This document shows positions 1-64,000 of a stretch of 64,000 bases of DNA, piece by piece. Made by a program: the position numbers and the translations under genes. The notes below the pieces were generated by a model. The model saw nothing but the letters and a program-made list of their open reading frames with translations. It had not been told where the DNA came from and ran no database searches. Numbering within the stretch: position 1 is the first letter of the stretch; each line of letters begins with the position of its first letter. The DNA comes from a virus, in IMG/VR virus record IMGVR_UViG_3300046171_000155, one strand, 5' to 3'.

Positions 1-47
1 CTTGTCCGTTAGGACTATTTTGAATTTATTATTATGCATAACTCCCC

Positions 48-569
48 TTATGCCATCATTGCCTCAAGTTCGTCGAACTGCTCTTCGACACCATACATAC
101 CCATCTCTTTCTTGACACGCCACTCCTCGCGGACAGCTTCGTCAAGGTTGGTAAGAGAACATGCGTCCTTACCCATAGAGTCCTGTTCCCAACGGCGAAT
201 ACCGACAACCTCGTTCTCGAAGTTGAGTGCCTTCTGCTCGCAGTACAACTGACCGAAGTCTACCGACGCGTAGATCGCGGACTCCCAGAACTCGATGTGG
301 TCTTCCTCACGGAAGTCGATAAGATCGATCACCTGCTCAGAGATGATGTACTCCTCAGAGTATGCGGATGAGTGCTCGATAGAACGCTCAACGTCGACCC
401 ACCACTGAGTGTTGGCGACATCATCCGCCGACGCGTTGATGAAGTAGGTGTCGCCACCCTTAGACTTCCAGTGCTGAGGGCAATAACCCTCACCGTTCCA
501 ATCGTGGGCACCGTAGTTCTCACGGAACTGAGTAGAGATAACAACAATAATTGAATTAGACATAACCAA
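48..569 (-). CDS. hypothetical early protein
   Basis: 173-aa acidic ORF with the phage-type motif TQFRENYGAHDW...WKSKGG; GAGG RBS upstream. Confidence 0.7.
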   Translation of the reverse strand: MVMSNSIIVVISTQFRENYGAHDWNGEGYCPQHWKSKGGDTYFINASADDVANTQWWVDVERSIEHSSAYSEEYIISEQVIDLIDFREEDHIEFWESAIYASVDFGQLYCEQKALNFENEVVGIRRWEQDSMGKDACSLTNLDEAVREEWRVKKEMGMYGVEEQFDELEAMMA

Positions 570-575
570 ACCCTC

Positions 576-716
576 TTAAGTGTAAAGTAGACCGTAACCG
601 AACAAAAAACCTAGTGCCATACCCATCGCGATCAGAGACAACCAAGCGACGAAACCTTCACTAGGCATCTCTGGATTTTTCTCGGTGCGGGGTCGAAAAT
701 CTCTCATAGAACTCAT
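576..716 (-). CDS. small membrane protein (46 aa, not in ORF track)
   Basis: Hand translation MSSMRDFRPRTEKNPEMPSEGFVAWLSLIAMGMALGFLFGYGLLYT; GAGG upstream; fills the gap between genes. Confidence 0.6.
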   Translation of the reverse strand: MSSMRDFRPRTEKNPEMPSEGFVAWLSLIAMGMALGFLFGYGLLYT

Positions 717-718
717 GA

Positions 719-907
719 TTAAACCACCTCTTCCCAACGGACGATGAAGTCTTGAAGGAACTCAACTTGTTCTGGTTCCAGACCACCAACAACCAACAGT
801 TCATCAGCACTCATCAAAGGCAACTGGTTCTCAAAACAGAACTGTCGGAACTCATTAATCAAACTATCAACAATATTCATAACTATCTCCCTATCAACAG
901 TACCCAT
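719..907 (-). CDS. hypothetical protein (true start probably near 880)
   Basis: ORF directly behind a sigma70 promoter, with GGGAG RBS. Confidence 0.6.
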   Translation of the reverse strand: MGTVDREIVMNIVDSLINEFRQFCFENQLPLMSADELLVVGGLEPEQVEFLQDFIVRWEEVV

Positions 908-933
908 TATACCTGTTTTAAAAATAATGTCAA
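906..933 (-). promoter_or_regulatory. sigma70-type early promoter
   Basis: TTGACA-16 nt-TATAAT on minus strand with an A-rich upstream region. Confidence 0.75.
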
Positions 934-964
934 CAACTTTTTAAAACTTTTTTTCGTAAATATT

Positions 965-1114
965 TCACGAATCTGATTTTTCGAGTTTCTCGATTTTGAG
1001 TTGGAGTGCGAGGATCGCATCCTCGACACGTGCGTTGTCTTCGGGAGACAACTCCCCACGCACCTCACAGAGGCACATCAACTCGTTATAAAGACCACCT
1101 AATACTGCATCCAT
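965..1114 (-). CDS. small hypothetical protein (49 aa, not in ORF track)
   Basis: MDAVLGGLYNELMCLCEVRGELSPEDNARVEDAILALQLKIEKLEKSDS; TAATG overlap with the upstream ORF. Confidence 0.6.
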   Translation of the reverse strand: MDAVLGGLYNELMCLCEVRGELSPEDNARVEDAILALQLKIEKLEKSDS

Positions 1115-1299
1115 TACACAATCTCCCGTGGATTAATGAACCCATACTGCGGGTTCTCGAACTCATGATCAAACATACCGATCTCATTGAACCCAAACAG
1201 GGTCATGGCGGTGCTAGTGTCGCCCCTTTCGAACACGACCATCTCGTGTCCTGCTGGAATTGAACCTACAAACTCATTAATATTTTCAATCAAAATCAT
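1114..1299 (-). CDS. hypothetical protein
   Basis: ORF with AGGAG RBS in a tight gene array. Confidence 0.65.
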   Translation of the reverse strand: MILIENINEFVGSIPAGHEMVVFERGDTSTAMTLFGFNEIGMFDHEFENPQYGFINPREIV

Positions 1300-1311
1300 T
1301 ACGATATCTCC

Positions 1312-1488
1312 TTACTTCGCAATTGATGCGACAGCACACAAGTTCTTGATTTCAGTTTCGCCGTTGAGCAGTTCAACATACTGACGAATCGCAGAAGCAC
1401 AAGCACCATTCTTATGCTCAGCCTCAACACCTTGGAAAATCCAAGAAAGGTGCGTATCTTCTTTTACCACAACGTCATACAATCTCAT
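1312..1488 (-). CDS. hypothetical protein
   Basis: Start re-assigned to MRLYDVV, downstream of the promoter at 1522-1550. Confidence 0.6.
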   Translation of the reverse strand: MRLYDVVVKEDTHLSWIFQGVEAEHKNGACASAIRQYVELLNGETEIKNLCAVASIAK

Positions 1489-1521
1489 ATCAACTCTCTC
1501 TGTCTCAATTTCAATACAGAT

Positions 1522-1569
1522 ATTATAGTATATGTTTTGAAAATAAACAAGGGTTAATTTAGGTAATTT
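1522..1569 (-). promoter_or_regulatory. early promoter with upstream AAATTACCTAAATT box
   Basis: TTGTTT-17-TATAAT; a similar element is at 24547-24594. Confidence 0.65.
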
Positions 1570-1570
1570 G

Positions 1571-1990
1571 TCACTTTTTTTGAGGGAGGTGTTTTGCGTG
1601 GATCTTACAACCGATGAACGCGTTGTAGTAGTCGTCTCGCAGGAGTACGTCGTACTCGAACTGGAGTTTCGCTTCGTAGTAGGAACACTCGCCTTTAGTA
1701 AGGCAGAGCTTGAGGATTTCTCGTTTGTAGTTATCGGCACCGCGTTGCGCGACTGCCTCTTTGAGTTCTTGACTTGAACCGTAATATTTCATCCAGTCGG
1801 ACCCTACTCGCGTCTTCACTCGACGTTTTCGGGTCTTGGTCACTGGCAGTGTTTTAGGTTTCCAAAAGAACTTCTTACCGATGTACTTCATTCCGGTATC
1901 AAGTTCTGTAATCTGATAGACGAACCCTTGGTAAGGTTCAAGGAAGTCTTCGTCTGGGGTGAATTCTTTATCTTCGTATAACCAAGTCAT
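1571..1990 (-). CDS. GIY-YIG (Seg-like) endonuclease
   Basis: GFVYQIT...KYIGKK, YYGSS, REIL...E and YYN motifs. Confidence 0.8.
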   Translation of the reverse strand: MTWLYEDKEFTPDEDFLEPYQGFVYQITELDTGMKYIGKKFFWKPKTLPVTKTRKRRVKTRVGSDWMKYYGSSQELKEAVAQRGADNYKREILKLCLTKGECSYYEAKLQFEYDVLLRDDYYNAFIGCKIHAKHLPQKK

Positions 1991-1994
1991 GCAA

Positions 1995-2525
1995 CTATAT
2001 AGAGTTGCTATAAACCTCTATAAAATGCGATTCACCGTTGGCAACTGTCTTGCTCCATTCCTCTGCTGCACCGTCGTCTGCCTGATCACTGACGTACTTG
2101 TAGCATCGAAACTCGACACCAGCATCCTTACAGACTTTGGCAATTGCGTATGCCTCCATCTCGACTAGATCTGCTGGGATATCAAGGTTTGGGTCTGCAA
2201 CGAAATCATCACCTGTACTGCAAGTGAGTCCCTCACCTTCTCCAAGAACAACTCCGTCCTCGAACGGAGTCTGCCCTAGACTGTAACCCAATCCAGCGCA
2301 AGACATGTCTCGTTGTACGAATTGTGTCACTTCGTGGATACCACCATCTACGGTGATACCACCTGCGGTGCCGAAATTCCAAACCACATTCGGTTTGTGT
2401 CGTTCGATCAGTTTCGCGGCAGTCATTGCCGCATTGACCTTACCGACTCCGGTAAAAAAGACGTTGTCCCACTGGGACATTTTTGGTGCCTCTAACTCCA
2501 AGGCAATGAGGATGATGTCAGACAT
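1995..2525 (-). CDS. mtnN: 5'-methylthioadenosine/S-adenosylhomocysteine nucleosidase
   Basis: TGVGKVNAA, NFGTAGG, STGDDFV, VEMEAYAIAKVC and VSDQAD motifs of the PNP/MTAN family. Confidence 0.85.
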   Translation of the reverse strand: MSDIILIALELEAPKMSQWDNVFFTGVGKVNAAMTAAKLIERHKPNVVWNFGTAGGITVDGGIHEVTQFVQRDMSCAGLGYSLGQTPFEDGVVLGEGEGLTCSTGDDFVADPNLDIPADLVEMEAYAIAKVCKDAGVEFRCYKYVSDQADDGAAEEWSKTVANGESHFIEVYSNSI

Positions 2526-2526
2526 C

Positions 2527-3063
2527 TTACTTATCATATGTAACCACGCTGTAGGTTTTGATTTGTTGGCCACGGAGTTTCTCCGTGCCTCCTAGGAACT
2601 CTAAATCGATGACGCAACCATAAGAAACCTTCGTGACATCGAATGTCTGTAACAGTTCTGCGATGGCAAGTGCAGTACCGCCTGTCGCACTTACGTCATC
2701 AATGATGCACACCTGACTGTTCTTGTTCAACGGTGCAGTTGTTTTTATTTCAAGTGTGCGTGATGCATACTCGCATTTGTATTTGCGAGACTTCACGGGC
2801 GGGGGCAACTTGTTAGGTTTACGTACGATGTGTAGAGGTACACCCAAATACAAGGCAATAGGCGCACCCCATAAGAATCCTCGAGCGTCGGGGGCAACGA
2901 TATCCGTGTACCCCTTTCCTTCAATCTGATTCACAAGAGTACGGACACTCTGCTGGAATGCCTGCGGGTTCTGTAGGAGACTTGTCACGTCCTGAAAGTT
3001 GATTCCCTCTTCAGGCCAGTCTGGGACAGATTGTATCACTTGTTTTAAATTCATATCACTCAT
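2527..3063 (-). CDS. apt: adenine phosphoribosyltransferase
   Basis: PDWPEEGINFQD, DARGF, RKPNKLP, EY and the PRPP loop IIDDVSATGGT. Confidence 0.92.
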   Translation of the reverse strand: MSDMNLKQVIQSVPDWPEEGINFQDVTSLLQNPQAFQQSVRTLVNQIEGKGYTDIVAPDARGFLWGAPIALYLGVPLHIVRKPNKLPPPVKSRKYKCEYASRTLEIKTTAPLNKNSQVCIIDDVSATGGTALAIAELLQTFDVTKVSYGCVIDLEFLGGTEKLRGQQIKTYSVVTYDK

Positions 3064-3214
3064 CGTCTCTTGAGAGACTGAAAGAATATCCAGTCTCAAA
3101 GTCTGCGTCTGACCCGCACATAGGACAGTGCCTTGGCACCTCTTCCTCATACGGGACTTGAACGATGCTTACCATATCACAGATAGGACACTCTAAAGTG
3201 TATTCAGTATCCAT
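3056..3214 (-). CDS. small zinc-ribbon protein
   Basis: CPIC...CPMCG; overlaps both neighbours. Confidence 0.6.
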   Translation of the reverse strand: MDTEYTLECPICDMVSIVQVPYEEEVPRHCPMCGSDADFETGYSFSLSRDDE

Positions 3215-4188
3215 TATGCCACCTCTAACTCTATATCCTCCCAACCGAAGTCGTCGCCGTCCATTCCAGCAACTGAGTATTCGGTCACACGTTTCTCAAA
3301 GAAGTTGTCGTGTGATGCTCCGTTCAGTACCCAGTCCAACCACGGTAGTGGGTTATCTTTTTGTTTAAACTTTGGTTTCAGACCTAACTGAAGCAGACGA
3401 CGATCCGCAATATGACGAATGTAGTCAGTTACTTCCTGCTTCGTTATGCCTTGTACTTCGTTACCGTCAAATGCAAGATCAATAAACTTTTCTTCCAATT
3501 TGACAGCGTTTCGTGCCATCTTATATATCTTGGACTTAAGTTCGTCGTTCACGATGCGAGGGTGTTCCTCACAGAACTCACGGAACAACTTTGAGTTACC
3601 TTGTACATGGATGGTCTCATCACGGATGGACCACTCTACGATTGTTGCCATACCCTTCATCTTACCGAACCTCTGGAAGTTCAGTAACATGACGAACGAT
3701 GCGAATACAGACATACCTTCGTTAAACACCGACTGTGCTAATGATAGTGCAAGTCCAGTGTGAGAGTTATTATCTCCGTCCTTCATAAAATCGATCTTGT
3801 CCGCCATCTCCTTGTACTCTAGGAACTTGTGAAAGTCTTCGTCTGGCAGACCAAGTGTATCATTGAGGAGTGCGTACGCACGTTGGTGTACTGCTTCTCG
3901 TGCCGCAAACGATGACAACATGTTGCGGACTTCGTTGTTCTTGAACTTTGGTATCAACAGTTCGTGGTAGTTCTCCCCTACCTGTACATCTGACTGCGTG
4001 AATAGTCGCAGTACATGAGTAATAAATTCTTTCTCGGAATCTGACAGTTTGGTCTTCCAATCCTGTACATCTTCTGACAGTTCCGCTTCATCTTCAATCC
4101 AGTGTATTTCCTCGTGTTTCTTTGATAGTTCAACCGCCCAAGGATACTTGAACGGCTTGTATGTTTCCGATGTTTTTAGTAATGACAT
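3214..4188 (-). CDS. nrdB: ribonucleotide reductase class Ia beta subunit
   Basis: FTQSD, EAVHQRAY, EG and RDETIH di-iron motifs; NFFEKRVTEY tail. Confidence 0.97.
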   Translation of the reverse strand: MSLLKTSETYKPFKYPWAVELSKKHEEIHWIEDEAELSEDVQDWKTKLSDSEKEFITHVLRLFTQSDVQVGENYHELLIPKFKNNEVRNMLSSFAAREAVHQRAYALLNDTLGLPDEDFHKFLEYKEMADKIDFMKDGDNNSHTGLALSLAQSVFNEGMSVFASFVMLLNFQRFGKMKGMATIVEWSIRDETIHVQGNSKLFREFCEEHPRIVNDELKSKIYKMARNAVKLEEKFIDLAFDGNEVQGITKQEVTDYIRHIADRRLLQLGLKPKFKQKDNPLPWLDWVLNGASHDNFFEKRVTEYSVAGMDGDDFGWEDIELEVA

Positions 4189-4213
4189 ACTAATCCTTTA
4201 TTTGAATTGTTTA

Positions 4214-6223
4214 TTAACCCTCGCAGGCCCGACATTCATCGCCACCTTCAATTGGTTCGTACTCCACTTCACCTTTTAGATGCATCATAAGATCTTCATA
4301 ACCACCTATGTACTTGCCCTCCAGATAAATTTGAGGAACTGTCTTGACCTTTCGTCCTGTAACTTCTGCAGCCGACTTTCCAATCTCTTCAAGGTCGACG
4401 TAGTCATATTCTATGCCGCGTAATGACAGTTCCTCTGCGGCCATTTTGCACCATGGACAGTCTTGCTTTCCATAGAGTAGTGTTCGGTTGTCGTCTTGTA
4501 ACGCCACCCGTTCAACTTTGTCAGATACCGTCTCCGCACGAGACTTTGCCTCGGTGCGTAAATAGTATAGTCCCTTGAGACCTTTCTTCCATGCGTTGAA
4601 GTGTACTTTATTGACATACCGCTTCGGTGCACCTGACGGGAAGAATAAATTTACTGACTGACCCTGACAGATATATTGCTGTCGGTCAGCCGCGTGTGTT
4701 ACTACCCAGTTCTGGTCTAGTTCTTGAGCGGTCTTGAATACCGCCTTCTCTCCTTCGTTAAGGAATGGTAGGTGTTGCACCGACCCTTTTTTAGTAATGA
4801 TACTAGACCATGTAGATTCGTTGTCGTGACCCTTTTCTTGCAACAGACTGGTAAGATACGGATTCTTCACTAAAAACGAACCAGCGCGAGTTCTGTGCGT
4901 GTAGGCGCATGCCTTACTTGGTTCAATAGATGGTGATGTAGACAGAATAACTCCAGACGATGCATTCGGTGCGATCGCTAATAAGTGAGAGTTTCTGCGT
5001 CCAGTACCTTCTCCGTCTAGGTACTCACCACGTTCTTTTGCCAATAGTTCTGTTTCAGCAACAGCTTCTTCTGAGATGTGAGAAAAGACCACTTGATTTA
5101 TTTCACGTGCCTTGTCGGATTCCCAAGATACACCGTGTTTTTGTAGGAGTGAATGGAAACCCATTGCTCCAAGTCCAATGCTTCTTTCACGTGCCGCCGA
5201 ATAACGGGCGCGGGAAATACTATCTGGCGCATGACCGATGAAGTATTCGAGAACGTTATCCAACATACGAATAAGATCCCGCACGATATTAGTGTCTTTC
5301 CATTCATCATAATATTCTAAGTTTAGTGAAGACAAGCAACACACCGCTGTCCTCTCAGCGGAAGTAGGTAAGTGTATTTCGTTACATAGATTTGATCCGT
5401 GGATGCGCAGACCCTTCTCTTTGAGAGACATCGGTAGACCACGATTCGCGGTGTCGATGAAGTTTAGATATGGTTCGCCAGTTCGGAAACGAATCTCAAG
5501 AATGCGTTCCCATAGTTTACGTGCGTTGACAGTGTCTTTTACTGCACCGTCTTTTGGATCACGCAAATCAAAATCTGTGTTGTTCATTACAGCAGCCATG
5601 AACTCATCGGAGATGTTGATCGCATTGTGGATGTTCAGCGCCTTACGTTGTACGTCGCCTGTAGGAATGCGAATGTTTAGAAACTCCATGATGTCTGGGT
5701 GTGATATGTCTAGGTATGCCGCATAAGACCCCTTACGCGTTCTCCCTTGACGATACGCAATCATGTCTGCGTCTACAGTATGCATGAACGGAATAGGTCC
5801 TGGAGCAATGTCAGAGACGGTTCTTACGTCTCCCCAGTGACCGCCTACCCCACCGCCCATAACAGACAACCAACGTAACTCTGAAGAGTGCTCGATTAGT
5901 CCTTCGAGTGTGTCTGGAACATAGGTTAGAAAGCAGGAGATGGGAAGACCTTTGCCTTTGGTTTCACCGTTCTTTGGGGCATTAGACAGTACAGGCGATG
6001 CAAACATGAACCACTTTTTGCTTACATACTCGTAGAGACGTTCTGCAAGGCCTTCGTCTACAACACCCTCATATCGTGACCATGCGATCGCCGCTCTGGC
6101 ATAGGCATCTTGCGGAGAGTGTTCTCCATCCATCATGTAAAAATCTTTCAACATACCCACAGCGTAGTCAGTCAATAGATCGTCACGATCATAGTGTATA
6201 TCAATCATATTATTGTTGCTCAA
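4214..6223 (-). CDS. nrdA: ribonucleotide reductase class Ia alpha subunit with inserted glutaredoxin domain
   Basis: PISCFL, SNLCNEI, APNASS, GLYYLR; then CPWC...TVPQI...IGGY (Grx) and terminal CRACEG. Confidence 0.95.
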   Translation of the reverse strand: MSNNNMIDIHYDRDDLLTDYAVGMLKDFYMMDGEHSPQDAYARAAIAWSRYEGVVDEGLAERLYEYVSKKWFMFASPVLSNAPKNGETKGKGLPISCFLTYVPDTLEGLIEHSSELRWLSVMGGGVGGHWGDVRTVSDIAPGPIPFMHTVDADMIAYRQGRTRKGSYAAYLDISHPDIMEFLNIRIPTGDVQRKALNIHNAINISDEFMAAVMNNTDFDLRDPKDGAVKDTVNARKLWERILEIRFRTGEPYLNFIDTANRGLPMSLKEKGLRIHGSNLCNEIHLPTSAERTAVCCLSSLNLEYYDEWKDTNIVRDLIRMLDNVLEYFIGHAPDSISRARYSAARERSIGLGAMGFHSLLQKHGVSWESDKAREINQVVFSHISEEAVAETELLAKERGEYLDGEGTGRRNSHLLAIAPNASSGVILSTSPSIEPSKACAYTHRTRAGSFLVKNPYLTSLLQEKGHDNESTWSSIITKKGSVQHLPFLNEGEKAVFKTAQELDQNWVVTHAADRQQYICQGQSVNLFFPSGAPKRYVNKVHFNAWKKGLKGLYYLRTEAKSRAETVSDKVERVALQDDNRTLLYGKQDCPWCKMAAEELSLRGIEYDYVDLEEIGKSAAEVTGRKVKTVPQIYLEGKYIGGYEDLMMHLKGEVEYEPIEGGDECRACEG

Positions 6224-6571
6224 TTATTTTGAATAGTCGTAAAACGGTTCATCACGTTGGAACTCATAGTCCTCGATGATCATTTGTTTTCCGGTCTCAT
6301 GGAACTTTTTACAGCACTCTTCTATGTAAAAAGTCTTTTCTTCGTCACTGAAGAGTTCTTCCCACATCATATGGTTATTGAAAGAACTACTAGGTTTAGT
6401 GATCAGGAATCTTTCGGGTGAAAGGGAGTCGCCCGAGTACCCGTCGAGAGGAACATAGATCAAGTTTTCTTCGGAGTAAGATGAGAGAAGAAGATCTTCA
6501 TCTATGATAGAGGTTTCTAAAATGACTACTTTATAGTCACCATAATCCGTAATCTTCATCTTGCATCCCAT
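6224..6571 (-). CDS. hypothetical protein
   Basis: ORF abutting nrdA, behind a TTTACG-17-TATAAT promoter (6587-6615). Confidence 0.6.
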   Translation of the reverse strand: MGCKMKITDYGDYKVVILETSIIDEDLLLSSYSEENLIYVPLDGYSGDSLSPERFLITKPSSSFNNHMMWEELFSDEEKTFYIEECCKKFHETGKQMIIEDYEFQRDEPFYDYSK

Positions 6572-6616
6572 TAATTTAGACGTAAGATTATATAGTATTA
6601 TGAGGACTTCGTAAAG

Positions 6617-6805
6617 CTATTTTTTGAACTTTTTTGGTAGGATTCGACGTAAAATTTCTACGTTCTTTTTGCGCTTGTTCTTGCGATCACCCTTCTTCCG
6701 AACGATCACAGTAGAGGAGTCGTCTCCAGCGCCAGGGACTCCTGAAGTGTTGTTTGTTGGTACATCTTCGCTGAACTGCTTTTCAAATTCTTTGAATGAC
6801 TTCAT
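6617..6805 (-). CDS. small basic protein with CTS-like N-terminus
   Basis: MKSFKEFEKQFSEDVPTN; type typical of T4-like late blocks. Confidence 0.65.
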   Translation of the reverse strand: MKSFKEFEKQFSEDVPTNNTSGVPGAGDDSSTVIVRKKGDRKNKRKKNVEILRRILPKKFKK

Positions 6806-7395
6806 TTAGCAATCTCGTTCGCCGTGAATAGTACTCTGTGTCCAGTTCGCATATGGACGCCTTCATAGACAGGAATACCTAAAACATCGTAACATAAATT
6901 ATTTTCTACAACGCGAACCTTGTCGTCCTTTCGTACAACTTCATGGCATTGGTCTGTCATAGAATCATTTCGCATCCTATACATGCCTTGTCCAAGGTTG
7001 CCATCTTCCAACACATACCATCGGGAATTCTCTAATAGAACGTCCATGATATCGATACCAGTTTCTTCGTGTATCTTTTGTAGGTTTTCGTCAGAGAGTT
7101 CTCCGTGTTCTTTGATCAGTGCGAGTGCTGCACCATAACGTGCGACCACAGATGATCCGCCTGGTGCCTTTGCCATGAGTTTCTTTAGATTGAATACGAG
7201 ACGATGAAATGCGGTATAGTGTGATCGGTATGCGTCACGATTATCCATCGTGTCCATTGAGAAACTTTTGATCTTGTTTCCGTCGGCGTCAATGATTCCC
7301 GCTTTGTATGCGCCTGTATCCTCGAACTTAGTGACAAGTAGTTTTAGAAAACGAATTGTATAGACTAGATCAGCCGCTGATTTTAAGATTCCCAT
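6802..7395 (-). CDS. conserved T4-like hypothetical protein
   Basis: DLVYTIRFLKLL...AYKAGIID...YTAFHRLVFNLK motif. Confidence 0.75.
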   Translation of the reverse strand: MGILKSAADLVYTIRFLKLLVTKFEDTGAYKAGIIDADGNKIKSFSMDTMDNRDAYRSHYTAFHRLVFNLKKLMAKAPGGSSVVARYGAALALIKEHGELSDENLQKIHEETGIDIMDVLLENSRWYVLEDGNLGQGMYRMRNDSMTDQCHEVVRKDDKVRVVENNLCYDVLGIPVYEGVHMRTGHRVLFTANEIAK

Positions 7396-7751
7396 CTAAG
7401 TTCTCTCAATTTACTCACTACATGTTTGTCCATTTTGATGCCAGTGATATCGTCATTTTTTATTGCGTTTAGAAAAACGAGAAAGGGCTTCAAAGTGGGC
7501 CACTGTTCTAGGGGTATCTTTAGCGCTAACATCTCAATGCCAGCTTCATGCCCGAAGACATTGAAGATGACGATGAGATGATTCAGTATAAGTCTTTCCG
7601 ACAAATTACCGTTCTGATGATACCTGTTGATGAGTCGTTTAAGATATTTGAACCTCTTTAGATCATCAAAAAACTCATCACCATCAATACATGTTGGATT
7701 GTAGTAATGCTTTGCTGCATACACCACAAGGTTCTTATTGTTCAATTTCAT
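7383..7751 (-). CDS. conserved T4-like hypothetical protein
   Basis: YAAKHYYNP...DDLKRFKYLKRL...ERLILNH motif. Confidence 0.75.
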   Translation of the reverse strand: MKLNNKNLVVYAAKHYYNPTCIDGDEFFDDLKRFKYLKRLINRYHQNGNLSERLILNHLIVIFNVFGHEAGIEMLALKIPLEQWPTLKPFLVFLNAIKNDDITGIKMDKHVVSKLRELRWES

Positions 7752-7798
7752 ACCGTGAAACTTAAAGATTATGTTTCAGATATTTAGTGAAGCAATAA

Positions 7799-7996
7799 TT
7801 AATCGTCTTCAGGTTCTTCTACGTCTTCAACTACAGGCGCTGGTTCAGGTGCTGGAGCAGGGTTCTTTGCACCATGCCACTCTGCAATCTCTTCGTGAGA
7901 AAAGTTTTGAACCTTCAACAACTCGCCAGTCCTTGCGTCAGACCAACCTGCTTTGACAGGGACCGCGTCTTTACACCACTTAGGGGCCTTAATCAT
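7799..7996 (-). CDS. hypothetical protein
   Basis: APKW...GW...TGELL ORF in array. Confidence 0.6.
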   Translation of the reverse strand: MIKAPKWCKDAVPVKAGWSDARTGELLKVQNFSHEEIAEWHGAKNPAPAPEPAPVVEDVEEPEDD

Positions 7997-7998
7997 GA

Positions 7999-8784
7999 TT
8001 ACTTTCCTTTTACTGGATTGACGACTGACTTATCGCCATTAGATAGATTGTCTGCACCGCTTCGTGCAGGTGCTTGTTTCTTGACTGCTTTAGCCGCAGC
8101 GAAAGTCTTAGTGTGACCGTCTTCTTCGTTGTCTTCGATTTTCTTATCAGACTTCTTGTGCTTGGCAATGACTTCTTTGTCATGCTTAGAAGAGTGGTCG
8201 TCATACTTCTCTGGAGCAAGTGCGCCTTTCTTAGGGTTCGCAGCTTCTGAGATTGCGTTCCATAGAGACTCAAAAGAATCTGTTAGATCGATATCTAGAG
8301 ACTCACGTTGATGTTTCTTCCAGTCGTCCATAGACAACTTACCACCAGCACGTTTGTAATCTGCGTACTTCTGAGAAGGAGTCTGAGAATCTTTCTTAGG
8401 GGCAGCAGGGGCAGGGGCAGGTGAGTCTTTCTTTTCATCATCGGCTTTATTGATCGCAACCTTGTCCGCTTTCGCAGCAGCCTTTGCAAGATCAGCAGAT
8501 ACTTCGTCTACTTTACCGCCTTTCTTCTTGGCATCGATAGCATCGTCTGTTGCGGCACGCTTCTTATGTAGGTATTCGTCAGAAGAATCTACATCGCCGT
8601 CGTTATCGATGTCCTTGTCGTCACGATTCTTGAACTCTTTATCGTTCTCTTTATCGTCTACTGGATCAAGTTTCTTGCCTTCTTTCTTAGGATGTGTTTT
8701 CCCGCAACCCTCATCTAGTTCGGCGTTACGCTCGGAGACCATTCCCAAATACGCCTCCATAATTTTATTGATATCTGACATCAT
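7999..8784 (-). CDS. Lys/Asp-rich probable internal head protein
   Basis: DKDIDNDGDVDSSDEYLHKKR motif; several (L/I/V)xE sites like those cut by prohead protease. Confidence 0.65.
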   Translation of the reverse strand: MMSDINKIMEAYLGMVSERNAELDEGCGKTHPKKEGKKLDPVDDKENDKEFKNRDDKDIDNDGDVDSSDEYLHKKRAATDDAIDAKKKGGKVDEVSADLAKAAAKADKVAINKADDEKKDSPAPAPAAPKKDSQTPSQKYADYKRAGGKLSMDDWKKHQRESLDIDLTDSFESLWNAISEAANPKKGALAPEKYDDHSSKHDKEVIAKHKKSDKKIEDNEEDGHTKTFAAAKAVKKQAPARSGADNLSNGDKSVVNPVKGK

Positions 8785-8799
8785 AGTCTCCGTTGGTTA

Positions 8800-9111
8800 T
8801 TATGCATCAAAAAAAGTTTTGATGACTACACCGGCAAAGATTGTTGCAGATAATGTAATAATGTATTGCATTACTTTTACAGTCTTGCCTTGTTCTTGAA
8901 CGTTATCTTCGAGATCGTCCATTCGTTGAGAGAAACGATTCATTCGTTCAAAGTGTTGCGAGTTCGCTTTCTCAATGTTAATAAGCTTTTCTTCCGCTCT
9001 TGCAAGATCAATCATTGCATCGGAAAGCTTGTCTATTTTGTCCTCGATTCTTGCGAGGCGTTGCTCTTCACGTTGCACATGCTCTTGTAAAATTAGGTTG
9101 TTGTCTGCCAT
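8800..9111 (-). CDS. coiled-coil protein with C-terminal TM helix (holin/hemolysin-like)
   Basis: RLARIEDKIDKLSDAMIDLARAEEK plus a hydrophobic C-terminus; late promoter upstream. Confidence 0.55.
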   Translation of the reverse strand: MADNNLILQEHVQREEQRLARIEDKIDKLSDAMIDLARAEEKLINIEKANSQHFERMNRFSQRMDDLEDNVQEQGKTVKVMQYIITLSATIFAGVVIKTFFDA

Positions 9112-9206
9112 GTTTCGATCAGCCCATTAGTATTGATAATATAAGTCATATGATAATTATAATTTAATGTAATATAATTAGTTGACTTACGGTTAAGGTT
9201 TATGTT

Positions 9207-9214
9207 TATTTATA
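9207..9214 (-). promoter_or_regulatory. T4-type late promoter
   Basis: TATAAATA on minus strand, intergenic. Confidence 0.7.
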
Positions 9215-9222
9215 ACGATCAA

Positions 9223-9540
9223 TTACCATGCGCGACACGACCAATAGCGTGCCTTCCACTTCGGGCCAGGATCTGCACAATTGTGCCTAGCTCGAAAACT
9301 TTTACGACGAGCGGGATTGCTTTTCTTAATTTTCATATTCGGATCACCGAATGAGACCTTCACGACATTTCCCTTTTCGTTTTTTGTATATACGTAGAAC
9401 TTCTTAGACCCACCACGTACAGGTTTGTTCAATGTAACAGTCTTACCCTGATACTCTGCTTCGGTCAGTTCTAACTCTTCGTTGAGAGACGCACACGCCT
9501 CACAACATCTTTCTTCTACATACTGTTTAAACTTTTTCAT
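9223..9540 (-). CDS. conserved phage protein (DUF6321-like)
   Basis: KKFYVY...VKVSFGDPNMKIK...RRKSFRARHNC...ARYWSC. Confidence 0.75.
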   Translation of the reverse strand: MKKFKQYVEERCCEACASLNEELELTEAEYQGKTVTLNKPVRGGSKKFYVYTKNEKGNVVKVSFGDPNMKIKKSNPARRKSFRARHNCADPGPKWKARYWSCRAW

Positions 9541-11789
9541 TTTGAAAGTAATGCCTTTGCTTTGGCACGATCGTGGAAAGCGAATGTATAAGACTTACCG
9601 TCTTTTTCGTCCTTGACCACATAACCAGATTTGGTCATCTTAGTGATCTTACCCATTCTCTTATCGCCATTCTTAGGTTCATAGTAATCAACGTCTCGTC
9701 CAACGTTTATTGAGTTCTTTGTCTCTGCGCCCATGCCTTTAGTTGCAAGTGTACGGTAGTTTTCATCAATAAATTCGACTTCTTCACGCATAAGTTTACC
9801 ACCTTTCACTCTGAATCCGTTATCCTTTAGGATCTTAGTGATAGTAGTCCTCTTCGTAAAGTCGTCCATGTCTTTCAACATTTTGGTCAAACCCATGAAT
9901 GCTTTGTCTTGGACATTGACACTAGAGTTATTGTGGATTGCACGAACGTATGCTGCAGCCTTCTCGAACTCAATGCCCTTACTCTTGTGCTTCAAGAGTT
10001 CTTTAGACATCTTCATGAAGTCTACTGCTTCGTCAAGTTCGATATCTTCTTTTCTTGGGGTGCGACCTTTGAGTAGTGAATGAATGGCTTTCGACTCTTT
10101 GCCTTTGATACGGCGATCTTTTTTGATCTCTTTATCGACAGCGCCTTTGTTGTACTTGGATTCACCAAGTTCGACTGACTCATTTGCAGAACGTTTTTTC
10201 AGGGCCTTATCAAAGTGCTTCTTTTGTCGTCTGCTTTTATCCGCTTTATCTAAGTCTTTCAGAGCTTTGATGCCGTGACCACCTTCTGGGGATTTCAAGT
10301 GCTTCTTTGTATTCTTCGTGGCAGAGTTTCTCGCGTCAACAGTATTTTTACTTGCTTTATCCCTTGCCCTTTTCAATAAACTAGTAGAGATTTCATCTAG
10401 GTTTTCTTCGACCGACTCATTTGCTTGTTGAAGTGCCGCTTGTACTGCCTTGTGTTTAGACAGACCTTTCTTCATTTTCTCAATCTCGCGAACAGCACCT
10501 GTCATATTACCGCCCATTTTTTCGGCAGTTTTGATTGCTTTGATAAGTAGGTTTCGGTCAGCGATCTTGTTGTGAATACCCATATCAGAAAGTTTTGCTT
10601 CAGTGACTTCTTCAACGTGACGAATAACAGTATATTTGCCACCAACCTTATCGACTTTGTTACCCATCGACGCCTTTTTATCTGCTGCAGACTTAGACAT
10701 AGGACCAGTCGTTCTACCTGACTTCTTGTCGGTTGGGTGAGTGTACTTTACTGCATACTTCTGTTCTTCTAGATCTGCAGATTCCATCTTGTAGTTGCCA
10801 GTCTTTCTCTGCTTTTTCATCAGAGCATGCAACTTTGCCAATTTGTCTTTTTCGTTTGGCGTTAGGGAGTCACGAGTCTTCTTTGCTTGAATACGGTTTA
10901 CTGACTTACCATATTCTTTTGTTGATTCTCTAAACTGATTACTGTGGATTTCTATGCCATGACCCTTAACTGCTTTTTGAATTGATTTGTCATCAAGTTT
11001 GCTTGGGTCTTCTCGTGTTCCGATTGTTACAGTTCCGACCCACTTGTTTCCTCTGGATGGCGATATTGTGTTTGTAACAAGTCCGCCCATCTTCTTAACA
11101 GCATCTCGCAAAGCAATTCTGTCTTGTTTCCACTCATCTTTTATCGCACCAAGGTCCGATGGTTTAGGGCTATTCGGTAACTGGTCCCTGTAATTGAATT
11201 CAACATCAGTGACCTTCACTAAACCTTCTTCTAAGTTCGATGCAGTTTCTTCTTTCTTAAGGCCGCCCATCGCATTACCATACATCTTTTTCTTCATGCT
11301 CTTATATCTTGCAGAAGAATCTGGACCTTTGCTTCCTGATGCCTTACGTTCCTTTGCCTTATCTGCCGCGATTTCTGCTGCAGTTGGCTTACGGTATACT
11401 TCATCAAGTTCGCTGGCATTACCATAAGAAGACCTTCCTATGATAGCACGTAGGAAGTCATTCAACTTACCCTTTGGTCCGCTGATAGAAACGTGCCCGC
11501 CTTGAGCCTTTGCCTTTAGACCAAACCGTGTTGCGCCTGAAGCAACTTTGTCTGGCGCAGTTGTCTTGATCTTTGACGTTGCTTCGTTGACTGACTCAAG
11601 CGCACCAGCAGGTTGACCCTGTTTCTGGTTTTGGTCTAGTGAGGCAGGTTGATTCGGATACTGGGTCTTCATTTTCTTAACAGCATCACGACTATTATTC
11701 GCCTTGGTCTTAACGGTCATAGAGTCGCGGCCGCTTCCTACCTTGACGAAGAATATCTTGTTCTCTCTCAATTCAAAAAAATCTTTCAC
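9537..11789 (-). CDS. large Lys-rich probable internal head polyprotein
   Basis: 750 aa; basic modules separated by acidic ESVxE/LDE/LEE linkers; starts MKDFFELRE. Confidence 0.65.
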   Translation of the reverse strand: MKDFFELRENKIFFVKVGSGRDSMTVKTKANNSRDAVKKMKTQYPNQPASLDQNQKQGQPAGALESVNEATSKIKTTAPDKVASGATRFGLKAKAQGGHVSISGPKGKLNDFLRAIIGRSSYGNASELDEVYRKPTAAEIAADKAKERKASGSKGPDSSARYKSMKKKMYGNAMGGLKKEETASNLEEGLVKVTDVEFNYRDQLPNSPKPSDLGAIKDEWKQDRIALRDAVKKMGGLVTNTISPSRGNKWVGTVTIGTREDPSKLDDKSIQKAVKGHGIEIHSNQFRESTKEYGKSVNRIQAKKTRDSLTPNEKDKLAKLHALMKKQRKTGNYKMESADLEEQKYAVKYTHPTDKKSGRTTGPMSKSAADKKASMGNKVDKVGGKYTVIRHVEEVTEAKLSDMGIHNKIADRNLLIKAIKTAEKMGGNMTGAVREIEKMKKGLSKHKAVQAALQQANESVEENLDEISTSLLKRARDKASKNTVDARNSATKNTKKHLKSPEGGHGIKALKDLDKADKSRRQKKHFDKALKKRSANESVELGESKYNKGAVDKEIKKDRRIKGKESKAIHSLLKGRTPRKEDIELDEAVDFMKMSKELLKHKSKGIEFEKAAAYVRAIHNNSSVNVQDKAFMGLTKMLKDMDDFTKRTTITKILKDNGFRVKGGKLMREEVEFIDENYRTLATKGMGAETKNSINVGRDVDYYEPKNGDKRMGKITKMTKSGYVVKDEKDGKSYTFAFHDRAKAKALLSK

Positions 11790-11794
11790 TTTAT

Positions 11795-11974
11795 TTAACT
11801 TCCTCTTGATGCGCCTCGAAATACCTTCGTTCCCGCAACTGGATTGACTGATTTAACTTTACTATTTATAGGGTTGAAATTAGTGCCACCGTAGTTGTTA
11901 TCGGTTGCCTGTTGCAGTCTTTCTTTTTTTGCAGCAGACATCTTCTTGTTACGTGGTTTCTTCGATTTGCTCAT
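11795..11974 (-). CDS. small basic protein (not in ORF track)
   Basis: MSKSKKPRNKKMSAAKKERLQ...VFRGASRGS. Confidence 0.5.
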   Translation of the reverse strand: MSKSKKPRNKKMSAAKKERLQQATDNNYGGTNFNPINSKVKSVNPVAGTKVFRGASRGS

Positions 11975-11991
11975 ACGTTACCCTTATTTAA

Positions 11992-12183
11992 TTATTCTAC
12001 TGCGTAACCCATCTTCTTCAATTCTGCCTTAGAGAAAGATGGTGGTGGTTTACTGAAAAAGTCAGCCGACTTCTTGATCTTGTCTAGTCGCTTCTGCGAA
12101 CCAAGACCATGTTTCGCCGCACGAGCGGAAAGACGGTCTTGTGCAGACCGCCTTGCTTCTCTTATTTCAGTAAACTTTTTCAT
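11992..12183 (-). CDS. small basic protein with CTS-like N-terminus
   Basis: Starts MKKFTEIRE. Confidence 0.6.
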   Translation of the reverse strand: MKKFTEIREARRSAQDRLSARAAKHGLGSQKRLDKIKKSADFFSKPPPSFSKAELKKMGYAVE

Positions 12184-12185
12184 AA

Positions 12186-13416
12186 TTATCCTAATGCAAC
12201 AGAAATACCAAATCGATCATCCTCGGCACCATCAAATGCAGTTAGTTTCGTTGGTTGAGCAGAAAGATCATTCGCGTCATAGACATAGACTGAACCAGAC
12301 CTAAATCCGTTATCGCCGTCAAACTGTGCACCAACAACAATCTGATCACCACTAACGGCAATTGAAATACCAAATCGATCATCCGCAGCACCATCAAACG
12401 CTGTTAGTTTCGTTGGTTGAGCAGAAAGATCATTCGCGTCAAAGACATAGACTGAACCAGATGCAGACCCATTGTCGTCGTCAAACATTGCACTAACGAA
12501 GATCTTATCTGCATTAGCAGCAACTGAGTAACCGAAGATATCACTCGCAGCACCATCAAACGCTGTTAGTTTCGTTGGTTGAGCAGATAGGTCATTAGCG
12601 TCAAAGACATAGACAGAACCAGAATTATATCCATTGTCGTCGTCGTTTTGCATACCAACAAAAATCCTATTGTCGGTAACAGCAACTGCGGTTCCAAAGT
12701 AATCACTCGCAGCAGCATCAAACGCTGTTAGTTTAGTCGGTTGAGCGGATAGATCGTTCATATTATAAACGTAAACTGAACCAGAACTAGTTCCGTCGTC
12801 GTCGTCACTAGGTGCACCAACAACAAGATTATTGTCGGAAACAGCAATTGCTTGCCCGAAAACGTCGTAATCAGCAGCATCAAACGCAGTTAGTTTGACC
12901 GCTTGCGCTGTTAAGTCGTTTGCATCATAAACATAGACTGAACCAGAAAAATTGGGATCATCATAAAGTGCACTAACAACAATCTTATCATCCGTAGCGG
13001 CAAGTACCTCTCCGAATCGGTCTTCTGCATCACCATCAAACGCTGTTAGTTTAGTCGGTTGTGTAGATAAATTGTTTGCGTCATAGACATAGACTGAACC
13101 AGAACTAGATCCATCGTCGTCGTCTCCCCAAGCACCAACAATTATCTTATCTGCATTAGCAACTACTGAGTTTCCAAAGTAATCACTCGCAGCACCATCA
13201 AACGCTGTTAGTTTAGTCGGTTGTGTAGATAAATTGTTTGCGTCATAGACATAGACTGAACCAGAGTTAGATCCATCGTCGTCGTCAAACCGAGAACCAA
13301 CTACCACCCAGTTTGCAGATGGTGCTGGTCCTACATATGGTGGGTTGTCTGCGTCAACACCGGCAATTACTTGACCAGGCCTGAAACACAGCACCCGCTA
13401 AAATTTGATTTGCCAT
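12186..13416 (-). CDS. FG-GAP repeat beta-propeller protein (probable virion protein; frameshift near start)
   Basis: Seven repeats of KLTAFDGA..D.FG.SVA....IVVGA..DDD.G..SGSVYVYD; likely true start MANQILAG, out of frame by one base. Confidence 0.8.
12200..13290. repeat. coding tandem repeat, about 160-165 bp unit
   Basis: The block catcaaacgctgttagttt..ggttg..gata...tcatagacatagactgaacc recurs about 7 times. Confidence 0.85.
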
Positions 13417-13442
13417 TTTTGTTAAAAACCTCTATTTGAGTT

Positions 13443-13716
13443 TTATGCTAAGTCTTTGTCATGGTTGAGGCCGCCTTTCTTCTTCTTGACGATGAAAGCG
13501 TTAACCCTTGCCATTCCCCATTGTTGTGGTGTGGTTCCTGGACGGTGCCCTGTTTTCCACGCCGCCATACCACGATTATAAACTTTTTTAAGTGTACCCT
13601 ACAGAGATGCCAGACTTCTTTGCCTTTGCAGCAAGACCGTCTGGACCTTCTTCTAGGTCAACACTATCATATACTGAATATCGCTTTTCTTCAAGATAGT
13701 TCTTAAAAGATATCAT
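13443..13716 (-). CDS. DUF5824-like phage protein, frameshifted (missed by ORF track)
   Basis: MISFKNYLEE...KAKKSGISVG / TLKKVYNRGMAAWKTGHRPGTTPQQWGMARVNAF; extra G near 13597. Confidence 0.7.
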
Positions 13717-15116
13717 GCCAATTTCCTTATCATTCCGGCAAGCACTTTTGCGTCAATATCTAGACTGAACTTGCGAATAGTATCAGCAGCGGCAAACTCT
13801 GGAGATGTGTATTTACCTTTACCCATCTCACGTTTGATGTGTTGCGCTACTTTCTTATACTTGTCCTTATTTATAGTTTTTGAACCGAGGCGACTCATTA
13901 GATCAGTCACCCAGTTCTCGAAAATATCTTCTTGGCCTGGTGTGTCTTTGAAGTAACTTCTTGCGTAACTTGTCAGTACCTTCATCACCCGCGCCATGTT
14001 CTTCTGGACACAGTCTGGTACCATCTTGTTACCTTTCTTCTTCATACCGACCTGCTTGTAACCGTCCCAACAATCTTCGTCATACATGTCCTTGAATGAC
14101 TTGGTATACTTGGATGGTTTAGTCTTGGCAGTCTTATCTCCAGGCGCAGGTTTATAGGCAGAAGAATCGTCATCTGCTTTCTTACCATGTTTCTTGAAGT
14201 GTGCATCGCGCTTTGATTTGGTGGACTTTTTCAGTCCGGCGTGGTATCGTGCAGGCTGAGTTCCTTCGCGATCTTTGATGTCTGGATCTTGTTTCTCAAC
14301 AATCTCGACAGCATCTAACCACTTACGCATTTTCTTACCGTCAGATGTTTCTACGATGACATAGTTTGCACCTAGGACGGATACAGTAGCAATCTCATCA
14401 CTTTCTTTGATCACTACTGTATCACCAACTCCAAACAGTTCACCCGAAACATATTGTTCACGAGTTTCTGATACTGTTTCTAGTTCTAGGTGATTACGGA
14501 ATTCACTAGCTTCTTTCAGACCCATGCCCTTACGCACATCGTTGAATAATGTACGTGCGTCTTTATCAGACATGGACTTAGGTGTGCCCTGAGAGAATGC
14601 AACAAAGTCATTCTTCTGTGCGTTCTCTCTTTGTTTAGAGGCAGACATGCCTTCAACTCCTGCAGAATCTGGATCTCTCTTTCCTGCAGATACTACCTTG
14701 ATGCTTTTGAAGTTGTAAAAACCATGTCTTGCTTTTTGTCCGTTGTATTTGTTCAACAGGACTTCGAATTCTGTAATACGGTCTGCACCGACAACCATAG
14801 TGACTGACTTGTAACCTTGGTTGTACAGTGTAACCATTGCGTTGATTGCGGTCTTCACCGACTTATCAACCATGACATTTCGCGCATGTTTTGGAAACAT
14901 CTTGCGAGTATGTTTTACTTTCTGTTCGTATGTAAGTGGATTCTTCTTGGAGTCCGAAGACTGCGACATGAAGATCTTATAGTCAGACTTACCAGACTTT
15001 TGCGCCAAAGTGTCCATCACTTTGCCGTGTCCGACTGTAGGTGGATTCATACGACCGAATGTAAAATATACTTCGCGTTCTTCCTCGACTAGGTACTGGG
15101 AGAAGTTCTTAATCAC
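13713..15116 (-). CDS. cytidylyltransferase-like (HIGH-family) protein with C-terminal extensions
   Basis: FTFGRMNPPTVGH, KNPL, VVGADR, SAGKRDPD and GMSASK motifs conserved in T4-like marine phages. Confidence 0.85.
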   Translation of the reverse strand: MIKNFSQYLVEEEREVYFTFGRMNPPTVGHGKVMDTLAQKSGKSDYKIFMSQSSDSKKNPLTYEQKVKHTRKMFPKHARNVMVDKSVKTAINAMVTLYNQGYKSVTMVVGADRITEFEVLLNKYNGQKARHGFYNFKSIKVVSAGKRDPDSAGVEGMSASKQRENAQKNDFVAFSQGTPKSMSDKDARTLFNDVRKGMGLKEASEFRNHLELETVSETREQYVSGELFGVGDTVVIKESDEIATVSVLGANYVIVETSDGKKMRKWLDAVEIVEKQDPDIKDREGTQPARYHAGLKKSTKSKRDAHFKKHGKKADDDSSAYKPAPGDKTAKTKPSKYTKSFKDMYDEDCWDGYKQVGMKKKGNKMVPDCVQKNMARVMKVLTSYARSYFKDTPGQEDIFENWVTDLMSRLGSKTINKDKYKKVAQHIKREMGKGKYTSPEFAAADTIRKFSLDIDAKVLAGMIRKLA

Positions 15117-15565
15117 TTCTGTACACCACCTTGTCGCTTGGCACGTTTGCGTTCCATCTCTTGCTTACGTACCGTTTTGATTAGTTTACGAGCGACTCTA
15201 TCGATGCGATTTTTTACTGCAGGTTTGTCTAGTCTCTTCTCGATTTCTTTTTTACGAGCTACAGTAAGATCACTCTTAGGAATACCTTTGGTAAGTTTCT
15301 TAGCAAACTGCATCCTTGCTTGACGACGGGCACGTTTCTTCAACGTGTCCATGTTAGCAGTCTTTCTCTCTGCACGTTTTCTTGCCATTGCAATACGAGC
15401 TTTATTTCGCTTCATGCGCATGCCAAGTTTACGTCGTTGAGAAGCGTCTAATGCTTCTGAAGTGTCTATAGACGTTTTTCTTTTCTTTGCGTTATATGCT
15501 AACTGTCCATCACCTGTCTGAGTGTAATCGACATTAACAAATTGTTTAAATGACATTGGTGCCAT
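15113..15565 (-). CDS. highly basic hypothetical protein
   Basis: Arg/Lys-rich; EALDASQRRK...LKKRARRQAR. Confidence 0.7.
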   Translation of the reverse strand: MAPMSFKQFVNVDYTQTGDGQLAYNAKKRKTSIDTSEALDASQRRKLGMRMKRNKARIAMARKRAERKTANMDTLKKRARRQARMQFAKKLTKGIPKSDLTVARKKEIEKRLDKPAVKNRIDRVARKLIKTVRKQEMERKRAKRQGGVQK

Positions 15566-15594
15566 CTAATAATCCTCTATTGGTTTATTCCATG

Positions 15595-16815
15595 TTATCT
15601 ACGGGCTGAATCCCAACCCTTTAATATATCGGATGAAAAGTTGTTGTATGAAAATTCCATACGGTCAACCAATTTCACCGCGTCACCACCAAGTGTATCA
15701 ATTGCAACGTATCCTTCTTCGCCAGTCACTTTGTAACCATTAGAAGTTTTTACGAAAGTATCAATTGACTTAAGTTTGTCTAAACTATTTATAAGCTTTA
15801 GTTTCGCAAGTACAATCAATTTTTGCAATTCGAACATTTTTACTAAGTTTGCGCGATTTTTAGGTGAGAAGAATGCCATTTCGTCTTTCATTTTAGCAGT
15901 CCACGCATCCTTACCGCGTTGAGATTTCTTACTCGCAATCTCTTTCTTGTAATACGCTTGCCTATTACTTATAAGACCGTTAACATGTCTAGTTGAGTCT
16001 GGTATCACCGTTCCTGCACGAACAAACTTATTATTGTATGTCTCGATCGCCTGTGCGAACTTAGGGTTTTCTGCCACAGTCTTGAGAGTAGAAGAAGCAG
16101 TCTGTCTGAAGAGTGTACCGATCTGCGACAATATCTCGTTGACATCTTTAGTCTCTCGTTCAGACATCGTCGCATTAGTCACGTCGGTCAACATCGCATC
16201 TTGCGACCACACGTTGCGTGACTTTTTCAACTTACTTACATCAACACCGTAGTCCGCTTTCATGTTCTCAAAAGATGTACCAGTGTATGTTGTGTGCCAT
16301 ACGATACCGATCTTAGCAGCGCGTACTTCTTTCGCTTGATCATAGGGAACTGCGTATGCGATTGTGTTTGGGTGAAACACGCTGTACTTCTGACCGTCAA
16401 TGGTCTTAGTAGTCACATCGCCACTGCCAAACAAAAAGTCGCCTTGTATGACGCCTTTGATGCCGAGCGCAGGAAGGTATCGCAAAGCATCTTTCAACTT
16501 AGAGTTTAGATCACCCGAAGTGTCCGCATCGATATCTGCGTCTGTCTTGTAGACCTTTGGGTTCTTGTTGAAGATGCCTTTCTTAGCGACAAAGAACTCG
16601 CCGTCTGAAGGGTCAGTACCACAGAAGATCGCAGGCGCACCGTCCCACTTTACAGAGATGCGTCCCTTTGATGTGCCAGATAACATGTCACGTAGTCCAC
16701 GCAAGGCGTTGATCGCCTGACGTGTGCCGTCAACTCCACCGTACAAAACTTTGTCCTCGATGTGAGTCATGTGTGTATTCTTCTGTTCTGTAATAAAGTT
16801 GCTAAAGGTTTCCAT
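15595..16815 (-). CDS. DUF6267-like protein, ATP-dependent ligase-like fold
   Basis: KNTHMTHIED, VKWDGAPAI (KxDG), QGDFLF, EGYV and VKLVDRMEFS. Confidence 0.75.
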   Translation of the reverse strand: METFSNFITEQKNTHMTHIEDKVLYGGVDGTRQAINALRGLRDMLSGTSKGRISVKWDGAPAIFCGTDPSDGEFFVAKKGIFNKNPKVYKTDADIDADTSGDLNSKLKDALRYLPALGIKGVIQGDFLFGSGDVTTKTIDGQKYSVFHPNTIAYAVPYDQAKEVRAAKIGIVWHTTYTGTSFENMKADYGVDVSKLKKSRNVWSQDAMLTDVTNATMSERETKDVNEILSQIGTLFRQTASSTLKTVAENPKFAQAIETYNNKFVRAGTVIPDSTRHVNGLISNRQAYYKKEIASKKSQRGKDAWTAKMKDEMAFFSPKNRANLVKMFELQKLIVLAKLKLINSLDKLKSIDTFVKTSNGYKVTGEEGYVAIDTLGGDAVKLVDRMEFSYNNFSSDILKGWDSARR

Positions 16816-16816
16816 A

Positions 16817-18226
16817 TTAGTATAGTTTCGCAAATGGTCCAAAGAGTTCACCCTTTTTCTGACCAAGATATGATATGTCAGAAAGTAAATCACTCAATTT
16901 TTTTACATCTCGTATAGAGAATATTTCGTTTAGAAGATCTAACTGCTGTAGTTTACTGTTCGCAACAGCGCGTTCGTTATCATTCTTCGCGGTGTCAAAT
17001 ACTGCAGCAACATTCTCAGTGAATTCTTCTGCGGTCTTGATGCTCATATCAACTTTACCCGTCGCCTTCAAAGACTTGAATCGTTTGATATGAGTCTCTT
17101 CATCATTCAGAAACTCATCTATATTCTTCGGATAGTTTCTCCAAGATCTCCATCGTTCAGTTTCTCTGATGCCGTATGCTCTAAGTGTCTGACTTACCAT
17201 ATCAAGCGGTGCCTTTCCTAGTCGAGCAGCTCGGGCACTAACGTCAGTGCCTTCCAATTTCAGGTTGTTGTACCCTCGTGAGTTCTGTCGAATCTGAAAA
17301 GCAATGGTGATCTTGCTGGATGATATCTTGAATGATGATTCTGTGTTTTCAAAATATCCTTTACCGTTAGTCTTTAGGTTGAGTTTCGCTTCGTCAAAAC
17401 TAAATGCGTAATCATCGCCGTCAAACACTTCTTCAGTATCAAAGTTCACCAACTCCCATCGAGCGGTCTTACCCGACATCTTTTTGAGTGAGATACCTAC
17501 GATCTGACGTTTGTGAAACAAGTCTTGCAGAATCACGTTGAACTCTGTAAGCGATGTACTGTTGTCTAGTATCTTCGCGTCTAGGTTTCGCTTGATTCTT
17601 TCTAGGTCTGAAACTAACCAGATATCCGCTGGGTTCCATGTGTCTTTCTGATTGATGCCGTAGAGGTTCTTGCACCGTTCAGTAATGTAGTCCATGAAAC
17701 CATCATCGCGACTGTAGTGACCGTACTGTGTATTGCCAACTTTCTGTTGCGTCAACTTCTGTTGCTCAAAGAAAACATTCTCCCAATACTCATCCATTCC
17801 AGGGTATTCTTCTAAAAGTTCTGCTCGGTACAGTTTCAGAAAAGTCTCTTTATTTGAGTACCCGTTGTTCTCGATACCTTTCTTAATCGCGAGCAGACTT
17901 GCTCGTTCTTGCATCGCAGTGGTCTTGCCGTCAGGTTGACCGAGACCAGCGCCACCACGACCACTAAACTGAGACTTGTCAATCTGTGACCAAGTGTATC
18001 CATTGAAGATGGGAGCATACTTCGAACCAGACTTTGCAACTCTGGTAATTGCAGTCATATCTTGTTTGCCGACTGCAGTTACGAACTTCTTTACTTCGTC
18101 AGTATGATTGACCTTCTGAGAGACATTGCCCTTGAATTTGACATCATCACCGTTAGTGATACTCTCAGCGAGCATATTCAAATATGGTTTTGCAAAACCA
18201 AATTCATTCGCTCCGAGCATTGCCAT
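16817..18226 (-). CDS. phage protein with PD-(D/E)xK nuclease-like core
   Basis: QE...DTWNPADIWL...GISLKK motif. Confidence 0.6.
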   Translation of the reverse strand: MAMLGANEFGFAKPYLNMLAESITNGDDVKFKGNVSQKVNHTDEVKKFVTAVGKQDMTAITRVAKSGSKYAPIFNGYTWSQIDKSQFSGRGGAGLGQPDGKTTAMQERASLLAIKKGIENNGYSNKETFLKLYRAELLEEYPGMDEYWENVFFEQQKLTQQKVGNTQYGHYSRDDGFMDYITERCKNLYGINQKDTWNPADIWLVSDLERIKRNLDAKILDNSTSLTEFNVILQDLFHKRQIVGISLKKMSGKTARWELVNFDTEEVFDGDDYAFSFDEAKLNLKTNGKGYFENTESSFKISSSKITIAFQIRQNSRGYNNLKLEGTDVSARAARLGKAPLDMVSQTLRAYGIRETERWRSWRNYPKNIDEFLNDEETHIKRFKSLKATGKVDMSIKTAEEFTENVAAVFDTAKNDNERAVANSKLQQLDLLNEIFSIRDVKKLSDLLSDISYLGQKKGELFGPFAKLY

Positions 18227-18250
18227 GTGATAGTCTCCGTTAGTTAGATA

Positions 18251-18278
18251 AGTATAACAGATACTATTTATATGTCAA
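18251..18278 (-). promoter_or_regulatory. nested sigma70 and late promoter
   Basis: TTGACA..TATACT with TATAAATA (18265-18272) inside the spacer. Confidence 0.55.
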
Positions 18279-18946
18279 GCGTATTCCCAGAATTTTCTGC
18301 GTTGTATTTTGCTATTGTCTCGCGCAAGGGACGGACCCACGTATCTCTATGTTCGATAAAGATTTGCGGTTCGTGGTTGTCAACTGAGACAATCGTCACT
18401 AACTGAGTGATTGGTTGTTTAGTACGCTCTTCCCACATGATTGCGTAGGCGGACTCTTGCATGAAGTAATTGGTGATCCAATCCTTTCGTTTGGGTTTCA
18501 TAGATGTTTTGAAATCAATGATAGAAAGACTACCATCGAACTCAGCAACGCAATCGACGCGACCAGCCACTCCCAAGTGGTTTGAGTAGAGAGGGGCTTC
18601 CTGTGCGATATACTCGACCGATACGATTATCCAAAATGGGCTTAAGATCACCAAAGCTACTAATAATGTCTGGAGTATATCCATCTTTAAAGTTCTCCTC
18701 GTTGTTGATATACTTCTCTACGATCTCGTGGACTCGCGTCCCACGCGAGGATGCGCGGTGCGAGATACGATTCGCTTCTTCATGACCTACTCTTGCTCGC
18801 CACTTTGCAATAGATTCACGGGACAGTATCGAAAGAACTGTTGTGATGGATGGAAGGTTGATGCCTTCAGGTGTGCGGTACTGTCGCCCCTTCTCAGTGG
18901 TGACAGCATTCATTTCGGTTAATTCTGTAAATACGTGTTCAAACAT
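18268..18946 (-). CDS. Cas4-like PD-(D/E)xK exonuclease (frameshifted near 18610)
   Basis: LPSITTVLS, RGTRVH in one frame; QEAPLYS...AGRVDCVAEFDG..SIIDFKTS, YFMQ..AY in the next. Confidence 0.85.
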
Positions 18947-19104
18947 TATATATCCAAGTCTTTTTGGTCAATTTCTCTTCGCTCTTTTCTCACAAGATAT
19001 GCCGCAACGATAAAACCAGTTGTAGACAAAAATCCAATGAAAGCAAAAAAGTATAGTAGATATTGTAGCATAAAAACTCTCACGTGTCAATAATAAAAAA
19101 AGAA

Positions 19105-19254
19105 TCCTCACTGGCGCGGGACCATAATTAGCACATTATATTTGAAGCCGAACCCACTATTCATTGCTAGGCATACTTACATGCGCTATTGAGAGATCGC
19201 AACTTTCGTGTCTCTGGTCTTCGTGCTAGGTCTGCAGACCACGCCGAGTGAGGA
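19105..19254 (-). ncRNA. candidate structured non-coding RNA
   Basis: Ends pair (UCCUCACU-C-GGCGUGG / CCGCGCC-AGUGAGGA); inner helices GACC/GGUC, UAGCAC/GUGCUA, GAAG/CUUC; two hairpins; followed by a U7 tract. Confidence 0.6.
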
Positions 19255-19257
19255 AAC

Positions 19258-19333
19258 TGGTGGAGCTAGAGGGAGTCGAACCCACGACCTCTTGAATGCA
19301 AATCAAGCGCTCTCCCAACTGAGCTATAGCCCC
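19258..19333 (-). tRNA. tRNA-Ala(UGC)
   Basis: GGGGCTATAGCTCAG...TTGCA...GGTTCGACTCC...CCA cloverleaf. Confidence 0.95.
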
Positions 19334-19342
19334 TATATTTCC

Positions 19343-19350
19343 TATTTATA
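19343..19350 (-). promoter_or_regulatory. T4-type late promoter for tRNA-Ala and the candidate ncRNA
   Basis: TATAAATA 9 nt upstream of tRNA-Ala. Confidence 0.7.
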
Positions 19351-19352
19351 CT

Positions 19353-20766
19353 TTAGTCGCACCCAAGATCTTGACGCGACAATTCATCGTTGTTGATAGG
19401 ACAGTTGCCACTTGGTAACGACTCTGGCACATATCGCATCAACTCTGGATCATGCAAACCGTTCTCAAGGAACGCAACAAGGTTCGCAATCTCATCTTCG
19501 GTCAAGTCGAGCGGCGTAAACCGATAGTCAAGATCTGAGATCTCTACTTGCGGATGTTGGGGGACAGCATCGACTTTGTATCGCACGACATCTTCTACAC
19601 TAGAAAACGAAGCACCGTGACCGAATACGGTAGTATCTATAAGGTTGTAAAGAGGCGGAACTTTGAATGCGAACTTCTCCATCTCATCACCAGTGAACCC
19701 ACCACGACCCTCTCTAGTCGCATCGTTGACTTCACCTACTGTATCTTCCCAGATGTCCAGATCATGGAACCCGACAGTCATAAACACTTCGTCAGCCATC
19801 GCACCGACAGGGTGACGACAAGGCAGGTCCGTTGTGACATGTGTGACAGTTGCCTTTACCAAAGAACACCTCTGCGCCTGCGACTTCAGATTCAGTCATC
19901 GCAGTTTCGTCGCCTTTCAAGTATGCTTGGAAGGGTGCTTGGTTCGCAAGAATGGTTCGTTCGTATGCAGCGATTGCTAGTGCAGTTGCCTCTAACATAT
20001 CGTCGGGTTCTGCAATACCATACGCAGCCTCATACATCTCACGATAAGTTTCGTTGGTGCGCAGAATAGAGTCATCGGTGTCGCCCATACGATGCACACC
20101 TAGACCCGCAACTGCTTGTGTCTCTAGACCAGCGAAGTTACGCAGATTTGCTTCTTTAGGAGTGCCTTCTGTGAAGTGACGATCGGGATCAATACCGACG
20201 TTTACATTACCAGCGATGACGTTACCGAACTGACCGTTCCACAACATCACTTCTTGGTATGCGGTGTTCAATACTGTAGGTGACGTAACGGGTTGTACGT
20301 CGATGTCTTCTGGATTGACACCAGCTGCAATCATGCGGTGATCGAAACCGACACCACCCTCACCGATACCCTGACGAATACCAGACTTGAATCCGTTCTG
20401 TGCGTTGTGACAAGATGCACAAGAGAAAGTATCTTCCATACCCGCGATGTTGCCGTCGGTGATACCAGTCTCATGATAGATCAACTGACCGAGCGCAACT
20501 TTCTCTGCAGTAATAGGATTGCTTGGATCTTGTGGAATGCTGTCGAAGTCATCACTCTCTGGGAGAATGTACTCTTCATACGAACCGATCGTTGATGTCG
20601 AATCAAGTAATGTGAGCAGATTGTCACGCGCCTCGACTGCAGGGTCAACTGGAGTTACGGTTGGGGGAGTTACGACTACGGGGTTGGGAGCGGATGCGTT
20701 ATCTGCACCCCCTGAACACGCACTCAGGAGTGCAGTAGACACAGCTACAGTTAGTAGTTTCTTCAT
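19353..20766 (-). CDS. di-haem cytochrome c peroxidase/MauG-family lipoprotein (frameshifted near 19810)
   Basis: Lipobox LSAC; NPIT.EKVALG, CASCH, CHTCH, AFKVPPLYNL, GHG, LT.DEI.NLVAFL. Confidence 0.85.
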
Positions 20767-20810
20767 AATATAAGAGTCCTCTCAATTACTCTTTTTCAAT
20801 TTAGAACAGA

Positions 20811-20855
20811 ATTATATAATAGTCAGATAGTGTTTGTCAAGCGGTAATTTTACAC
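20811..20855 (-). promoter_or_regulatory. sigma70-type promoter
   Basis: TTGACA-18-TATAAT preceded by GTGTAAAATTACC. Confidence 0.65.
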
Positions 20856-20869
20856 TTTTTGAAAATAAA

Positions 20870-20957
20870 TGGCGGTGGGCGTAGGATTCGAACCTACGGA
20901 ACCTCTCGGTTCAACGGTTTTCAAGACCGCCGCTTTCGACCGCTCAGCCAGCCCACC
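20870..20957 (-). tRNA. tRNA-Ser(UGA)
   Basis: Cloverleaf with long variable arm, anticodon TGA, CCA end. Confidence 0.95.
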
Positions 20958-20962
20958 TAATT

Positions 20963-21211
20963 TTATGACTTGGGTTCTCTATAGAACCTTTTAGAAACTG
21001 CGTCCCACTCTTGTGGAGAGATATCATTGATTGATGACCTTGGTTTGGGATCTGCAAGATCTACAGTATTTCGTTCACGCAATTCGTTAGGATACTCTGG
21101 TGGAGTTCTAGTGTTTTGGTATCGATCAACACTTTCTGTCAACGCTTCGAATGTCTGATTCAACTCTTTGATGTTCTGTTGCATTCTCTGCAACTCTGCA
21201 ATGAAACTCAT
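20963..21211 (-). CDS. hypothetical coiled-coil protein
   Basis: GGAGG RBS; INDISPQEWD motif. Confidence 0.65.
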   Translation of the reverse strand: MSFIAELQRMQQNIKELNQTFEALTESVDRYQNTRTPPEYPNELRERNTVDLADPKPRSSINDISPQEWDAVSKRFYREPKS

Positions 21212-21224
21212 ATTGCCTCCATAA

Positions 21225-21247
21225 TAAGAAAGGGGGGTTACCTCCCC
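21225..21247 (-). terminator. possible intrinsic terminator
   Basis: GGGGAGG-TAA-CCCCCC followed by TTTCTT. Confidence 0.45.
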
Positions 21248-21299
21248 ATGTTGCTCCTGGGCACCACTGATTCAGTTATTTCAATAGGGGAATCAGACC

Positions 21300-21677
21300 C
21301 TAAGTCAATTCATCTTCACTCACATACCGATTGCGGTATGTCATTATAAACGCACCTATACTTAGTAGTACAATACCACCCGCTTCAAAGAGAATGATCG
21401 CAGGATCAAACTCTTTACTCTGCAAGATGATCATACGACTCAATGCAGTAGTTGCAATGATGATAGGTAATGTTGCAGGGATGCGGTGACTGCGATAGAA
21501 TATCGCAACCATGCCCACAACCTCTGCATAGATGAACAAGAGAAGCAGGTCAGTCAGTGCGACTGTCCGCGCAAGAATCAAAGTGTATATCTCTTCACCA
21601 ACAGCAAACACTGTTGCGAAGACGATCACACTCAAAATTAGTTTTTCAAACAAATCAAAAAAATGTGTCATAATCAA
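21300..21677 (-). CDS. psiE: phosphate-starvation-inducible PsiE-like membrane protein
   Basis: 4 TM; DLLLLFIYAEVVGMV...RIP..LPIIIA.TALSRMIIL. Confidence 0.8.
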   Translation of the reverse strand: MIMTHFFDLFEKLILSVIVFATVFAVGEEIYTLILARTVALTDLLLLFIYAEVVGMVAIFYRSHRIPATLPIIIATTALSRMIILQSKEFDPAIILFEAGGIVLLSIGAFIMTYRNRYVSEDELT

Positions 21678-21844
21678 ACCTCATATTTGAACCTTTCTGC
21701 AACAACATGGACGTATCCTGTTTGTGTCAGATTAGTCGGTATGCCATAGGTCTCGCAGTATTTCTGACAAGCACCTTCACTAGTGATTGCAGATACGAGA
21801 CCCATGAACTCGCCGTTGATATAAATTTTCCAAACCCCAGTCAT
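21674..21844 (-). CDS. small hypothetical protein (56 aa, not in ORF track)
   Basis: MTGVWKIYINGEFMGLVSAITSEGACQKYCETYG...; ATGA overlap with upstream ORF. Confidence 0.6.
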   Translation of the reverse strand: MTGVWKIYINGEFMGLVSAITSEGACQKYCETYGIPTNLTQTGYVHVVAERFKYEV

Positions 21845-22002
21845 GCTCGTTTTGCAAAGATGTCGTCAAAAGAGAGACCAGAGTATTTGCTCGCACTTCT
21901 GCTGTGTATGTTATACCAGCGTTCTCGTGCTCCGTACTCTGTTAGTGAATAGGTTAGACCTACTTGAATACCCTTGTAGAAGATTTTCCATTCGTGTATC
22001 AT
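21841..22002 (-). CDS. small hypothetical protein (53 aa, not in ORF track)
   Basis: MIHEWKIFYKGIQVGLTYSLTEYGARERWY...; AAGGA RBS. Confidence 0.6.
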   Translation of the reverse strand: MIHEWKIFYKGIQVGLTYSLTEYGARERWYNIHSRSASKYSGLSFDDIFAKRA

Positions 22003-22015
22003 AACATTTCCTTAT

Positions 22016-22092
22016 TGGTCGGAGATGTAGGATTCGAACCTACGACCCCCGCATCCCAAATGCGGTGCGCTACCAGACTGCGCCAATCTCCG
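22016..22092 (-). tRNA. tRNA-Pro(UGG)
   Basis: CGGAGATTGGCGCAG...TTGGG...GGTTCGAATCC...CCA. Confidence 0.95.
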
Positions 22093-22305
22093 TTAACTGT
22101 TTGAAACAAACTCGTTGATGACTTTTACCCTTTCCATGATATCTTCCATAGTGGGATATGTCGGAAACTCTGGGATGGTATCAACGCCACCAGTTTCAAT
22201 CAAGACTTCTCGGCGATTTACTTTAGCCCAGTACTCATCTGTTAGGACATTTCTTGCTTCGTTAAAAATTTGGAACCGAAGTTCATATGGATTTGTATTA
22301 GACAT
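22093..22305 (-). CDS. conserved small phage protein
   Basis: MSNTNPYELR...YPT...INEFVS; AAGGAG RBS with a CA-rich leader. Confidence 0.7.
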   Translation of the reverse strand: MSNTNPYELRFQIFNEARNVLTDEYWAKVNRREVLIETGGVDTIPEFPTYPTMEDIMERVKVINEFVSNS

Positions 22306-22404
22306 AATTGTCTCCTTGTGTGTGTTGTGTGTTGAGCAGTTTTCCACATACTCAGGTGACGGGCGTAACGACCAGAGTGAGTTTAGAGTCATCTCAGGAC
22401 TAAT

Positions 22405-22488
22405 TGGTGGGGAGGGGTGGATTCGAACCACCGAAGCTCTCGCGTCAGATTTACAGTCTGATCCATTTGGCCGCTCTGGAACCTCCCC
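22405..22488 (-). tRNA. tRNA-Tyr(GUA)
   Basis: Cloverleaf, anticodon GTA, variable arm, CCA. Confidence 0.95.
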
Positions 22489-22493
22489 GATGT

Positions 22494-22691
22494 TTAGTCG
22501 AGGATAATCTCCTCGCGATTCTTCTTAGCGGGTTGACGAATGCCAAGGTAAGTTTCGAGAATCTCGATCTCCTTGTCCTTACGCTTCTGCCACTGTTTCT
22601 CAGTACGTCCGTTCTTCTCAAAGAACGTTGACGTCTGAAGACGTTCGAGTGCACCTTCACGTCGGCGCTTAACTACATGCTTACCTCGCAT
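22494..22691 (-). CDS. small basic hypothetical protein
   Basis: RRREGALERL; GGAG RBS. Confidence 0.6.
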   Translation of the reverse strand: MRGKHVVKRRREGALERLQTSTFFEKNGRTEKQWQKRKDKEIEILETYLGIRQPAKKNREEIILD

Positions 22692-22692
22692 A

Positions 22693-22911
22693 TCACTCCT
22701 CTTCTTTTAGTGGTTGAAGTTCTTCATAGAGAACACACCAAGTTTGAACTTTCTCTTCATCGGCACACATTATTGTGCCATAATAGGGAATACATCTCTC
22801 TTGAACTATTACCCTAGACTTCCAATCAAGACATATTCTTTCATCTTCATTGGCAACAATTATACTACAACCTACTATAAATGTCAATACTGCAACAACA
22901 AGAAATCTCAT
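22693..22911 (-). CDS. small Cys-containing exported protein or lipoprotein
   Basis: Signal-like N-terminus IVGC plus four further Cys. Confidence 0.55.
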   Translation of the reverse strand: MRFLVVAVLTFIVGCSIIVANEDERICLDWKSRVIVQERCIPYYGTIMCADEEKVQTWCVLYEELQPLKEEE

Positions 22912-22927
22912 AATTTTCTCTCAAAGT

Positions 22928-23004
22928 TGGCGGAGCGGACGGGACTCGAACCCGCGACCCCCGGCGTGACAGGCCGGTATTCTAACCAACTGAACTACCG
23001 CTCC
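22928..23004 (-). tRNA. tRNA-Asp(GUC)
   Basis: GGAGCGGTAGTTCAG...CTGTCAC...GGTTCGAGTCC...CCA. Confidence 0.95.
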
Positions 23005-23384
23005 TAATAAGGTTTGAGGCCTTCTTTGCCCCGATGGTATCTCCCCCATATGCAGTGTGCAACTTCGTGTCCAATCAACTCAGGTTCCCACTGCCACTCG
23101 GGATCCTTTATGTACACGGTGCACTCGCCGGTCTCAGGAATCCAGAGAGTAAACGCACTCACTGTGTCCCATTGTATGCCTAGTTTCTGTCGTCTGGCTG
23201 AATTGTACTCGGCTTCGTTTTTGAGTAAAACAAAATGAACTTGTGGATGCAAGTTCTCGTATTCCTTTTCTAGGAACTTATAATCATCCGTACCGTAACG
23301 GTACGCATTGGTGACTCCTGTTCCGGCACAACCGGAGAGGATTAAACTAATCGCTATCGTGAACGTGTAGTTGAATAAGCGCAT
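23004..23384 (-). CDS. lipoprotein with HExxH motif
   Basis: Lipobox LSGC; GHEVAHC..GRYH. Confidence 0.65.
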   Translation of the reverse strand: MRLFNYTFTIAISLILSGCAGTGVTNAYRYGTDDYKFLEKEYENLHPQVHFVLLKNEAEYNSARRQKLGIQWDTVSAFTLWIPETGECTVYIKDPEWQWEPELIGHEVAHCIWGRYHRGKEGLKPY

Positions 23385-23628
23385 AATGCAAAACCTTCAT
23401 TAGATCTTTCCGCGCATCGTCACGAGTCCCCTTCTTTCCGTAACGCTGTGCGTACTTTAGTACATTACCGATACAGAAACCTGTACCATGACCCCCATCA
23501 ATAATAAATTCTGTCGCCTGAAACTTCTCTTTGGCGTAGTGTTGGTTATATGTAGCGTCCACATAAGACTTGAATTCTGCGATCAACTTATCTTCATTGA
23601 ACTTATAATCAATTTTTTTAGATGCCAT
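23347..23628 (-). CDS. DUF3310-like protein
   Basis: YKFNE...TYNQHY...GFCIGNVLKYAQRYGKK...DLMKVLHY. Confidence 0.75.
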   Translation of the reverse strand: MASKKIDYKFNEDKLIAEFKSYVDATYNQHYAKEKFQATEFIIDGGHGTGFCIGNVLKYAQRYGKKGTRDDARKDLMKVLHYALIQLHVHDSD

Positions 23629-23936
23629 TACCACTCCCTCAAAATAGTTGTTGCAATCATAAACCCAGAGACCGCATTCAGCATAATGAGTGCGCGATCT
23701 TTCCAGATAACTGATACCCAAGTCCATAGTATAATACCTACGAACCCGATAGTCAAGTCATACATTCGAAATTCTGGTCCAGCAGAACGCATCGCAAGAG
23801 ATGCGAGAATAAGAATAGACGCAGCCCACTTCAAGTACCAATCGAAGTTCTCGGGCCACCACTCTCTGTCTGGTTTGTTGCGACCGTCCGCTCTCACCAT
23901 CGGGTCACCTCTTCCTGTCTTAGGCATTTTCTTCAA
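23628..23936 (-). CDS. small membrane protein (DUF6552-like)
   Basis: DWYLKWAAS...WKDRALIMLN; 3 TM. Confidence 0.65.
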   Translation of the reverse strand: MKKMPKTGRGDPMVRADGRNKPDREWWPENFDWYLKWAASILILASLAMRSAGPEFRMYDLTIGFVGIILWTWVSVIWKDRALIMLNAVSGFMIATTILREW

Positions 23937-24520
23937 TAACCTCCAAGGTTAAGTTGTTTTGTGCACCATTCTATGTGCTCTTTCATCTGCTGTACAGTCA
24001 ATGCCTTTGCATACTCTTTGATCATAACCTCTGGACCCTGACGTCCATCTAGATCAGGGAGTGATCCATAAACACTCTTATACTCTTTCAGCATTTCTGA
24101 CTCTTTCGCATGAGCGAGAAGTTTTACTGCATCACCATAACCCATGGGGAAGTATGCGACATAAAGGTGTCGCTTATACTCTTCACCAAACATAGCACGG
24201 AAGTACATGCCATTCTCATAAGGGTTTTTCTGAGACAAACCTCGCATAATAGTGCCTGAAAAGTCTAAAGTTCTCGAGCAGATTCCACGAGCCTTAGAAG
24301 AACCACCAGTACCAATATACTTAACACGAGGGTCTAAATGATCAGGAGTATCGTTCATGATCTCTCCAGTTTCATCATAAGCATAGAGGTAACAACCGCC
24401 CATGTTAAAACCGTTGGAATCTTTTTTAGCGAACCCCACATACTTATCGTCGAACTTCGCGCGAGTATCGTTAGGGAAAATAGGAACCCACTTAGTCCAA
24501 ACATTCAAATCATTCATCAC
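23933..24520 (-). CDS. hypothetical protein, possibly GIY-YIG-like
   Basis: GGCYLY...VKYIG...R...E pattern. Confidence 0.5.
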   Translation of the reverse strand: MMNDLNVWTKWVPIFPNDTRAKFDDKYVGFAKKDSNGFNMGGCYLYAYDETGEIMNDTPDHLDPRVKYIGTGGSSKARGICSRTLDFSGTIMRGLSQKNPYENGMYFRAMFGEEYKRHLYVAYFPMGYGDAVKLLAHAKESEMLKEYKSVYGSLPDLDGRQGPEVMIKEYAKALTVQQMKEHIEWCTKQLNLGGY

Positions 24521-24546
24521 TCAACTCCTCATCAATTTACACATAT

Positions 24547-24594
24547 AGTATAGTACATGTTGTAAAAATAAGCAACAGGCAATTTAGGTAATTT
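24547..24594 (-). promoter_or_regulatory. early promoter with upstream AAATTACCTAAATT box
   Basis: TTGCTT-17-TATACT; box spacing identical to 1522-1569. Confidence 0.65.
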
Positions 24595-24613
24595 TACACA
24601 TTTCTTCGAAGGA

Positions 24614-25102
24614 TCAAGCTAAAAACTCTTCAAGTGTAGAAGGTGTAGAAAGTTCCAAAATAGGTTTCTGTTCGCTATAGTAAACAGATTTATTTTTACT
24701 TCTAGAAACCCATCTAAGATTTTCAGCGCGAAAATCATTCTTAATAGCATTGATGTGATCAATTTCCCAAAGTTCTTTGTCTATCAAGGATTTTACTGAT
24801 GTTGGGGTTTTAATCCAATCTTCTTTGGATATCCCTTCAGGTATTGGTTTTTTGACCCAAGCAGATGCCACTAACTGATGTACATTTGGATTCTTAGATT
24901 TACCGTTCATCCTAACGCCTACTTTGGGGTATGGTGTGTTGCCGCACACCCGAGGCGTCATGAACTTATTTGTCAGTAAACTATAGATTTTTCCACAAGA
25001 AGAAACCAGATAATTTTTCAGCATCTCTCCTTTATAATAAGGGTGTCTATATTCTATTCTGTTGATCGTCCGTTCTGCTTTCATGTCAAAGTTCCTCATC
25101 AA
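24614..25102 (-). CDS. HNH (NUMOD4-type) endonuclease
   Basis: YLVSSCGKI, VHQLVA, IDHIN..KND..AENLRWV..S.N. Confidence 0.8.
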   Translation of the reverse strand: MMRNFDMKAERTINRIEYRHPYYKGEMLKNYLVSSCGKIYSLLTNKFMTPRVCGNTPYPKVGVRMNGKSKNPNVHQLVASAWVKKPIPEGISKEDWIKTPTSVKSLIDKELWEIDHINAIKNDFRAENLRWVSRSKNKSVYYSEQKPILELSTPSTLEEFLA

Positions 25103-25155
25103 TTTACAAAGGAATTATACATAATTAAAACAAGTTGGGCAACAACTTTCTGATA

Positions 25156-25722
25156 CTAATTTGGAATAGTGCTATAACTTTTCAGTATATAGTCTACGAT
25201 AGTCTTAGTGTCTTCGGGTGTTTCGTGTTTGAAGTCGACAACACACCCTTTCTCCTCGCCGAAGACTGTTTGCTTATCACCAAATTGCTCAATGATGTTC
25301 TGGCATTTGGTTTGAGTCGTCTTGATGAATTTCTCTGATTGGTTTGACCCTCTCTTCTCATACCGACGTTCACGTTCCTCTTTGGAGGAAGTTATGTGGA
25401 CTATGGTTAGGTGAGGTTCACAACAATGGAAAAATGTCTTGTTGTTAAGCCGGTCGCCTTCTCCGACTATGAACTCATCAGGTCGAGTCGAGATCCAGTC
25501 TACTGCTCTAGGTGGCACTGCCATACTTAACCTGTCAGTGCCGTCGAAAGTCCCTTCGTTGTCGTCTTCATACTTACCCAGAACACGCAGGTTTCCTGCC
25601 ACATGCGTATCAAGCAACTCAACAACCCGCTCTTGTTTCCAATCATTAAACCGACTCATCAGTTCTTTCATGATAGTCGACTTGCCAGTTCCAGGCATAC
25701 CAATGATGTAAAAGATCTTCAT
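25156..25722 (-). CDS. P-loop nucleotide kinase (DNA-modification associated)
   Basis: GMPGTGKST, GTDRLSMAV, EGDRL and RGSNQ; ATGA overlap with the TET/JBP gene. Confidence 0.8.
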   Translation of the reverse strand: MKIFYIIGMPGTGKSTIMKELMSRFNDWKQERVVELLDTHVAGNLRVLGKYEDDNEGTFDGTDRLSMAVPPRAVDWISTRPDEFIVGEGDRLNNKTFFHCCEPHLTIVHITSSKEERERRYEKRGSNQSEKFIKTTQTKCQNIIEQFGDKQTVFGEEKGCVVDFKHETPEDTKTIVDYILKSYSTIPN

Positions 25723-27137
25723 GCGAAAAAGTCCTCAAGTGATATTTCTTCTTTCATCGCAACTGCTTCAGGATGATAGAGACGAAGCATATCTTCTCCA
25801 CCGCGTTGAGTCAAGTACTCATACCACTCTTCTTCACCCCACATACTTGGAGAAACGCCATTCCAATATGGTCTCCAGAGTCTATGGTCTTCGTTTTTAC
25901 GACGGTCGTCGACATAATCGCGACGTAGATGCTCATAGTCCCAAGAACCAAGTTTCATCATATCCTCACGGAAGTAGAACACGAGCGACATACGCAGTAG
26001 ATCATCTACACCGGAGTCTGGTGCCTCAATAGGAGTATTACCATGAATGATGCGCATGTTATCGACCAGAAGTAGATCGCCTGGACGGACATTAATAGCG
26101 GCACGAACCTCTGGTGTAACAAGATATCCACCCTTCCAGTCTTTCTTACCGTCGCTGATCACAGTCAGGTTTGAGAACCCTTCGTTAAGTGACCCAGCAT
26201 CTCGGTGACATGCCATCCGAGCATTACGTTCGCTAGTAGTGGTGTTGACGGTGATCGTGGTAAAGGTTGTGTCCTCGCCAATCAAGAACTTGTTATCAAG
26301 TTGGTCCGAAAACCCTTTCTGATTACCGTATCGACTTGGCAGTAACTCACGGAATACTTTGTCGAGTCGACGCGCAAACGGATAACACTTCTCAAACTTC
26401 TCACGGTGATGGTCGGTGTATGCTGTCGCACGACCATATGGGATGCGAGGGTATCGACCATAGAACCCAGCGATACCGGACCAGATAGCAGTAGCATAGT
26501 TGGTCGAAGAGATCATCTCCTTTCTAACACTTTTAGCATAAGCAGAAGCTTCCTCAATAGACATACCCGCCAGCTTATCCATCATCTTCGGGAAGAACTC
26601 TTTATATGAACCAAACTCTGGTTCAACCTTGGTGCGCAACCAAACACCACCACGGATCTCATCTTCTGCTTTCTCGTGTTTCTTCTCAAAATTCTCGAGC
26701 ATATCTCCACCTTCTAGATCAAGCGGTTGATTCTGCTCATACCAAGCAAGAACGTCTTGCTGGAATCCAGTCACCCAATCACGGTTGCCCTGAGTTTCTT
26801 CGCGTGGACCTGCTGCCATACCTCGGTTGTTAGACTCGATCGCGGCATCGAACAGACCTTCGAACGCACCGTCTTGCTCATCTTGTGTGAATACGTTTTT
26901 GCGAAACTTAAACGCGACATTAGACTCATCCTCTACGGGAGTGTCGTTGAACATCGCATTACCTGATGGAAGATAGAAGTCAGTATCCCCATCAACTAAA
27001 ATATCATATGATTCTTCGTTCGCGAACTGCCCCAAGATCTTTTCTTGTGGTTCTACAAACTGGGCAACATAAACATCCTGCCCTTCGTCACCCTTGTACT
27101 TCTTCCAAGAGCGACCATTAATTTCAATTAATTCCAT
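25719..27137 (-). CDS. TET/JBP-family 2OG-Fe(II) dioxygenase
   Basis: FTTITVN...ACHRDAG (HxD), GGYLV.PE, PGDLLL...HGNTPI and RMSLVFYFRE. Confidence 0.82.
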   Translation of the reverse strand: MELIEINGRSWKKYKGDEGQDVYVAQFVEPQEKILGQFANEESYDILVDGDTDFYLPSGNAMFNDTPVEDESNVAFKFRKNVFTQDEQDGAFEGLFDAAIESNNRGMAAGPREETQGNRDWVTGFQQDVLAWYEQNQPLDLEGGDMLENFEKKHEKAEDEIRGGVWLRTKVEPEFGSYKEFFPKMMDKLAGMSIEEASAYAKSVRKEMISSTNYATAIWSGIAGFYGRYPRIPYGRATAYTDHHREKFEKCYPFARRLDKVFRELLPSRYGNQKGFSDQLDNKFLIGEDTTFTTITVNTTTSERNARMACHRDAGSLNEGFSNLTVISDGKKDWKGGYLVTPEVRAAINVRPGDLLLVDNMRIIHGNTPIEAPDSGVDDLLRMSLVFYFREDMMKLGSWDYEHLRRDYVDDRRKNEDHRLWRPYWNGVSPSMWGEEEWYEYLTQRGGEDMLRLYHPEAVAMKEEISLEDFFA

Positions 27138-28119
27138 AAAATTCCTCTAAACCTATAGATTGATTACGGGGATCGAAATCTCCAGTATCCAAGAATAACT
27201 CCATTCTACTCTTATCAATCGAGTTTGTCAAGTACTCTACTGGTATTTTTTCTTGCCTAGCATCCCACATTGGTCGCCAATCAATACCAGACCAATTGTC
27301 TTTCTCGACCTTCTTAATTTCTTCGGCCTGTCTGTCAAGGTAGTATCCAAGATACCTACCGTCTCGTTTTCGGAACAACTTCTTGAAAGAACACAGCGCG
27401 GTTTCCATAGCAAAATAGTCTGCGGTTCCTTTTACTTTAGGAAATTGTTGCTTCACTTCCGCAAGTAACTCCCGTCCTTCAGACTCTAGAAAATCGACCT
27501 GAGTTTGGTCGAGTTTTTGATCGATCCATTCTTCCTTGCCTACCGCATAGCACAACCCATTGCGGTGAGACCTAGAACCGCTGTAGTCATGTAACCACAA
27601 ACTGTCTACGTCGACGTCAATATTACAGCACTGCTTCAGCGTCTGGATATAGAACCATGAAGAGTATCGACCGAACTTATGCCAAGAGTTTACTGTATCC
27701 CAAAGCGAATAAAAGTCTTTGGTCGGATCACCTACAAAGTTCTCGGTCAATGCCTCACGTTGCGTGCGCTCTCCAACAAACTCTTTGTATGAGATAAACT
27801 GTGACGGTAGGTGTCCCTTGTTCCACTTAGTGTCGGTCTGATACCGGAGACGTTTGTAGTTTTCGTTGTTCCACTCGGTGAGTCGTTCGACGCCAACGAG
27901 TTCCATATCAGGGAATTCGTTCCAGACAACATAGGAAGTCGGCCAGTAGTATGTTGTCCCATATAACCAAGACAACCAAAGTTTTTGCTCTGTGTTGTAT
28001 TCGAACCGATCGAAGAAGTAGTTTGTCATAAACAGCGCGGAGTCGCAGTCTTCTATTTCTAAAGACTTTCCGAACCAATCAACAAACGCTTCCTTACGGT
28101 TTTCGCGGTAGTCAATCAA
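27124..28119 (-). CDS. amino acid:DNA transferase (aGPT-Pplase2/ADDT family)
   Basis: WLYGTTY, YQTDTKW, FGRYSSWFY, GSRSHRNGL, METALCSFKK and RYLGYYLDRQ. Confidence 0.78.
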   Translation of the reverse strand: MIDYRENRKEAFVDWFGKSLEIEDCDSALFMTNYFFDRFEYNTEQKLWLSWLYGTTYYWPTSYVVWNEFPDMELVGVERLTEWNNENYKRLRYQTDTKWNKGHLPSQFISYKEFVGERTQREALTENFVGDPTKDFYSLWDTVNSWHKFGRYSSWFYIQTLKQCCNIDVDVDSLWLHDYSGSRSHRNGLCYAVGKEEWIDQKLDQTQVDFLESEGRELLAEVKQQFPKVKGTADYFAMETALCSFKKLFRKRDGRYLGYYLDRQAEEIKKVEKDNWSGIDWRPMWDARQEKIPVEYLTNSIDKSRMELFLDTGDFDPRNQSIGLEEFYGIN

Positions 28120-28758
28120 AAGAAAGATTCCAATGTGTTTTCATTAAAGAGTGCGTCACGCAACCAGTATTCGCCGACGTCATTAATCGCCTTCTCGACT
28201 TTCTCGGTTTTCTTCGCACCGAACCCATGCGACTCAAGCGAGTCTGACTTTAACTGCTCTCTCACCTTTGAGTCAGGCAACGCTGAGTCCGGATCTTTTA
28301 CTGCCAACTCTCGGAATGTTAGTTGCTCGTGTAGGTTGGGAAAAATAGGAACATTACAGCGAAGTGAACCAGAAGGATCGACGCCCCAGAAGAGTGTGCC
28401 ATTGCGTTTATGCCAAGTCACTGAGCTAGGTGTGCAAGACATCTTCAATCTCTGCATACCCTGTCTGTGCGCCTCGCCCATTACTTCCCAATAAACTTTA
28501 GAGGCATACCCATTACCCTCCATACCTTCAAGGGTTACGATCTCATACAAGTTAGCATACTTGCTTCGGGCACTAAATGTTATGAAAACAAGAGCGACGG
28601 GGCGGCCTGTTATCTTCGAGGACAAAGGGCGCTTGCTTTTCGTAGTTTTTAAAACGAAACCAAAGGTTGTGGGCAGACTTTAAGAACTTGGTATTTTGCC
28701 CCTCTGGTTGCGATTCTAAGAGAGACTCAACTTGCTCTTTAGTATATCGAATCAGCAT
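28116..28758 (-). CDS. GNAT-family acetyltransferase (frameshifted near 28610)
   Basis: ORFs 28573-28758 and 28116-28625 join; NLYEIVT..GMEGNGYAS acetyl-CoA motif A. Confidence 0.65.
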
Positions 28759-29423
28759 TGTAGATCTTCCAATTGTGGATCATAATATGTTTGGTCGGCG
28801 ATCAAAGAACTGCTCACGTCATACTTATAGTGGACCATAGGGTCACATTTTGAAATGCCAAAGGTAAGTCCGGAGCGAACGAAAATGTCTCGCGTCGAAG
28901 CGAATATGTAACCGTTCCATCTTTCTGCTCGCCACAAGGGTCTTTCGTGATTACGGAAAGCGTGGAGTCGGTCCTCTTCAAGCGCAACTACAGACATACT
29001 TCTGTCTTTGTAGGTATCTAGTGGGTGATCACCTTTCTCGATGCAACGCAGAATCAGTTCGGAATCATTCATCGTCTGAGTCTCATATTCCCAAACTTCT
29101 GGGTCCTGAGAGATGACACCGTTATGAGCAATAGAAATTCCATTACCCTGAAATGGTTGGTTGTATCGAAGGTCTGAGGTTGAATATCGGATATGACCGA
29201 TCAACTTCAGTGAGTCGTTAAAAACGAAGTCTTTGATGCTATGGTCTTTTAGGAACTCGGTGACGGGAACTGGTTCTTTGATTGTCTTCAGACCATGCTG
29301 TGTCACATAAGTAACACCAGTGGCATGCTTACCACGGATCATGGTTTGTCGAAAAATACGATCAACTAGGTTAATATCTTCCTCGACAATATCAGTCAGA
29401 TATACACCAATTACGCCACACAT
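28752..29423 (-). CDS. class II (Ntn) glutamine amidotransferase, stand-alone
   Basis: MCGVIG (Cys2), RGKHATG, GHIRYST, NQP, AHNGVI, NDSE, RPLW and FAS. Confidence 0.88.
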   Translation of the reverse strand: MCGVIGVYLTDIVEEDINLVDRIFRQTMIRGKHATGVTYVTQHGLKTIKEPVPVTEFLKDHSIKDFVFNDSLKLIGHIRYSTSDLRYNQPFQGNGISIAHNGVISQDPEVWEYETQTMNDSELILRCIEKGDHPLDTYKDRSMSVVALEEDRLHAFRNHERPLWRAERWNGYIFASTRDIFVRSGLTFGISKCDPMVHYKYDVSSSLIADQTYYDPQLEDLQC

Positions 29424-29448
29424 AATACCCTCACTTGATCATAATAAA

Positions 29449-29533
29449 TGGTGCGAAAGGAGAGACTCGAACTCTCACGCCTTGCGGCACTGGTACCTAA
29501 AACCAGCGTGTCTACCAATTCCACCACTCTCGC
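29449..29533 (-). tRNA. tRNA-Leu(UAG)
   Basis: Cloverleaf with variable arm, anticodon TAG, CCA. Confidence 0.95.
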
Positions 29534-29537
29534 AAAA

Positions 29538-29613
29538 TGGCTGGCGAGGCAGGGCTCGAACCTGCGACAACATGATTAACAGTCATGCGTTCTACCAACT
29601 GAACTACTCGCCA
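29538..29613 (-). tRNA. tRNA-Asn(GUU)
   Basis: Anticodon loop CTGTTAA, GGTTCGAGCC, CCA. Confidence 0.95.
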
Positions 29614-29625
29614 AATTATGGGTAT

Positions 29626-29654
29626 ATTATAATACATTAGGGGCCGTTTGTCAA
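29626..29654 (-). promoter_or_regulatory. consensus sigma70 promoter for tRNA-Asn/Leu and the modification operon
   Basis: TTGACA-17-TATAAT. Confidence 0.85.
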
Positions 29655-29670
29655 CATCCCTTAAATCTTT

Positions 29671-30264
29671 TTATGCCACCTCTTCTGCTTGTGGTATTGC
29701 ATTGCGCAAATACCCAAGTATATTTTCAGGAGTGGTCATTTCATACGGATCATCATCCGCGTTATCTCGGATACTTGCTTCACGGAACAATGCCTCGATC
29801 ACACCATCGGTGACGACCATTGCGTATCGCCAAGAACGGTATCCAAATCCTAGATTGTCTTTGTCAACAAGCATTCCCATCTCACGTGTAAAGTGACCAG
29901 ATCCATCTGGAATCACTTTGACTCGCTTGAGTTCTTGTTGACGTGCCCATGCGTTCATCACGAAAGAGTCGTTCACGGACATACAGTAAATGTCGTCAAT
30001 ACCAAGATCAACAAACTGATCAAACTTCTCTTCGAATGTCGGTAACTGCATAGTGGAACATGTCGGCGTAAATGCGCCAGGCAGTGAGAAAATTACAACA
30101 CGACGACCTTCTGTGTAGTCAGCCATCGTAGTCTCTTCCCAACGATATGGGTTAGGACCATCTATCTCATCATCACGTACTCGTGTCTGAAACGTTGCTT
30201 CGGGCAACGTATCGCCTACTTTCATTCCGGTGATTTTCATCCACCGATCATCATTATCTGTCAT
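29671..30264 (-). CDS. peroxiredoxin (Prx5/redoxin type)
   Basis: LPGAFTPTCS, SVNDSFVMNAW, IPDGSG and LGFGYRSWRY. Confidence 0.92.
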   Translation of the reverse strand: MTDNDDRWMKITGMKVGDTLPEATFQTRVRDDEIDGPNPYRWEETTMADYTEGRRVVIFSLPGAFTPTCSTMQLPTFEEKFDQFVDLGIDDIYCMSVNDSFVMNAWARQQELKRVKVIPDGSGHFTREMGMLVDKDNLGFGYRSWRYAMVVTDGVIEALFREASIRDNADDDPYEMTTPENILGYLRNAIPQAEEVA

Positions 30265-30641
30265 CAATCCTCCATCTCTGACAAATCTATGACTCCATCG
30301 TGAAGCCACTTCTCTTCAAGTTGGGTTAACTTCTCGTTCTCATACTGTCGTGCTTCTAGTTCGTCGGGGTGATTCTGATACCCTTTGAGAAAGTTCAACC
30401 AAACATATCGTATATAGAACTTGATTATACCCATGCGTTTGATCTGATAGCAGTGCTGCAACTCATGTCGATACAACTTAACGAGCGATCGTCGTGTCAT
30501 CAACTCAGACTGCGCAACTGATCCAGTCGCATATTTCTTAGGTCGCATGATCACATACGGCCATAGGACCACACCACGGAAACGAGACTTCCAAGGAAAG
30601 ATTGATTGAGATTCTTCCCTATAGACTATCTTAAACTTCAT
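30264..30641 (-). CDS. HExxH-containing hypothetical protein
   Basis: RHELQHCYQ...GY.NHP.ELEAR. Confidence 0.6.
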   Translation of the reverse strand: MKFKIVYREESQSIFPWKSRFRGVVLWPYVIMRPKKYATGSVAQSELMTRRSLVKLYRHELQHCYQIKRMGIIKFYIRYVWLNFLKGYQNHPDELEARQYENEKLTQLEEKWLHDGVIDLSEMED

Positions 30642-30758
30642 CCTTCCCCCACCTACGTAGTGTCTCTCTGTGTATGGTTTTATGGGAGTAGTACATCGTA
30701 ATACCGCCAAATACCATAGGACACATAAAGACTGCGAGAAGACCAAACATCCCTATAC

Positions 30759-31019
30759 TCATTTATAAAGATTTCCGTACAGAGTTCCCATTATTCTATG
30801 ATGGACAACTTCACGACCTTCGGTGTCTTCAGTACCGCCACACCAAGTACACTCTTCATCTTTACCGATCCAGATGTCGCCTTCAAACATGCAGTTATGG
30901 TTCCACACTATGGTTGACATATTTGTCCAGAAACACTCGTTGAATGTCTTATCCCAGACTTCGTTCCCTGTTCTTGAAATAGGTGACTCTGCGATCTGTA
31001 TTAAATTATCCCAACTCAC
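30759..31019 (-). CDS. hypothetical protein
   Basis: W.H.C...C.WCG. Confidence 0.55.
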   Translation of the reverse strand: MSWDNLIQIAESPISRTGNEVWDKTFNECFWTNMSTIVWNHNCMFEGDIWIGKDEECTWCGGTEDTEGREVVHHRIMGTLYGNLYK

Positions 31020-31234
31020 CTTGAGTCCTCGCGCTCTGCGATTGCCTCCTGACTAAATCCGCGCATTGCAAGTTCATTGCGCATCTTTCTTTTTTGTTTC
31101 TTGTTACTTGTACTGAAGAACTCGTTCCACAATTGTGTGTTGTCGAGTTGGTGCATATAGTAATGCTTGTTAGTGTTACGCGAACGCGCAATCACACTCT
31201 TGTAGACTTGACTTTGCTTGTACTTTACTGGCAT
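31016..31234 (-). CDS. conserved small phage protein
   Basis: MPVKY...KHYYM...KMRNEL.RG; AAGGA RBS. Confidence 0.6.
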   Translation of the reverse strand: MPVKYKQSQVYKSVIARSRNTNKHYYMHQLDNTQLWNEFFSTSNKKQKRKMRNELAMRGFSQEAIAEREDSR

Positions 31235-31248
31235 AATATAGATTCCTT

Positions 31249-32871
31249 TTATCCTGCAGAGATTTTGAGTGTTCCCAAATCGTTCCAAAGTTGACCCGCA
31301 TTCAATGGGTCTGTTGTAGGTAAGTTACTGAAAACGACTGTCGCGCCGCTTGCAGTAAGATCTGTCATCGTTACGCCAGCACCAAACGTCCAATCGTTTG
31401 TAGTGTTGTACGTTAGCGAACCAGCAGCAGATGTACGAATGTCAATTCCGTACTGGGTTGCAACGGCAGAATTACCACCTGTTGCTGCAAGAACGATAGT
31501 ATTGTTCGCATTCGCCTTAGCGCCACGACCGAGCGCCAAAGAAGCACTACCCGTTCCACCTGCGAACGGGCCAACTGCTGTGGTTTCTGTTCCTGTTGTT
31601 ATAGAGGAATTGGTACCAATGGCAACACTTGACGCTGAAGCTTCGGCGTTTTGTCCGATTGATATGCCTTGCGCACCTTTCACTTCAGTATTAGATCCAA
31701 TTGCAATACCATCGGTATTTGTATTAGTGTCAGCAGATAATCCAATTGCTATAGCATTTGTTGATAATGCCTGTGCACTATTTCCTAATGCTACAGAAGA
31801 CGTACCAGTGGCATCTGCCCCATTACCAATTGCGACTGAACGCGAAGATGACGCTACTGCCGAGGTGCCCATCGCAATAGTGTCTGCCTGAGATGAAGTC
31901 GCAGAACGACCAATAGCAATTGCATCTTCATAAGTGGCATTCGATCCTCTGCCCAATGAAAGGGTAAAGAGCGCAGTTGCGTTAGCATCATAACCTATCG
32001 CGATTGCATCTGCACCTGTGGCGTCAGCGAGATATCCTATCGCAACTTCGCCAGAAGCATCTTGAGTCGTCGCCCCTTCGCCAAGTCGGATCGATTGTTG
32101 ATTGTCAAAGACTGTCTGTACACCAGCAGAGTCCAGACCGCCGCCAGTACCAAGATTATCTATTTGAGACTGAATGTCATCCGTAACTGATTTGACCGCA
32201 GCAGCAGAAGGCACTTCTGTAGAAGTTGCTCCGTCCAGATCTTGAACGAATGACTCCATACCAGGATTGACGCCATCAAAATCGTCTTGTAGACGAAGAG
32301 GGTGTCCTGTCTTGATGTAAGTATCGCCGTCCAACTCAATATAATCGGATGTCTCTAAGTCGATCTTACCTTCTGCAGTGAGGTATATGTTATCTTCGGA
32401 AATAATATCCATGTAATCAACGGAAGTGATATTGACATTTTCAGCAGCAGAGATATCAACATCATCACCAGCAGTTAGTCCGATATCGTCACCAACATCA
32501 ACGATAAAGTCGTTTAGGGTGTTTATTTCAACATCCCACAAATCAACTCCGCCGGTTGAAAGAAGTTTTGGATTAGCCGGTGCGGCCGAATCACCATGCG
32601 GATCAGCCACATCGAACTTGACGAAAGACTCGCCACTGACAAGTTCTGATTGCGGACCACCGCCACCAGAGATTCCAGTGAGTTGTGAACCATCACCAAT
32701 GAATGATGTTGCAGTTACGGTGCCTGTTACATCAAGGTCACCCAGTATCTGTGTATCAGTTTCTATTGTGAATTTCTTTGTCATAGCTGGAATTCCGCTC
32801 TGTTCAACTAAGAGTTCTTCGTTTGTTATTTCTCCATCTGCATTTACATTAGGAGCATCTACATTTGACAT
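31249..32871 (-). CDS. YadA-head-repeat fibre/adhesin-like virion protein
   Basis: More than 12 14-aa A.A.G..(A/S)IAIG repeats; GTVTATSFIGDGSQLTG; LPT.DP.NAGQLWND.G.LKIS tail. Confidence 0.8.
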   Translation of the reverse strand: MSNVDAPNVNADGEITNEELLVEQSGIPAMTKKFTIETDTQILGDLDVTGTVTATSFIGDGSQLTGISGGGGPQSELVSGESFVKFDVADPHGDSAAPANPKLLSTGGVDLWDVEINTLNDFIVDVGDDIGLTAGDDVDISAAENVNITSVDYMDIISEDNIYLTAEGKIDLETSDYIELDGDTYIKTGHPLRLQDDFDGVNPGMESFVQDLDGATSTEVPSAAAVKSVTDDIQSQIDNLGTGGGLDSAGVQTVFDNQQSIRLGEGATTQDASGEVAIGYLADATGADAIAIGYDANATALFTLSLGRGSNATYEDAIAIGRSATSSQADTIAMGTSAVASSSRSVAIGNGADATGTSSVALGNSAQALSTNAIAIGLSADTNTNTDGIAIGSNTEVKGAQGISIGQNAEASASSVAIGTNSSITTGTETTAVGPFAGGTGSASLALGRGAKANANNTIVLAATGGNSAVATQYGIDIRTSAAGSLTYNTTNDWTFGAGVTMTDLTASGATVVFSNLPTTDPLNAGQLWNDLGTLKISAG

Positions 32872-32913
32872 TCTATTATACCTTTGATTTGTTCAATTGT
32901 GTACATCAATTGT

Positions 32914-32921
32914 TATTTATA
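32914..32921 (-). promoter_or_regulatory. T4-type late promoter
   Basis: TATAAATA upstream of the fibre gene. Confidence 0.75.
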
Positions 32922-32922
32922 A

Positions 32923-33261
32923 CTAACCTTCGTTCTCTAGATCCCAAGCAACTCGACGCGCTGGTAGTGGGGGTGTCTTAGGGCGCTGTACCCACAAGTG
33001 ACCATTCTTCTCCGCGTCCCTGAATATAGCAACAGTGATAAAGAATGCACCAAGTACCATAAGATGACCGCCCACACTATAGATTCCATACATCCAAGTG
33101 TATCCAGCCCAGAAGGTGAATACTACTGACCACATCACCGACAAGTAGAACATGAGAATAAACTGCACAAGTTCGTTAGGAATGTGTCTCAATGGATTGA
33201 TCTTCAAATCAAAGAAATATCTGTAAAGGTCGTAAATTGCAAATCCAATACTCTTAAACAT
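32923..33261 (-). CDS. membrane protein, conserved in marine phages
   Basis: NPLRHIP...LSVMWSVVF; 2-3 TM. Confidence 0.65.
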   Translation of the reverse strand: MFKSIGFAIYDLYRYFFDLKINPLRHIPNELVQFILMFYLSVMWSVVFTFWAGYTWMYGIYSVGGHLMVLGAFFITVAIFRDAEKNGHLWVQRPKTPPLPARRVAWDLENEG

Positions 33262-34502
33262 TAGAACTGGTCCTCTTCAGTTGATCCTGACATCGCGGCA
33301 GTTGAACTAGACCCCAATGTAGTGGTGATGGCATCGAAGTAACCGACACCCACTTCTCTCTGGTGCTTCGCACCTGTGTATCCACGTGACTCTGCGGCAA
33401 ACTCTGCTTCTTGTAACAACGAGTATGCGTACATACCTTCGTCTTTGTATCGGTTTGCGAAATCAAAGACAGAGTAGTTAGTCTGGTGGAATCCTGCAAG
33501 TGTGATAAACTGGAACTTGAATCCCATCTTACCCAACTCGCGTTGGAAGTCTTTCAGTTCTTGATCGCCTGGGATTGACTTGCGCCAGTTGAATGACGGT
33601 GAACAGTTGTATGCCAACATTGCGTCGGGTACTGCACCTTTGACTGCGTCAGCAAAACGTTTCGCATCCTTCAAGTCTGGTGTCGATGTCTCGCACCAAA
33701 CGAGGTCTGCGTATTCTGCGTATGCCTGACCGCGCACACAACCGAACTCTAGTCCTTTGCCCTCTTCGAGCATATAGAAACCTTCTTGTGTGCGACATTG
33801 AATAGATCCCGCAGTTCCCTGCGCGACTCTCTTGATGAATGGTTTGTCGATGTCTGAGATGTTGCTAGAGATTAGTTTAGCAGACTCAGCATCGGTACGA
33901 GCAATAACGACTGTATCAGTGCCAGCAACGTCACTAGCAAGGCGAGCGGCATTAAGGTTGCGTAGAGCTTGACTAGTCGGTATGAGAACCTTTCCTCCCA
34001 AGTGTCCGCACTTCTTCTCGGCAGCCACTTGGTCTTCAAAGTGAACAGCGGCAGCACCTGCCTCAATGAGGTTACGAGCAAGTTCATACGCATTTAGAAC
34101 TCCTCCGAATCCTGCCTCAGCGTCGGCAATAATAGGGGCAAATTCAAACCCGTTTCCATTTTCCAGATATTCGATCTGATCTTGTCGTCTAAACGCATTA
34201 TTGATACTGCGGACAACATTAGGGACGCTATCAACAGCATAGAGAGACTGATCTGGGTAAACCTCAGCATGAGAGTTGGCCGACGCAGCCACCTGCCATC
34301 CCGAAAGATATATCGCTTTGAGTCCTGCTTTGACGTGTTGTACTGCTTGTTGTCCATTATATGCTCCAAACGTGTTGATGTATTCGTTTTCTTCAAACAG
34401 TTGGCGTAACTTGGTCGCACCCATCTTTGCGAGGGTGTGATCAATCTGTACGGTGCCTTGAAGACGGCGAACGTCTTCGGGTGAGTAATCTCGTTTTTTC
34501 AT
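33261..34502 (-). CDS. aceA: isocitrate lyase
   Basis: YLSGWQVA, PIIADAEAGFGG, EDQ..EKKCGHLGGK, ARTD, AYNCSPSFNW and HQREVG. Confidence 0.97.
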   Translation of the reverse strand: MKKRDYSPEDVRRLQGTVQIDHTLAKMGATKLRQLFEENEYINTFGAYNGQQAVQHVKAGLKAIYLSGWQVAASANSHAEVYPDQSLYAVDSVPNVVRSINNAFRRQDQIEYLENGNGFEFAPIIADAEAGFGGVLNAYELARNLIEAGAAAVHFEDQVAAEKKCGHLGGKVLIPTSQALRNLNAARLASDVAGTDTVVIARTDAESAKLISSNISDIDKPFIKRVAQGTAGSIQCRTQEGFYMLEEGKGLEFGCVRGQAYAEYADLVWCETSTPDLKDAKRFADAVKGAVPDAMLAYNCSPSFNWRKSIPGDQELKDFQRELGKMGFKFQFITLAGFHQTNYSVFDFANRYKDEGMYAYSLLQEAEFAAESRGYTGAKHQREVGVGYFDAITTTLGSSSTAAMSGSTEEDQF

Positions 34503-34521
34503 AACAAATCCTGTAATAATA

Positions 34522-34597
34522 TGGTATCCGGTAGGGGGTTCGAACCCCTGTTGCCGCCGTGAAAGGGCGGAGTCCTAGACCACTAGACGAACCGGAC
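34522..34597 (-). tRNA. tRNA-Glu(UUC)
   Basis: CCGCC-CTTTCAC-GGCGG anticodon arm, CCA. Confidence 0.95.
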
Positions 34598-34623
34598 GTT
34601 TCACTGCATTATATAGTGTTGTA

Positions 34624-34881
34624 TTACCCTCGTATTTGCTCGATGAGTATTACAACCTTTCCCTTTTCCCCTTCAACGAAGATGGCAATATCAGATGCCT
34701 CGACATGCACACTATGATCTAAAAATCCACTGCGCACTTCAAGTATTGATTTTTCAATTGCCACTTCTGGACATTTGTATACTCCGATGATTGTTCCCAT
34801 CGGATCCATTGCAATGTATACATTACCAAGATCAACGGCACCATCACGAAAATATGTTGACGGATAGGTTAATCCTTCCAT
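34624..34881 (-). CDS. hypothetical protein
   Basis: ORF with RBS, behind TTGTCT-17-TATAAT. Confidence 0.6.
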   Translation of the reverse strand: MEGLTYPSTYFRDGAVDLGNVYIAMDPMGTIIGVYKCPEVAIEKSILEVRSGFLDHSVHVEASDIAIFVEGEKGKVVILIEQIRG

Positions 34882-34918
34882 TGTCCTTACCTCTTATACC
34901 ACTGTGATTGTTATTATA

Positions 34919-35155
34919 TCATAAATCGAAGTAGTAGACAAGCGTAAAGAACTTTTTTCTTTTAAATCTCAGGACAAGATCTGTACGGTCCTCTATGGGA
35001 ACGATTACCTTTCTTGTTCTGAGAACCGATCGCCTTTCTTCGTATGACTTCTCAAATAACTCCCTTACGATTCTTTGTGTATCCGTCTCCAACGGTACAA
35101 AATCTTCGGGAGCAGTAGTATTTAGAGAAAACGCAATCGCAAGTTCAGGTAACAT
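34919..35155 (-). CDS. hypothetical protein
   Basis: ORF in array. Confidence 0.5.
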   Translation of the reverse strand: MLPELAIAFSLNTTAPEDFVPLETDTQRIVRELFEKSYEERRSVLRTRKVIVPIEDRTDLVLRFKRKKFFTLVYYFDL

Positions 35156-35156
35156 G

Positions 35157-35663
35157 TTACTTCTCGATGTAAAAAATATGGTCGCCAATACGACCGATGA
35201 GTTTCATTCGTTCATGAAAACTCCATTTAGGTGTAACATAGTTCGCGTGGTAGTGCGTGGCACCCTCTGTAATCCCTTTAAACTTTCGGAATGATCTGAG
35301 ATCACGAGCGACTTCTTTTGCTCGTAGCCAAGCGTACTGTTCGACTGGTGCGTCCGACTGACCATCACAGTACCAACTAAACTGGCACATGTTTTTCTTT
35401 GGTATAAAGAGACCCCTTTCTACGCCCCACTCAGACATCACTGCCTGTTTAACGACGCCACATATTGTGTTGGGATATCTTTTATGTGCAACTCTGTTCA
35501 TCACGACATCAGCGACAGCGAACTGTCCCGCGAGACTCTCACTTCGTGCTTCGTGGTAAACATTGAGTGCAAGACATTCAATCTCATCTGTTGCTTTAAT
35601 ACGAACATTATCAGCATAAACTGAAGATGAAATCAAAACAAGTGTGATTAAAACTCGTAACAT
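35157..35663 (-). CDS. SleB-like cell wall hydrolase (Hydrolase_2)
   Basis: CLALNVYHEARSE, VMNRV, CQFSWYCDG, GATHYHA and IGDHIFY. Confidence 0.9.
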   Translation of the reverse strand: MLRVLITLVLISSSVYADNVRIKATDEIECLALNVYHEARSESLAGQFAVADVVMNRVAHKRYPNTICGVVKQAVMSEWGVERGLFIPKKNMCQFSWYCDGQSDAPVEQYAWLRAKEVARDLRSFRKFKGITEGATHYHANYVTPKWSFHERMKLIGRIGDHIFYIEK

Positions 35664-35802
35664 GAGAACCTCTAGATGGTTCGTTCCATGTACCTTTCTA
35701 GTTGCCTTAGTTTCCTAGCGCGTGATGGACGAGGGTTGTTACCGAACTTTTTTAACAATTGCATATATTCTTTCACTAAGTTGCCTTGATAAGGTCTATT
35801 CA

Positions 35803-36606
35803 TCATAATGTTCCATTCTCCATTTTAGTAAATGTTTCAAAAAGCAGGTTTGCATATGCTAAGTTGGTCTTTTCGCCAGGATGACCAAACTCCTTTATAT
35901 CGCCAAACTGTTGCCCTAGGGTGTAAAGATCTTTCATTGCTCCAGATTTACCCATGCCTACTCTGCTAGTAGTTTTTAATGATTTCAAACTTTCGGTTAA
36001 CCACTCTTTATATTCTGGCACTTTGTCTATCTGCATATCTGGATGTACAGGTATCCCTTCACCCACGTCAGCGTCCGTCAATGTCGCCATGATGTTAGAC
36101 CAGTTTCTTCTATGAAAAACACCTTGAATCAAATTGATTCCACGAGACTCGCACAACAACTCAACCATCTTCATTTTAGACAATGTGTGCATGACATCAG
36201 TTCGTGTATCATAACATCTTTCGTACCAGTCGTCAACTATTTCTCTGATTTTTTTTGTGTAAATATTTTGCGTTCTGAGACTTGAGAACTGAGTCACATT
36301 CAGTTCTCTGGCAATCTTTACATCTCTCTCAGAGGGTTGATACTCAACCCATTCTTTTCTCTGCCAAGCAGACCAAAGAACAACCATGTGTGTAATCTGT
36401 TGATCGGGATTGTCATGAAGGTAATCAGTGATCAAACGAAAAATCTGTTCGTTACCTGCTCCACATCTTCCTAGATTGACATAATCAATCCCCATCTTTT
36501 TTGCGAGTATGTCGGTGAAAGTATGTTCCCAATGTGTTGGGGGATTGTTATCATAACCATCAAGTTCGTCTCCCCAAACGAAACTGCATCCTGCGGTTAG
36601 TAGCAT
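35803..36606 (-). CDS. SGNH/GDSL-hydrolase-like protein
   Basis: GCSFVWG, VNLG.CGAGN and C-terminal GHP. Confidence 0.6.
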   Translation of the reverse strand: MLLTAGCSFVWGDELDGYDNNPPTHWEHTFTDILAKKMGIDYVNLGRCGAGNEQIFRLITDYLHDNPDQQITHMVVLWSAWQRKEWVEYQPSERDVKIARELNVTQFSSLRTQNIYTKKIREIVDDWYERCYDTRTDVMHTLSKMKMVELLCESRGINLIQGVFHRRNWSNIMATLTDADVGEGIPVHPDMQIDKVPEYKEWLTESLKSLKTTSRVGMGKSGAMKDLYTLGQQFGDIKEFGHPGEKTNLAYANLLFETFTKMENGTL

Positions 36607-36977
36607 TAGTTTTTCTCTTTATAGTCTTTGATCGCAGCTTTAATCGCATCTTCTGCGAGAACACTGCAGTGGATTTTTACTGGTGGAAGTGCGAGTTCTT
36701 TAGCAATCTCGGTGTTCTTGATTGCGCCTGCCTCGTCTAAACTTTTGCCCTTGACCCACTCGGTGAGTAAAGAACTGGACGCGATTGCAGAACCGCACCC
36801 ATAGGTTTTAAACTTTGCGTCTTGAATGACGCCATCATCGACAAGAATCTGTAGTTGCATCACGTCACCACACGCCGGAGCGCCGACCATACCAGTTCCG
36901 ACGTTGTCGTCTTCTCTGTCCATCTTACCCACATTGCGTGGATTCTCATAGTGGTCTAAAACCTTATCTGAATACAT
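36606..36977 (-). CDS. iscU: Fe-S cluster scaffold IscU
   Basis: YSDKVLDHYENPRNVG, GAPACGD, FKTYGCGSAIASS and LPPVKIHCS. Confidence 0.97.
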   Translation of the reverse strand: MYSDKVLDHYENPRNVGKMDREDDNVGTGMVGAPACGDVMQLQILVDDGVIQDAKFKTYGCGSAIASSSLLTEWVKGKSLDEAGAIKNTEIAKELALPPVKIHCSVLAEDAIKAAIKDYKEKN

Positions 36978-37657
36978 TACGGAGTCTCTATGTCCTCGAT
37001 CAACATATCACGCATAGCACGTGCCTGTGCGTCTTCAGGATTATCTACACTACCATTATTCACAAACTTGTAAGCAAGGGTGATACGTTGACACTCCGTG
37101 TATGCGGCGTGCCAACAGTGTAGGTCTTCTTCATGACCCGCACCAAAATAATAGTGTCGGCATTGCCAGCCAGGGACATCTGGTATTTTTACAATCTCAT
37201 CGTTCTTCTTGTCATAGTATTCAAAGAACCCGTCTCCGGTCTCTGACCACGTAAACAGAACCTGATATGCGTTGGCATCAAAGTTAGTGTGCCAACCCAC
37301 AAAACCGCCTGGCGGATAGTAAGATAGTAGGGCAGATGTATGCGCACCAAGTTCGGACGCGAAGTCGTACTTGACCTTTTGCATAAATCCACCCCACGTC
37401 TCTTTATCTTCACGCACCATCTTTGAAATCGGTTGTGCGAAGTATCTATCGGGCGGGCCAACTAGACCATCACGGCCGCGGGATAAACAGTCTAGGAGAT
37501 ACTCACGTGATGTGTAGTACGACCCTAGATCCACATCCTTGCGTTCATGATAGGTCCAATACTTTTCGTCGTTGTACGACGGTTTAGACAGCATCTCGTC
37601 CGAGAAACTGTTCAGAGTCTTCAACATGTCTTTGTTACGAATAACAACTTCTGTCAT
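36977..37657 (-). CDS. 2OG-Fe(II)/cupin-like protein (HxN variant)
   Basis: YYPPGGFVGWHTN...CWHAA..C.RITL; paralogue at 59374-60033. Confidence 0.55.
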   Translation of the reverse strand: MTEVVIRNKDMLKTLNSFSDEMLSKPSYNDEKYWTYHERKDVDLGSYYTSREYLLDCLSRGRDGLVGPPDRYFAQPISKMVREDKETWGGFMQKVKYDFASELGAHTSALLSYYPPGGFVGWHTNFDANAYQVLFTWSETGDGFFEYYDKKNDEIVKIPDVPGWQCRHYYFGAGHEEDLHCWHAAYTECQRITLAYKFVNNGSVDNPEDAQARAMRDMLIEDIETP

Positions 37658-37854
37658 TTTTTCTTACCATTACGATGAATGATCATGGAGTATCTATCTC
37701 CAATCTGTTGCTTGAAGGACACAGTATCTCCCTCTTGCAAGTCAAGTTGCTCAAATAGTTTATTTGGTATCTCAAAGGCAAGATCGCCTTCAAGGACCGT
37801 AGGAACTACTGGGCAGTTGAAAATTTGATTAGTCTTTTTCATCGAAACTGTCAT
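37654..37854 (-). CDS. AbrB/MazE-like small protein
   Basis: GDLAFEIP..L.EQLDL.EGDTV. Confidence 0.6.
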   Translation of the reverse strand: MTVSMKKTNQIFNCPVVPTVLEGDLAFEIPNKLFEQLDLQEGDTVSFKQQIGDRYSMIIHRNGKKK

Positions 37855-38008
37855 TTACTTTCTGAAGTTCTTCTGGAGTGCATACTCCGTTATTTATTAA
37901 AAATATAAGAGTAGACTCTATTCCCTGTTGCTTACCGAATACTTGTCCGACCCTGTAAAAAAAATACAAAAGCGAAACCGCAACTGCAGTATGTATCCAT
38001 GGATCCAT
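37829..38008 (-). CDS. small membrane protein
   Basis: MDPWIHTAVAV..., one TM; GGGAG RBS. Confidence 0.55.
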   Translation of the reverse strand: MDPWIHTAVAVSLLYFFYRVGQVFGKQQGIESTLIFLINNGVCTPEELQKVNDSFDEKD

Positions 38009-38018
38009 GTTACTCTCC

Positions 38019-39413
38019 CTATAGAGTGAAGTCAGCGAATCTTTCTGTATTGACTCGCTGGCCAGTGTTAGAGTTATCAAATGCTGGTCCATTATCTACT
38101 TCTTTATTTAGGGGAGAGTCGTTTTGATCAACATCATATAAACGCATTTTGGCACGGTCAATACCTACGACAAATCTCTGATATGCATTCAAATCATTAT
38201 ATCGGTTTTTCAACTGTTTCACTAAGATCTGGTTGTTTGCCTTGAGTTCGTCGTTGGCGATAAGTGCGAACATGAAGTCGGCGGTTGCGGGTAGTCCAAA
38301 AGACTCGGACGTATCTTCAAGCCCCACGTCATCATTAGTGAAACCAGAACGAGTCGTCTGCGTTGCAGACACGATCGGCACGTCGAATTCCACGGCAAGA
38401 CCACGTAACTCTTCAGCAATAGACTTGATATACGAATACGAGTTAATAGCACCGCCCATTCCTTTCATACGCGCACTGGCGCAGATGTTGAGATAATCAA
38501 TATAGATGATATCGGGGACAAACTGTTTCTTCAGTTTGAGTTCATTAAACAACGCACGGAAGTGGTTCGCGTGTGCACTACCCGTGGGATATTCTTTGAT
38601 GATCAGTTTGCCAGTTGTCTTCTCTGCGATACTCTGAACACGGTTTGAAAACATGTCCTTACTCAGATGTTCCAGCTGGTCTATCGGTACGTTGAGTAGA
38701 TTCGCATCGATCCGTTCTGCGATACGCTCTTCAGCCATCTCCATAGTGATGTAAAGGACATTCTTCCCCTGTGATAAGGCAGCACCAGCACTATGACACA
38801 TGAAGAGAGATTTACCGACACCCGTACCTGCCAGTGCGATGTTGAGGGTTTTATTAGGTAATCCACCCTTAGTGATGCGGTTAAAGTAATCCAGATCGAA
38901 CGAAATGCGTTCTTCATCAAGATGATAAAACTCCCAACGATCGTCGATATTTTCGAGATAGTCGTGACCAATGTTCGTATCAAAAGAGACACCCAACGCT
39001 TTAGATAGAATATCTGGTATCGCATTCTTAGATAATTTTTGATGTTTGCCGTCAAGAATACTTATAGATTCCATGACCGCATTAAACACTGCACGATCTT
39101 GACACCACTTCTCAGTGCGATCAACTAACCAGTCCGAGTCTTCGGCGCTGTAGTTAAAGATGTCAGGTAGTATCTCCATGGCATGGCGATACTGTTCATC
39201 TGTCAAACGATCTTCAGAGTCAATCTCAATCTTGAATGCCTCTAGTGTAGGCAGTCTGTTGAACTTGGCAATGTAAGAGGTGAATTCTTTGAAGAGACCA
39301 TTGTAGGTCCCCTCAAAGTATTCAGGTGAGAGAAAGGCTGCAACCTTTCTCATGTATGAATCGTTAGTCAGTAGATTCCGTAGAATCGTCTGCTGTAGAT
39401 TGATTTCCGTCAT
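38019..39413 (-). CDS. 41: replicative DNA helicase gp41
   Basis: LAGTGVGKSL, MEMAEERIAERIDAN, IDYLNI, SATQTTR and KNRY. Confidence 0.97.
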   Translation of the reverse strand: MTEINLQQTILRNLLTNDSYMRKVAAFLSPEYFEGTYNGLFKEFTSYIAKFNRLPTLEAFKIEIDSEDRLTDEQYRHAMEILPDIFNYSAEDSDWLVDRTEKWCQDRAVFNAVMESISILDGKHQKLSKNAIPDILSKALGVSFDTNIGHDYLENIDDRWEFYHLDEERISFDLDYFNRITKGGLPNKTLNIALAGTGVGKSLFMCHSAGAALSQGKNVLYITMEMAEERIAERIDANLLNVPIDQLEHLSKDMFSNRVQSIAEKTTGKLIIKEYPTGSAHANHFRALFNELKLKKQFVPDIIYIDYLNICASARMKGMGGAINSYSYIKSIAEELRGLAVEFDVPIVSATQTTRSGFTNDDVGLEDTSESFGLPATADFMFALIANDELKANNQILVKQLKNRYNDLNAYQRFVVGIDRAKMRLYDVDQNDSPLNKEVDNGPAFDNSNTGQRVNTERFADFTL

Positions 39414-39711
39414 TTTCTTCCCGTGTAGTAATTGCAGCTTCTAGAATATCTTGCAACACATCTGCCGCAAACTTTTGCATTTCTAAATTCTCAAGCGTGT
39501 TCTCGGGATTCTCACTTTCGATGATATCAAAGTTGAATCGTAACGTTCCCTCTTTACCATCTAGTTGAACGTTATTATATCGAATCGTCACATCTTCAAA
39601 AGGATTTCTCAAGAAACTCACGTTCCAGAATTCATTACCTTGTGTATCATACGCTGAAATTAACTCGTAGTCAAGATGTTCGGATGGTTTATCTAAGTTT
39701 AGTTCTTTCAC
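39364..39711 (-). CDS. gp40-like head vertex assembly chaperone
   Basis: Size and position between uvsX and 41, as in T4. Confidence 0.5.
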   Translation of the reverse strand: MKELNLDKPSEHLDYELISAYDTQGNEFWNVSFLRNPFEDVTIRYNNVQLDGKEGTLRFNFDIIESENPENTLENLEMQKFAADVLQDILEAAITTREENDGNQSTADDSTESTD

Positions 39712-40760
39712 ACTGCCTCCTCAACAATGGTTTCTGCATTGATCACACTGTTGTGACCAATCTTGTAGGTCTTCTGAAGGAACCCAGCAAAGTCTGTTGC
39801 TTCAAAAATAGGTTCCCAGAACTCTGCATTAAGTGTGTCTTTGGTGCGCACCTTGTTACCGACGACTTCACCAGTAGAGGTATCGACACGTTGATACCAA
39901 CCATTAGATGGTTTCACAACGTATCCACCAACGAGTGCAACATCAAGAAGACCGGAGTACTTCTGCACTCCACCTTCCCACGAGACGCCAATCGGAATCT
40001 TTGACTTCTCTTTGACATATCGGGACTTCTCTACATTGATCACAAAGTCATAACCAACGATCTCAGTGCCCTGCTTCTCTTGACGACGACCGATAATCCA
40101 GATGTTGTCTGCAGAGTAATAGATGCCTGTGCCACCACTCACGATATCTTTCGGGAACAAACCGATCTCTTTGTATGTGTGATTGATCGCAATCATTGGG
40201 ATGTTCTTCATCGCAAGATAAGGTGTTGACATGCGGAACAGACCCTTCAGTGCCTTCGCACGAGACATGTCTGCAACACCCTTCTCGTTTAGTGCGTCCT
40301 CTAGTTCTTTCTTAGACGCTAGATTACCAATTGAGTCTATGACAATAATGACATCATCTTCGCGATCTAACTGTTCTAACTGGTTGATCATATCAAACTT
40401 CAGTTCTTCGACATTTGCAATCGGTGTGTGCAACACACGACTGGTATCGATACCGAACTGTTCAAAGTATGACTGCGGCGAACCAAACTCTGAATCATAG
40501 AACAACATAACTGCGTCTGGTTTAGCGTTGAGATATGCACCCGCCATGAGTAAGGCGAATGATGTCTTAAAATGTTTTGATGGTCCAGCGAGGACAGTCA
40601 GTCCAGGCGTCACACCACCATTGACAGATCCCGACAACGCGACATTCACCATCGGAACGTCGGTCGGAACCATGTCTTTCTCTGTGAAGAACTTACTCGT
40701 CGAGAGAGTCGCCGTCTCCTTTATCTTGCTGTTCTTCTTCAGTTTGTCCATTATCGACAT
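39708..40760 (-). CDS. uvsX: UvsX RecA-like recombinase
   Basis: AGPSKHFKT, FYDSEFG, IDSIGNLASKKE and SGGTG. Confidence 0.96.
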   Translation of the reverse strand: MSIMDKLKKNSKIKETATLSTSKFFTEKDMVPTDVPMVNVALSGSVNGGVTPGLTVLAGPSKHFKTSFALLMAGAYLNAKPDAVMLFYDSEFGSPQSYFEQFGIDTSRVLHTPIANVEELKFDMINQLEQLDREDDVIIVIDSIGNLASKKELEDALNEKGVADMSRAKALKGLFRMSTPYLAMKNIPMIAINHTYKEIGLFPKDIVSGGTGIYYSADNIWIIGRRQEKQGTEIVGYDFVINVEKSRYVKEKSKIPIGVSWEGGVQKYSGLLDVALVGGYVVKPSNGWYQRVDTSTGEVVGNKVRTKDTLNAEFWEPIFEATDFAGFLQKTYKIGHNSVINAETIVEEAV

Positions 40761-41682
40761 TCTTTTTGCCTCCAAAATCTACGAATGTAATATTGTTTAC
40801 TTTTTCACGATCATCAAGGTCATATTGTACCCTATAATCGCTATTGATGTCAAGTACTCTTTCAAGAAGATCAAAGGAATGTTCGTTGCCTTCTCGATCT
40901 TCAAATGTAGAAAATCGTAAGAATGCCTTTGTGTCTTTAGGCAGACACGCGCCGCCGAAACCACGCTTACCATCAAAACCTGGAACACGAGTATGGCCCA
41001 TGCCGACACGATCATCTTTACCAGCAGCTCGCACTACAGTGTTGTAGTTGCAACCATACATGTTGATCAGATCATACAACTGATTGAAGAATGTGATCTT
41101 GGTTGATAGGAATGAGTTGATCGTGTATTTTACAAACGATGCCTCGTATGCAGTCATACGGTGATAGTCATTTGACTCACACGCACTAAAGATTTCATAC
41201 ACATCGATGACTTCTGCAACTGACTGAGGAGTGCCACCGATGACATGAAACTTTGCAGAGACGAAATCTGCCTTTGCGTTTTTCTCTGTCAGAAACTCAG
41301 GATTATAGGCAAAACGATCTGCCTGTTCTTTCGTGATCTGTTGATAAATTCTATCAACCGCATCTGGTGTGATAGTTGACTTGATGATTACAAGAGCATC
41401 TGTTTCATGTAAACACTTCAGTGCAGACTCTTCAACAATAGAAGAATTGACAGAACCATCGTCATTCGAAGGTGTCGGTGCGCAGATGAAGAAACAAGTC
41501 GGAGTCTCATCAAGTGTTTTTGATGACAAGTCATCTAGACCTGTGTTATACTTTGGATCAAATAGTGCGAAGTCGACTATAGGATGCGTGAATGCATATT
41601 CTACAGCTTGTCCGACAAATCCATGCCCCACAATACCAATTAAAAACCTTGCGGGTGCGCCGTCCGGCATCATTCTAGACAT
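40693..41682 (-). CDS. ugd: UDP-glucose/GDP-mannose 6-dehydrogenase (short form)
   Basis: GHGFVG, CAPTP, IKST, YNPEFL, K...N and GFGGACLPKD. Confidence 0.85.
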   Translation of the reverse strand: MSRMMPDGAPARFLIGIVGHGFVGQAVEYAFTHPIVDFALFDPKYNTGLDDLSSKTLDETPTCFFICAPTPSNDDGSVNSSIVEESALKCLHETDALVIIKSTITPDAVDRIYQQITKEQADRFAYNPEFLTEKNAKADFVSAKFHVIGGTPQSVAEVIDVYEIFSACESNDYHRMTAYEASFVKYTINSFLSTKITFFNQLYDLINMYGCNYNTVVRAAGKDDRVGMGHTRVPGFDGKRGFGGACLPKDTKAFLRFSTFEDREGNEHSFDLLERVLDINSDYRVQYDLDDREKVNNITFVDFGGKKNVDNGQTEEEQQDKGDGDSLDE

Positions 41683-42623
41683 TAGTCTACCTCGTTATAT
41701 TCTTTGTACCACTCGTAAAATCTTTCAACACCTTCTGCGATACTCACTTTTGGTTGATAACCAAGTGCGCCAAGTTTAGATGTGTCTGACCATGTTTCCT
41801 TGGTGTCTGCCGGATGCTTAGGTGCAAGATTCTTAATTGCTGTCTTACCAGTGTTCTTTTCAATTTCACCAATAAAGTCCATCAACTCGACTTGTTCACC
41901 ACGACCAATGTTAAAGATCTCACCAGACTGGATATCGGTGTTATCTAAGACGACTTCAATACCGTCCAAAATGTCATCAATATAAGTGAAGTCGCGCTTC
42001 ATGTCACCATAATTATACACGGTTATTTCTTTTTCGTCAAGAATGTTCTTAGTGAAATCAAACAATGCCATATCCGGACGGCCCCAAGGACCATAGACTG
42101 TGAAGAAACGCAGACCGACAGTATTGAGACCAGACGACTGCATCTGACACTCGTTCGCCCACTTGGTGTATCCGTATGCGTTCAACTGCTTACCATGTTC
42201 GCGACCTTCCACCCATGGCACCGGAGCGCCAGCATAAATGCATGAAGTTGACGCATAGACGATACGCGTTTTTGGTAAATGCCTTTTACAAACATCAATC
42301 AGGTTCTGCGTCCCATCGATATTATTTGCGTGATAACTCTTCTCTTTACCTAGTGAGTCGCGCACACCTGCCATCGCACCTAAGTGCACGATAGTGTCTG
42401 GTTTAAAATCCCACAAGAGTGCTTCTAACTTGACCTCATCTGTTAGGTCGCATCCCCAAATATCAAGGTTAAAGTGGACCATGCGGTCGCGTTTCAACTT
42501 TGGAGTATATAAGTGGTTGTTAAAATTGTCAATTCCCTTGACCGAAAGACCACGATCCATCAGCCGTTTTGATAACTGAGATCCAATGAATCCAGCGGCA
42601 CCTGTAACTAAAACTCTTTTCAT
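41682..42623 (-). CDS. NAD-dependent epimerase, UDP-glucuronate 4-epimerase type
   Basis: TGAAGFIG, AGVR.S, YGYTK, LRFFTVYGPWGRPDMA and RDFTYIDD. Confidence 0.88.
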   Translation of the reverse strand: MKRVLVTGAAGFIGSQLSKRLMDRGLSVKGIDNFNNHLYTPKLKRDRMVHFNLDIWGCDLTDEVKLEALLWDFKPDTIVHLGAMAGVRDSLGKEKSYHANNIDGTQNLIDVCKRHLPKTRIVYASTSCIYAGAPVPWVEGREHGKQLNAYGYTKWANECQMQSSGLNTVGLRFFTVYGPWGRPDMALFDFTKNILDEKEITVYNYGDMKRDFTYIDDILDGIEVVLDNTDIQSGEIFNIGRGEQVELMDFIGEIEKNTGKTAIKNLAPKHPADTKETWSDTSKLGALGYQPKVSIAEGVERFYEWYKEYNEVD

Positions 42624-42624
42624 T

Positions 42625-43569
42625 TTATCCGTTCCTGTAAATATATTCTAATGCCCTGTCTGCTTCTGCAGTCAGTGGTCTATTTTCATACCAGTTGCCT
42701 GTCTCAAGATCAAACTCGCGACATAGATCTGCAATCTGGTTTGCGGTGATTGGGTATCCTTTAGAGTATGCATTACCCGCAATCGCAATCATTATCTTGT
42801 ACATTTTAAAATACCATCCGGAGTCTGTAATCTGCATATATTGCGCACCCAGCTTACGCGGCCAGAATGGGCAATCACGATAAGAAGACCATCGGTAGTC
42901 GGTGTTATTTAGACCATCTTTACGATACTGTATAACTGCTGCTCGCATCTCAGGTGATAGTCTATCAAGGAAGGTATTGTTCGTTTTCTCATGATAAGGA
43001 TGTTTTGCAATCAACTCAGACGCATTCATGGGGTTGCCACCAGAGTTGACCATAAAGAACGAATACGCGTTGGGATACTGTGCGGGCACGTAGTACATAC
43101 GCGCAAGATCTTTCGTCTGTGGATCACCGAGTTCACCTAGTTCTGTATTGAGTGCATGCCAGAACGCTTTGATACGATTGTTCTCGATCTGTTCGTCGAG
43201 ACGGAATATGATTCGAAATTTTAGATGCTCTTCTGTACTACTCGCTGTGTTGTAGACGACATAGTCATACTGACCATACTTGCGATGTAACCAAGTTCGC
43301 AAAGATTCTACATTAGTGCAACCGTCAATAGGATCATCCACATCAACGCAACACCAAGGAGACCAATATAGAACAGATCGATTACTACGCGTCGTACCCA
43401 CGTCGAACACAGCAGGAGTAAGAAGAGGAGAACTATTGGATCCACCTTTCTCTCCAGGTTTAGTGTAAGAATCACGAAGACACACCACGAAGTCCATCCA
43501 CGACATAAATGTGGTACGACGGTGTGTCTTGTTATCAAACTGGTTTTTGAATAGAGTTAGCTCATACAT
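42625..43569 (-). CDS. primase-polymerase (AEP)-like protein
   Basis: CCVDVDD (DxD), YNTASS..HLKFRI and DPQTKDLARMYY; C-terminal helical domain. Confidence 0.55.
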   Translation of the reverse strand: MYELTLFKNQFDNKTHRRTTFMSWMDFVVCLRDSYTKPGEKGGSNSSPLLTPAVFDVGTTRSNRSVLYWSPWCCVDVDDPIDGCTNVESLRTWLHRKYGQYDYVVYNTASSTEEHLKFRIIFRLDEQIENNRIKAFWHALNTELGELGDPQTKDLARMYYVPAQYPNAYSFFMVNSGGNPMNASELIAKHPYHEKTNNTFLDRLSPEMRAAVIQYRKDGLNNTDYRWSSYRDCPFWPRKLGAQYMQITDSGWYFKMYKIMIAIAGNAYSKGYPITANQIADLCREFDLETGNWYENRPLTAEADRALEYIYRNG

Positions 43570-43575
43570 GCAGAC

Positions 43576-43604
43576 ATTATACCACTAACCAAAGAATACG
43601 TCAA
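43576..43604 (-). promoter_or_regulatory. sigma70 promoter, apparently leaderless
   Basis: TTGACG-17-TATAAT, then 6 nt to ATG. Confidence 0.7.
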
Positions 43605-44463
43605 GGGTAGAGACGCCCTGCTCTTGATAGTTCCAGAGCAGTAGTTCTTTGCGGTTATGTTCGTCCTCACGGTACTTCTTACCGGAGTGCATGGTGTAGG
43701 TTAGATCCCACTCCAACTGATTCCATCCAGTGTATGCTTGCTTGAGTGTTTCGTTAGAGTTGTAGGTGATCATAACCATCGCATCGGTGTTGTCGAGTTC
43801 ATCGTGGAACCGCTTGTGACAAAACGAGTCGTGCATATCCCCGTTGTTACCATAGATGAACGACTTGATGTCGTAAGGTGGGTCCGCAAAGATAAATGTA
43901 TCTTTATCAGCACCTTCTAGAAAATACGAGTAGTCTTCGTTGGTGATCTCCCAGTTGCGCATCAACGCTGAGAACTTGGGCAACTTACCAATCAGTCGAT
44001 GGTTGAATTGCTGAAACACCGCATCTTTTGAAAACGAACCTGTAGACTCACCCAGACCACTAAATGAGCAACGATTCATAACATAGAACTGCCACGCGAT
44101 CTCGAAGGGATCCTCTGCGGTATTCAGACCCTCACGCATGATATGATAATAGTCAAGGTGAGCCTGTAAGGAATCCTCTGCGTCGGAGAGTTCATCTTTG
44201 ACTGCGTGTAGTTTATCCGCAAGGTCTTGGCCGCGACTCTGGAGAGACTTCCAGAAGCAGTACAGATTGTAGTATTTGTCGTTGACTTTGACGGGAATAT
44301 TGGGAAACTTTTTAGTAAACGCAATCGCGCAAGAACCGCCACCTAGAAACATCTCGCGATATTCACGAATATTATCGACGGGCATATTCTGTGACGAGAA
44401 TAAGAAATCAACAGCGCGTGACTTACCGCCTGGATATCGGAGGGGCGTTTTTAAGTTTTTCAT
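43585..44463 (-). CDS. dam: DNA adenine methyltransferase (D12/Dam class)
   Basis: PLRYPGGKSR, E.FLGGGS, NRCSFSG and DPPY. Confidence 0.9.
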   Translation of the reverse strand: MKNLKTPLRYPGGKSRAVDFLFSSQNMPVDNIREYREMFLGGGSCAIAFTKKFPNIPVKVNDKYYNLYCFWKSLQSRGQDLADKLHAVKDELSDAEDSLQAHLDYYHIMREGLNTAEDPFEIAWQFYVMNRCSFSGLGESTGSFSKDAVFQQFNHRLIGKLPKFSALMRNWEITNEDYSYFLEGADKDTFIFADPPYDIKSFIYGNNGDMHDSFCHKRFHDELDNTDAMVMITYNSNETLKQAYTGWNQLEWDLTYTMHSGKKYREDEHNRKELLLWNYQEQGVSTLDVFFG

Positions 44464-44469
44464 GCGTAT

Positions 44470-44498
44470 ATTATACCATAATGATACTTGTTCGTCAA
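44470..44498 (-). promoter_or_regulatory. sigma70 promoter, apparently leaderless
   Basis: TTGACG-17-TATAAT (TG-extended), then 6 nt to ATG. Confidence 0.7.
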
Positions 44499-44731
44499 TC
44501 GAAAAGTTCTTCGAAAGAGGTTACGCCCATAAGTTCGAATATGGGTTCTAAGTCTATCACATCAGGGATTTCTTGAACGGCAGGTGGTGTGTACTTAGAC
44601 CAACAAGAAGGGCACCTCGGTTTACGTTCTGCTATAACGTCCTTTTGTTCTGACCAAGTCAACAGTGATAAACTTACCTTTCTACTGCAGTCGCAACATT
44701 TTTGTTTATAAGGTAACGTTTTTTGTCCCAT
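44495..44731 (-). CDS. small zinc-finger-like protein
   Basis: CCDC...CPSC; GAGG RBS before MGQKT. Confidence 0.55.
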   Translation of the reverse strand: MGQKTLPYKQKCCDCSRKVSLSLLTWSEQKDVIAERKPRCPSCWSKYTPPAVQEIPDVIDLEPIFELMGVTSFEELFD

Positions 44732-44786
44732 ATCAAAATCCTCAATTATTTCGAATCGGGTATCATAGTACATTTTAAAAACAAAG

Positions 44787-47262
44787 TCAACCAAAAAAGT
44801 CCTCAAGAGTTGCTTTCGGCTCTGTTTGCCAACCAACAGCGTCGAGTATCGGCTCAAGCGGGTCGAGGAAAGTCTTGTCAAACATCGTATCATAGTCAAT
44901 GTATTTGTGCAGGTTCAGTTCTGGTGGGAGATTCAGTGGATAACTTACAACGTTCTGACCGAGACCGTTTGGAACTTTGAGATAACAAAACTTGATTTTC
45001 TCTCCCTGCTTCACGGTCTCCACGCGATTCTGAAGTCCGGCATCTTTGATTGCGGCATTGAAACATAGTGCACCACGAACATGGATAGGAGTACCTTTCT
45101 TGAAGATAGTCTTGCGGTCTTGCCACTTAGTCAACTCAGACACACCACGAGGGAAAGACACATCTTCAGGAGGCAGAGTCTTGAAGTAGGAACGGAAGTC
45201 ACGAATATATCCCTTGAGTGTCGGACTCAGTACCCTCCACAATGACGCGGAAGATCTCCTTAAACTTATCGCGGACGACCTGCGGAGTCGAAGACTTGAT
45301 CGCCTCGATGCCCATCATCTTGAGTTTGGGTTCTGCGTACTGGACGCCTTCGTTGTTGTGGACGTTCAGGATGTATCGTTTCTTCGCCATCCAGATCCCA
45401 CGGTCTGCGATCACCTCACGTCCCATCTCCATTCGGTTGACATACGCGCCTGTGACCTCTGCCATCTTTGCATATGATTTATCAAGTGATTTCTCGAAAT
45501 GTTCGCGGCAGATCTTATCTAAGAACTTGACAGGATTGTTGGGACTAAAACGGTCGATAAGATCACCCATTCGAATATAAACGGAGTCTGTGTCAATTGC
45601 CACAACGTAATCTTCATCTGTTTTGAGAATGTTTTGCATCTCATTGTTCACGCACCTCTCTGCCCATTTGATGGCTAACTGACCAGCCATGGTGATAGAC
45701 TCGGCAACACGCTGATCAAAGTACCGAAACCACTTATTACCAAGAGCGCCATAGAGTGAGTTCATTAAGATCTTAATCGCCATCTGTTGGTTGTTAAGTG
45801 ACGTGATCTTATATTGCAGGGACTTGCTTGGGTTCTTTTGATATTCCTGTTCTAACTCCAGCATCTTATTTTTAATGATGCGTCGGTCTGCATAGTATTG
45901 TTCAATGATTGTCGGAATCACACCTTTGCGGTCATGCGAGAATCTGACACCAGTCGGGGAGATCGAGTACTCAGAATCATTCACCGTTCTACCTTCCAAG
46001 AAACTCTCGACAGACACGTCGGGCACAATACCATCGACTACAGTCTCCGGCGACATATTGTACTGCACAATGATGTTAGGATACAGAGAGTTCAGGTCAA
46101 ATGAGGTCACCCAATCATGCGCACCAACTTGAGGTTCTTTAACATACCCGCCAGGATATGGAGTCTTGGGTTTCTCTGTCTTGGGGGGGATCACGATCTT
46201 CTGATTGTTCAACATGCGGTAAATGATCGAGTCCCAGATCGCAGTCGTACCGAGAGTGTCTGTATAGTTGACACCGCCACGATACGCCATAGTGAGTACC
46301 AGAGAGATTAGGTCAAGTTTCTCATCGATCTTGTGCACCAACTCCACGTCTTTGACGTTGTAGTCAATAAACTTCTGGTAGTCCTCTTTATAAAGGGTGT
46401 GTAGGTTTCCGTGTTCTTCATACGAGAGTTTGCTTTCGCCTAGGACGACGTGCGCAACAAAGTCTAACCGATAAGACTCTAATCTTCCGATCGTGTTGAG
46501 GGTAAACTTTTTAAAGACCTCAAGGTAATCAAGATGCTCAACGCCGTCAATAATATACTCTTGGTTTTCTTGTCCATTAATTTTCTGCTTTCTCTCGCGC
46601 ACGAGACCCCAAGGCGACAGACGTTTTACTAACGTGTCGTCACCAAAAAGATTGTAACATCGGTTGACGATGTAAGGGATATCAAAGAATCGTGTGTTCC
46701 ATCCTGTAATAATGTCGGGACTGTAACTCTGCCAGTGTTCCACAAATTTACGGATCAGGTCCATCTCGTTGTCACAACGGATAAACAGAACATCTTCACG
46801 AGAAGGAGTGTAGTCATTGAGTCCCCACACCCAGTAGTTTCCGTCGTTCTTACGAATGGCGATAGAGATGATAGGGTGTTTTGCAGATTCGGGTTCTGGG
46901 AACCCAGAGTCAGAAGCTACCTCGATATCAATATTAACAACGCGAACCTGATCGCGTTCGAATTTAATTTCGTTCGGCCAATATTCGGATATGAATTGAG
47001 CAGTGTAATTATTTTGACCGAAAACCTTGAAGTTAGAAACGTCACGATACTGCTTCGTGAACTCCGTTGCCTCTTTCATGGTCTCGAACTGCATCTCAAC
47101 CATAGACCGGCCATCTAGAGTTCTCCACTCTGAAGGTGAGTCGCCGGAGACATAAAGTTTTGGTTTGAAGGGAACGCGGGTTTTGATCTGTTGACCATTA
47201 TCATATCCGCGATAAAGAATGTTGTTCCCGATGCGGGAAACGTTGGTATAGAATCTAGTCAT
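44787..47262 (-). CDS. 43: family B DNA polymerase gp43 (+1 frameshift near 45212)
   Basis: [31 protein letters not shown] and KKRY; C-terminus continues in 44787-45242 and ends ATLEDFFG. Confidence 0.97.
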
Positions 47263-47269
47263 GTAGGAG

Positions 47270-47298
47270 ATTATATAATAAAAAAAGTTTAATGTCAA
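47270..47298 (-). promoter_or_regulatory. consensus sigma70 promoter of gene 43, apparently leaderless
   Basis: TTGACA-17-TATAAT, then 7 nt (CTCCTAC) to ATG. Confidence 0.75.
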
Positions 47299-48104
47299 TC
47301 AATAACGTGAAAAAAATTGTGTCTAGTCCAAGGTTCCTTAATTTGTTTTTCTTTGTATCCATGATGATCCTGCGTCACGCACAAACGTTTTGAAATCAAC
47401 TGTGTGGTCGGTGTTGGAATGCCTGTCTTATCACGATCTTTGTAATTAAAGTAGACCCCAATATCACGACCAACACCTATAGTATCACAATCATGCCAAG
47501 GATGTAAAGCTGTATTTTTAATCCCATAGTGATCGACTTCTGGTCGTTCTAAATGTTGCGTAGTATATGTTCTGAAAAGACGTTGCAACACACAGTAAGG
47601 ACCGCAGTTAATTGGGAAGTTGTTGTTGGTCATCATGTGGTGACCCCAGTGCGCGAAGTTTCGGTCCATGCAATACATACCCATGAACAGTCCTATATTC
47701 GCGTAGAGGGTGTTCTCTGCGTACTCAACGAGCAGTTTGAATGCTTCGTACCGTTCCTCTATCAACCAAGTATCGTGTTCTAGTATCCAGAACTTTTCGT
47801 CGGACTGCCCTTGTTGCCGCATAAGTTCCCAATGAGAACACATCCCTGCTTTCTCTGTGGGTGAGTGGTCGTCTTTACTGTTACCAGAATTTAGATCTAG
47901 GGTCATAAGACTTTTAGACCAAACATACTTATCTACATGTTCTTGGAACATATCAGATTGTGGGGTGATTGCGTCGAAAGTTTCGATAGAGTCGATATAT
48001 CCTTCGTCGATGGCGCGTTGGAAAGACTGACGGGAGAGTGATGCGTACTCTTCAGACCGTTCGTCTCCTTTCATTACTATTTGTATTGCTTTCATATTAC
48101 TCAC
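47295..48104 (-). CDS. glycosyltransferase family 25-like protein
   Basis: FDAITP...EKAGMCSHWEL...ILEHD pattern. Confidence 0.55.
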   Translation of the reverse strand: MSNMKAIQIVMKGDERSEEYASLSRQSFQRAIDEGYIDSIETFDAITPQSDMFQEHVDKYVWSKSLMTLDLNSGNSKDDHSPTEKAGMCSHWELMRQQGQSDEKFWILEHDTWLIEERYEAFKLLVEYAENTLYANIGLFMGMYCMDRNFAHWGHHMMTNNNFPINCGPYCVLQRLFRTYTTQHLERPEVDHYGIKNTALHPWHDCDTIGVGRDIGVYFNYKDRDKTGIPTPTTQLISKRLCVTQDHHGYKEKQIKEPWTRHNFFHVID

Positions 48105-48130
48105 AAAAAAGGGGGATGTTACTCCCCCTT
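48105..48130 (-). terminator. intrinsic terminator
   Basis: GGGGGA-GTAACA-TCCCCC followed by TTTTTT. Confidence 0.85.
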
Positions 48131-48135
48131 ATTTA

Positions 48136-48243
48136 TTACATTAGTTGTTGGACACAGACGGCTACCACGAATACACTTGATAGTCCTGCGAACATCCAAC
48201 CCATCTCTTCTAACCTAGAGTTGGCTCGGTTGCTCTTCTCCAT
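48136..48243 (-). CDS. 35-aa membrane peptide (not in ORF track)
   Basis: MEKSNRANSRLEEMGWMFAGLSSVFVVAVCVQQLM; GAGGAG RBS inside the hsp20 3' end. Confidence 0.55.
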   Translation of the reverse strand: MEKSNRANSRLEEMGWMFAGLSSVFVVAVCVQQLM

Positions 48244-48700
48244 TGTTGCTCTCCTCGTTTAAAAGTTGCGGGGTCGATTGATAAGTGACGCCCGAATTAA
48301 TCGCTACTTTACGAGGCTTCTGACTTTCAGGGATTATTACCTCCAATTGGATGGCAAGTAACCCGTTCCTGAAATCAGCTCCCATTACTTCAACATACTC
48401 CGACAGACGGAACTGACGTTCAAATCTCTTCGTCGAAATGCCTTTATGAATATACTCTCTAGTGTCTAGTACAGACCCTCGAATGCTAAGTGTTCGGTTC
48501 TTTACTTCGATCTCGAGTTCGTCTTCCGTAAATCCGGCGACTGCTAACTCGATTAGGTATTGATCCTCTCCCGTCTTTAGAATATTATGCGGGGGGAACG
48601 TATCACCCGAGTGTCGTGCGACTCTATCCAATTCGTCGATCATAGTATCAAATCCGACGAATGCTGAACGTGGGAACAGTTGTTTTGCTGTTAATGTCAT
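48215..48700 (-). CDS. small heat shock protein (IbpA-like)
   Basis: FVGFD, FPPHNI, IELAVAGF, YIHKGIS.R.F and NGLL...IPE..KPRK. Confidence 0.93.
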   Translation of the reverse strand: MTLTAKQLFPRSAFVGFDTMIDELDRVARHSGDTFPPHNILKTGEDQYLIELAVAGFTEDELEIEVKNRTLSIRGSVLDTREYIHKGISTKRFERQFRLSEYVEVMGADFRNGLLAIQLEVIIPESQKPRKVAINSGVTYQSTPQLLNEESNNGEEQPSQL

Positions 48701-48812
48701 GTTGCTAACTCCTTAGTTTTAAGCAAGTTTAAAATAACCCCCACTTATGTGGCAGGTCACTACTATATATACAACTTATACGTATATCAGTAATATTAAA
48801 TTCGTGAATAAT

Positions 48813-49031
48813 TCACTCATCTAAATCATAGTTGTCATCACCAATGTGTATGACTTCATCGTTTTCGATCATCTGGATGATTTCTAGAGTGACTTTCTTA
48901 TCCATTAGAAGGTAAGACAGTCTGCTCTCAATCACATCTAGATGTCTTCGGTACATATCCAATTCTTTTTGTTTATTCTCTTTTTGCTTGATGACTTCTG
49001 TTAGAGATACTATCTTCGTTTCTTCAGTCAT
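48813..49031 (-). CDS. hypothetical coiled-coil protein
   Basis: GGAG RBS; K.KEL.Y motif. Confidence 0.6.
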   Translation of the reverse strand: MTEETKIVSLTEVIKQKENKQKELDMYRRHLDVIESRLSYLLMDKKVTLEIIQMIENDEVIHIGDDNYDLDE

Positions 49032-49043
49032 GTGGGCGACTCC

Positions 49044-49595
49044 TTAGTAATACATAGAGGGGTCTGGGTCTCCTTCAATACCAAATGAGAATGATACTCG
49101 TGAGATTTTAGGAAACACTTGATGGTGTGTTCCTCTAGGCAAGTACACATACATCCCTGGTTTAAAATCAAATGGTTCTTCGTTATTGATGCCCTCTACT
49201 TTGAGACCGACAGTCGAAATAACTTGTACTAAAAACACATCCATGGAGTCTTTGTGCCATGGATAAGAACCACTTTCTCGACCAAATCCGCTAAATGCAA
49301 TATTCGTTATATTTCTTTTATCTGAGTGCAGAGAGAAGACATCTTCTAACTCACTATAGATTACCTTTGCGAACTCCGGAGAACTTCCGCGAGAATGAAA
49401 ACTGTTAAGACCTATACGCATCTTATCAGAGTTACGATCATAAAGATCATCGGGGTGAGAATCCATCATTTCCATGAACTGATCCCACCCGTAAGTCTCT
49501 CCCATATCAAATGGCAAGTTACCTACGAATGGGGTCTTAGTCCCAATATTCTCATCGCGACCGTCAAAAATACCATAATGTTCTATAGTCATCAA
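49044..49595 (-). CDS. JmjC/cupin-like oxygenase
   Basis: WHKDSMDVFLVQ...K...PGMYVYLPRGTHH...R.S.SF. Confidence 0.7.
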   Translation of the reverse strand: MMTIEHYGIFDGRDENIGTKTPFVGNLPFDMGETYGWDQFMEMMDSHPDDLYDRNSDKMRIGLNSFHSRGSSPEFAKVIYSELEDVFSLHSDKRNITNIAFSGFGRESGSYPWHKDSMDVFLVQVISTVGLKVEGINNEEPFDFKPGMYVYLPRGTHHQVFPKISRVSFSFGIEGDPDPSMYY

Positions 49596-50002
49596 TTATT
49601 TCCGATGTTATATTTTGGTTTCAATGTCCAGTTGGACTTATCTTTGTATGAGATGATCTTGATCTGTCTCATTGGCGCACAGTCAAGTGCAACATCTTTA
49701 TTGACGATTGCAACTAAACCCCAATCTTGTAGAAGGGTTGCGATCGTGTTGCGTCGTTCCATATCTGAAACTTCTAAGTTTGATTTCTTACCGTCCAGTA
49801 GAAACAACTCCTTGAAATGGACAATAAAATACCTACCCTGCTTGTGCAAGATATGGCATGATTGGAATAGGGTGTTGTCTCTACGAGAAGCCACACCTAT
49901 TCTTGTTAGGGTTTCTCTGACTTTTAAAAAGTCATCTGGTTCTGCTAACGTGATCTCTAACATCATGTCAGCGTTCCATTGAACTAGATTATTCTCTTCC
50001 AC
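49592..50002 (-). CDS. regA: translational repressor RegA
   Basis: PDDFLKVRETLTRIG, QSCHILHKQG.Y.IVHFKELF. Confidence 0.97.
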   Translation of the reverse strand: MEENNLVQWNADMMLEITLAEPDDFLKVRETLTRIGVASRRDNTLFQSCHILHKQGRYFIVHFKELFLLDGKKSNLEVSDMERRNTIATLLQDWGLVAIVNKDVALDCAPMRQIKIISYKDKSNWTLKPKYNIGNN

Positions 50003-50369
50003 CTATGGATACCTTACTTTTAATTGTTGTTATTTGTGATTCTGACAAAAGACCTACCACCTGTTTTGCTTTGCTTTCACTATAACCGAAATACTGCTTC
50101 ACACATTCTATGTCGGTACGTTCTTCAGGTTTATCCCACTTAGAGAATCGTTTCTTCTTACGTACAATATTTATAAGAAAGTCGTATTGTAATTTAGAAT
50201 CCAAGTGGTGCAGACGATTCATTTCATTAGACATAATTACAGTTTCTGGAAAATAAGATAGTGACCTATTTACTAGAAATGAGTTATATTTAGTCTCAGT
50301 ATCCGCATCTTTATCCATGAGATTGACTTTAGTACTGTTTATACTATTTACAAACTCAAACGGGTTCAT
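49989..50369 (-). CDS. 62: clamp loader small subunit gp62
   Basis: F.VNRSLS...NEMN...QYDFL..RKKKRFSKW; synteny. Confidence 0.92.
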   Translation of the reverse strand: MNPFEFVNSINSTKVNLMDKDADTETKYNSFLVNRSLSYFPETVIMSNEMNRLHHLDSKLQYDFLINIVRKKKRFSKWDKPEERTDIECVKQYFGYSESKAKQVVGLLSESQITTIKSKVSIGGRE

Positions 50370-51310
50370 GCTTTGATCTCTACATTTGCCATCGTTTCAG
50401 TGAGACAAGCGACCAGATTCAATTCATGATCCGCAACGAAGGCATTCTTGTACTGATAATCAGCAAGAATAAGAACAAGTTGTGGAATACTGTTGGGCGC
50501 GACATGATCATACATGCGATCATATATGCCGCGAAAAATAGAAGCGGGTTCAACATCAATATTGTTGACGACCCACGACCGCATTTTCTTGAAGTTTTTA
50601 TCTCGTATAGCTGTGAACAACTGGGTGTATGGGTCTGTTACGTCTTGTCCCATTGCTGGAGCAACGCTAAGTGTTCCCGAGATAGACCCCTTCTGCAACT
50701 CATTCAGTACACGCCGCCAGTCTGGTGCGTGTTTCATTATGACTTGCGCTAACACGTCTTTGTGATATTCGACACCTTCGTCTCGAAGGATGTCCATCGC
50801 ACGAGACATAAAGTCTGCCGATAAAGACTGTAGACCTTTCTTGGTCGTGTTGAACGCAATCTTAGTACAACGAGAATGCAGTGGTTCGATAATACGGTTC
50901 TCGAAATTACATGTCATAATAAAACGACAGTTGTTCGAGAACTCTTCAATAAATCCACGCAACGCAGGTTGTGTGGACTGTGGGTTGAGGTAATCCGCCT
51001 CATCCAGAATTACTACTTTATAACCACCGGACAACGAAACGGAAGAGGCGAACTGCTTGATCTTGCCGCGCAGTGTGTCAATGTTACCTTCTTCTGATCC
51101 ATTGATGACGATATAGTCGAGATCTAGTTCTTCACAGATCGCTCGTGCGACTGTGGTCTTACCAGTACCAGCGGTGCCTGCAAACATCATGTTGGGAATT
51201 TCTTCGCCATCTACGATGTTTTGAAAAGTAGTCTTTAGTTCTTTCTGTAGAATCGTCTCCGAGACTTTGCGTGGACGATACTTTTCAACCCATAAAAATT
51301 CATTGCTCAT
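50366..51310 (-). CDS. 44: clamp loader subunit gp44
   Basis: WVEKYRP, GTAGTGKT, DEAD and SRC. Confidence 0.96.
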   Translation of the reverse strand: MSNEFLWVEKYRPRKVSETILQKELKTTFQNIVDGEEIPNMMFAGTAGTGKTTVARAICEELDLDYIVINGSEEGNIDTLRGKIKQFASSVSLSGGYKVVILDEADYLNPQSTQPALRGFIEEFSNNCRFIMTCNFENRIIEPLHSRCTKIAFNTTKKGLQSLSADFMSRAMDILRDEGVEYHKDVLAQVIMKHAPDWRRVLNELQKGSISGTLSVAPAMGQDVTDPYTQLFTAIRDKNFKKMRSWVVNNIDVEPASIFRGIYDRMYDHVAPNSIPQLVLILADYQYKNAFVADHELNLVACLTETMANVEIKA

Positions 51311-51452
51311 TTAAACCTCATAATATAAGTAGTAATCAATCGGATATTATACAACATTATTACATGTTCGTAAATACATCCGCAATAGTATTTATCTAAT
51401 AAAAACCTCTTCTGCAATCGTTTTTATAGATAAATGTTATGAATATTTGCTA

Positions 51453-52043
51453 TCAATATTCGTCTGCGTAGGCGTGATTGATTTTAGCATGGTGCATTTC
51501 ATCACGACGGACACAAACAATCATATCAGAGAGCATTGCACCCTCTTCAAGATCTACGTAATAGTCAATGGCAATTTGTGGGGCAGGGACATCTTCAATC
51601 TCTCCTGCATTTATTAGTGCCAAGTAACTGGTGTAACTATTTACAGCCTCTTCTTCAAAGTACCCAGTCATGCGGTGCGCAGTACGGGGAAACAACATAT
51701 ACATTATAAGATAGTAATGCCAGAAGATAAACTGAACAAGAATGATAAGAACCCTCTCTAGGGAAGAGGGGTGGACGATCTCCATGAAAAACATTAGATG
51801 CTTGCGTTCATTAGTCGCTTCGTCTAATAGTTCTTGGATCTTAGTACCATTGCCCTTCTGCAGTCTGCGTAGACTATACAAGTGCGTGAGCATACCGCCC
51901 ACCATTCCAGGGACACCAGCAACTGTCTCTAGAATAAGAGCGCGTTTGCCGTAGTTACGTCCAAAGAAAGTGTCTGCGAAGAATCTAAAAAACGAAGTCA
52001 TAGATCTTGCAAAGGTGTCTGATACTTTTGTAGTGATATTCAC
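51453..52043 (-). CDS. aox: alternative oxidase (AOX)
   Basis: LETVAGVPGMV, EA.NERKHL, GYFEEEA..SY, APQIAIDY and RRDE.HH. Confidence 0.93.
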   Translation of the reverse strand: MNITTKVSDTFARSMTSFFRFFADTFFGRNYGKRALILETVAGVPGMVGGMLTHLYSLRRLQKGNGTKIQELLDEATNERKHLMFFMEIVHPSSLERVLIILVQFIFWHYYLIMYMLFPRTAHRMTGYFEEEAVNSYTSYLALINAGEIEDVPAPQIAIDYYVDLEEGAMLSDMIVCVRRDEMHHAKINHAYADEY

Positions 52044-52057
52044 GACTTCTCCGAAAG

Positions 52058-52123
<66 letters not shown>

Positions 52124-52133
<10 letters not shown>

Positions 52134-52381
52134 AAATTATCGATGTATTTTTGTCTCTCAGATTTACGCTTTTCTGTGAGACTACGTACTATGTATATGC
52201 GCGTGAACGCTACAAATGAAATTCCTACCGTTAAAATAGTAGACAAAACTAACGGGTCTGTTATTCCCCACTTAACAACTGCCAACCATGTGTAAAAAAT
52301 ATTTAACGGGTAGTTAATGACTGTCCCTAATGCGACATGAATAGATGTTTCTTTCGCGATTAGGGGATCGTAAAACTTCAT
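52124..52381 (-). CDS. small membrane protein
   Basis: KET...G.VINYPLN...R.YIVR; 2 TM; GGAG RBS. Confidence 0.6.
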
Positions 52382-52469
52382 ATAAAAAAATGACTCCTTG
52401 AATATAAAATAATAATATAAATCAATAAAACTGTATTCTTGAGCGCAAACACTCAAGGAGTCAAAAGGG

Positions 52470-52700
52470 TTACTCTGAGTCTGACTCAGAAGCAGATTCT
52501 GCGTGTGCCTTAGCAACTTGCTCGTAAAGCGCTACGACTTGGATTGCTTGATCGCGCAGTTGACCGATAGTGGTGAGTTCCTCACCTTTGAACCCGCCGC
52601 GTGTGACGACAGTATCAACTACTGCGACACAAGATCGCGCTACACGGTTTGCGAGATCGTTTAGTGATGCTTGTTCTTGTGACATAATTTCGTCTGACAT
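52470..52700 (-). CDS. conserved hypothetical protein after gp45
   Basis: RS.VAVVD....RG.FKGEEL.TIG.LRD. Confidence 0.65.
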   Translation of the reverse strand: MSDEIMSQEQASLNDLANRVARSCVAVVDTVVTRGGFKGEELTTIGQLRDQAIQVVALYEQVAKAHAESASESDSE

Positions 52701-52701
52701 T

Positions 52702-53382
52702 TTATGCTCCGTATGTTGAAGATTTTTCTAGTGCAATAAAGTATTGCGTATCTGAAGTAAGTGATCGGAAATGAGAGATCAACTTTGTTGAGACCGAGAC
52801 ATCATAATCTTCACCAAGAAGTTTCATGTTAGCAACACCCATGATAAAGTTGAAGTCTGTATCCGCAGGGAAGTTACCCTCGACCAAAACTGAGAATGAG
52901 TTAGATGTAGAGTTATCAACATCAATCACTCGAATCTCAACGCTGCCGTTACCAGAAGGTCGAATAGAGATAGTGTCATAACCGAGAGCGGCAGATGCTT
53001 TCTTGATCTTTGCCAGCGTCTCGTTAGTCAATACAAACTTGACTTCACACTCAGGCATGATGATGTCTTTCTTAGGTGCGGCTAACATCTCAGGGTCAGA
53101 GTAAAAATACTTAACCGACGACAGACCACTGCCATCTGAGACAGTACAGTAACTCTCATCAAACTCAATTGATGGATTGTCTACGAGAGACAAGACCGAC
53201 AAAAACTCTGACAGATCATAGATACCGAATGTGCTGGGGAAGTTCTCATCAACTTCTGCACGAGATACGATATTCTTTGCGATTGACATAGTCTTCAGGA
53301 CGTTACCGCCATTGACTACAATGTTTGGGTTGATAGTCGAGAAGTTACGCAAGATCTCGACCGTGCGACTAGATAATTCCAT
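52702..53382 (-). CDS. 45: sliding clamp gp45
   Basis: LRNFSTINP, FGIYDL.EFL and YFIALE. Confidence 0.95.
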   Translation of the reverse strand: MELSSRTVEILRNFSTINPNIVVNGGNVLKTMSIAKNIVSRAEVDENFPSTFGIYDLSEFLSVLSLVDNPSIEFDESYCTVSDGSGLSSVKYFYSDPEMLAAPKKDIIMPECEVKFVLTNETLAKIKKASAALGYDTISIRPSGNGSVEIRVIDVDNSTSNSFSVLVEGNFPADTDFNFIMGVANMKLLGEDYDVSVSTKLISHFRSLTSDTQYFIALEKSSTYGA

Positions 53383-53411
53383 TGATTGATTCCTCAGTTA
53401 GTATGTTGCAC

Positions 53412-53440
53412 ATTATATAATATTTGATCACTTCTGTCAA
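53412..53440 (-). promoter_or_regulatory. consensus sigma70 promoter of gene 45
   Basis: TTGACA-17-TATAAT. Confidence 0.8.
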
Positions 53441-55161
53441 GTGATTTCTCGCATACGGCTGAAATTTTTATCTTTAATAAACGCCAACTTACGTTCGAAG
53501 TGTGCGTCTTCAAGTTCAGTCTTATGTGAGATCACGAATACATTAGTGTCCTCTTTCAATGTGTCGATAATCTTCATAAGGTTATCAACACCCTCACCGT
53601 CCAACGAAGAGTCGAACGTCTCATCTAGTATCAACAGGTTGGTCGATACCGAATTCTTCATCTTGGCAATATGTCGCCAAGTAAATAATAACGATAGGTC
53701 GATACGTTGTTTCTCACCCTCAGAGAATGAGTCATACGAGAACGTGTCGCGATACCGTGATCGAATCGTTTCTTTGAAACTTTCATCTAGCTCAAAATGG
53801 ACAAAGAAGTCTAGCGTCTGCAGGTACTTATTGGTCAACTCATTGATCACGGGTATATATTGTTTGATTATCTTCGTTTTTATGCCAGAGTCTTTCAGTA
53901 ACTCAGACGCGACACGGTTGTATGAAGACAACTCATTAAAAGAATATTTTCTATCGTTTAGTCCATGCAGTTCTTCGTCCAAGGCGTTTAGTTCTTCATT
54001 CGCTTGCGCCATGTCACCAGTGTTCTCGGACATCTCTAGTAGGTCTGATTGAATTTTCTGAATGTTCTGAGTCAACCTAGAGACCATTTGCATGTTGTTG
54101 TTCATGAGGTTCTGCTTGTGCATAAGGTCAGACATTTCAGACTCTAGTTTTTCGAGCATTTCGTTATACTCTTGTAACTGCTCGTCCGCCTTCACCATAA
54201 GTTTCTGAAGTTCACGCGCACGTTCATTCGCAGCAGACTTTTTACTATTGCGCAGTTCATCACCGATGTCTTGATCGCACGTAGGGCACACCTCGTTATC
54301 ATCAAAGAACTTTGCTTCTTTGACGACAGACTTTACTTGAGTATCAAACTGTGTGCGATATTTTTCTAACTTCTGTTTGTTTGCACGGATCTTACCTAAC
54401 TCAGTCTGTACTGCAGGCAACGAGTTATTGACTTCTTCAGAGAGTTCTACGTTCACTTCATTGAAGGTTGCGATGTCAGAATTTAGAGACTCGATCTCCG
54501 CTTCCTTCTCTTTACGGTGCGCAGTGTTGATGGCACTCAGGTCACGGATATACTTCTTTTGAGAAGATATTCTTGTCTTGACCATCTCGATGGAATGGTT
54601 GTTGTTCTCTAGCTCGCCTTTGAGGAGAGAGATTTTCTCCTTGAGTATCACATTCATCTTAGAAAATATGTTAATATCAAGAAGGTCTTCTATCACGTCA
54701 CGCCGAGAGGTTGAGTTGAGTTGCATGAACGGGATAAAAGAGGACGAACCGAGAACAACAATTTGGTGAAAACTCTTGTGAGACATCTGTAGGACGTTCT
54801 TCTCAAGAATCTCTTGGTACTCACGTGCGTGTGAACTCTGGTTGATCATACTGCCATCTTTCCAGATCTCAAACTTCGCGGGTTTCAGACCACGCACGAT
54901 TTTATAACGGACACCATTGACAGTAAAGTACACCTCGCAGAGGCAGTCTTTGTTATTGATGGTGTTGACTAGTTGTGGTTTATTAATGTTGCGGTGTGCT
55001 TTACCGAACAAAGAGAAAGACAGTGCGTCCAACATCGTAGACTTACCTGCACCGTTCTCACCCACGACTAGGTTAGTGGGCGTTTCTAAGAAATCTATTT
55101 CGTTAAAGTAATTGCCCGTCGAAAGAAAGTTCTTCCAACGGAGTTTTTCAAATCTAATCAT
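53437..55161 (-). CDS. 46: recombination endonuclease subunit gp46 (Rad50/SbcC-like)
   Basis: GENGAGKS, CPTC zinc hook, FSEGE and LDETFD. Confidence 0.96.
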   Translation of the reverse strand: MIRFEKLRWKNFLSTGNYFNEIDFLETPTNLVVGENGAGKSTMLDALSFSLFGKAHRNINKPQLVNTINNKDCLCEVYFTVNGVRYKIVRGLKPAKFEIWKDGSMINQSSHAREYQEILEKNVLQMSHKSFHQIVVLGSSSFIPFMQLNSTSRRDVIEDLLDINIFSKMNVILKEKISLLKGELENNNHSIEMVKTRISSQKKYIRDLSAINTAHRKEKEAEIESLNSDIATFNEVNVELSEEVNNSLPAVQTELGKIRANKQKLEKYRTQFDTQVKSVVKEAKFFDDNEVCPTCDQDIGDELRNSKKSAANERARELQKLMVKADEQLQEYNEMLEKLESEMSDLMHKQNLMNNNMQMVSRLTQNIQKIQSDLLEMSENTGDMAQANEELNALDEELHGLNDRKYSFNELSSYNRVASELLKDSGIKTKIIKQYIPVINELTNKYLQTLDFFVHFELDESFKETIRSRYRDTFSYDSFSEGEKQRIDLSLLFTWRHIAKMKNSVSTNLLILDETFDSSLDGEGVDNLMKIIDTLKEDTNVFVISHKTELEDAHFERKLAFIKDKNFSRMREIT

Positions 55162-56216
55162 GCAATCTCTACACTCTGTGCTTCGACCATAAGTTCAGAC
55201 ACTAGACCTTTGATACGATCTTTGTCTAAATCGGTCTCCACTTCTTGGATATAGTTGTAAATCAAAGTCTGCGTATCTTCAACACTTACCTGAGCATCGT
55301 CAACATTCTCACCACGAAACTCTTTGAAGTCTTCTGCGATCTTCAGTTCGTAGATCTTCTGTCGTTGAATACGCTCAACGTACCGCTCAAACTTTTTAAT
55401 GTCAGAACGGTTTACCACAATCAATTTGATGAACTTGTTATCAAGATAAGTCAGATCTTCGAAATGGTTTATCTCATTTTCATCGTAATAAATCTTGTGG
55501 AATATTGTAACGCAATTTTGAACTGGCGTCAACTCGCGAGTCTCTGTGTCGTAGATATGAAAGTACTTAGGGTCGTGCGCGTCGTTCCAGAAGAACTCCA
55601 TCTGTGCACCGAGATAGTGGATGTTACCTTGAGTAGATTTCGTGTGGAAGTGGCCAGACAAGACTGTCTCAAATCTCTGAAGAGGCGCGGTATCCATACC
55701 ATCTTTACAAACGATACCTTTATCCATCTCAAACCCAGCAAGTTCAAAGTGTCCAGCAAGAACATCTGCTCCGCAGTTATCTAAGAATGTCATTACTTCT
55801 GACTCATTCTCAGGGCAGATCCAAGGTACCAGACCAAACTTGACAGAACCATACTCACGCACAATAGGGTCCATGAGAATATCTACTTCGTTGATATAGT
55901 GACCCATCAACTCTTTGAGGGAGTTCAACTCGATAGTATTCTTGAAGTAAACGTCGTGATTGCCTGGAATGATATCCATGTGAATATTGTATTCACGGAG
56001 TTTATCCAAGAATATCTGACGATTATGGTTCAACGCTTTGAGGTTGATCGTCTTACGGTTATCGTAGTAGTCACCAAGGTGCAATATCTGTGTGATGTTG
56101 TTTTCTAACAAGTAGGGAAAGAACACCTCACCATAGAAGCGTTCTTGATACTGCATAAAAATGTCAGACGAATTACGACACCCGCAGTGGGTGTCATTTA
56201 GAATTGCGATTTTCAT
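55158..56216 (-). CDS. 47: recombination endonuclease subunit gp47 (Mre11/SbcD-like)
   Basis: DTH.G, GD, GNHD, GHF and SGHFH. Confidence 0.96.
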   Translation of the reverse strand: MKIAILNDTHCGCRNSSDIFMQYQERFYGEVFFPYLLENNITQILHLGDYYDNRKTINLKALNHNRQIFLDKLREYNIHMDIIPGNHDVYFKNTIELNSLKELMGHYINEVDILMDPIVREYGSVKFGLVPWICPENESEVMTFLDNCGADVLAGHFELAGFEMDKGIVCKDGMDTAPLQRFETVLSGHFHTKSTQGNIHYLGAQMEFFWNDAHDPKYFHIYDTETRELTPVQNCVTIFHKIYYDENEINHFEDLTYLDNKFIKLIVVNRSDIKKFERYVERIQRQKIYELKIAEDFKEFRGENVDDAQVSVEDTQTLIYNYIQEVETDLDKDRIKGLVSELMVEAQSVEIA

Positions 56217-56275
56217 ACGTGCTCAACTCAATTTATACAACGATAATTATACTACTATTATATTGGTTGGTCAAG

Positions 56276-56872
56276 CTATTCTAAGTAATCTGATAGGTCA
56301 GAGTCAACGTGTACCGCTCTACGTTTTCTGGTTTTCTCTTCTTTCGCATACTCTTTGAATTCGTCATCTGCAGACTTTACTGCGTCGATGCGCATACGGA
56401 GAGTATCAACGAATGGTGATGTTTGATTATGAAAAGAACCTGCTTCGTCGTCATCTAAGAATTCGCTCACATCCGCTTCAGAAATAAACTTCATCTTGAT
56501 GTCTTGTTGTTTCTTTTCTTTCTGAATTCGCCGCAAGAATGCATACCACGAAATCTGTGTGAAGTATGCAAACGCGTTTGGTTTACCCGATCGAGTGGCG
56601 GCTTCTATATTATAATTCTCAATCGCTTTGAGGCAGTTCTCTACTGCGTCCATGACCATCTCTTCACGATAGGTATAACGAACAAAGTTTGCCTTGTGGG
56701 AGAGTCCCTCTGCGATCTTTAGAAAACAGGAAGCGATGTAATCAGGCACAACAGGAACTTTTACACCTTCCGACTTAGATTTTTGAGCTTGTGTACAGTA
56801 TTCTACTACTGCTTCGGAGAACTCTCTGTTATTGACGTAGTGTGGTTTTTCTTTAGGTTTCATAATATACAA
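56276..56872 (-). CDS. 55: late sigma factor gp55
   Basis: HYVNN, IAEGLS.K.NF..Y, NAFAYFTQI...AF.RRI..EKKQ. Confidence 0.95.
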   Translation of the reverse strand: MYIMKPKEKPHYVNNREFSEAVVEYCTQAQKSKSEGVKVPVVPDYIASCFLKIAEGLSHKANFVRYTYREEMVMDAVENCLKAIENYNIEAATRSGKPNAFAYFTQISWYAFLRRIQKEKKQQDIKMKFISEADVSEFLDDDEAGSFHNQTSPFVDTLRMRIDAVKSADDEFKEYAKEEKTRKRRAVHVDSDLSDYLE

Positions 56873-56891
56873 CTCGATTAATTAAGGTCAC

Positions 56892-56920
56892 ATTATACTA
56901 TAATTTACATATTTCGTCAA
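56892..56920 (-). promoter_or_regulatory. sigma70 promoter of gene 55
   Basis: TTGACG-17-TATAAT. Confidence 0.75.
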
Positions 56921-56925
56921 CGGGG

Positions 56926-56954
56926 TTGACGGATCGTGTTTTATGGTATATAAT
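56926..56954 (+). promoter_or_regulatory. antisense (plus-strand) sigma70 promoter
   Basis: TTGACG-17-TATAAT, back-to-back with the gene 55 promoter. Confidence 0.55.
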
Positions 56955-56984
56955 CACTTTTGTCTAAAGGGGAGAATAGTATAC

Positions 56985-57395
56985 CTAGTGAACGGACATA
57001 CCAGATGTATCAGAATCAAACTCATCTTGTTCCATTTCATTAAGGTACTCTTCTAACGAAAGTTCTTCTTGCATACTTTCCTCTAACTCAGATTTACTAG
57101 TAAACATTTCCATTTCTCTGACGGCATTACCATACTGATTGATCATATCATGAGTAGGTAAAGCAAGAGAAACAATTTTATCAGTAAAAACCATGATCAC
57201 ATTTTGTGGAGTATCTTGATACACCATATATGTTTTGAATGCATAAAACTTAGTGCCATCGTCTAATGTCTTTTCCATCAAACTCAATGCATTATTTACA
57301 ACTAAATGATCTGCAGACTCTTCTAAAAGATTACAGATCAATTCTTCACCTGTTATTAGTTTTAGGTGTTTAATCGAAGAACTCAGATTCGTCAT
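56985..57395 (-). CDS. conserved Sm-like-fold protein between uvsW and 55
   Basis: KL.TGEE.I motif; synteny in marine T4-like phages. Confidence 0.6.
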   Translation of the reverse strand: MTNLSSSIKHLKLITGEELICNLLEESADHLVVNNALSLMEKTLDDGTKFYAFKTYMVYQDTPQNVIMVFTDKIVSLALPTHDMINQYGNAVREMEMFTSKSELEESMQEELSLEEYLNEMEQDEFDSDTSGMSVH

Positions 57396-58890
57396 TCTCT
57401 ACCCTTACCGGCTTTAGATTTATGGGATAGACTTTATATCTAAACCCTTCTTTAGTATATATCTTTATTCTTTCACCACTATGTTTCAGTGTAAAGTTCT
57501 TGTGAGACTTAACGTGAAGATCATCAGCAATATCAAAGAGTCGAGTAGTCCGACCATCATCAGACTGACGAAGACCACGACCAATCGATTGGAGTACTTT
57601 GACTTGAGATTTGGATGGAGTCGCAAATACAATATTATGCAAATTGCGGATGTTGATACCAGTGCTAAAAGTGCCAAGAGAGGCAACAATAATTGCGTCA
57701 TTTTCTTTTTCTACTATACCTCGTATTTGTTCTCGATCGTGGGCATCTACTTCACCAGATACATAGAAAACTTTTCTGTTTTCTTCTGCCATACCCTTAA
57801 TCATCTCATGCAACACCTTACCATGCTTCTCTACAAACTGAAACATAACTAGAGTATTACCCTTTTGATCTAAAGCGAGTTTACTGATAAATTTATTACG
57901 AGGTTCATAGGTGACAATAAAGTCAAGTTCGTCTTGATACTTTCTGTCTTTCATCATGTTGCAAATATCACTATGGTATCTAAGTAGTAATACAGAGATA
58001 TCCAAATCAGCTAGTTGCTTAGACTCTTGAAGTTCTACTGTTCGTGTGACAGTAAATGTTGGACCAAACAAACCCTCCAAGACCAGTTTGTTAGTTTCTG
58101 TGCCGTCAAGCGTACCAGTCAGACCAAATCGATATTTGGCATTGATACACTTGTCCATCATAGTAGTGAGTGACTTTGCTTTGAACAGATGCACTTCGTC
58201 ACCAAACACAGTGTCGAACTGTTCAAACCACTCTTTGCCGAATTTGTAAATAGACTGCCAAGTCGAGATAATGACACGCTTGTCTGTGACCTTTTCTTTG
58301 CCCGAGTAGATGCGATGACAAAACTCATTCACATCATATCCGTAGTCTTCAAAGTCTTTGTACATCTGTTCGACCAGAGAAGTGGTCGGTACAATAACAA
58401 GTATCTTCCCGCTGGTTACTTCGTAGCAGTACCTGAGTAGATTATAGATAATAAATGACTTGCCGCTACCAGTGGGACTAAGGAGTATACATCTGAGGTT
58501 CTCCACCCCATGAGCAATTGCTTTGTACTGATAGTCTCGTGGCTTATAAGGAGCATCAAGCAGAGATAGAAACTCGACCAAAGCAGGATGGTCAATGTCG
58601 TCTTTAAACGAAGGAATGCCATAATTCTCATGTTCGAGTATTTCTAAAGGGTAAAATCTGTCTGCGCAGAAACGACGTAGATGTGTATAGAGACCTACAT
58701 TCATCTGCTTACTTACGGTATTGTAAAGTTTTACCCTACCGTCCCATACCTTTCTTTTGTATGCCGGCATGAACTTATACCCAGGAACAAAGAATGAGAA
58801 ATATTCTCTCAGTTCATTCTCTTGGGCAGGATGCGCTTCCACCATAAAGTGGGAGTGATCCTTCATGCGTATGCGTATCTTATTATCCAC
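57370..58890 (-). CDS. uvsW: UvsW helicase
   Basis: SPTGSGKS, DEVH, GLTGT and LQSIGRGLR. Confidence 0.95.
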   Translation of the reverse strand: MDNKIRIRMKDHSHFMVEAHPAQENELREYFSFFVPGYKFMPAYKRKVWDGRVKLYNTVSKQMNVGLYTHLRRFCADRFYPLEILEHENYGIPSFKDDIDHPALVEFLSLLDAPYKPRDYQYKAIAHGVENLRCILLSPTGSGKSFIIYNLLRYCYEVTSGKILVIVPTTSLVEQMYKDFEDYGYDVNEFCHRIYSGKEKVTDKRVIISTWQSIYKFGKEWFEQFDTVFGDEVHLFKAKSLTTMMDKCINAKYRFGLTGTLDGTETNKLVLEGLFGPTFTVTRTVELQESKQLADLDISVLLLRYHSDICNMMKDRKYQDELDFIVTYEPRNKFISKLALDQKGNTLVMFQFVEKHGKVLHEMIKGMAEENRKVFYVSGEVDAHDREQIRGIVEKENDAIIVASLGTFSTGINIRNLHNIVFATPSKSQVKVLQSIGRGLRQSDDGRTTRLFDIADDLHVKSHKNFTLKHSGERIKIYTKEGFRYKVYPINLKPVRVENDESEFFD

Positions 58891-59332
58891 CGGACTCAAA
58901 CTTTCTGTAATCAATCATGTTCTTTATGGTCGAATGTCTCCAACGAAGAACGTTTAGTATATCTTCTAGAGTATCTATCTGAGTTTTAAGTGCGACTATT
59001 CGGTCTTCAGATTTTTGAATCTCTGGGTCGGATTCGTAGTAGTAGTCCATCTCACCCTTGAGGATCTTGAGACCGTTGAACGGGTCGGGTTCCCAACCTT
59101 TCTCCATGATCTCTTGTTGATCCATCTTACCGTTGTAGTATAACCACTTTTCTTTCAGTAAGATCTTCTGCGCGTTCTCTGCTCGTCGTAGTGACTGTTT
59201 CGTCACGTCTAAATACTCGCGATACTTAGAATGCAAAAGAGGAGTATGTCGTGATGTCTCATCAAGTTGATGCACAGGGATGTTAGAGTCTTCGCGCCAT
59301 TCTTTATGAATGCCTTCTAAATTCAATGTCAT
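58883..59332 (-). CDS. uvsY: UvsY recombination mediator
   Basis: W.EDS.I...LHSKY...WLYYNGK...IKN.I..RKF; synteny. Confidence 0.9.
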   Translation of the reverse strand: MTLNLEGIHKEWREDSNIPVHQLDETSRHTPLLHSKYREYLDVTKQSLRRAENAQKILLKEKWLYYNGKMDQQEIMEKGWEPDPFNGLKILKGEMDYYYESDPEIQKSEDRIVALKTQIDTLEDILNVLRWRHSTIKNMIDYRKFESGG

Positions 59333-59373
59333 TATGTAATCCTAGGGGTCCTATTAGCAACTAATGTATTATA

Positions 59374-60033
59374 CTACTCCGAAGTGATGTAGTCAACACA
59401 ATCTTGCCAATAATCTTCGTTATGCCCTAGGACGTAACTTAACGTCATACGATAACAATTAGTTCGCGCTGCGTGATACACGACATCGCCAGAACCATAT
59501 GCGCCGAAGTGACCTGCCTTTAGTTGCCACCCCTTTTTATCTGGGACTGTAATTACTTCTCTAGTAGTTGAGAGAGTATTTGGATCAACATACTTGAACC
59601 ACCCATCGCCGTTTTCTGACCAAGTAAAAATTAAATTGAAAGCAGACGCATTCGCGTTATTGTGCCATCCAATAAATCCGTTAGGTGGGTATAGAGTAGA
59701 CAGCGCACTTGTTTCTAAACCAAGTTCTGTTTTCATTTCACTATCAAGATAGGACCATGTCTTTGCATATTCTTCGGGGTGTGTTCCTCGATAGAACTCT
59801 TTCTTGATTGGATGACATACTGAATTCTCGGCGGACCCATGATGATCTTCTCCCATACGAATTATGCGAAGCATCTCACCTTCACCCGTATAGTGGTCTG
59901 CCATTCCTACCTGAGATTCAACGAGTATTTGATTCGTTTTCTCTGGTTGATAGAGTTCGCGGTATGTGTACCTGAAATCTTCAAGTAAATCAAGAACCTT
60001 TCGATTCTTAATCTCATAACTAGTGAGGCTCAT
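59374..60033 (-). CDS. 2OG-Fe(II)/cupin-like protein (HxN variant)
   Basis: LYPPNGFIGWHNN...VYHAA..C.RMTL; paralogue of 36977-37657. Confidence 0.55.
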   Translation of the reverse strand: MSLTSYEIKNRKVLDLLEDFRYTYRELYQPEKTNQILVESQVGMADHYTGEGEMLRIIRMGEDHHGSAENSVCHPIKKEFYRGTHPEEYAKTWSYLDSEMKTELGLETSALSTLYPPNGFIGWHNNANASAFNLIFTWSENGDGWFKYVDPNTLSTTREVITVPDKKGWQLKAGHFGAYGSGDVVYHAARTNCYRMTLSYVLGHNEDYWQDCVDYITSE

Positions 60034-60034
60034 G

Positions 60035-60820
60035 TTACTCGTTGTCTACCAAAATAATATCAAATGTTGCTGACACTTGAGTATGTTGACCCGCCACGAC
60101 ATCCACTTTGATGTCAGTCATTTCTGGAACGACTAATGGTACTGGGTATTCAATATCCAGACTTTGACCGCCCGCAGCATTTAAGTTTGCTTTGATTCGG
60201 AATACACCGCCGTCAGTAACTTCACGACAAAACAAACGATATGTCATACGCGAGTTAGTGGATGCTTTGTCGGAACCCAAGTGAAGTCCCAGAATGTAAC
60301 CAGTCTTTCCCGCCGGTACTGTGTATGTTGCCATCAAAGTCTGACCTAGACCAGCGAGAATCTTAGCCGCGAGATCACCGCCTTGATTAATTGTAACATC
60401 GCTTGCGTTGGTAGTAGTAGACATCTTGCATCGGAATACACGAGAGAATGTTAGAGTACCTGTCGCGCCGATAGCAATCGTCTCACTCTGTAGATTATAG
60501 TCTGCGTCTAGACCGTCAACGATCACATCTTCACCAACCTGTGTTAGAGAAGATATGGAAACTAGACCAGCGTCTGGGTATGGGTATGCAACATCGTCAT
60601 CATTACCATCCCAAACAGTTCCTTCTGTCACATCTCCGTCGGTCGCACCAAATTTGTTAATATGTGCGTAACCAGATACATCACCGGCTGCGATTGGGAT
60701 GTTACTTGCCGCGCCAGAGGTGTTTAGGATGTTGCCATCTTTGTCGGCAATCATTACGACTTCGTGAATGTCATTGCGTTTGTTTAGGTGTCTTCCCCTA
60801 CCTACACTATATTGTGCCAT
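60035..60820 (-). CDS. probable virion structural protein
   Basis: INKFG...TVW...GLDADY...QTLMA.YTVPAGKTGY family; in a late operon. Confidence 0.55.
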   Translation of the reverse strand: MAQYSVGRGRHLNKRNDIHEVVMIADKDGNILNTSGAASNIPIAAGDVSGYAHINKFGATDGDVTEGTVWDGNDDDVAYPYPDAGLVSISSLTQVGEDVIVDGLDADYNLQSETIAIGATGTLTFSRVFRCKMSTTTNASDVTINQGGDLAAKILAGLGQTLMATYTVPAGKTGYILGLHLGSDKASTNSRMTYRLFCREVTDGGVFRIKANLNAAGGQSLDIEYPVPLVVPEMTDIKVDVVAGQHTQVSATFDIILVDNE

Positions 60821-60830
60821 AATATGATCC

Positions 60831-61295
60831 TTAGATTAGTTCGTATTCAGTAAATCTGAATGTAGCGTCAAAGTTAAGATATGTGACATCGCCTGCAGTA
60901 GACGTTAGTTCGATGTTCCCTACTTGCGTAGGAATACAGTCTTTGTATTTGATAGTCACATTAGAGTTATTGTGACTTGTGAGGATAATCACTTGAATAT
61001 CGTGATGTGTCGTTTCTTTTGTGCCGTAAGTAATACCTTCCAACCACTCAAGAACTTCCTTGTAACACTCAAGATCTTCGTCTAGGATGAGACTAATAGT
61101 GAGTTCGCCATAGTTGATAGTGTCTGGTGGCAAAGGCAATCTTTGAACACGAGGCACTGCCATCTCAGCAGAAGTACCAGTAGCGCCAGGATGTGATACT
61201 GTATGCGCAAAAAACTTTAGATTGCCGAACGCACGTTCTATGATAACACAGAATCCCGTAGGTTGCAAAAAGTTTTTGTTAGGTGTTAGGTCCAT
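60831..61295 (-). CDS. 3: tail completion/tube terminator gp3-like
   Basis: NFLQPTGF, PG, L.DE....Y.E...W; position after gp23. Confidence 0.75.
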   Translation of the reverse strand: MDLTPNKNFLQPTGFCVIIERAFGNLKFFAHTVSHPGATGTSAEMAVPRVQRLPLPPDTINYGELTISLILDEDLECYKEVLEWLEGITYGTKETTHHDIQVIILTSHNNSNVTIKYKDCIPTQVGNIELTSTAGDVTYLNFDATFRFTEYELI

Positions 61296-61316
61296 AATAT
61301 ATCCTCTTAGTCACTT

Positions 61317-61324
61317 TATTTATA
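61317..61324 (-). promoter_or_regulatory. T4-type late promoter
   Basis: TATAAATA directly after the gp23 terminator. Confidence 0.8.
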
Positions 61325-61329
61325 CGCAT

Positions 61330-61355
61330 AAAAAAAGGGAGTCCGAAGACTCCCC
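61330..61355 (-). terminator. UUCG-tetraloop intrinsic terminator of gene 23
   Basis: GGGAGTC-TTCG-GACTCCC followed by TTTTTTT. Confidence 0.92.
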
Positions 61356-61383
61356 AAAATGACTAGTAGACTAGTTCTTTTTA

Positions 61384-62706
61384 TTATGCCTTGTCTAGGA
61401 TGTTGTCTACACGGAAGATACGGTAGTACTGGTTTACACCCTTAGTTGCATCGATGTCGCTAGTTGGGTTGTCTGTGACGAATGGGTTTGCTGCCATGCC
61501 GTAACGAGTCTTGAAACCAATCTTAGGCTGGAACGTGTTCTCAGCGACTGCTTTCATCATCTGTAGTGGGACGTATGGGCAGTAGAACATACCTGCGTCA
61601 TATGCGTTTGTTCCCTTATAACCTACAGTTACGTAATCAACGTCTGCGTATGGGTCGATAAAGACACGGATACGACCGTTGATTGTACCAGCGAATGTGT
61701 TACCTGTTGTATCAACAGTTAGACCAGCGCCTGGCTGATAGTCTAGTGAACCAGCAGCTGCAAGTGCAGTTGCAACATCAGCAGAACAAACTACGATGTT
61801 ACCCTTACCGCGACGTGTGTCCTTCGCAATTGCGTTTGCTTCACGTTCGATCTGCATTGCAAGAGCCTTGAACTTCTCTGCTGACCAACGACCGTCTGCG
61901 TCTGTAGAGATATCAAAGATACCGCCACCAGATGTCGCAGAAGCGACGTTAGATGTTTGTGCACCTAGTACCGCCTGACCGTTGATTGTACGAATGATTT
62001 CGCGGTTGATTTCAGCAAGAATCTCTGTAGACAGAATGTTTGCTAGTTCTGTCTCAGCGTCAAGACCGTGGATTGCTTTCAAGTCTTGCGCTAGTTCTAG
62101 AGAGTACTCTGCCTTCAATGCGCGTGACTTAGCAGTAACAGTCGCCTTGTCGATCGAGAAACCCATCTCTTGGAACGCTTGATCCGTTGGACCACCACGA
62201 CCTAGAGTCTCAGCTTCTTGTGTTGACATTGGACGACCAGCAAGATCTAGTTCACGTGGAGTTACAGCATCGAATCCAGACATGCCTGAACCGTCTTCTG
62301 GTTGATCTAGAGTTCCACCTAGACCTGAGAAACGAGTTTCAACTTCGTCGAAGAATGTTTCTGGACCAGACATTCCGTTGTAACGTGACTTCATCGCGAA
62401 GATTAGACCAGTTGGTCCTGCCATTGGCTGGACACCACATAGGTCATATGCCATTAGGTTTGGCATTGCGCGACGTACTAGTGAGATTAGAACTGGATCC
62501 CAGTTCGCGATCTGACCGCCAGTTGCGTTAGTTGGTGCTTCTGTTAGAAAACCTTGCATTGAAGCGCGCTCTTCCATTAGAGCTTTTTCTTGGTTTTCTA
62601 GGACGGCAGCAGTTACTGCCTTACGTAGTGGATCAGTGATCTTGCCAGCAGATTCTTCGTTAAGTACTGGTGACCACTTCTCAATCAATGTATCGAATGA
62701 TTGCAT
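61384..62706 (-). CDS. 23: major capsid protein gp23
   Basis: LISLVRRAMPNL.AYD.CGVQPM.GPTGLIFAM, ELAQDLKAIHGLDAE and FQPKIGFKTRYG. Confidence 0.98.
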   Translation of the reverse strand: MQSFDTLIEKWSPVLNEESAGKITDPLRKAVTAAVLENQEKALMEERASMQGFLTEAPTNATGGQIANWDPVLISLVRRAMPNLMAYDLCGVQPMAGPTGLIFAMKSRYNGMSGPETFFDEVETRFSGLGGTLDQPEDGSGMSGFDAVTPRELDLAGRPMSTQEAETLGRGGPTDQAFQEMGFSIDKATVTAKSRALKAEYSLELAQDLKAIHGLDAETELANILSTEILAEINREIIRTINGQAVLGAQTSNVASATSGGGIFDISTDADGRWSAEKFKALAMQIEREANAIAKDTRRGKGNIVVCSADVATALAAAGSLDYQPGAGLTVDTTGNTFAGTINGRIRVFIDPYADVDYVTVGYKGTNAYDAGMFYCPYVPLQMMKAVAENTFQPKIGFKTRYGMAANPFVTDNPTSDIDATKGVNQYYRIFRVDNILDKA

Positions 62707-62717
62707 TTTACTATTCC

Positions 62718-63735
62718 TTATTGCTTAGTGGTTTTACGAAGAGCGTGTAGGTAATTCTCCATTACAGATGAAACCTCTACTTCTTCCTCTGTCGTTTCTT
62801 CGACAGATTCTTCAAGTTGCTCTGGGATTTCTTTTGAGAAGTATGATTCCTTGACAGTGTTAACTTTCGCAACGAAAGATTCTTCGTTCTCGAAGTCAAC
62901 GCTTTCTAGGAGACCCTTTAGCTTCTCCGCTTGTGTATCTGCTAAATCACGTGATGCCTCAGCGATGATAGTGTTACGCTTGTAAGTCTCTAGTTCCTCA
63001 GCAAGTGAAATTGCATCACCAGTAGTTGCGTTTAGCTTTTCTTCTAATTCGCTTACTTGTTCTGCTAGTTCATCAACTAGGTCGACCTTAGTCTCTGGAA
63101 CTTCAACATATGACTCAACGAATAGATCACGCATACCGTTCATGAAACCTTCAGCGATTTCGGTACGTAGACCAGCTTCGATTGCCACCTTGTTTTCTTC
63201 CATCCAAGTTTCAACCACGTAGTTTAGGTATGAATCAACCTTACCGACTAGATCGGTCTTGATTGTTTCGACTTCTTCAGCAAGCTCTTCTGCGTACTGT
63301 TCCTCTAAACGAGTAACTTCTTCAGATAACTTAGTCTTGACCGCAGTCTCAAAAATGATTGCAGTCTTCTCCTTGAACTCTTCAGATAGAGTCGCTTCAC
63401 CTTCAACGATTGCAGATAGTTCTGCGCCTGTGTCTAGTTCTGCAACATCTTCTAGGTCAACGCCTTCGCATCTTGTCATAAGCAGCTTGAACATCTGCCT
63501 TAGTAGATGTCATTAGCTTATTATGCATTGCGTTGATCATTCCCGCCTTGGTTTTTGGTGGGGTAGCCTTTGGAGCAGCTTTCGCAGCCTTGTCTACCGA
63601 AGCAATTGCTTCTGGCTCAGTGACTGCATCTTTGTTTTCTGGAGCTGCTTCTTCGAGAGTTTCCTCCACGATTTCGTTAGTTTCAATCTCGGTATCGCGG
63701 ATTTCACTTTCTACTGCTTGATTTAAATCAGTCAT
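62718..63735 (-). CDS. 22: prohead core scaffold gp22 (frameshift near 63468)
   Basis: LSEEFKEK..IFE.AV, VDSYL.YVVE.W..EN; N-terminal part is in ORF 63457-63735. Confidence 0.9.
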
Positions 63736-63745
63736 AGTGACTCCT

Positions 63746-64000
63746 TTATAGTTTAGATTTGATTAACGAGAGGAAATTCTTGAATTCACGAATCTGCACT
63801 TCAGGACGATGTGTGATAGGTGCTTGCTTAATTTCAGTCTCTATATCTTCAATAGCTTGAGGTTCTAAGATTCCATTATTCCAGACCCAATCTACACCTT
63901 CCATAATCCCATTAACAAATGCTTCAGGTGCTGATGGATCTTGCACGATATCTACCGTATTAAGAATAAAATCATCTTTGACGTACATTACGCCGTTTCT
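63746..64000 (-). CDS. 21: prohead protease gp21 (C-terminal part; runs off the window)
   Basis: DIVQDPSAP.AFV.GIMEG..W. Confidence 0.92.
   Translation of the reverse strand, partial: RNGVMYVKDDFILNTVDIVQDPSAPEAFVNGIMEGVDWVWNNGILEPQAIEDIETEIKQAPITHRPEVQIREFKNFLSLIKSKL

Follow-up and report, generated by a model that had tools for sequence, protein, structure and literature searches.

A structured non-coding RNA family accompanying tRNA-Ala(UGC) in a lineage of marine T4-like phages

On comparative sequence evidence, the 150 nt following the tRNA-Ala(UGC) gene of IMG/VR virus record IMGVR_UViG_3300046171_000155 (analysed here as a stretch of 64,000 nt, hereafter the window) are a member of a genuine, previously uncatalogued family of structured non-coding RNAs, which forms one module with this tRNA. 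A covariance model matches the RNA, with lengths of 150-190 nt, in more than 50 marine viral and metagenomic loci as well as in phage C48C1. The family is new to Rfam, and a search of the literature yielded no description of it. It constitutes a second, independent case beside the RNAs of the T4 tRNA cluster, with 38 covarying pairs, an invariant loop and a single tRNA partner, and these clear comparative signals provide precise targets for mutation and pull-down experiments.

Organization of the tRNA-Ala locus

All elements of the locus are encoded on the minus strand of the window. A T4-type late promoter motif, TATAAATA (19343..19350), is located 9 nt upstream of the tRNA-Ala gene (19258..19333), which was detected by ARAGORN and by the Rfam tRNA model (69 bits) and exhibits the anticodon UGC, a G3:U70 pair and an encoded CCA. 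The U-rich linker GUU (19255..19257) separates the CCA from the first paired base of a 150-nt, ORF-free structured RNA (19105..19254). This is followed by the 3' tail UUCUUUUUUU (19095..19104), which includes a U7 tract (19095-19101), adjoins the closing helix and resembles an intrinsic terminator. An initial annotation had placed the late promoter motif, the tRNA, the 3-nt linker, the ORF-free segment and the U7 tract exactly here, and all of them were recovered. Directly after the U-tract lies a sigma70-type promoter (TTGACA-17-TACAAT with a TG extension; 19062..19090) matching 11 of 12 consensus positions.

The same signals recur among the homologues. Nine copies of TATAAATA are present in the window, compared with a chance expectation of 2.1, all nine on the minus (gene) strand, and in 38 of 49 distinct homologous contexts the exact motif precedes tRNA-Ala by no more than 45 nt. 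Homologous linkers, counted from the CCA to the helix start CC(C/U), range from 3 to 19 nt and end in UU in nearly all cases, the commonest being GUUU, GUU and AUUU; the GUU linker of the window is likely an endonucleolytic processing site. At the 3' end, homologues read GGGGAU(U)CUU and then a U-rich tail that some subgroups show in weaker form, and a TTGACA promoter is found approximately 5-60 nt past the RNA in nearly all homologous contexts.

Fold and anatomy of the RNA

The minimum free energy (MFE) of the 150-nt RNA is -56.3 kcal/mol, compared with -40.6 +/- 4.0 kcal/mol for dinucleotide-shuffled sequences (z = -3.9), and none of 200 shuffles folded as well. The MFE fold contains the closing helix of about 15 bp (UCCUCACU/AGUGAGGA and GGCGUGG/CCGCGCC), the GACC/GGUC, UAGCAC/GUGCUA and GAAG/CUUC helices, and the GCAUG-UAAG-UAUGC hairpin, all of which had been proposed beforehand.

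In the window, the closing rod P1 is a 15-bp helix in which the 5' strand (19239..19254; UCCUCACU, one unpaired C and GGCGUGG) pairs with the 3' strand (19105..19119; CCGCGCC and AGUGAGGA), and 11 of its 15 consensus pairs show compensatory changes. It is prolonged by an inner rod made of GACC and UAGCAC (19223..19232), whose partners lie at 19120-19123 and 19129-19134, on either side of a 3'-side internal loop; in the family consensus these segments correspond to helices 2 and 3, which are 98-100% paired and have compensatory changes in 9 of 10 pairs. Across the family, the closing rod measures 19-25 bp, starts with CC(C/U)C, ends with G(A/G)GG and consists of three segments, split by a mismatch and a 3'-side internal loop of 5-7 nt. 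Beyond the rod, a conserved AAGA-type strand faces an A-rich strand, followed by P2, whose 5' strand (GAAG.CC, 19216..19222) pairs with 19144-19149 and whose consensus pairs (helix 4) all show compensatory changes (8/8).

The junction bears P4 and, optionally, a GC hairpin, P3 (UGCGC/GCGCA with a variable loop), which is absent from the window's own subgroup and from the most divergent members. P4, in which GUUGC (19199..19203) pairs with GCAAU (19163-19167), encloses the apical domain; as consensus helix 8 it is 98% paired and its three pairs covary. The conservation line of the alignment delimits the apical loop GAUCUCUCAA (19189..19198), where UCUCUC is invariant in all 32 aligned sequences and unpaired in the consensus, the flanking A's being kept in at least 90%. 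A spacer of 4-6 nt separates this loop from hairpin P5 (GCAU-loop-AUGC; 19171..19184), in which the four pairs are the same in all 34 sequences, whereas the length of the loop ranges from about 6 to 13 nt. The apical UCUCUC loop is likely to act as a recognition surface. An AGAGA..UCUCU hairpin, which had also been proposed, falls outside the family consensus, where UCUCUC is left unpaired, and this pairing could at most represent a pseudoknot. In most sequences, a possible pseudoknot can also be drawn that joins the UCUC loop to the conserved AAGA(G/U/C) immediately 5' of P2.

Covariation, strand and coding potential

Two covariance models were employed: R1, which was built from one subgroup and used to align all variants, and R2, which was rebuilt from 26 sequences. 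In this alignment, which is fitted to the model and hence leans towards the modelled structure, 92.8% of the pair cells of 34 distinct sequences are canonical, compared with 29-57% after a shift of the 3' partners by 1-3 columns. Compensatory changes on both sides were detected in 38 of 53 pairs, and none of 500 shuffles reached the observed covariation score. AU-to-GC swaps at single pairs are frequent (17 AU versus 11 GC at one pair, 20 GC versus 14 AU at another), and together with the slid controls they indicate a covariation signal too strong for an artefact. Conservation and covariation among homologues located beside tRNAs, on which the initial annotation had made its reading depend, are therefore both present. 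Alignments obtained with MAFFT and RNAalifold misaligned the 5' strand and recovered the fold only in part, and the model-based alignment was used instead.

The evidence also points to the strand of the tRNA. In the helices of the P1 rod, with the exception of the terminal pair, G.U outnumbers A.C by approximately 29 to 1, indicating selection on the RNA of this strand. Reverse-strand matches to the model score about 25 bits, compared with 95-166 bits for the forward strand (approximately 70-140 bits lower), and no conserved ORF was found across the homologues. Taken together, these data argue for an RNA transcribed from the tRNA strand, rather than for a DNA repeat or a gene. In C48C1, the annotated CDS0083 (WJE87956.1, L001 6623-6718), a 31-aa "hypothetical protein", lies wholly within the structured RNA; since it has no conserved frame in the homologues, it is probably a mis-annotation, and the assignment of part of the RNA to a protein gene in this phage can be corrected.

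Homologues and distribution

In GenBank, BLAST searches revealed a single related phage, C48C1 (OQ984149, listed under Kyanoviridae); in a comparison with 50,697 phage records, only the tRNA part was matched, together with a 40-nt core match in C48C1. The gene order in C48C1 is the same as in the window, with a di-haem peroxidase gene and tRNA-Ala, then a gap of some 190 nt, followed by a small hydrophobic ORF and a PD-(D/E)XK exonuclease. The gap aligns poorly to the window at the sequence level and its closing helix is rebuilt with other bases; the central motif is common to both. A pattern describing this core motif (GATCTCTCAA, gap, GCATGT, gap, ATGCC) retrieved 34 IMG/VR and 33 metagenome loci, and the covariance model confirmed 34 viral and 32 metagenome loci. 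Indeed, R1 scores 47-205 bits at every motif-bearing locus except for one chance match; for the window itself, the score rises from 47 bits (R1) to 95 bits (R2; E ~1e-25). More divergent members were recovered through synteny.

When the core motif was searched in 185,579 prokaryote species, each represented by one genome, only three matches were obtained, and they are attributable to chance since they showed neither a model match nor a tRNA nearby. Each of four near-complete phage genomes carries exactly one copy of the RNA; R1 also indicated a weak second copy in L006 (16.9 bits), which R2 did not recover. The region is absent from G001, the record nearest to the window. Within the collections searched, this well-supported family is confined to one lineage of uncultured marine T4-like phages. 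Rfam 15, applied at the gathering threshold to the whole window and at E <= 10 to three variants, returned only tRNA and noise.

Linkage to tRNA-Ala

At all loci that extend far enough upstream, a tRNA-Ala(UGC) precedes the RNA at a distance of 3-19 nt. Eighty loci were fetched through the neighbouring exonuclease and 60 of them were scanned for tRNAs: the RNA was present in all 14 loci with an upstream tRNA-Ala and in none of the 46 without any tRNA. No RNA copy was found anywhere in five larger contigs of RNA-less relatives, and no tRNA-Ala was found in the three of them that were fetched in full. In the exonuclease tree, RNA-bearing loci form two clades within one well-supported lineage, corresponding to at least two gains or losses. 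The strict co-occurrence, the single copy and the joint gain or loss indicate that the RNA and tRNA-Ala behave as one accessory module, and the existence of two clades with at least two gains or losses implies that this module is dispensable.

The linked tRNA-Ala genes comprise 17 distinct sequences with identities down to 62%, all of them preserving G3:U70, the UGC anticodon and the encoded CCA. A series of scattered tRNAs ends with tRNA-Ala in the window, C48C1 and G002, and no comparable trailer follows the other eight tRNAs of the window. The stretches located after tRNA-Glu (34372-34521, minus strand) and tRNA-Leu (29299-29448, minus strand) fold slightly more stably than shuffled sequences (z = -2.4 and -1.9, respectively) but appear to be coding; the remaining tRNA trailers are unremarkable.

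Proposed function and alternative explanations

The explanation that we prefer, and to which we give slightly less than an even chance, is that of a stable, trans-acting RNA whose scaffold would display the invariant loop and hairpin for recognition by a conserved partner, which is probably a protein. Endonucleolytic cutting of the RNase E type is part of tRNA 3' maturation in bacteria. Transcription from the late promoter would generate a single transcript containing tRNA-Ala and the RNA and ending at the closing helix and U-tract; RNase P would trim the 5' end of the tRNA, and an RNase E-type cut in the U-rich linker would free both tRNA-Ala and the RNA. The rod would then lock both ends of the RNA, rendering it stable; the transcript ends and the stability considered here are predictions from sequence. 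The covarying helices would constitute the scaffold, with one conserved partner reading the apical loop together with the hairpin.

A host or phage protein appears a more likely partner than an mRNA. Sites complementary to the invariant loop occur 7 times in the window compared with 7.15 expected, and no such site is conserved when the window is compared with C48C1 and a third genome, which makes a phage mRNA target unlikely. With a protein as the likelier partner, the RNA would function late in infection as a trans-acting decoy or cofactor. The initial proposal of a discrete functional RNA behind a late-promoter tRNA-Ala, placed for release by tRNA 3' processing, is strongly supported by conservation, covariation and linkage, whereas its suggestion of a 6S-type decoy is not supported (see below).

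The main rival, which we consider unlikely but far from negligible, is a purely cis-acting boundary and maturation element, that is, an enlarged terminator/early-promoter cassette of the PeSL type with no function in trans. Such an element would stop late or read-through transcription before the next early unit, and would shield or guide the 3' maturation of tRNA-Ala. PeSLs are cassettes of a terminator stem-loop plus an early promoter that mediate module shuffling in T4-like phages (PMC4122927, PMC2839356), and the locus resembles them in that a stem-loop with a T-tract directly precedes an early promoter of the sigma70 type where modules meet within a variable region (PMC4122927). Here, the G+C-rich stem and U-tract (the 15-bp helix plus U7 in the window) are present in most homologues, and the succession of closing helix, U-tract and near-consensus sigma70 promoter recurs in nearly all of them. 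A simple terminator scan of the window finds nothing, because the loop of this stem measures about 110 nt. The strict linkage to tRNA-Ala and the position exactly between a late and an early transcription unit fit a role in cis equally well, and the joint gain or loss of RNA and tRNA also speaks for it. Nevertheless, a terminator needs about 30 nt, whereas 150-190 nt are conserved here. PeSL stem-loops are short and simple, in contrast to the "loop" of the new RNA, which is a conserved domain of 110-150 nt that contains invariant motifs and five inner helices with covariation; both the invariant apical loop and the invariant hairpin are located far from the 3' end. Moreover, the U-tract is degenerate (GGGGAUUCUUAUAUGA) in some subgroups in which the core stays intact, and the lack of such a trailer at the other eight tRNAs of the window also speaks against this rival.

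A bolder proposal, which we regard as rather improbable, is that the RNA and tRNA-Ala(UGC) form a functional pair, in which the invariant UCUCUCAA loop and the GCAU/AUGC hairpin would capture a conserved host factor involved in translation or transcription, or tRNA-Ala itself, late in infection. If true, this would define a new class of phage riboregulator, and it would account for a linkage that has survived the divergence of the tRNA to 62% identity.

Less probable still is a base-pairing sRNA, in which the invariant pyrimidine loop (UCUCUCAA) would pair with purine-rich sites of host mRNAs, such as Shine-Dalgarno-like GAGAG, with the 3' stem and U-tail serving as an Hfq-type module. The single-stranded state of the loop in the consensus and the terminator-like 3' end with its U-tail are consistent with this proposal. 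However, complementary sites in the phage are at chance level and unconserved, as described above, and a conserved 150-nt scaffold with an invariant hairpin stem would be unusual for a seed-type sRNA.

We consider it very improbable that the RNA is a nut/put-type element directed to Nus factors or RNA polymerase, mimicking boxA-spacer-boxB and conferring termination resistance on late transcription or titrating NusB/NusE. The order of elements is that of lambda nut, with a pyrimidine box (UCUCUCA), a 4-6-nt spacer and a short hairpin with an A-rich loop, and in bacterial rRNA spacers, too, box elements come after a tRNA-Ala(UGC). Nevertheless, the boxA match is weak, as in our own comparison UCUCUCA agrees with GCUCUUA at 5 of 7 positions, and to our knowledge no N-like protein is known in T4-like phages. 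The lambda nut site consists of boxA (CGCUCUUA), a spacer and the boxB stem-loop (PMC2724277). Its boxA consensus (CGCUCUUA/UGCUCUUUA; PMC2724277) is accompanied by a 5-bp hairpin with a GNRA-like pentaloop, in contrast to the hairpin loops of 6-13 nt in the new RNA. In addition, the element sits at the apex of a helix, with a terminator of its own downstream, and the search of 185,579 prokaryote species yielded no core-motif match that was confirmed by the model or located beside a tRNA.

The initial annotation had compared the RNA with a 6S-type decoy of sigma70 RNA polymerase, an identity for which we see only a remote chance. 6S RNA (RF00013) is roughly similar in length and has its ends paired in a long helix; the rod-like closing helix and the asymmetric internal loop between P1 and P2 recall this arrangement, and size and late timing would suit a switch of transcription away from sigma70. 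However, none of three variants (those of the window, L013 and C48C1) gave an Rfam 6S match at E <= 10. Furthermore, 6S RNA possesses two long irregular helices around a large central bubble, whereas the consensus of the new family displays a branched top with a three-way junction, no large two-sided central bubble, and conserved bases in the apical loop rather than in a bubble.

Finally, a DNA-level element (MITE, cruciform or recombination site) is already disfavoured to the point of being barely credible: long terminal inverted repeats around a core of about 110 bp beside a tRNA gene would suit it, but the element is single-copy in each genome checked, its arms covary rather than being conserved, G.U is tolerated and A.C avoided on one strand only, and the reverse strand scores far lower.

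Comparison with known RNAs

Since the 1970s, the T4 tRNA cluster has been known to end in small stable RNAs, which are still without a function. In T4, tRNA-Arg is followed after 1 nt by rnaD and, after a further 6 nt, by rnaC. These RNAs, rnaC (species 1) and rnaD (species 2), are late RNAs whose role is unassigned (PMC3014915, PMC9697503). Like the new RNA, both directly follow the final tRNA of the phage's tRNA region on the same strand, and they are of similar size (119 and 139 nt). They are classed as late, and the new RNA lies behind the late promoter motif described above. However, the new RNA differs in its long closing rod, its junction, its invariant UCUCUCAA loop and its specific tie to tRNA-Ala, whereas rnaC has a tRNA-like T-arm and rnaD is not unusually stable. 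Neither R1 nor R2 matched T4 positions 68000-76000, which contain the tRNA region. By position, the new RNA is therefore analogous to rnaC and rnaD, but not homologous to them; it is of the same kind as the T4 tRNA-cluster RNAs, yet unrelated. The T4 rnaC sequence (L036 2909-3047) folds much more stably than expected by chance (z = -4.6), its T-arm being CCGGGUUCGAAUCCCGG, and the fold of rnaD was no better than chance (z = -0.8).

GOLLD and ROOL are phage-borne structured RNAs of 500-800 nt, often found beside tRNA genes, that constitute Rfam families with no assigned role. The new RNA shares with them its structured nature and its association with tRNA genes, but it differs in its length of only 150-190 nt and in the lack of an Rfam match.

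Several other identities were considered and rejected. As far as the Rfam 15 models can see, there was no match to 6S, YrlA, pRNA or known self-cleaving ribozymes, or to the cyanophage motifs manA, wcaG, glnA and abiF (PMC9697418-type surveys; PMC9964418). For Y RNA/YrlA, no TROVE match was obtained in four RNA-bearing genomes, while control genomes were matched, and the RNA contains no internal tRNA-like gene. ARAGORN and the Rfam tRNA clan matched only 19258-19333 and not the downstream RNA, which discards a tRNA or tmRNA. Similarly, T-box-like or AlaRS-minihelix mimicry was rejected, the rod having no conserved G.U pair and no Rfam T-box match being obtained.

Further observations at the locus

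In some lineages, the RNA is followed by a small hydrophobic ORF, which in the window encodes 41 aa from its ATG and is located outside the RNA (18946..19071, minus strand). Its homologue in C48C1 differs mainly by synonymous changes, and the ORF is missing at many RNA-bearing loci. The ATG (19069-19071) and a GAGAG ribosome-binding site lie inside the spacer of the sigma70 promoter, upstream of the -10 box, and the same arrangement of ATG and ribosome-binding site is found in C48C1, suggesting that the small ORF is translatable only from transcripts that read through the terminator of the RNA. At L002-type loci, so little sequence separates the promoter from the exonuclease ATG that the mRNA may lack a leader.

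Subgroups in which the U-tract is weak carry an additional short inverted repeat between the RNA and the TTGACA promoter, for instance GTGACTA...TAGTCAC or GTGACCAA...TTGGTCAC (L013 ~2111-2150; L006-type loci just 3' of the RNA). This repeat could be another terminator or an operator.

The genes flanking the module in the window, encoding the PD-(D/E)XK exonuclease (18268-18946, minus strand) and a di-haem cytochrome c peroxidase (19353-20766, minus strand), each consist of two overlapping ORFs in different frames, whereas in C48C1 each is a single intact CDS (225 and 473 aa, respectively). The splits are due either to frameshifts introduced by sequencing or assembly or to the presence of two pseudogenes within 2.6 kb.

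What the first reader, a model, noticed from the sequence alone, without database searches (positions are those of the whole stretch)
24614..44810. DNA-modifying enzymes share the polymerase's C-terminal sliding-clamp tail, suggesting replisome-tethered modification
Seen C-termini: gp43 ATLEDFFG; TET/JBP ISLEDFFA; AA:DNA transferase IGLEEFYGIN; GNAT NTLESFF; Dam STLDVFFG; HNH nuclease STLEEFLA. Weaker matches: gp55 DLSDYLE, UvsW ESEFFD, ORF 44495-44731 SFEELFD. The metabolic genes in the window (AceA, AOX, IscU, APRT) lack such a tail. Established: T4/RB69 gp43, gp55 and gp33 bind the gp45 clamp through a C-terminal (S/T)L(D/E)xx(F/L)-type peptide. Inference: three of the five hypermodification enzymes plus Dam ride the gp45 clamp, modifying nascent phage DNA behind the fork and sparing host DNA. 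This independently supports action on DNA rather than on free nucleotides.
Basis: partly seen in the sequence, partly recalled or inferred. Interest (0 to 1): 0.88.

Follow-up and report, generated by a model that had tools for sequence, protein, structure and literature searches.

The report
Polymerase-type clamp tails on DNA-modifying enzymes
In this marine T4-like phage, five enzymes that act on DNA end in the same short peptide as the phage DNA polymerase. T4-type polymerases use that peptide to hold the sliding clamp, so DNA modification is probably docked on newly copied DNA, though binding has not been measured.

Summary
The motif [STG]L[DE]x[FL][FLY] occurs six times in 19,450 residues of 94 window ORFs. 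All six copies lie within 4 residues of a C-terminus: gp43 polymerase, Dam, TET/JBP, amino-acid:DNA transferase (ADDT), a GNAT-like protein and an HNH nuclease.

The tail is kept in relatives:
- 120 of 120 TET homologues (64-96% identity), behind a variable linker.
- 71 of 75 Dam homologues.
- All ADDT and GNAT-like homologues seen.

Replication proteins, the kinase and the amidotransferase never carry it. In related phages, TET-associated glycosyltransferases carry it too.

The strongest evidence is that the tail follows the polymerase's own tail in distant phages. In Salmonella phage SFP10, PolB, ADDT and a 5-hmdU kinase share VNL/SLL-type tails. In a Vibrio Ackermannviridae phage, PolB, ADDT and two kinases all end in [KR][KR]LW. 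TET homologues of phages with no clamp seen in the fetched stretch or no gp43-type polymerase lack any tail.

Docking on gp45 is inferred from T4 and RB69, not shown here. The one complex prediction gave no verdict. The weaker matches (UvsW, ORF 44495) are not supported.

This scan has already reported the same pattern in at least eight other genomes. I found no paper describing it. It is a new variant of a known kind.

The parts
44787..47298 (-). gp43 family-B DNA polymerase, read here as two ORFs (45199-47298 and 44787-45242) because of a 1-nt insertion near 45210. It ends in ...ATLEDFFG (tail codons 44790-44813).
   Evidence: Pfam DNA_pol_B and exonuclease domain. C48C1 and L031 have one 824-836 aa ORF. 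The indel was located by alignment. 39 of 47 relatives carry the tail.
43585..44463 (-). D12-class N6-adenine DNA methyltransferase (Dam) ending in ...STLDVFFG (tail 43588-43611).
   Evidence: Pfam MethyltransfD12, 8.6e-26. 71 of 75 homologues at 61-100% identity keep the tail. It is kept even where the gene is not next to gp43, as in L046.
25719..27137 (-). TET/JBP-type 2OG-Fe dioxygenase (5-methylpyrimidine dioxygenase) ending in ...ISLEDFFA (tail 25722-25745).
   Evidence: Pfam Tet_JBP, 9.5e-17. 120 of 120 homologues end in [ST]L[ED]xFF(x). Column entropies: L 0.07, E 0.42, F 0.14, F 0.21, against 2.1-2.6 with indels in the 8 columns before. The AF2 model gives a short helix at 467-471 after a break, with pLDDT about 66 against 89-93 upstream.
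27124..28119 (-). Amino acid:DNA transferase (ADDT) ending in ...IGLEEFYGIN (tail 27127-27156).
   Evidence: Pfam ADDT, 2.7e-23. Relatives end in GLE.F[FYM](x) in every locus seen.
28116..28758 (-). GNAT-like acetyltransferase, 213 aa in relatives. The window copy carries a 1-nt insertion near 28608. It ends in ...NTLESFF (tail 28119-28139).
   Evidence: Pfam Acetyltransf_1, 2.3e-6, on the intact copy L005:5232-5873. Indel located. Relatives end in TLESFF, SLDAFL, SLDEFL or SLDDFV.
24614..25102 (-). HNH_3 endonuclease ending in ...STLEEFLA (tail 24617-24640).
   Evidence: Pfam HNH_3, 1.2e-8. The family is small: 6 clusters at 77-100% identity. All 5 aligned end in STLEEFLA or STLEKYLV, and there is a 3-residue indel in the linker just upstream.
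25156..25722 (-). P-loop nucleotide kinase 3 (5-hmdU DNA kinase-like). It has no tail.
   Evidence: Pfam Ploopntkinase3, 2.2e-15. No relative carries a tail.
28752..29423 (-). Class-II glutamine amidotransferase-like protein. It has no polymerase tail but has its own conserved ending, L.DLQ[CP].
   Evidence: Pfam GATase_6, 1.2e-7. Endings in relatives are listed.
52702..53382 (-). gp45 sliding clamp, the proposed docking partner.
   Evidence: Pfam gp45-slide_C, 5.4e-14. 3,621 relatives found by phmmer.
49989..51310 (-). gp44 (50366-51310) and gp62 (49989-50369) clamp-loader subunits. Neither has a tail.
   Evidence: They are orthologous to the C48C1 genes annotated 'clamp loader of DNA polymerase'. 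No tails in 17 and 23 relatives respectively.
56276..56872 (-). gp55 late sigma factor ending in ...DSDLSDYLE, a variant tail followed by acidic residues.
   Evidence: Ortholog of the C48C1 'late sigma transcription factor'. Relatives end in DLSSFLEG, DLSNFFEE, DLMDFFLDDEE or TLDKFIADE. T4 gp55 ends in SLDFLYEAND. Its C-terminus is the known clamp epitope (PMC2988020).
44495..44731 (-). 78-aa Cys-rich small ORF inserted between gp43 and Dam, ending in ...TSFEELFD. It is a doubtful tail.
   Evidence: Sequence read. No Pfam hit. Absent in L031 and L046.

Best explanation
The 6-8 residue ending [ST]-L-[DE]-x-F-[FLY](x) is a short linear docking motif. It has an L-x-x-F-F core like a PIP box, sits at the extreme C-terminus and follows a short variable connector. 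In this phage it is carried by the replicative polymerase gp43 and by five other enzymes that act on DNA: Dam, TET/JBP dioxygenase, amino-acid:DNA transferase, a GNAT-like acyltransferase and an HNH nuclease.

Proposed mechanism:
- The clamp loader gp44/62 loads the trimeric gp45 ring at primer ends.
- The ring has three hydrophobic pockets and stays on newly made duplex DNA.
- The tails of the modifying enzymes occupy free pockets, or clamps left behind the fork. The enzymes are then held on, and slide along, freshly replicated phage DNA.
- There they methylate adenine, oxidise the 5-methylpyrimidine and build the amino-acid-derived hypermodification.
- Enzymes that handle small molecules are not tethered. 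Examples are the amidotransferase here and the UDP-galactopyranose mutase in C48C1.

What is shown: the motif exists, it is placed exclusively at C-termini, it is conserved, it is restricted to enzymes that act on DNA, and it co-varies with the polymerase tail.

What is inferred: gp45 is the receptor (by homology with T4 and RB69), and tethering raises the speed or completeness of modification.
For: 1. All 6 motif hits in the window are C-terminal and none is internal. In the whole C48C1 genome only gp43, Dam and TET carry it.

2. Purifying selection acts on the tail. 120 of 120 TET homologues keep it while the connector varies in sequence and length. Dam keeps it in 71 of 75 and gp43 in 39 of 47. 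There are no tails among hundreds of primase, helicase, clamp-loader, RegA, gp46/47 and UvsX-type relatives.

3. Unrelated enzyme families acquired it independently in relatives. These are two TET-associated glycosyltransferases, a GT group-1 enzyme, a second GNAT and a methylase-like protein.

4. Tail and polymerase co-vary in other phages:
- DLP_6: gp43 ATLDSFFA, TET ATLGDFFV.
- Cr30: gp43 DLSSLFD, TET GATLF.
- SFP10: PolB VNLLSMMGKKG, ADDT VNLMSLLKR, HMUD2 kinase VSLLGLLSKG.
- Vibrio phage 1.244.A: PolB ARKLW, ADDT TRKLW, HMUD2 TKRLW, HMUDK KRLW.

5. TET homologues in HTVC112P and P12024L (no clamp gene in the stretches fetched) and in S-CBWM1 (no gp43-type polymerase) have no tail.

6. Literature. 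The gp43, gp55 and gp33 tails bind gp45 and are interchangeable (PMC2988020). The T4 ligase LDFLF loop binds gp45 with Kd about 10.7 uM and there is a co-crystal structure (PMC6212786). In T4 the in-frame LDFL[FY] word occurs only in gp43, gp55 and ligase. T4 alpha-GT co-purifies with gp45 (PMC13216743).

7. The AF2 model of TET puts the tail in a short, low-confidence terminal helix outside the fold.
Against: - There is no direct evidence that any of these peptides binds this phage's gp45.
- The DNA kinase of the same operon acts on DNA yet has no tail in this lineage.
- In C48C1 the protein next to TET (CDS0067) has at best a degenerate ending (QLEEYISCVA).
- The HNH family is too shallow (77-100% identity) for conservation to mean much.
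- For T4 alpha-GT, the 2026 study concluded that clamp binding is not the main determinant of modification level. Tethering may therefore have a modest effect.
- The connector in TET is only about 8 residues, which is short for a flexible tether.
Confidence: 0.77

Rival explanations
1. The tail docks the polymerase and the modifying enzymes on a shared hub other than gp45. Candidates are the ssDNA-binding protein gp32, the clamp loader, the primosome or the host beta clamp.
For: All my evidence shows a receptor shared with the polymerase but does not name it. The Cr30 tails (LSSLFD, ATLF) resemble the bacterial beta-clamp word QL[SD]LF.
Against: In T4 and RB69 the homologous C-terminal position of gp43 binds gp45, as shown by crystal structures and mutagenesis. 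gp55, a known gp45 client, carries a related tail here and in relatives. Every tail-bearing phage checked encodes gp45 or a T4-type replication module, and TET homologues of phages without a gp43-type polymerase or an evident clamp lack the tail.
Confidence: 0.12
2. The shared ending is not a docking site. It is a C-terminal tag with another role, such as a protease or turnover signal, a solubility signal or a localisation signal, or a structural cap of each fold.
For: Short conserved hydrophobic C-termini can act as degrons. The TET connector is short.
Against: - Six unrelated folds cannot share one structural cap.
- The tag is restricted to enzymes that act on DNA plus the polymerase.
- It changes in step with the polymerase tail in four other lineages. 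A host-protease degron would not predict that.
Confidence: 0.06
3. The likeness is a by-product of chance or of recent recombination that copied 3' gene ends between neighbouring genes, and it has no function.
For: Dam lies next to gp43, and the four operon genes are adjacent.
Against: - The chance probability is about 2e-10.
- The tails persist at 61-73% identity while the connectors diverge.
- Dam keeps the tail when it is moved away from gp43.
- Residues around the core differ between the genes, so there is no copied cassette.
Confidence: 0.02

Closest known systems
C-terminal gp45-binding epitopes of T4/RB69 gp43, gp55 and gp33
   Same: A short hydrophobic and acidic peptide at the extreme C-terminus behind a divergent linker, shared by functionally different proteins of one phage. 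T4 has gp43 ...KASLDFLFG and gp55 ...PSLDFLYEAND. The epitopes are interchangeable.
   Different: The sequence dialect differs: [ST]LExFF here against SLDFL[FY] in T4. The clients here are DNA-modifying enzymes and a nuclease rather than polymerase or transcription factors. Binding has not been measured here.
Internal LDFLF loop of T4 DNA ligase (gp30) bound to gp45 (PMC6212786)
   Same: A non-polymerase DNA enzyme carries a copy of the polymerase's clamp word. Binding was predicted from sequence likeness and then confirmed (Kd about 10.7 uM, co-crystal).
   Different: In ligase the motif sits in an internal loop. Here it is always C-terminal.
T4 alpha-glucosyltransferase binding to gp45 (Sommer 2004; PMC13216743)
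   Same: A phage DNA-modification enzyme that physically binds the sliding clamp, giving the idea of replication-coupled modification.
   Different: T4 alpha-GT has no gp43-like tail; it ends in ...EQFDIITK, and its contact site is undefined. In T4 the interaction was judged not to be the main determinant of modification level.
Eukaryotic PIP-box clients of PCNA, such as DNMT1 (my own knowledge, not checked here)
   Same: The L-x-x-F-F core equals the h-x-x-a-a core of the PIP box. A DNA methyltransferase is recruited to the clamp at replication sites.
   Different: There is no conserved Gln three residues upstream. The position is terminal rather than internal. The clamp is viral, and the ancestry is unrelated.
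Thymidine hypermodification enzymes of ViI-like phages: ADDT/aGPT-Pplase and 5-hmdU DNA kinases (PMC8989533)
   Same: The same Pfam families occur (ADDT, 5-hmdU DNA kinase). The chemistry on DNA after replication is established.
   Different: That paper does not mention a clamp. Here the source of the hydroxymethyl base is a TET/JBP dioxygenase rather than a dUMP hydroxymethylase. The Kuttervirus homologues carry a different tail dialect, matched to their own PolB.

Membership tests
gp45 sliding-clamp clients with a polymerase-type docking peptide | A short hydrophobic/acidic motif at the extreme C-terminus (or in a flexible loop) that matches the tail of the phage's own gp43 | tested here: met
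   Six proteins end in [STG]L[DE]x[FL][FLY]. All hits are terminal and none is internal.
gp45 sliding-clamp clients with a polymerase-type docking peptide | The motif is conserved while the connector before it varies | tested here: met
   TET column entropies and indels. Tail lists for TET, Dam, ADDT and GNAT-like. Linker indel in HNH.
gp45 sliding-clamp clients with a polymerase-type docking peptide | The same genome encodes a gp45-type clamp and a gp44/62 loader | tested here: met
   gp45-slide_C at 52702-53382. gp44 and gp62 are orthologous to C48C1 genes annotated as clamp loader.
gp45 sliding-clamp clients with a polymerase-type docking peptide | The client tail co-varies with the polymerase tail between lineages and is absent where there is no clamp | tested here: met
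   DLP_6, Cr30, SFP10 and Vibrio phage 1.244.A. The TET homologues of HTVC112P, P12024L and S-CBWM1 have no tail; absence of a clamp there was judged from the fetched stretches and, for S-CBWM1, from the missing gp43 hit, not from a clamp search.
gp45 sliding-clamp clients with a polymerase-type docking peptide | Physical binding of the peptide to the hydrophobic pocket of gp45 | not testable with these tools
   This needs ITC, anisotropy, pull-down or a co-crystal. The single complex prediction returned no verdict.
Canonical PIP box (Q-x-x-[ILM]-x-x-[FY]-[FY]) | A conserved Gln three residues before the aliphatic residue | tested here: not met
   The position three residues before L is variable (K, E, V, A ...) in the TET alignment and in the six window tails. 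Only the L-x-x-F-F half matches.
Post-replicative thymidine hypermodification pathway (5-hmdU DNA kinase + ADDT/aGPT-Pplase) | A DNA kinase and an amino-acid:DNA transferase encoded together with a source of the 5-hydroxymethylpyrimidine | tested here: met
   Ploopntkinase3, ADDT and Tet_JBP lie in one operon. The chemistry itself was not tested.

The most novel reading that the evidence does not exclude
There may be a general 'polymerase-tail code' across phages with T4-type replication modules. Whatever C-terminal peptide a lineage's polymerase uses, its DNA-modifying enzymes copy it. Examples are LExFF in marine Kyanoviridae-like phages, VNLxSxx in Kuttervirus and [KR][KR]LW in Vibrio Ackermannviridae. 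The enzymes concerned include dioxygenases, amino-acid transferases, DNA kinases, glycosyltransferases, methyltransferases and some nucleases.

If so, hypermodification is mechanistically coupled to replication. The tail could also serve as a sequence-only probe for finding unknown DNA-acting enzymes, such as the 116-aa protein L007:4824-5174 or the 88-aa protein of the Vibrio phage.
Probability: 0.6. Interest if true: 0.75.

Novelty: new variant of a known kind. Interest (0 to 1): 0.66.

Why it matters
If the tails do dock on gp45, they answer how phages modify their DNA fast enough to protect it before host nucleases act. The enzymes would be delivered by the replication machinery itself to nascent DNA.

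This would enlarge the known client list of a viral sliding clamp from replication and transcription factors to a whole set of base-modifying enzymes. These include the experimentally studied ViI-type thymidine hypermodification enzymes.

It also gives a practical rule: matching a protein's C-terminus to the polymerase's tail flags new DNA-acting enzymes in uncultured phages. Finally, it suggests that in vitro assays and biotechnological uses of these enzymes might need the clamp and loader for full activity.

Tried and rejected
- **Complex prediction (no verdict).** I ran gp45 x3 (alignment A1) with TET residues 425-472 (alignment A2). The job was unreachable four times and then ran. The verdict was 'no answer'. 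Scores were 0.43, 0.43 and 0.47, with 0.00 for replaced partners, but 0.38 when gp45 was replaced by an unrelated protein. The result is not specific and I use it neither for nor against binding.
- **Whole genome.** No genome is held for this window. I used the complete genome of C48C1 instead.
- **Python box lost.** It was lost, so a planned profile-based scoring of all C-termini in all 100+ loci, and a permutation test of the co-variation, could not be run. Later tails were read one by one with translate.
- **UvsW ESEFFD as a clamp tail: rejected.** Relatives end in DTLFD, KIFKLDLK, HKVHI and other unrelated sequences.
- **ORF 44495-44731 SFEELFD: left open.** It is a lineage-specific insert with no relatives to test.
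- **Tail copied by recombination between neighbouring genes: rejected.** See the rival explanations.
- **Literature.** Searches for a published description of polymerase-type tails on TET, ADDT, kinase or Dam found none in the held library. One search timed out. The library is incomplete, so this is not proof of absence.
Full report
**What the window is.** All genes lie on the minus strand. The window comes from a marine T4-like myovirus. Its nearest GenBank record is Phage C48C1 (Kyanoviridae, 156 kb), with 86-93% identity in the genes compared.
- HNH_3 (24614-25102)
- P-loop nucleotide kinase 3 (25156-25722)
- Tet_JBP (25719-27137)
- ADDT, the amino-acid:DNA transferase (27124-28119)
- a GNAT-like protein (28116-)
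- GATase_6 (28752-29423)
- D12 Dam (43585-44463)
- family-B polymerase (44787-47298)
- gp45 clamp (52702-53382)

**The observation.** The six quoted C-termini are present. The regex [STG]L[DE].[FL][FLY] occurs six times in 19,450 residues of 94 ORFs. Every occurrence lies within four residues of a C-terminus and none is internal. The chance of that placement is about 2e-10. In the complete C48C1 genome (213 ORFs) a looser pattern picks out only gp43, Dam and TET, plus one tiny ORF that is probably spurious.

**Conservation.**
- TET/JBP has 2,245 relatives in metagenomes. The top 120 (64-96% identity) all end in [ST]L[ED]xFF with or without one more residue.
- Column entropies in the TET alignment are 0.07 (L), 0.42 (E), 0.14 and 0.21 (F, F). 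The eight preceding columns score 2.1-2.6 and contain indels. This is a conserved word on a variable connector.
- An AlphaFold2 model (mean pLDDT 82) places the word in a short terminal helix after a break, with confidence falling from about 90 to about 66.
- In 103 IMG/VR loci, Dam keeps the tail in 71 of 75 copies and gp43 in 39 of 47. All ADDT and GNAT-like homologues seen keep it.
- Primase, helicase, clamp loader, RegA, gp46/47, UvsX-type proteins, the kinase and the amidotransferase never have it.
- Dam keeps the tail even where it is not adjacent to gp43.
- The HNH family is small: 6 clusters at 77-100% identity, and all 5 aligned carry the tail. This evidence is weaker.

**Other families carry it too.** In related phages the proteins next to TET that carry the tail are two TET-associated glycosyltransferases (TAGT), a group-1 glycosyltransferase, a second GNAT and a methylase-like protein. 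By contrast, the UDP-galactopyranose mutase next to TET in C48C1 acts on a sugar nucleotide and has no tail. The tail therefore marks enzymes whose substrate is DNA. One exception is the DNA kinase of this lineage.

**Co-variation with the polymerase.** This is the most telling result.

| Phage | Polymerase tail | Modification-enzyme tails |
|---|---|---|
| Stenotrophomonas phage DLP_6 | gp43 ATLDSFFA | TET ATLGDFFV |
| Caulobacter phage Cr30 | gp43 DLSSLFD | TET GATLF |
| Salmonella phage SFP10 (ViI-like Kuttervirus) | PolB VNLLSMMGKKG | ADDT VNLMSLLKR; HMUD2 5-hmdU DNA kinase VSLLGLLSKG |
| Vibrio Ackermannviridae phage 1.244.A | PolB ARKLW | ADDT TRKLW; HMUD2 TKRLW; HMUDK KRLW |

In the Vibrio phage, a pattern search of the whole record found only seven hits against three in the control. 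Five of the seven are CDS ends: the four proteins in the table plus an 88-aa protein.

TET homologues in HTVC112P and P12024L, two small phages with no clamp gene in the stretches I fetched, and in S-CBWM1, which has no gp43-type polymerase, have no such ending.

So the enzymes copy whatever peptide their own polymerase carries. That is what a shared receptor predicts.

**Which receptor.** This step is inferred, not shown.
- T4 gp43 ends in KASLDFLFG and gp55 in PSLDFLYEAND.
- In the T4 genome the in-frame word LDFL[FY] occurs only in gp43, gp55 and the internal loop of DNA ligase.
- That ligase loop was predicted to bind gp45 from its likeness to the gp43 tail. Binding was then proven, with Kd about 10.7 uM and a crystal structure (PMC6212786).
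- The gp55 of this window and its relatives also carry a related tail.

I therefore put about 0.77 on gp45 docking and about 0.12 on another shared hub.

**Precedent and novelty.** A clamp-bound modification enzyme is not new in principle. T4 alpha-glucosyltransferase co-purifies with gp45 (Sommer 2004, confirmed in PMC13216743). However, it has no gp43-like tail, and the 2026 study found the interaction is not the main determinant of glucosylation level.

The papers on phage T-dioxygenases and thymidine hypermodification do not mention a replication clamp in this role. I found no description of polymerase-type tails on TET, ADDT, kinase or Dam in the held library.

This scan has already reported the same pattern in at least eight other genomes, none with measured binding.

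I class the finding as a new variant of a known kind, with interest 0.66.

**What failed or stayed open.** The one complex prediction returned no verdict and is not used as evidence. The Python machine was lost, so a profile-based survey and a permutation test of the co-variation were not run. The UvsW 'tail' is not conserved. ORF 44495-44731 is a lineage-specific insert that could not be tested. 'Sparing host DNA' is untested.

Noticed in passing
window 45199-45242 (near 45210): The gp43 polymerase is split into ORFs of 699 and 151 aa by a single extra base relative to C48C1. Relatives such as L031 have one ORF of 836 aa. This is either an assembly error or a real frameshift.
   Followed up: partly
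window 28573-28625 (near 28608): The GNAT-like gene also carries a 1-nt insertion relative to the otherwise near-identical IMG/VR contig L005, where the protein is 213 aa. Two such indels in one window suggest sequencing or assembly errors.
   Followed up: partly
window 28752-29423 and homologues in L006-L026: The GATase_6 protein has no polymerase tail but has its own conserved C-terminal ending, L-x-D-L-Q-[C/P] (LEDLQC, LKDLQP, ADLQPC, NDLQ). Its meaning is unknown.
   Followed up: no
window 44495-44731: A 78-aa Cys-rich small ORF (CxxC ... CxxC) is inserted between gp43 and Dam and ends in TSFEELFD. It is absent from relatives L031 and L046 and has no Pfam hit.
   Followed up: partly
L116 (Salmonella phage SFP10) and L117, L121, L122 (Vibrio phage 1.244.A): Ackermannviridae phages use other tail dialects shared by PolB, ADDT and 5-hmdU DNA kinases: VNLxSxx plus basic residues in SFP10, and [KR][KR]LW in the Vibrio phage. 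In the Vibrio phage an 88-aa protein of no known family (NVP1244A_078) also ends in KRLW and could be a gp33-like clamp client.
   Followed up: partly
L007:4824-5174: A 116-aa protein of no known family lies between TET and the kinase in a close relative and ends in MTLERFFE. It may be an undescribed clamp client.
   Followed up: no
L002:1998-4030 (C48C1 CDS0067 and CDS0068): C48C1 shares the TET gene but replaces the ADDT/GNAT/GATase/kinase set. In their place are an unknown 344-aa protein ending in QLEEYISCVA and a UDP-galactopyranose mutase. This suggests a different, sugar-based hypermodification on the same oxidised base.
   Followed up: partly
window 56985-57395: The 136-aa ORF downstream of UvsW has an internal LSLEEYL word 18 residues from its end. 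This is one of only three internal hits of the loosest pattern.
   Followed up: no
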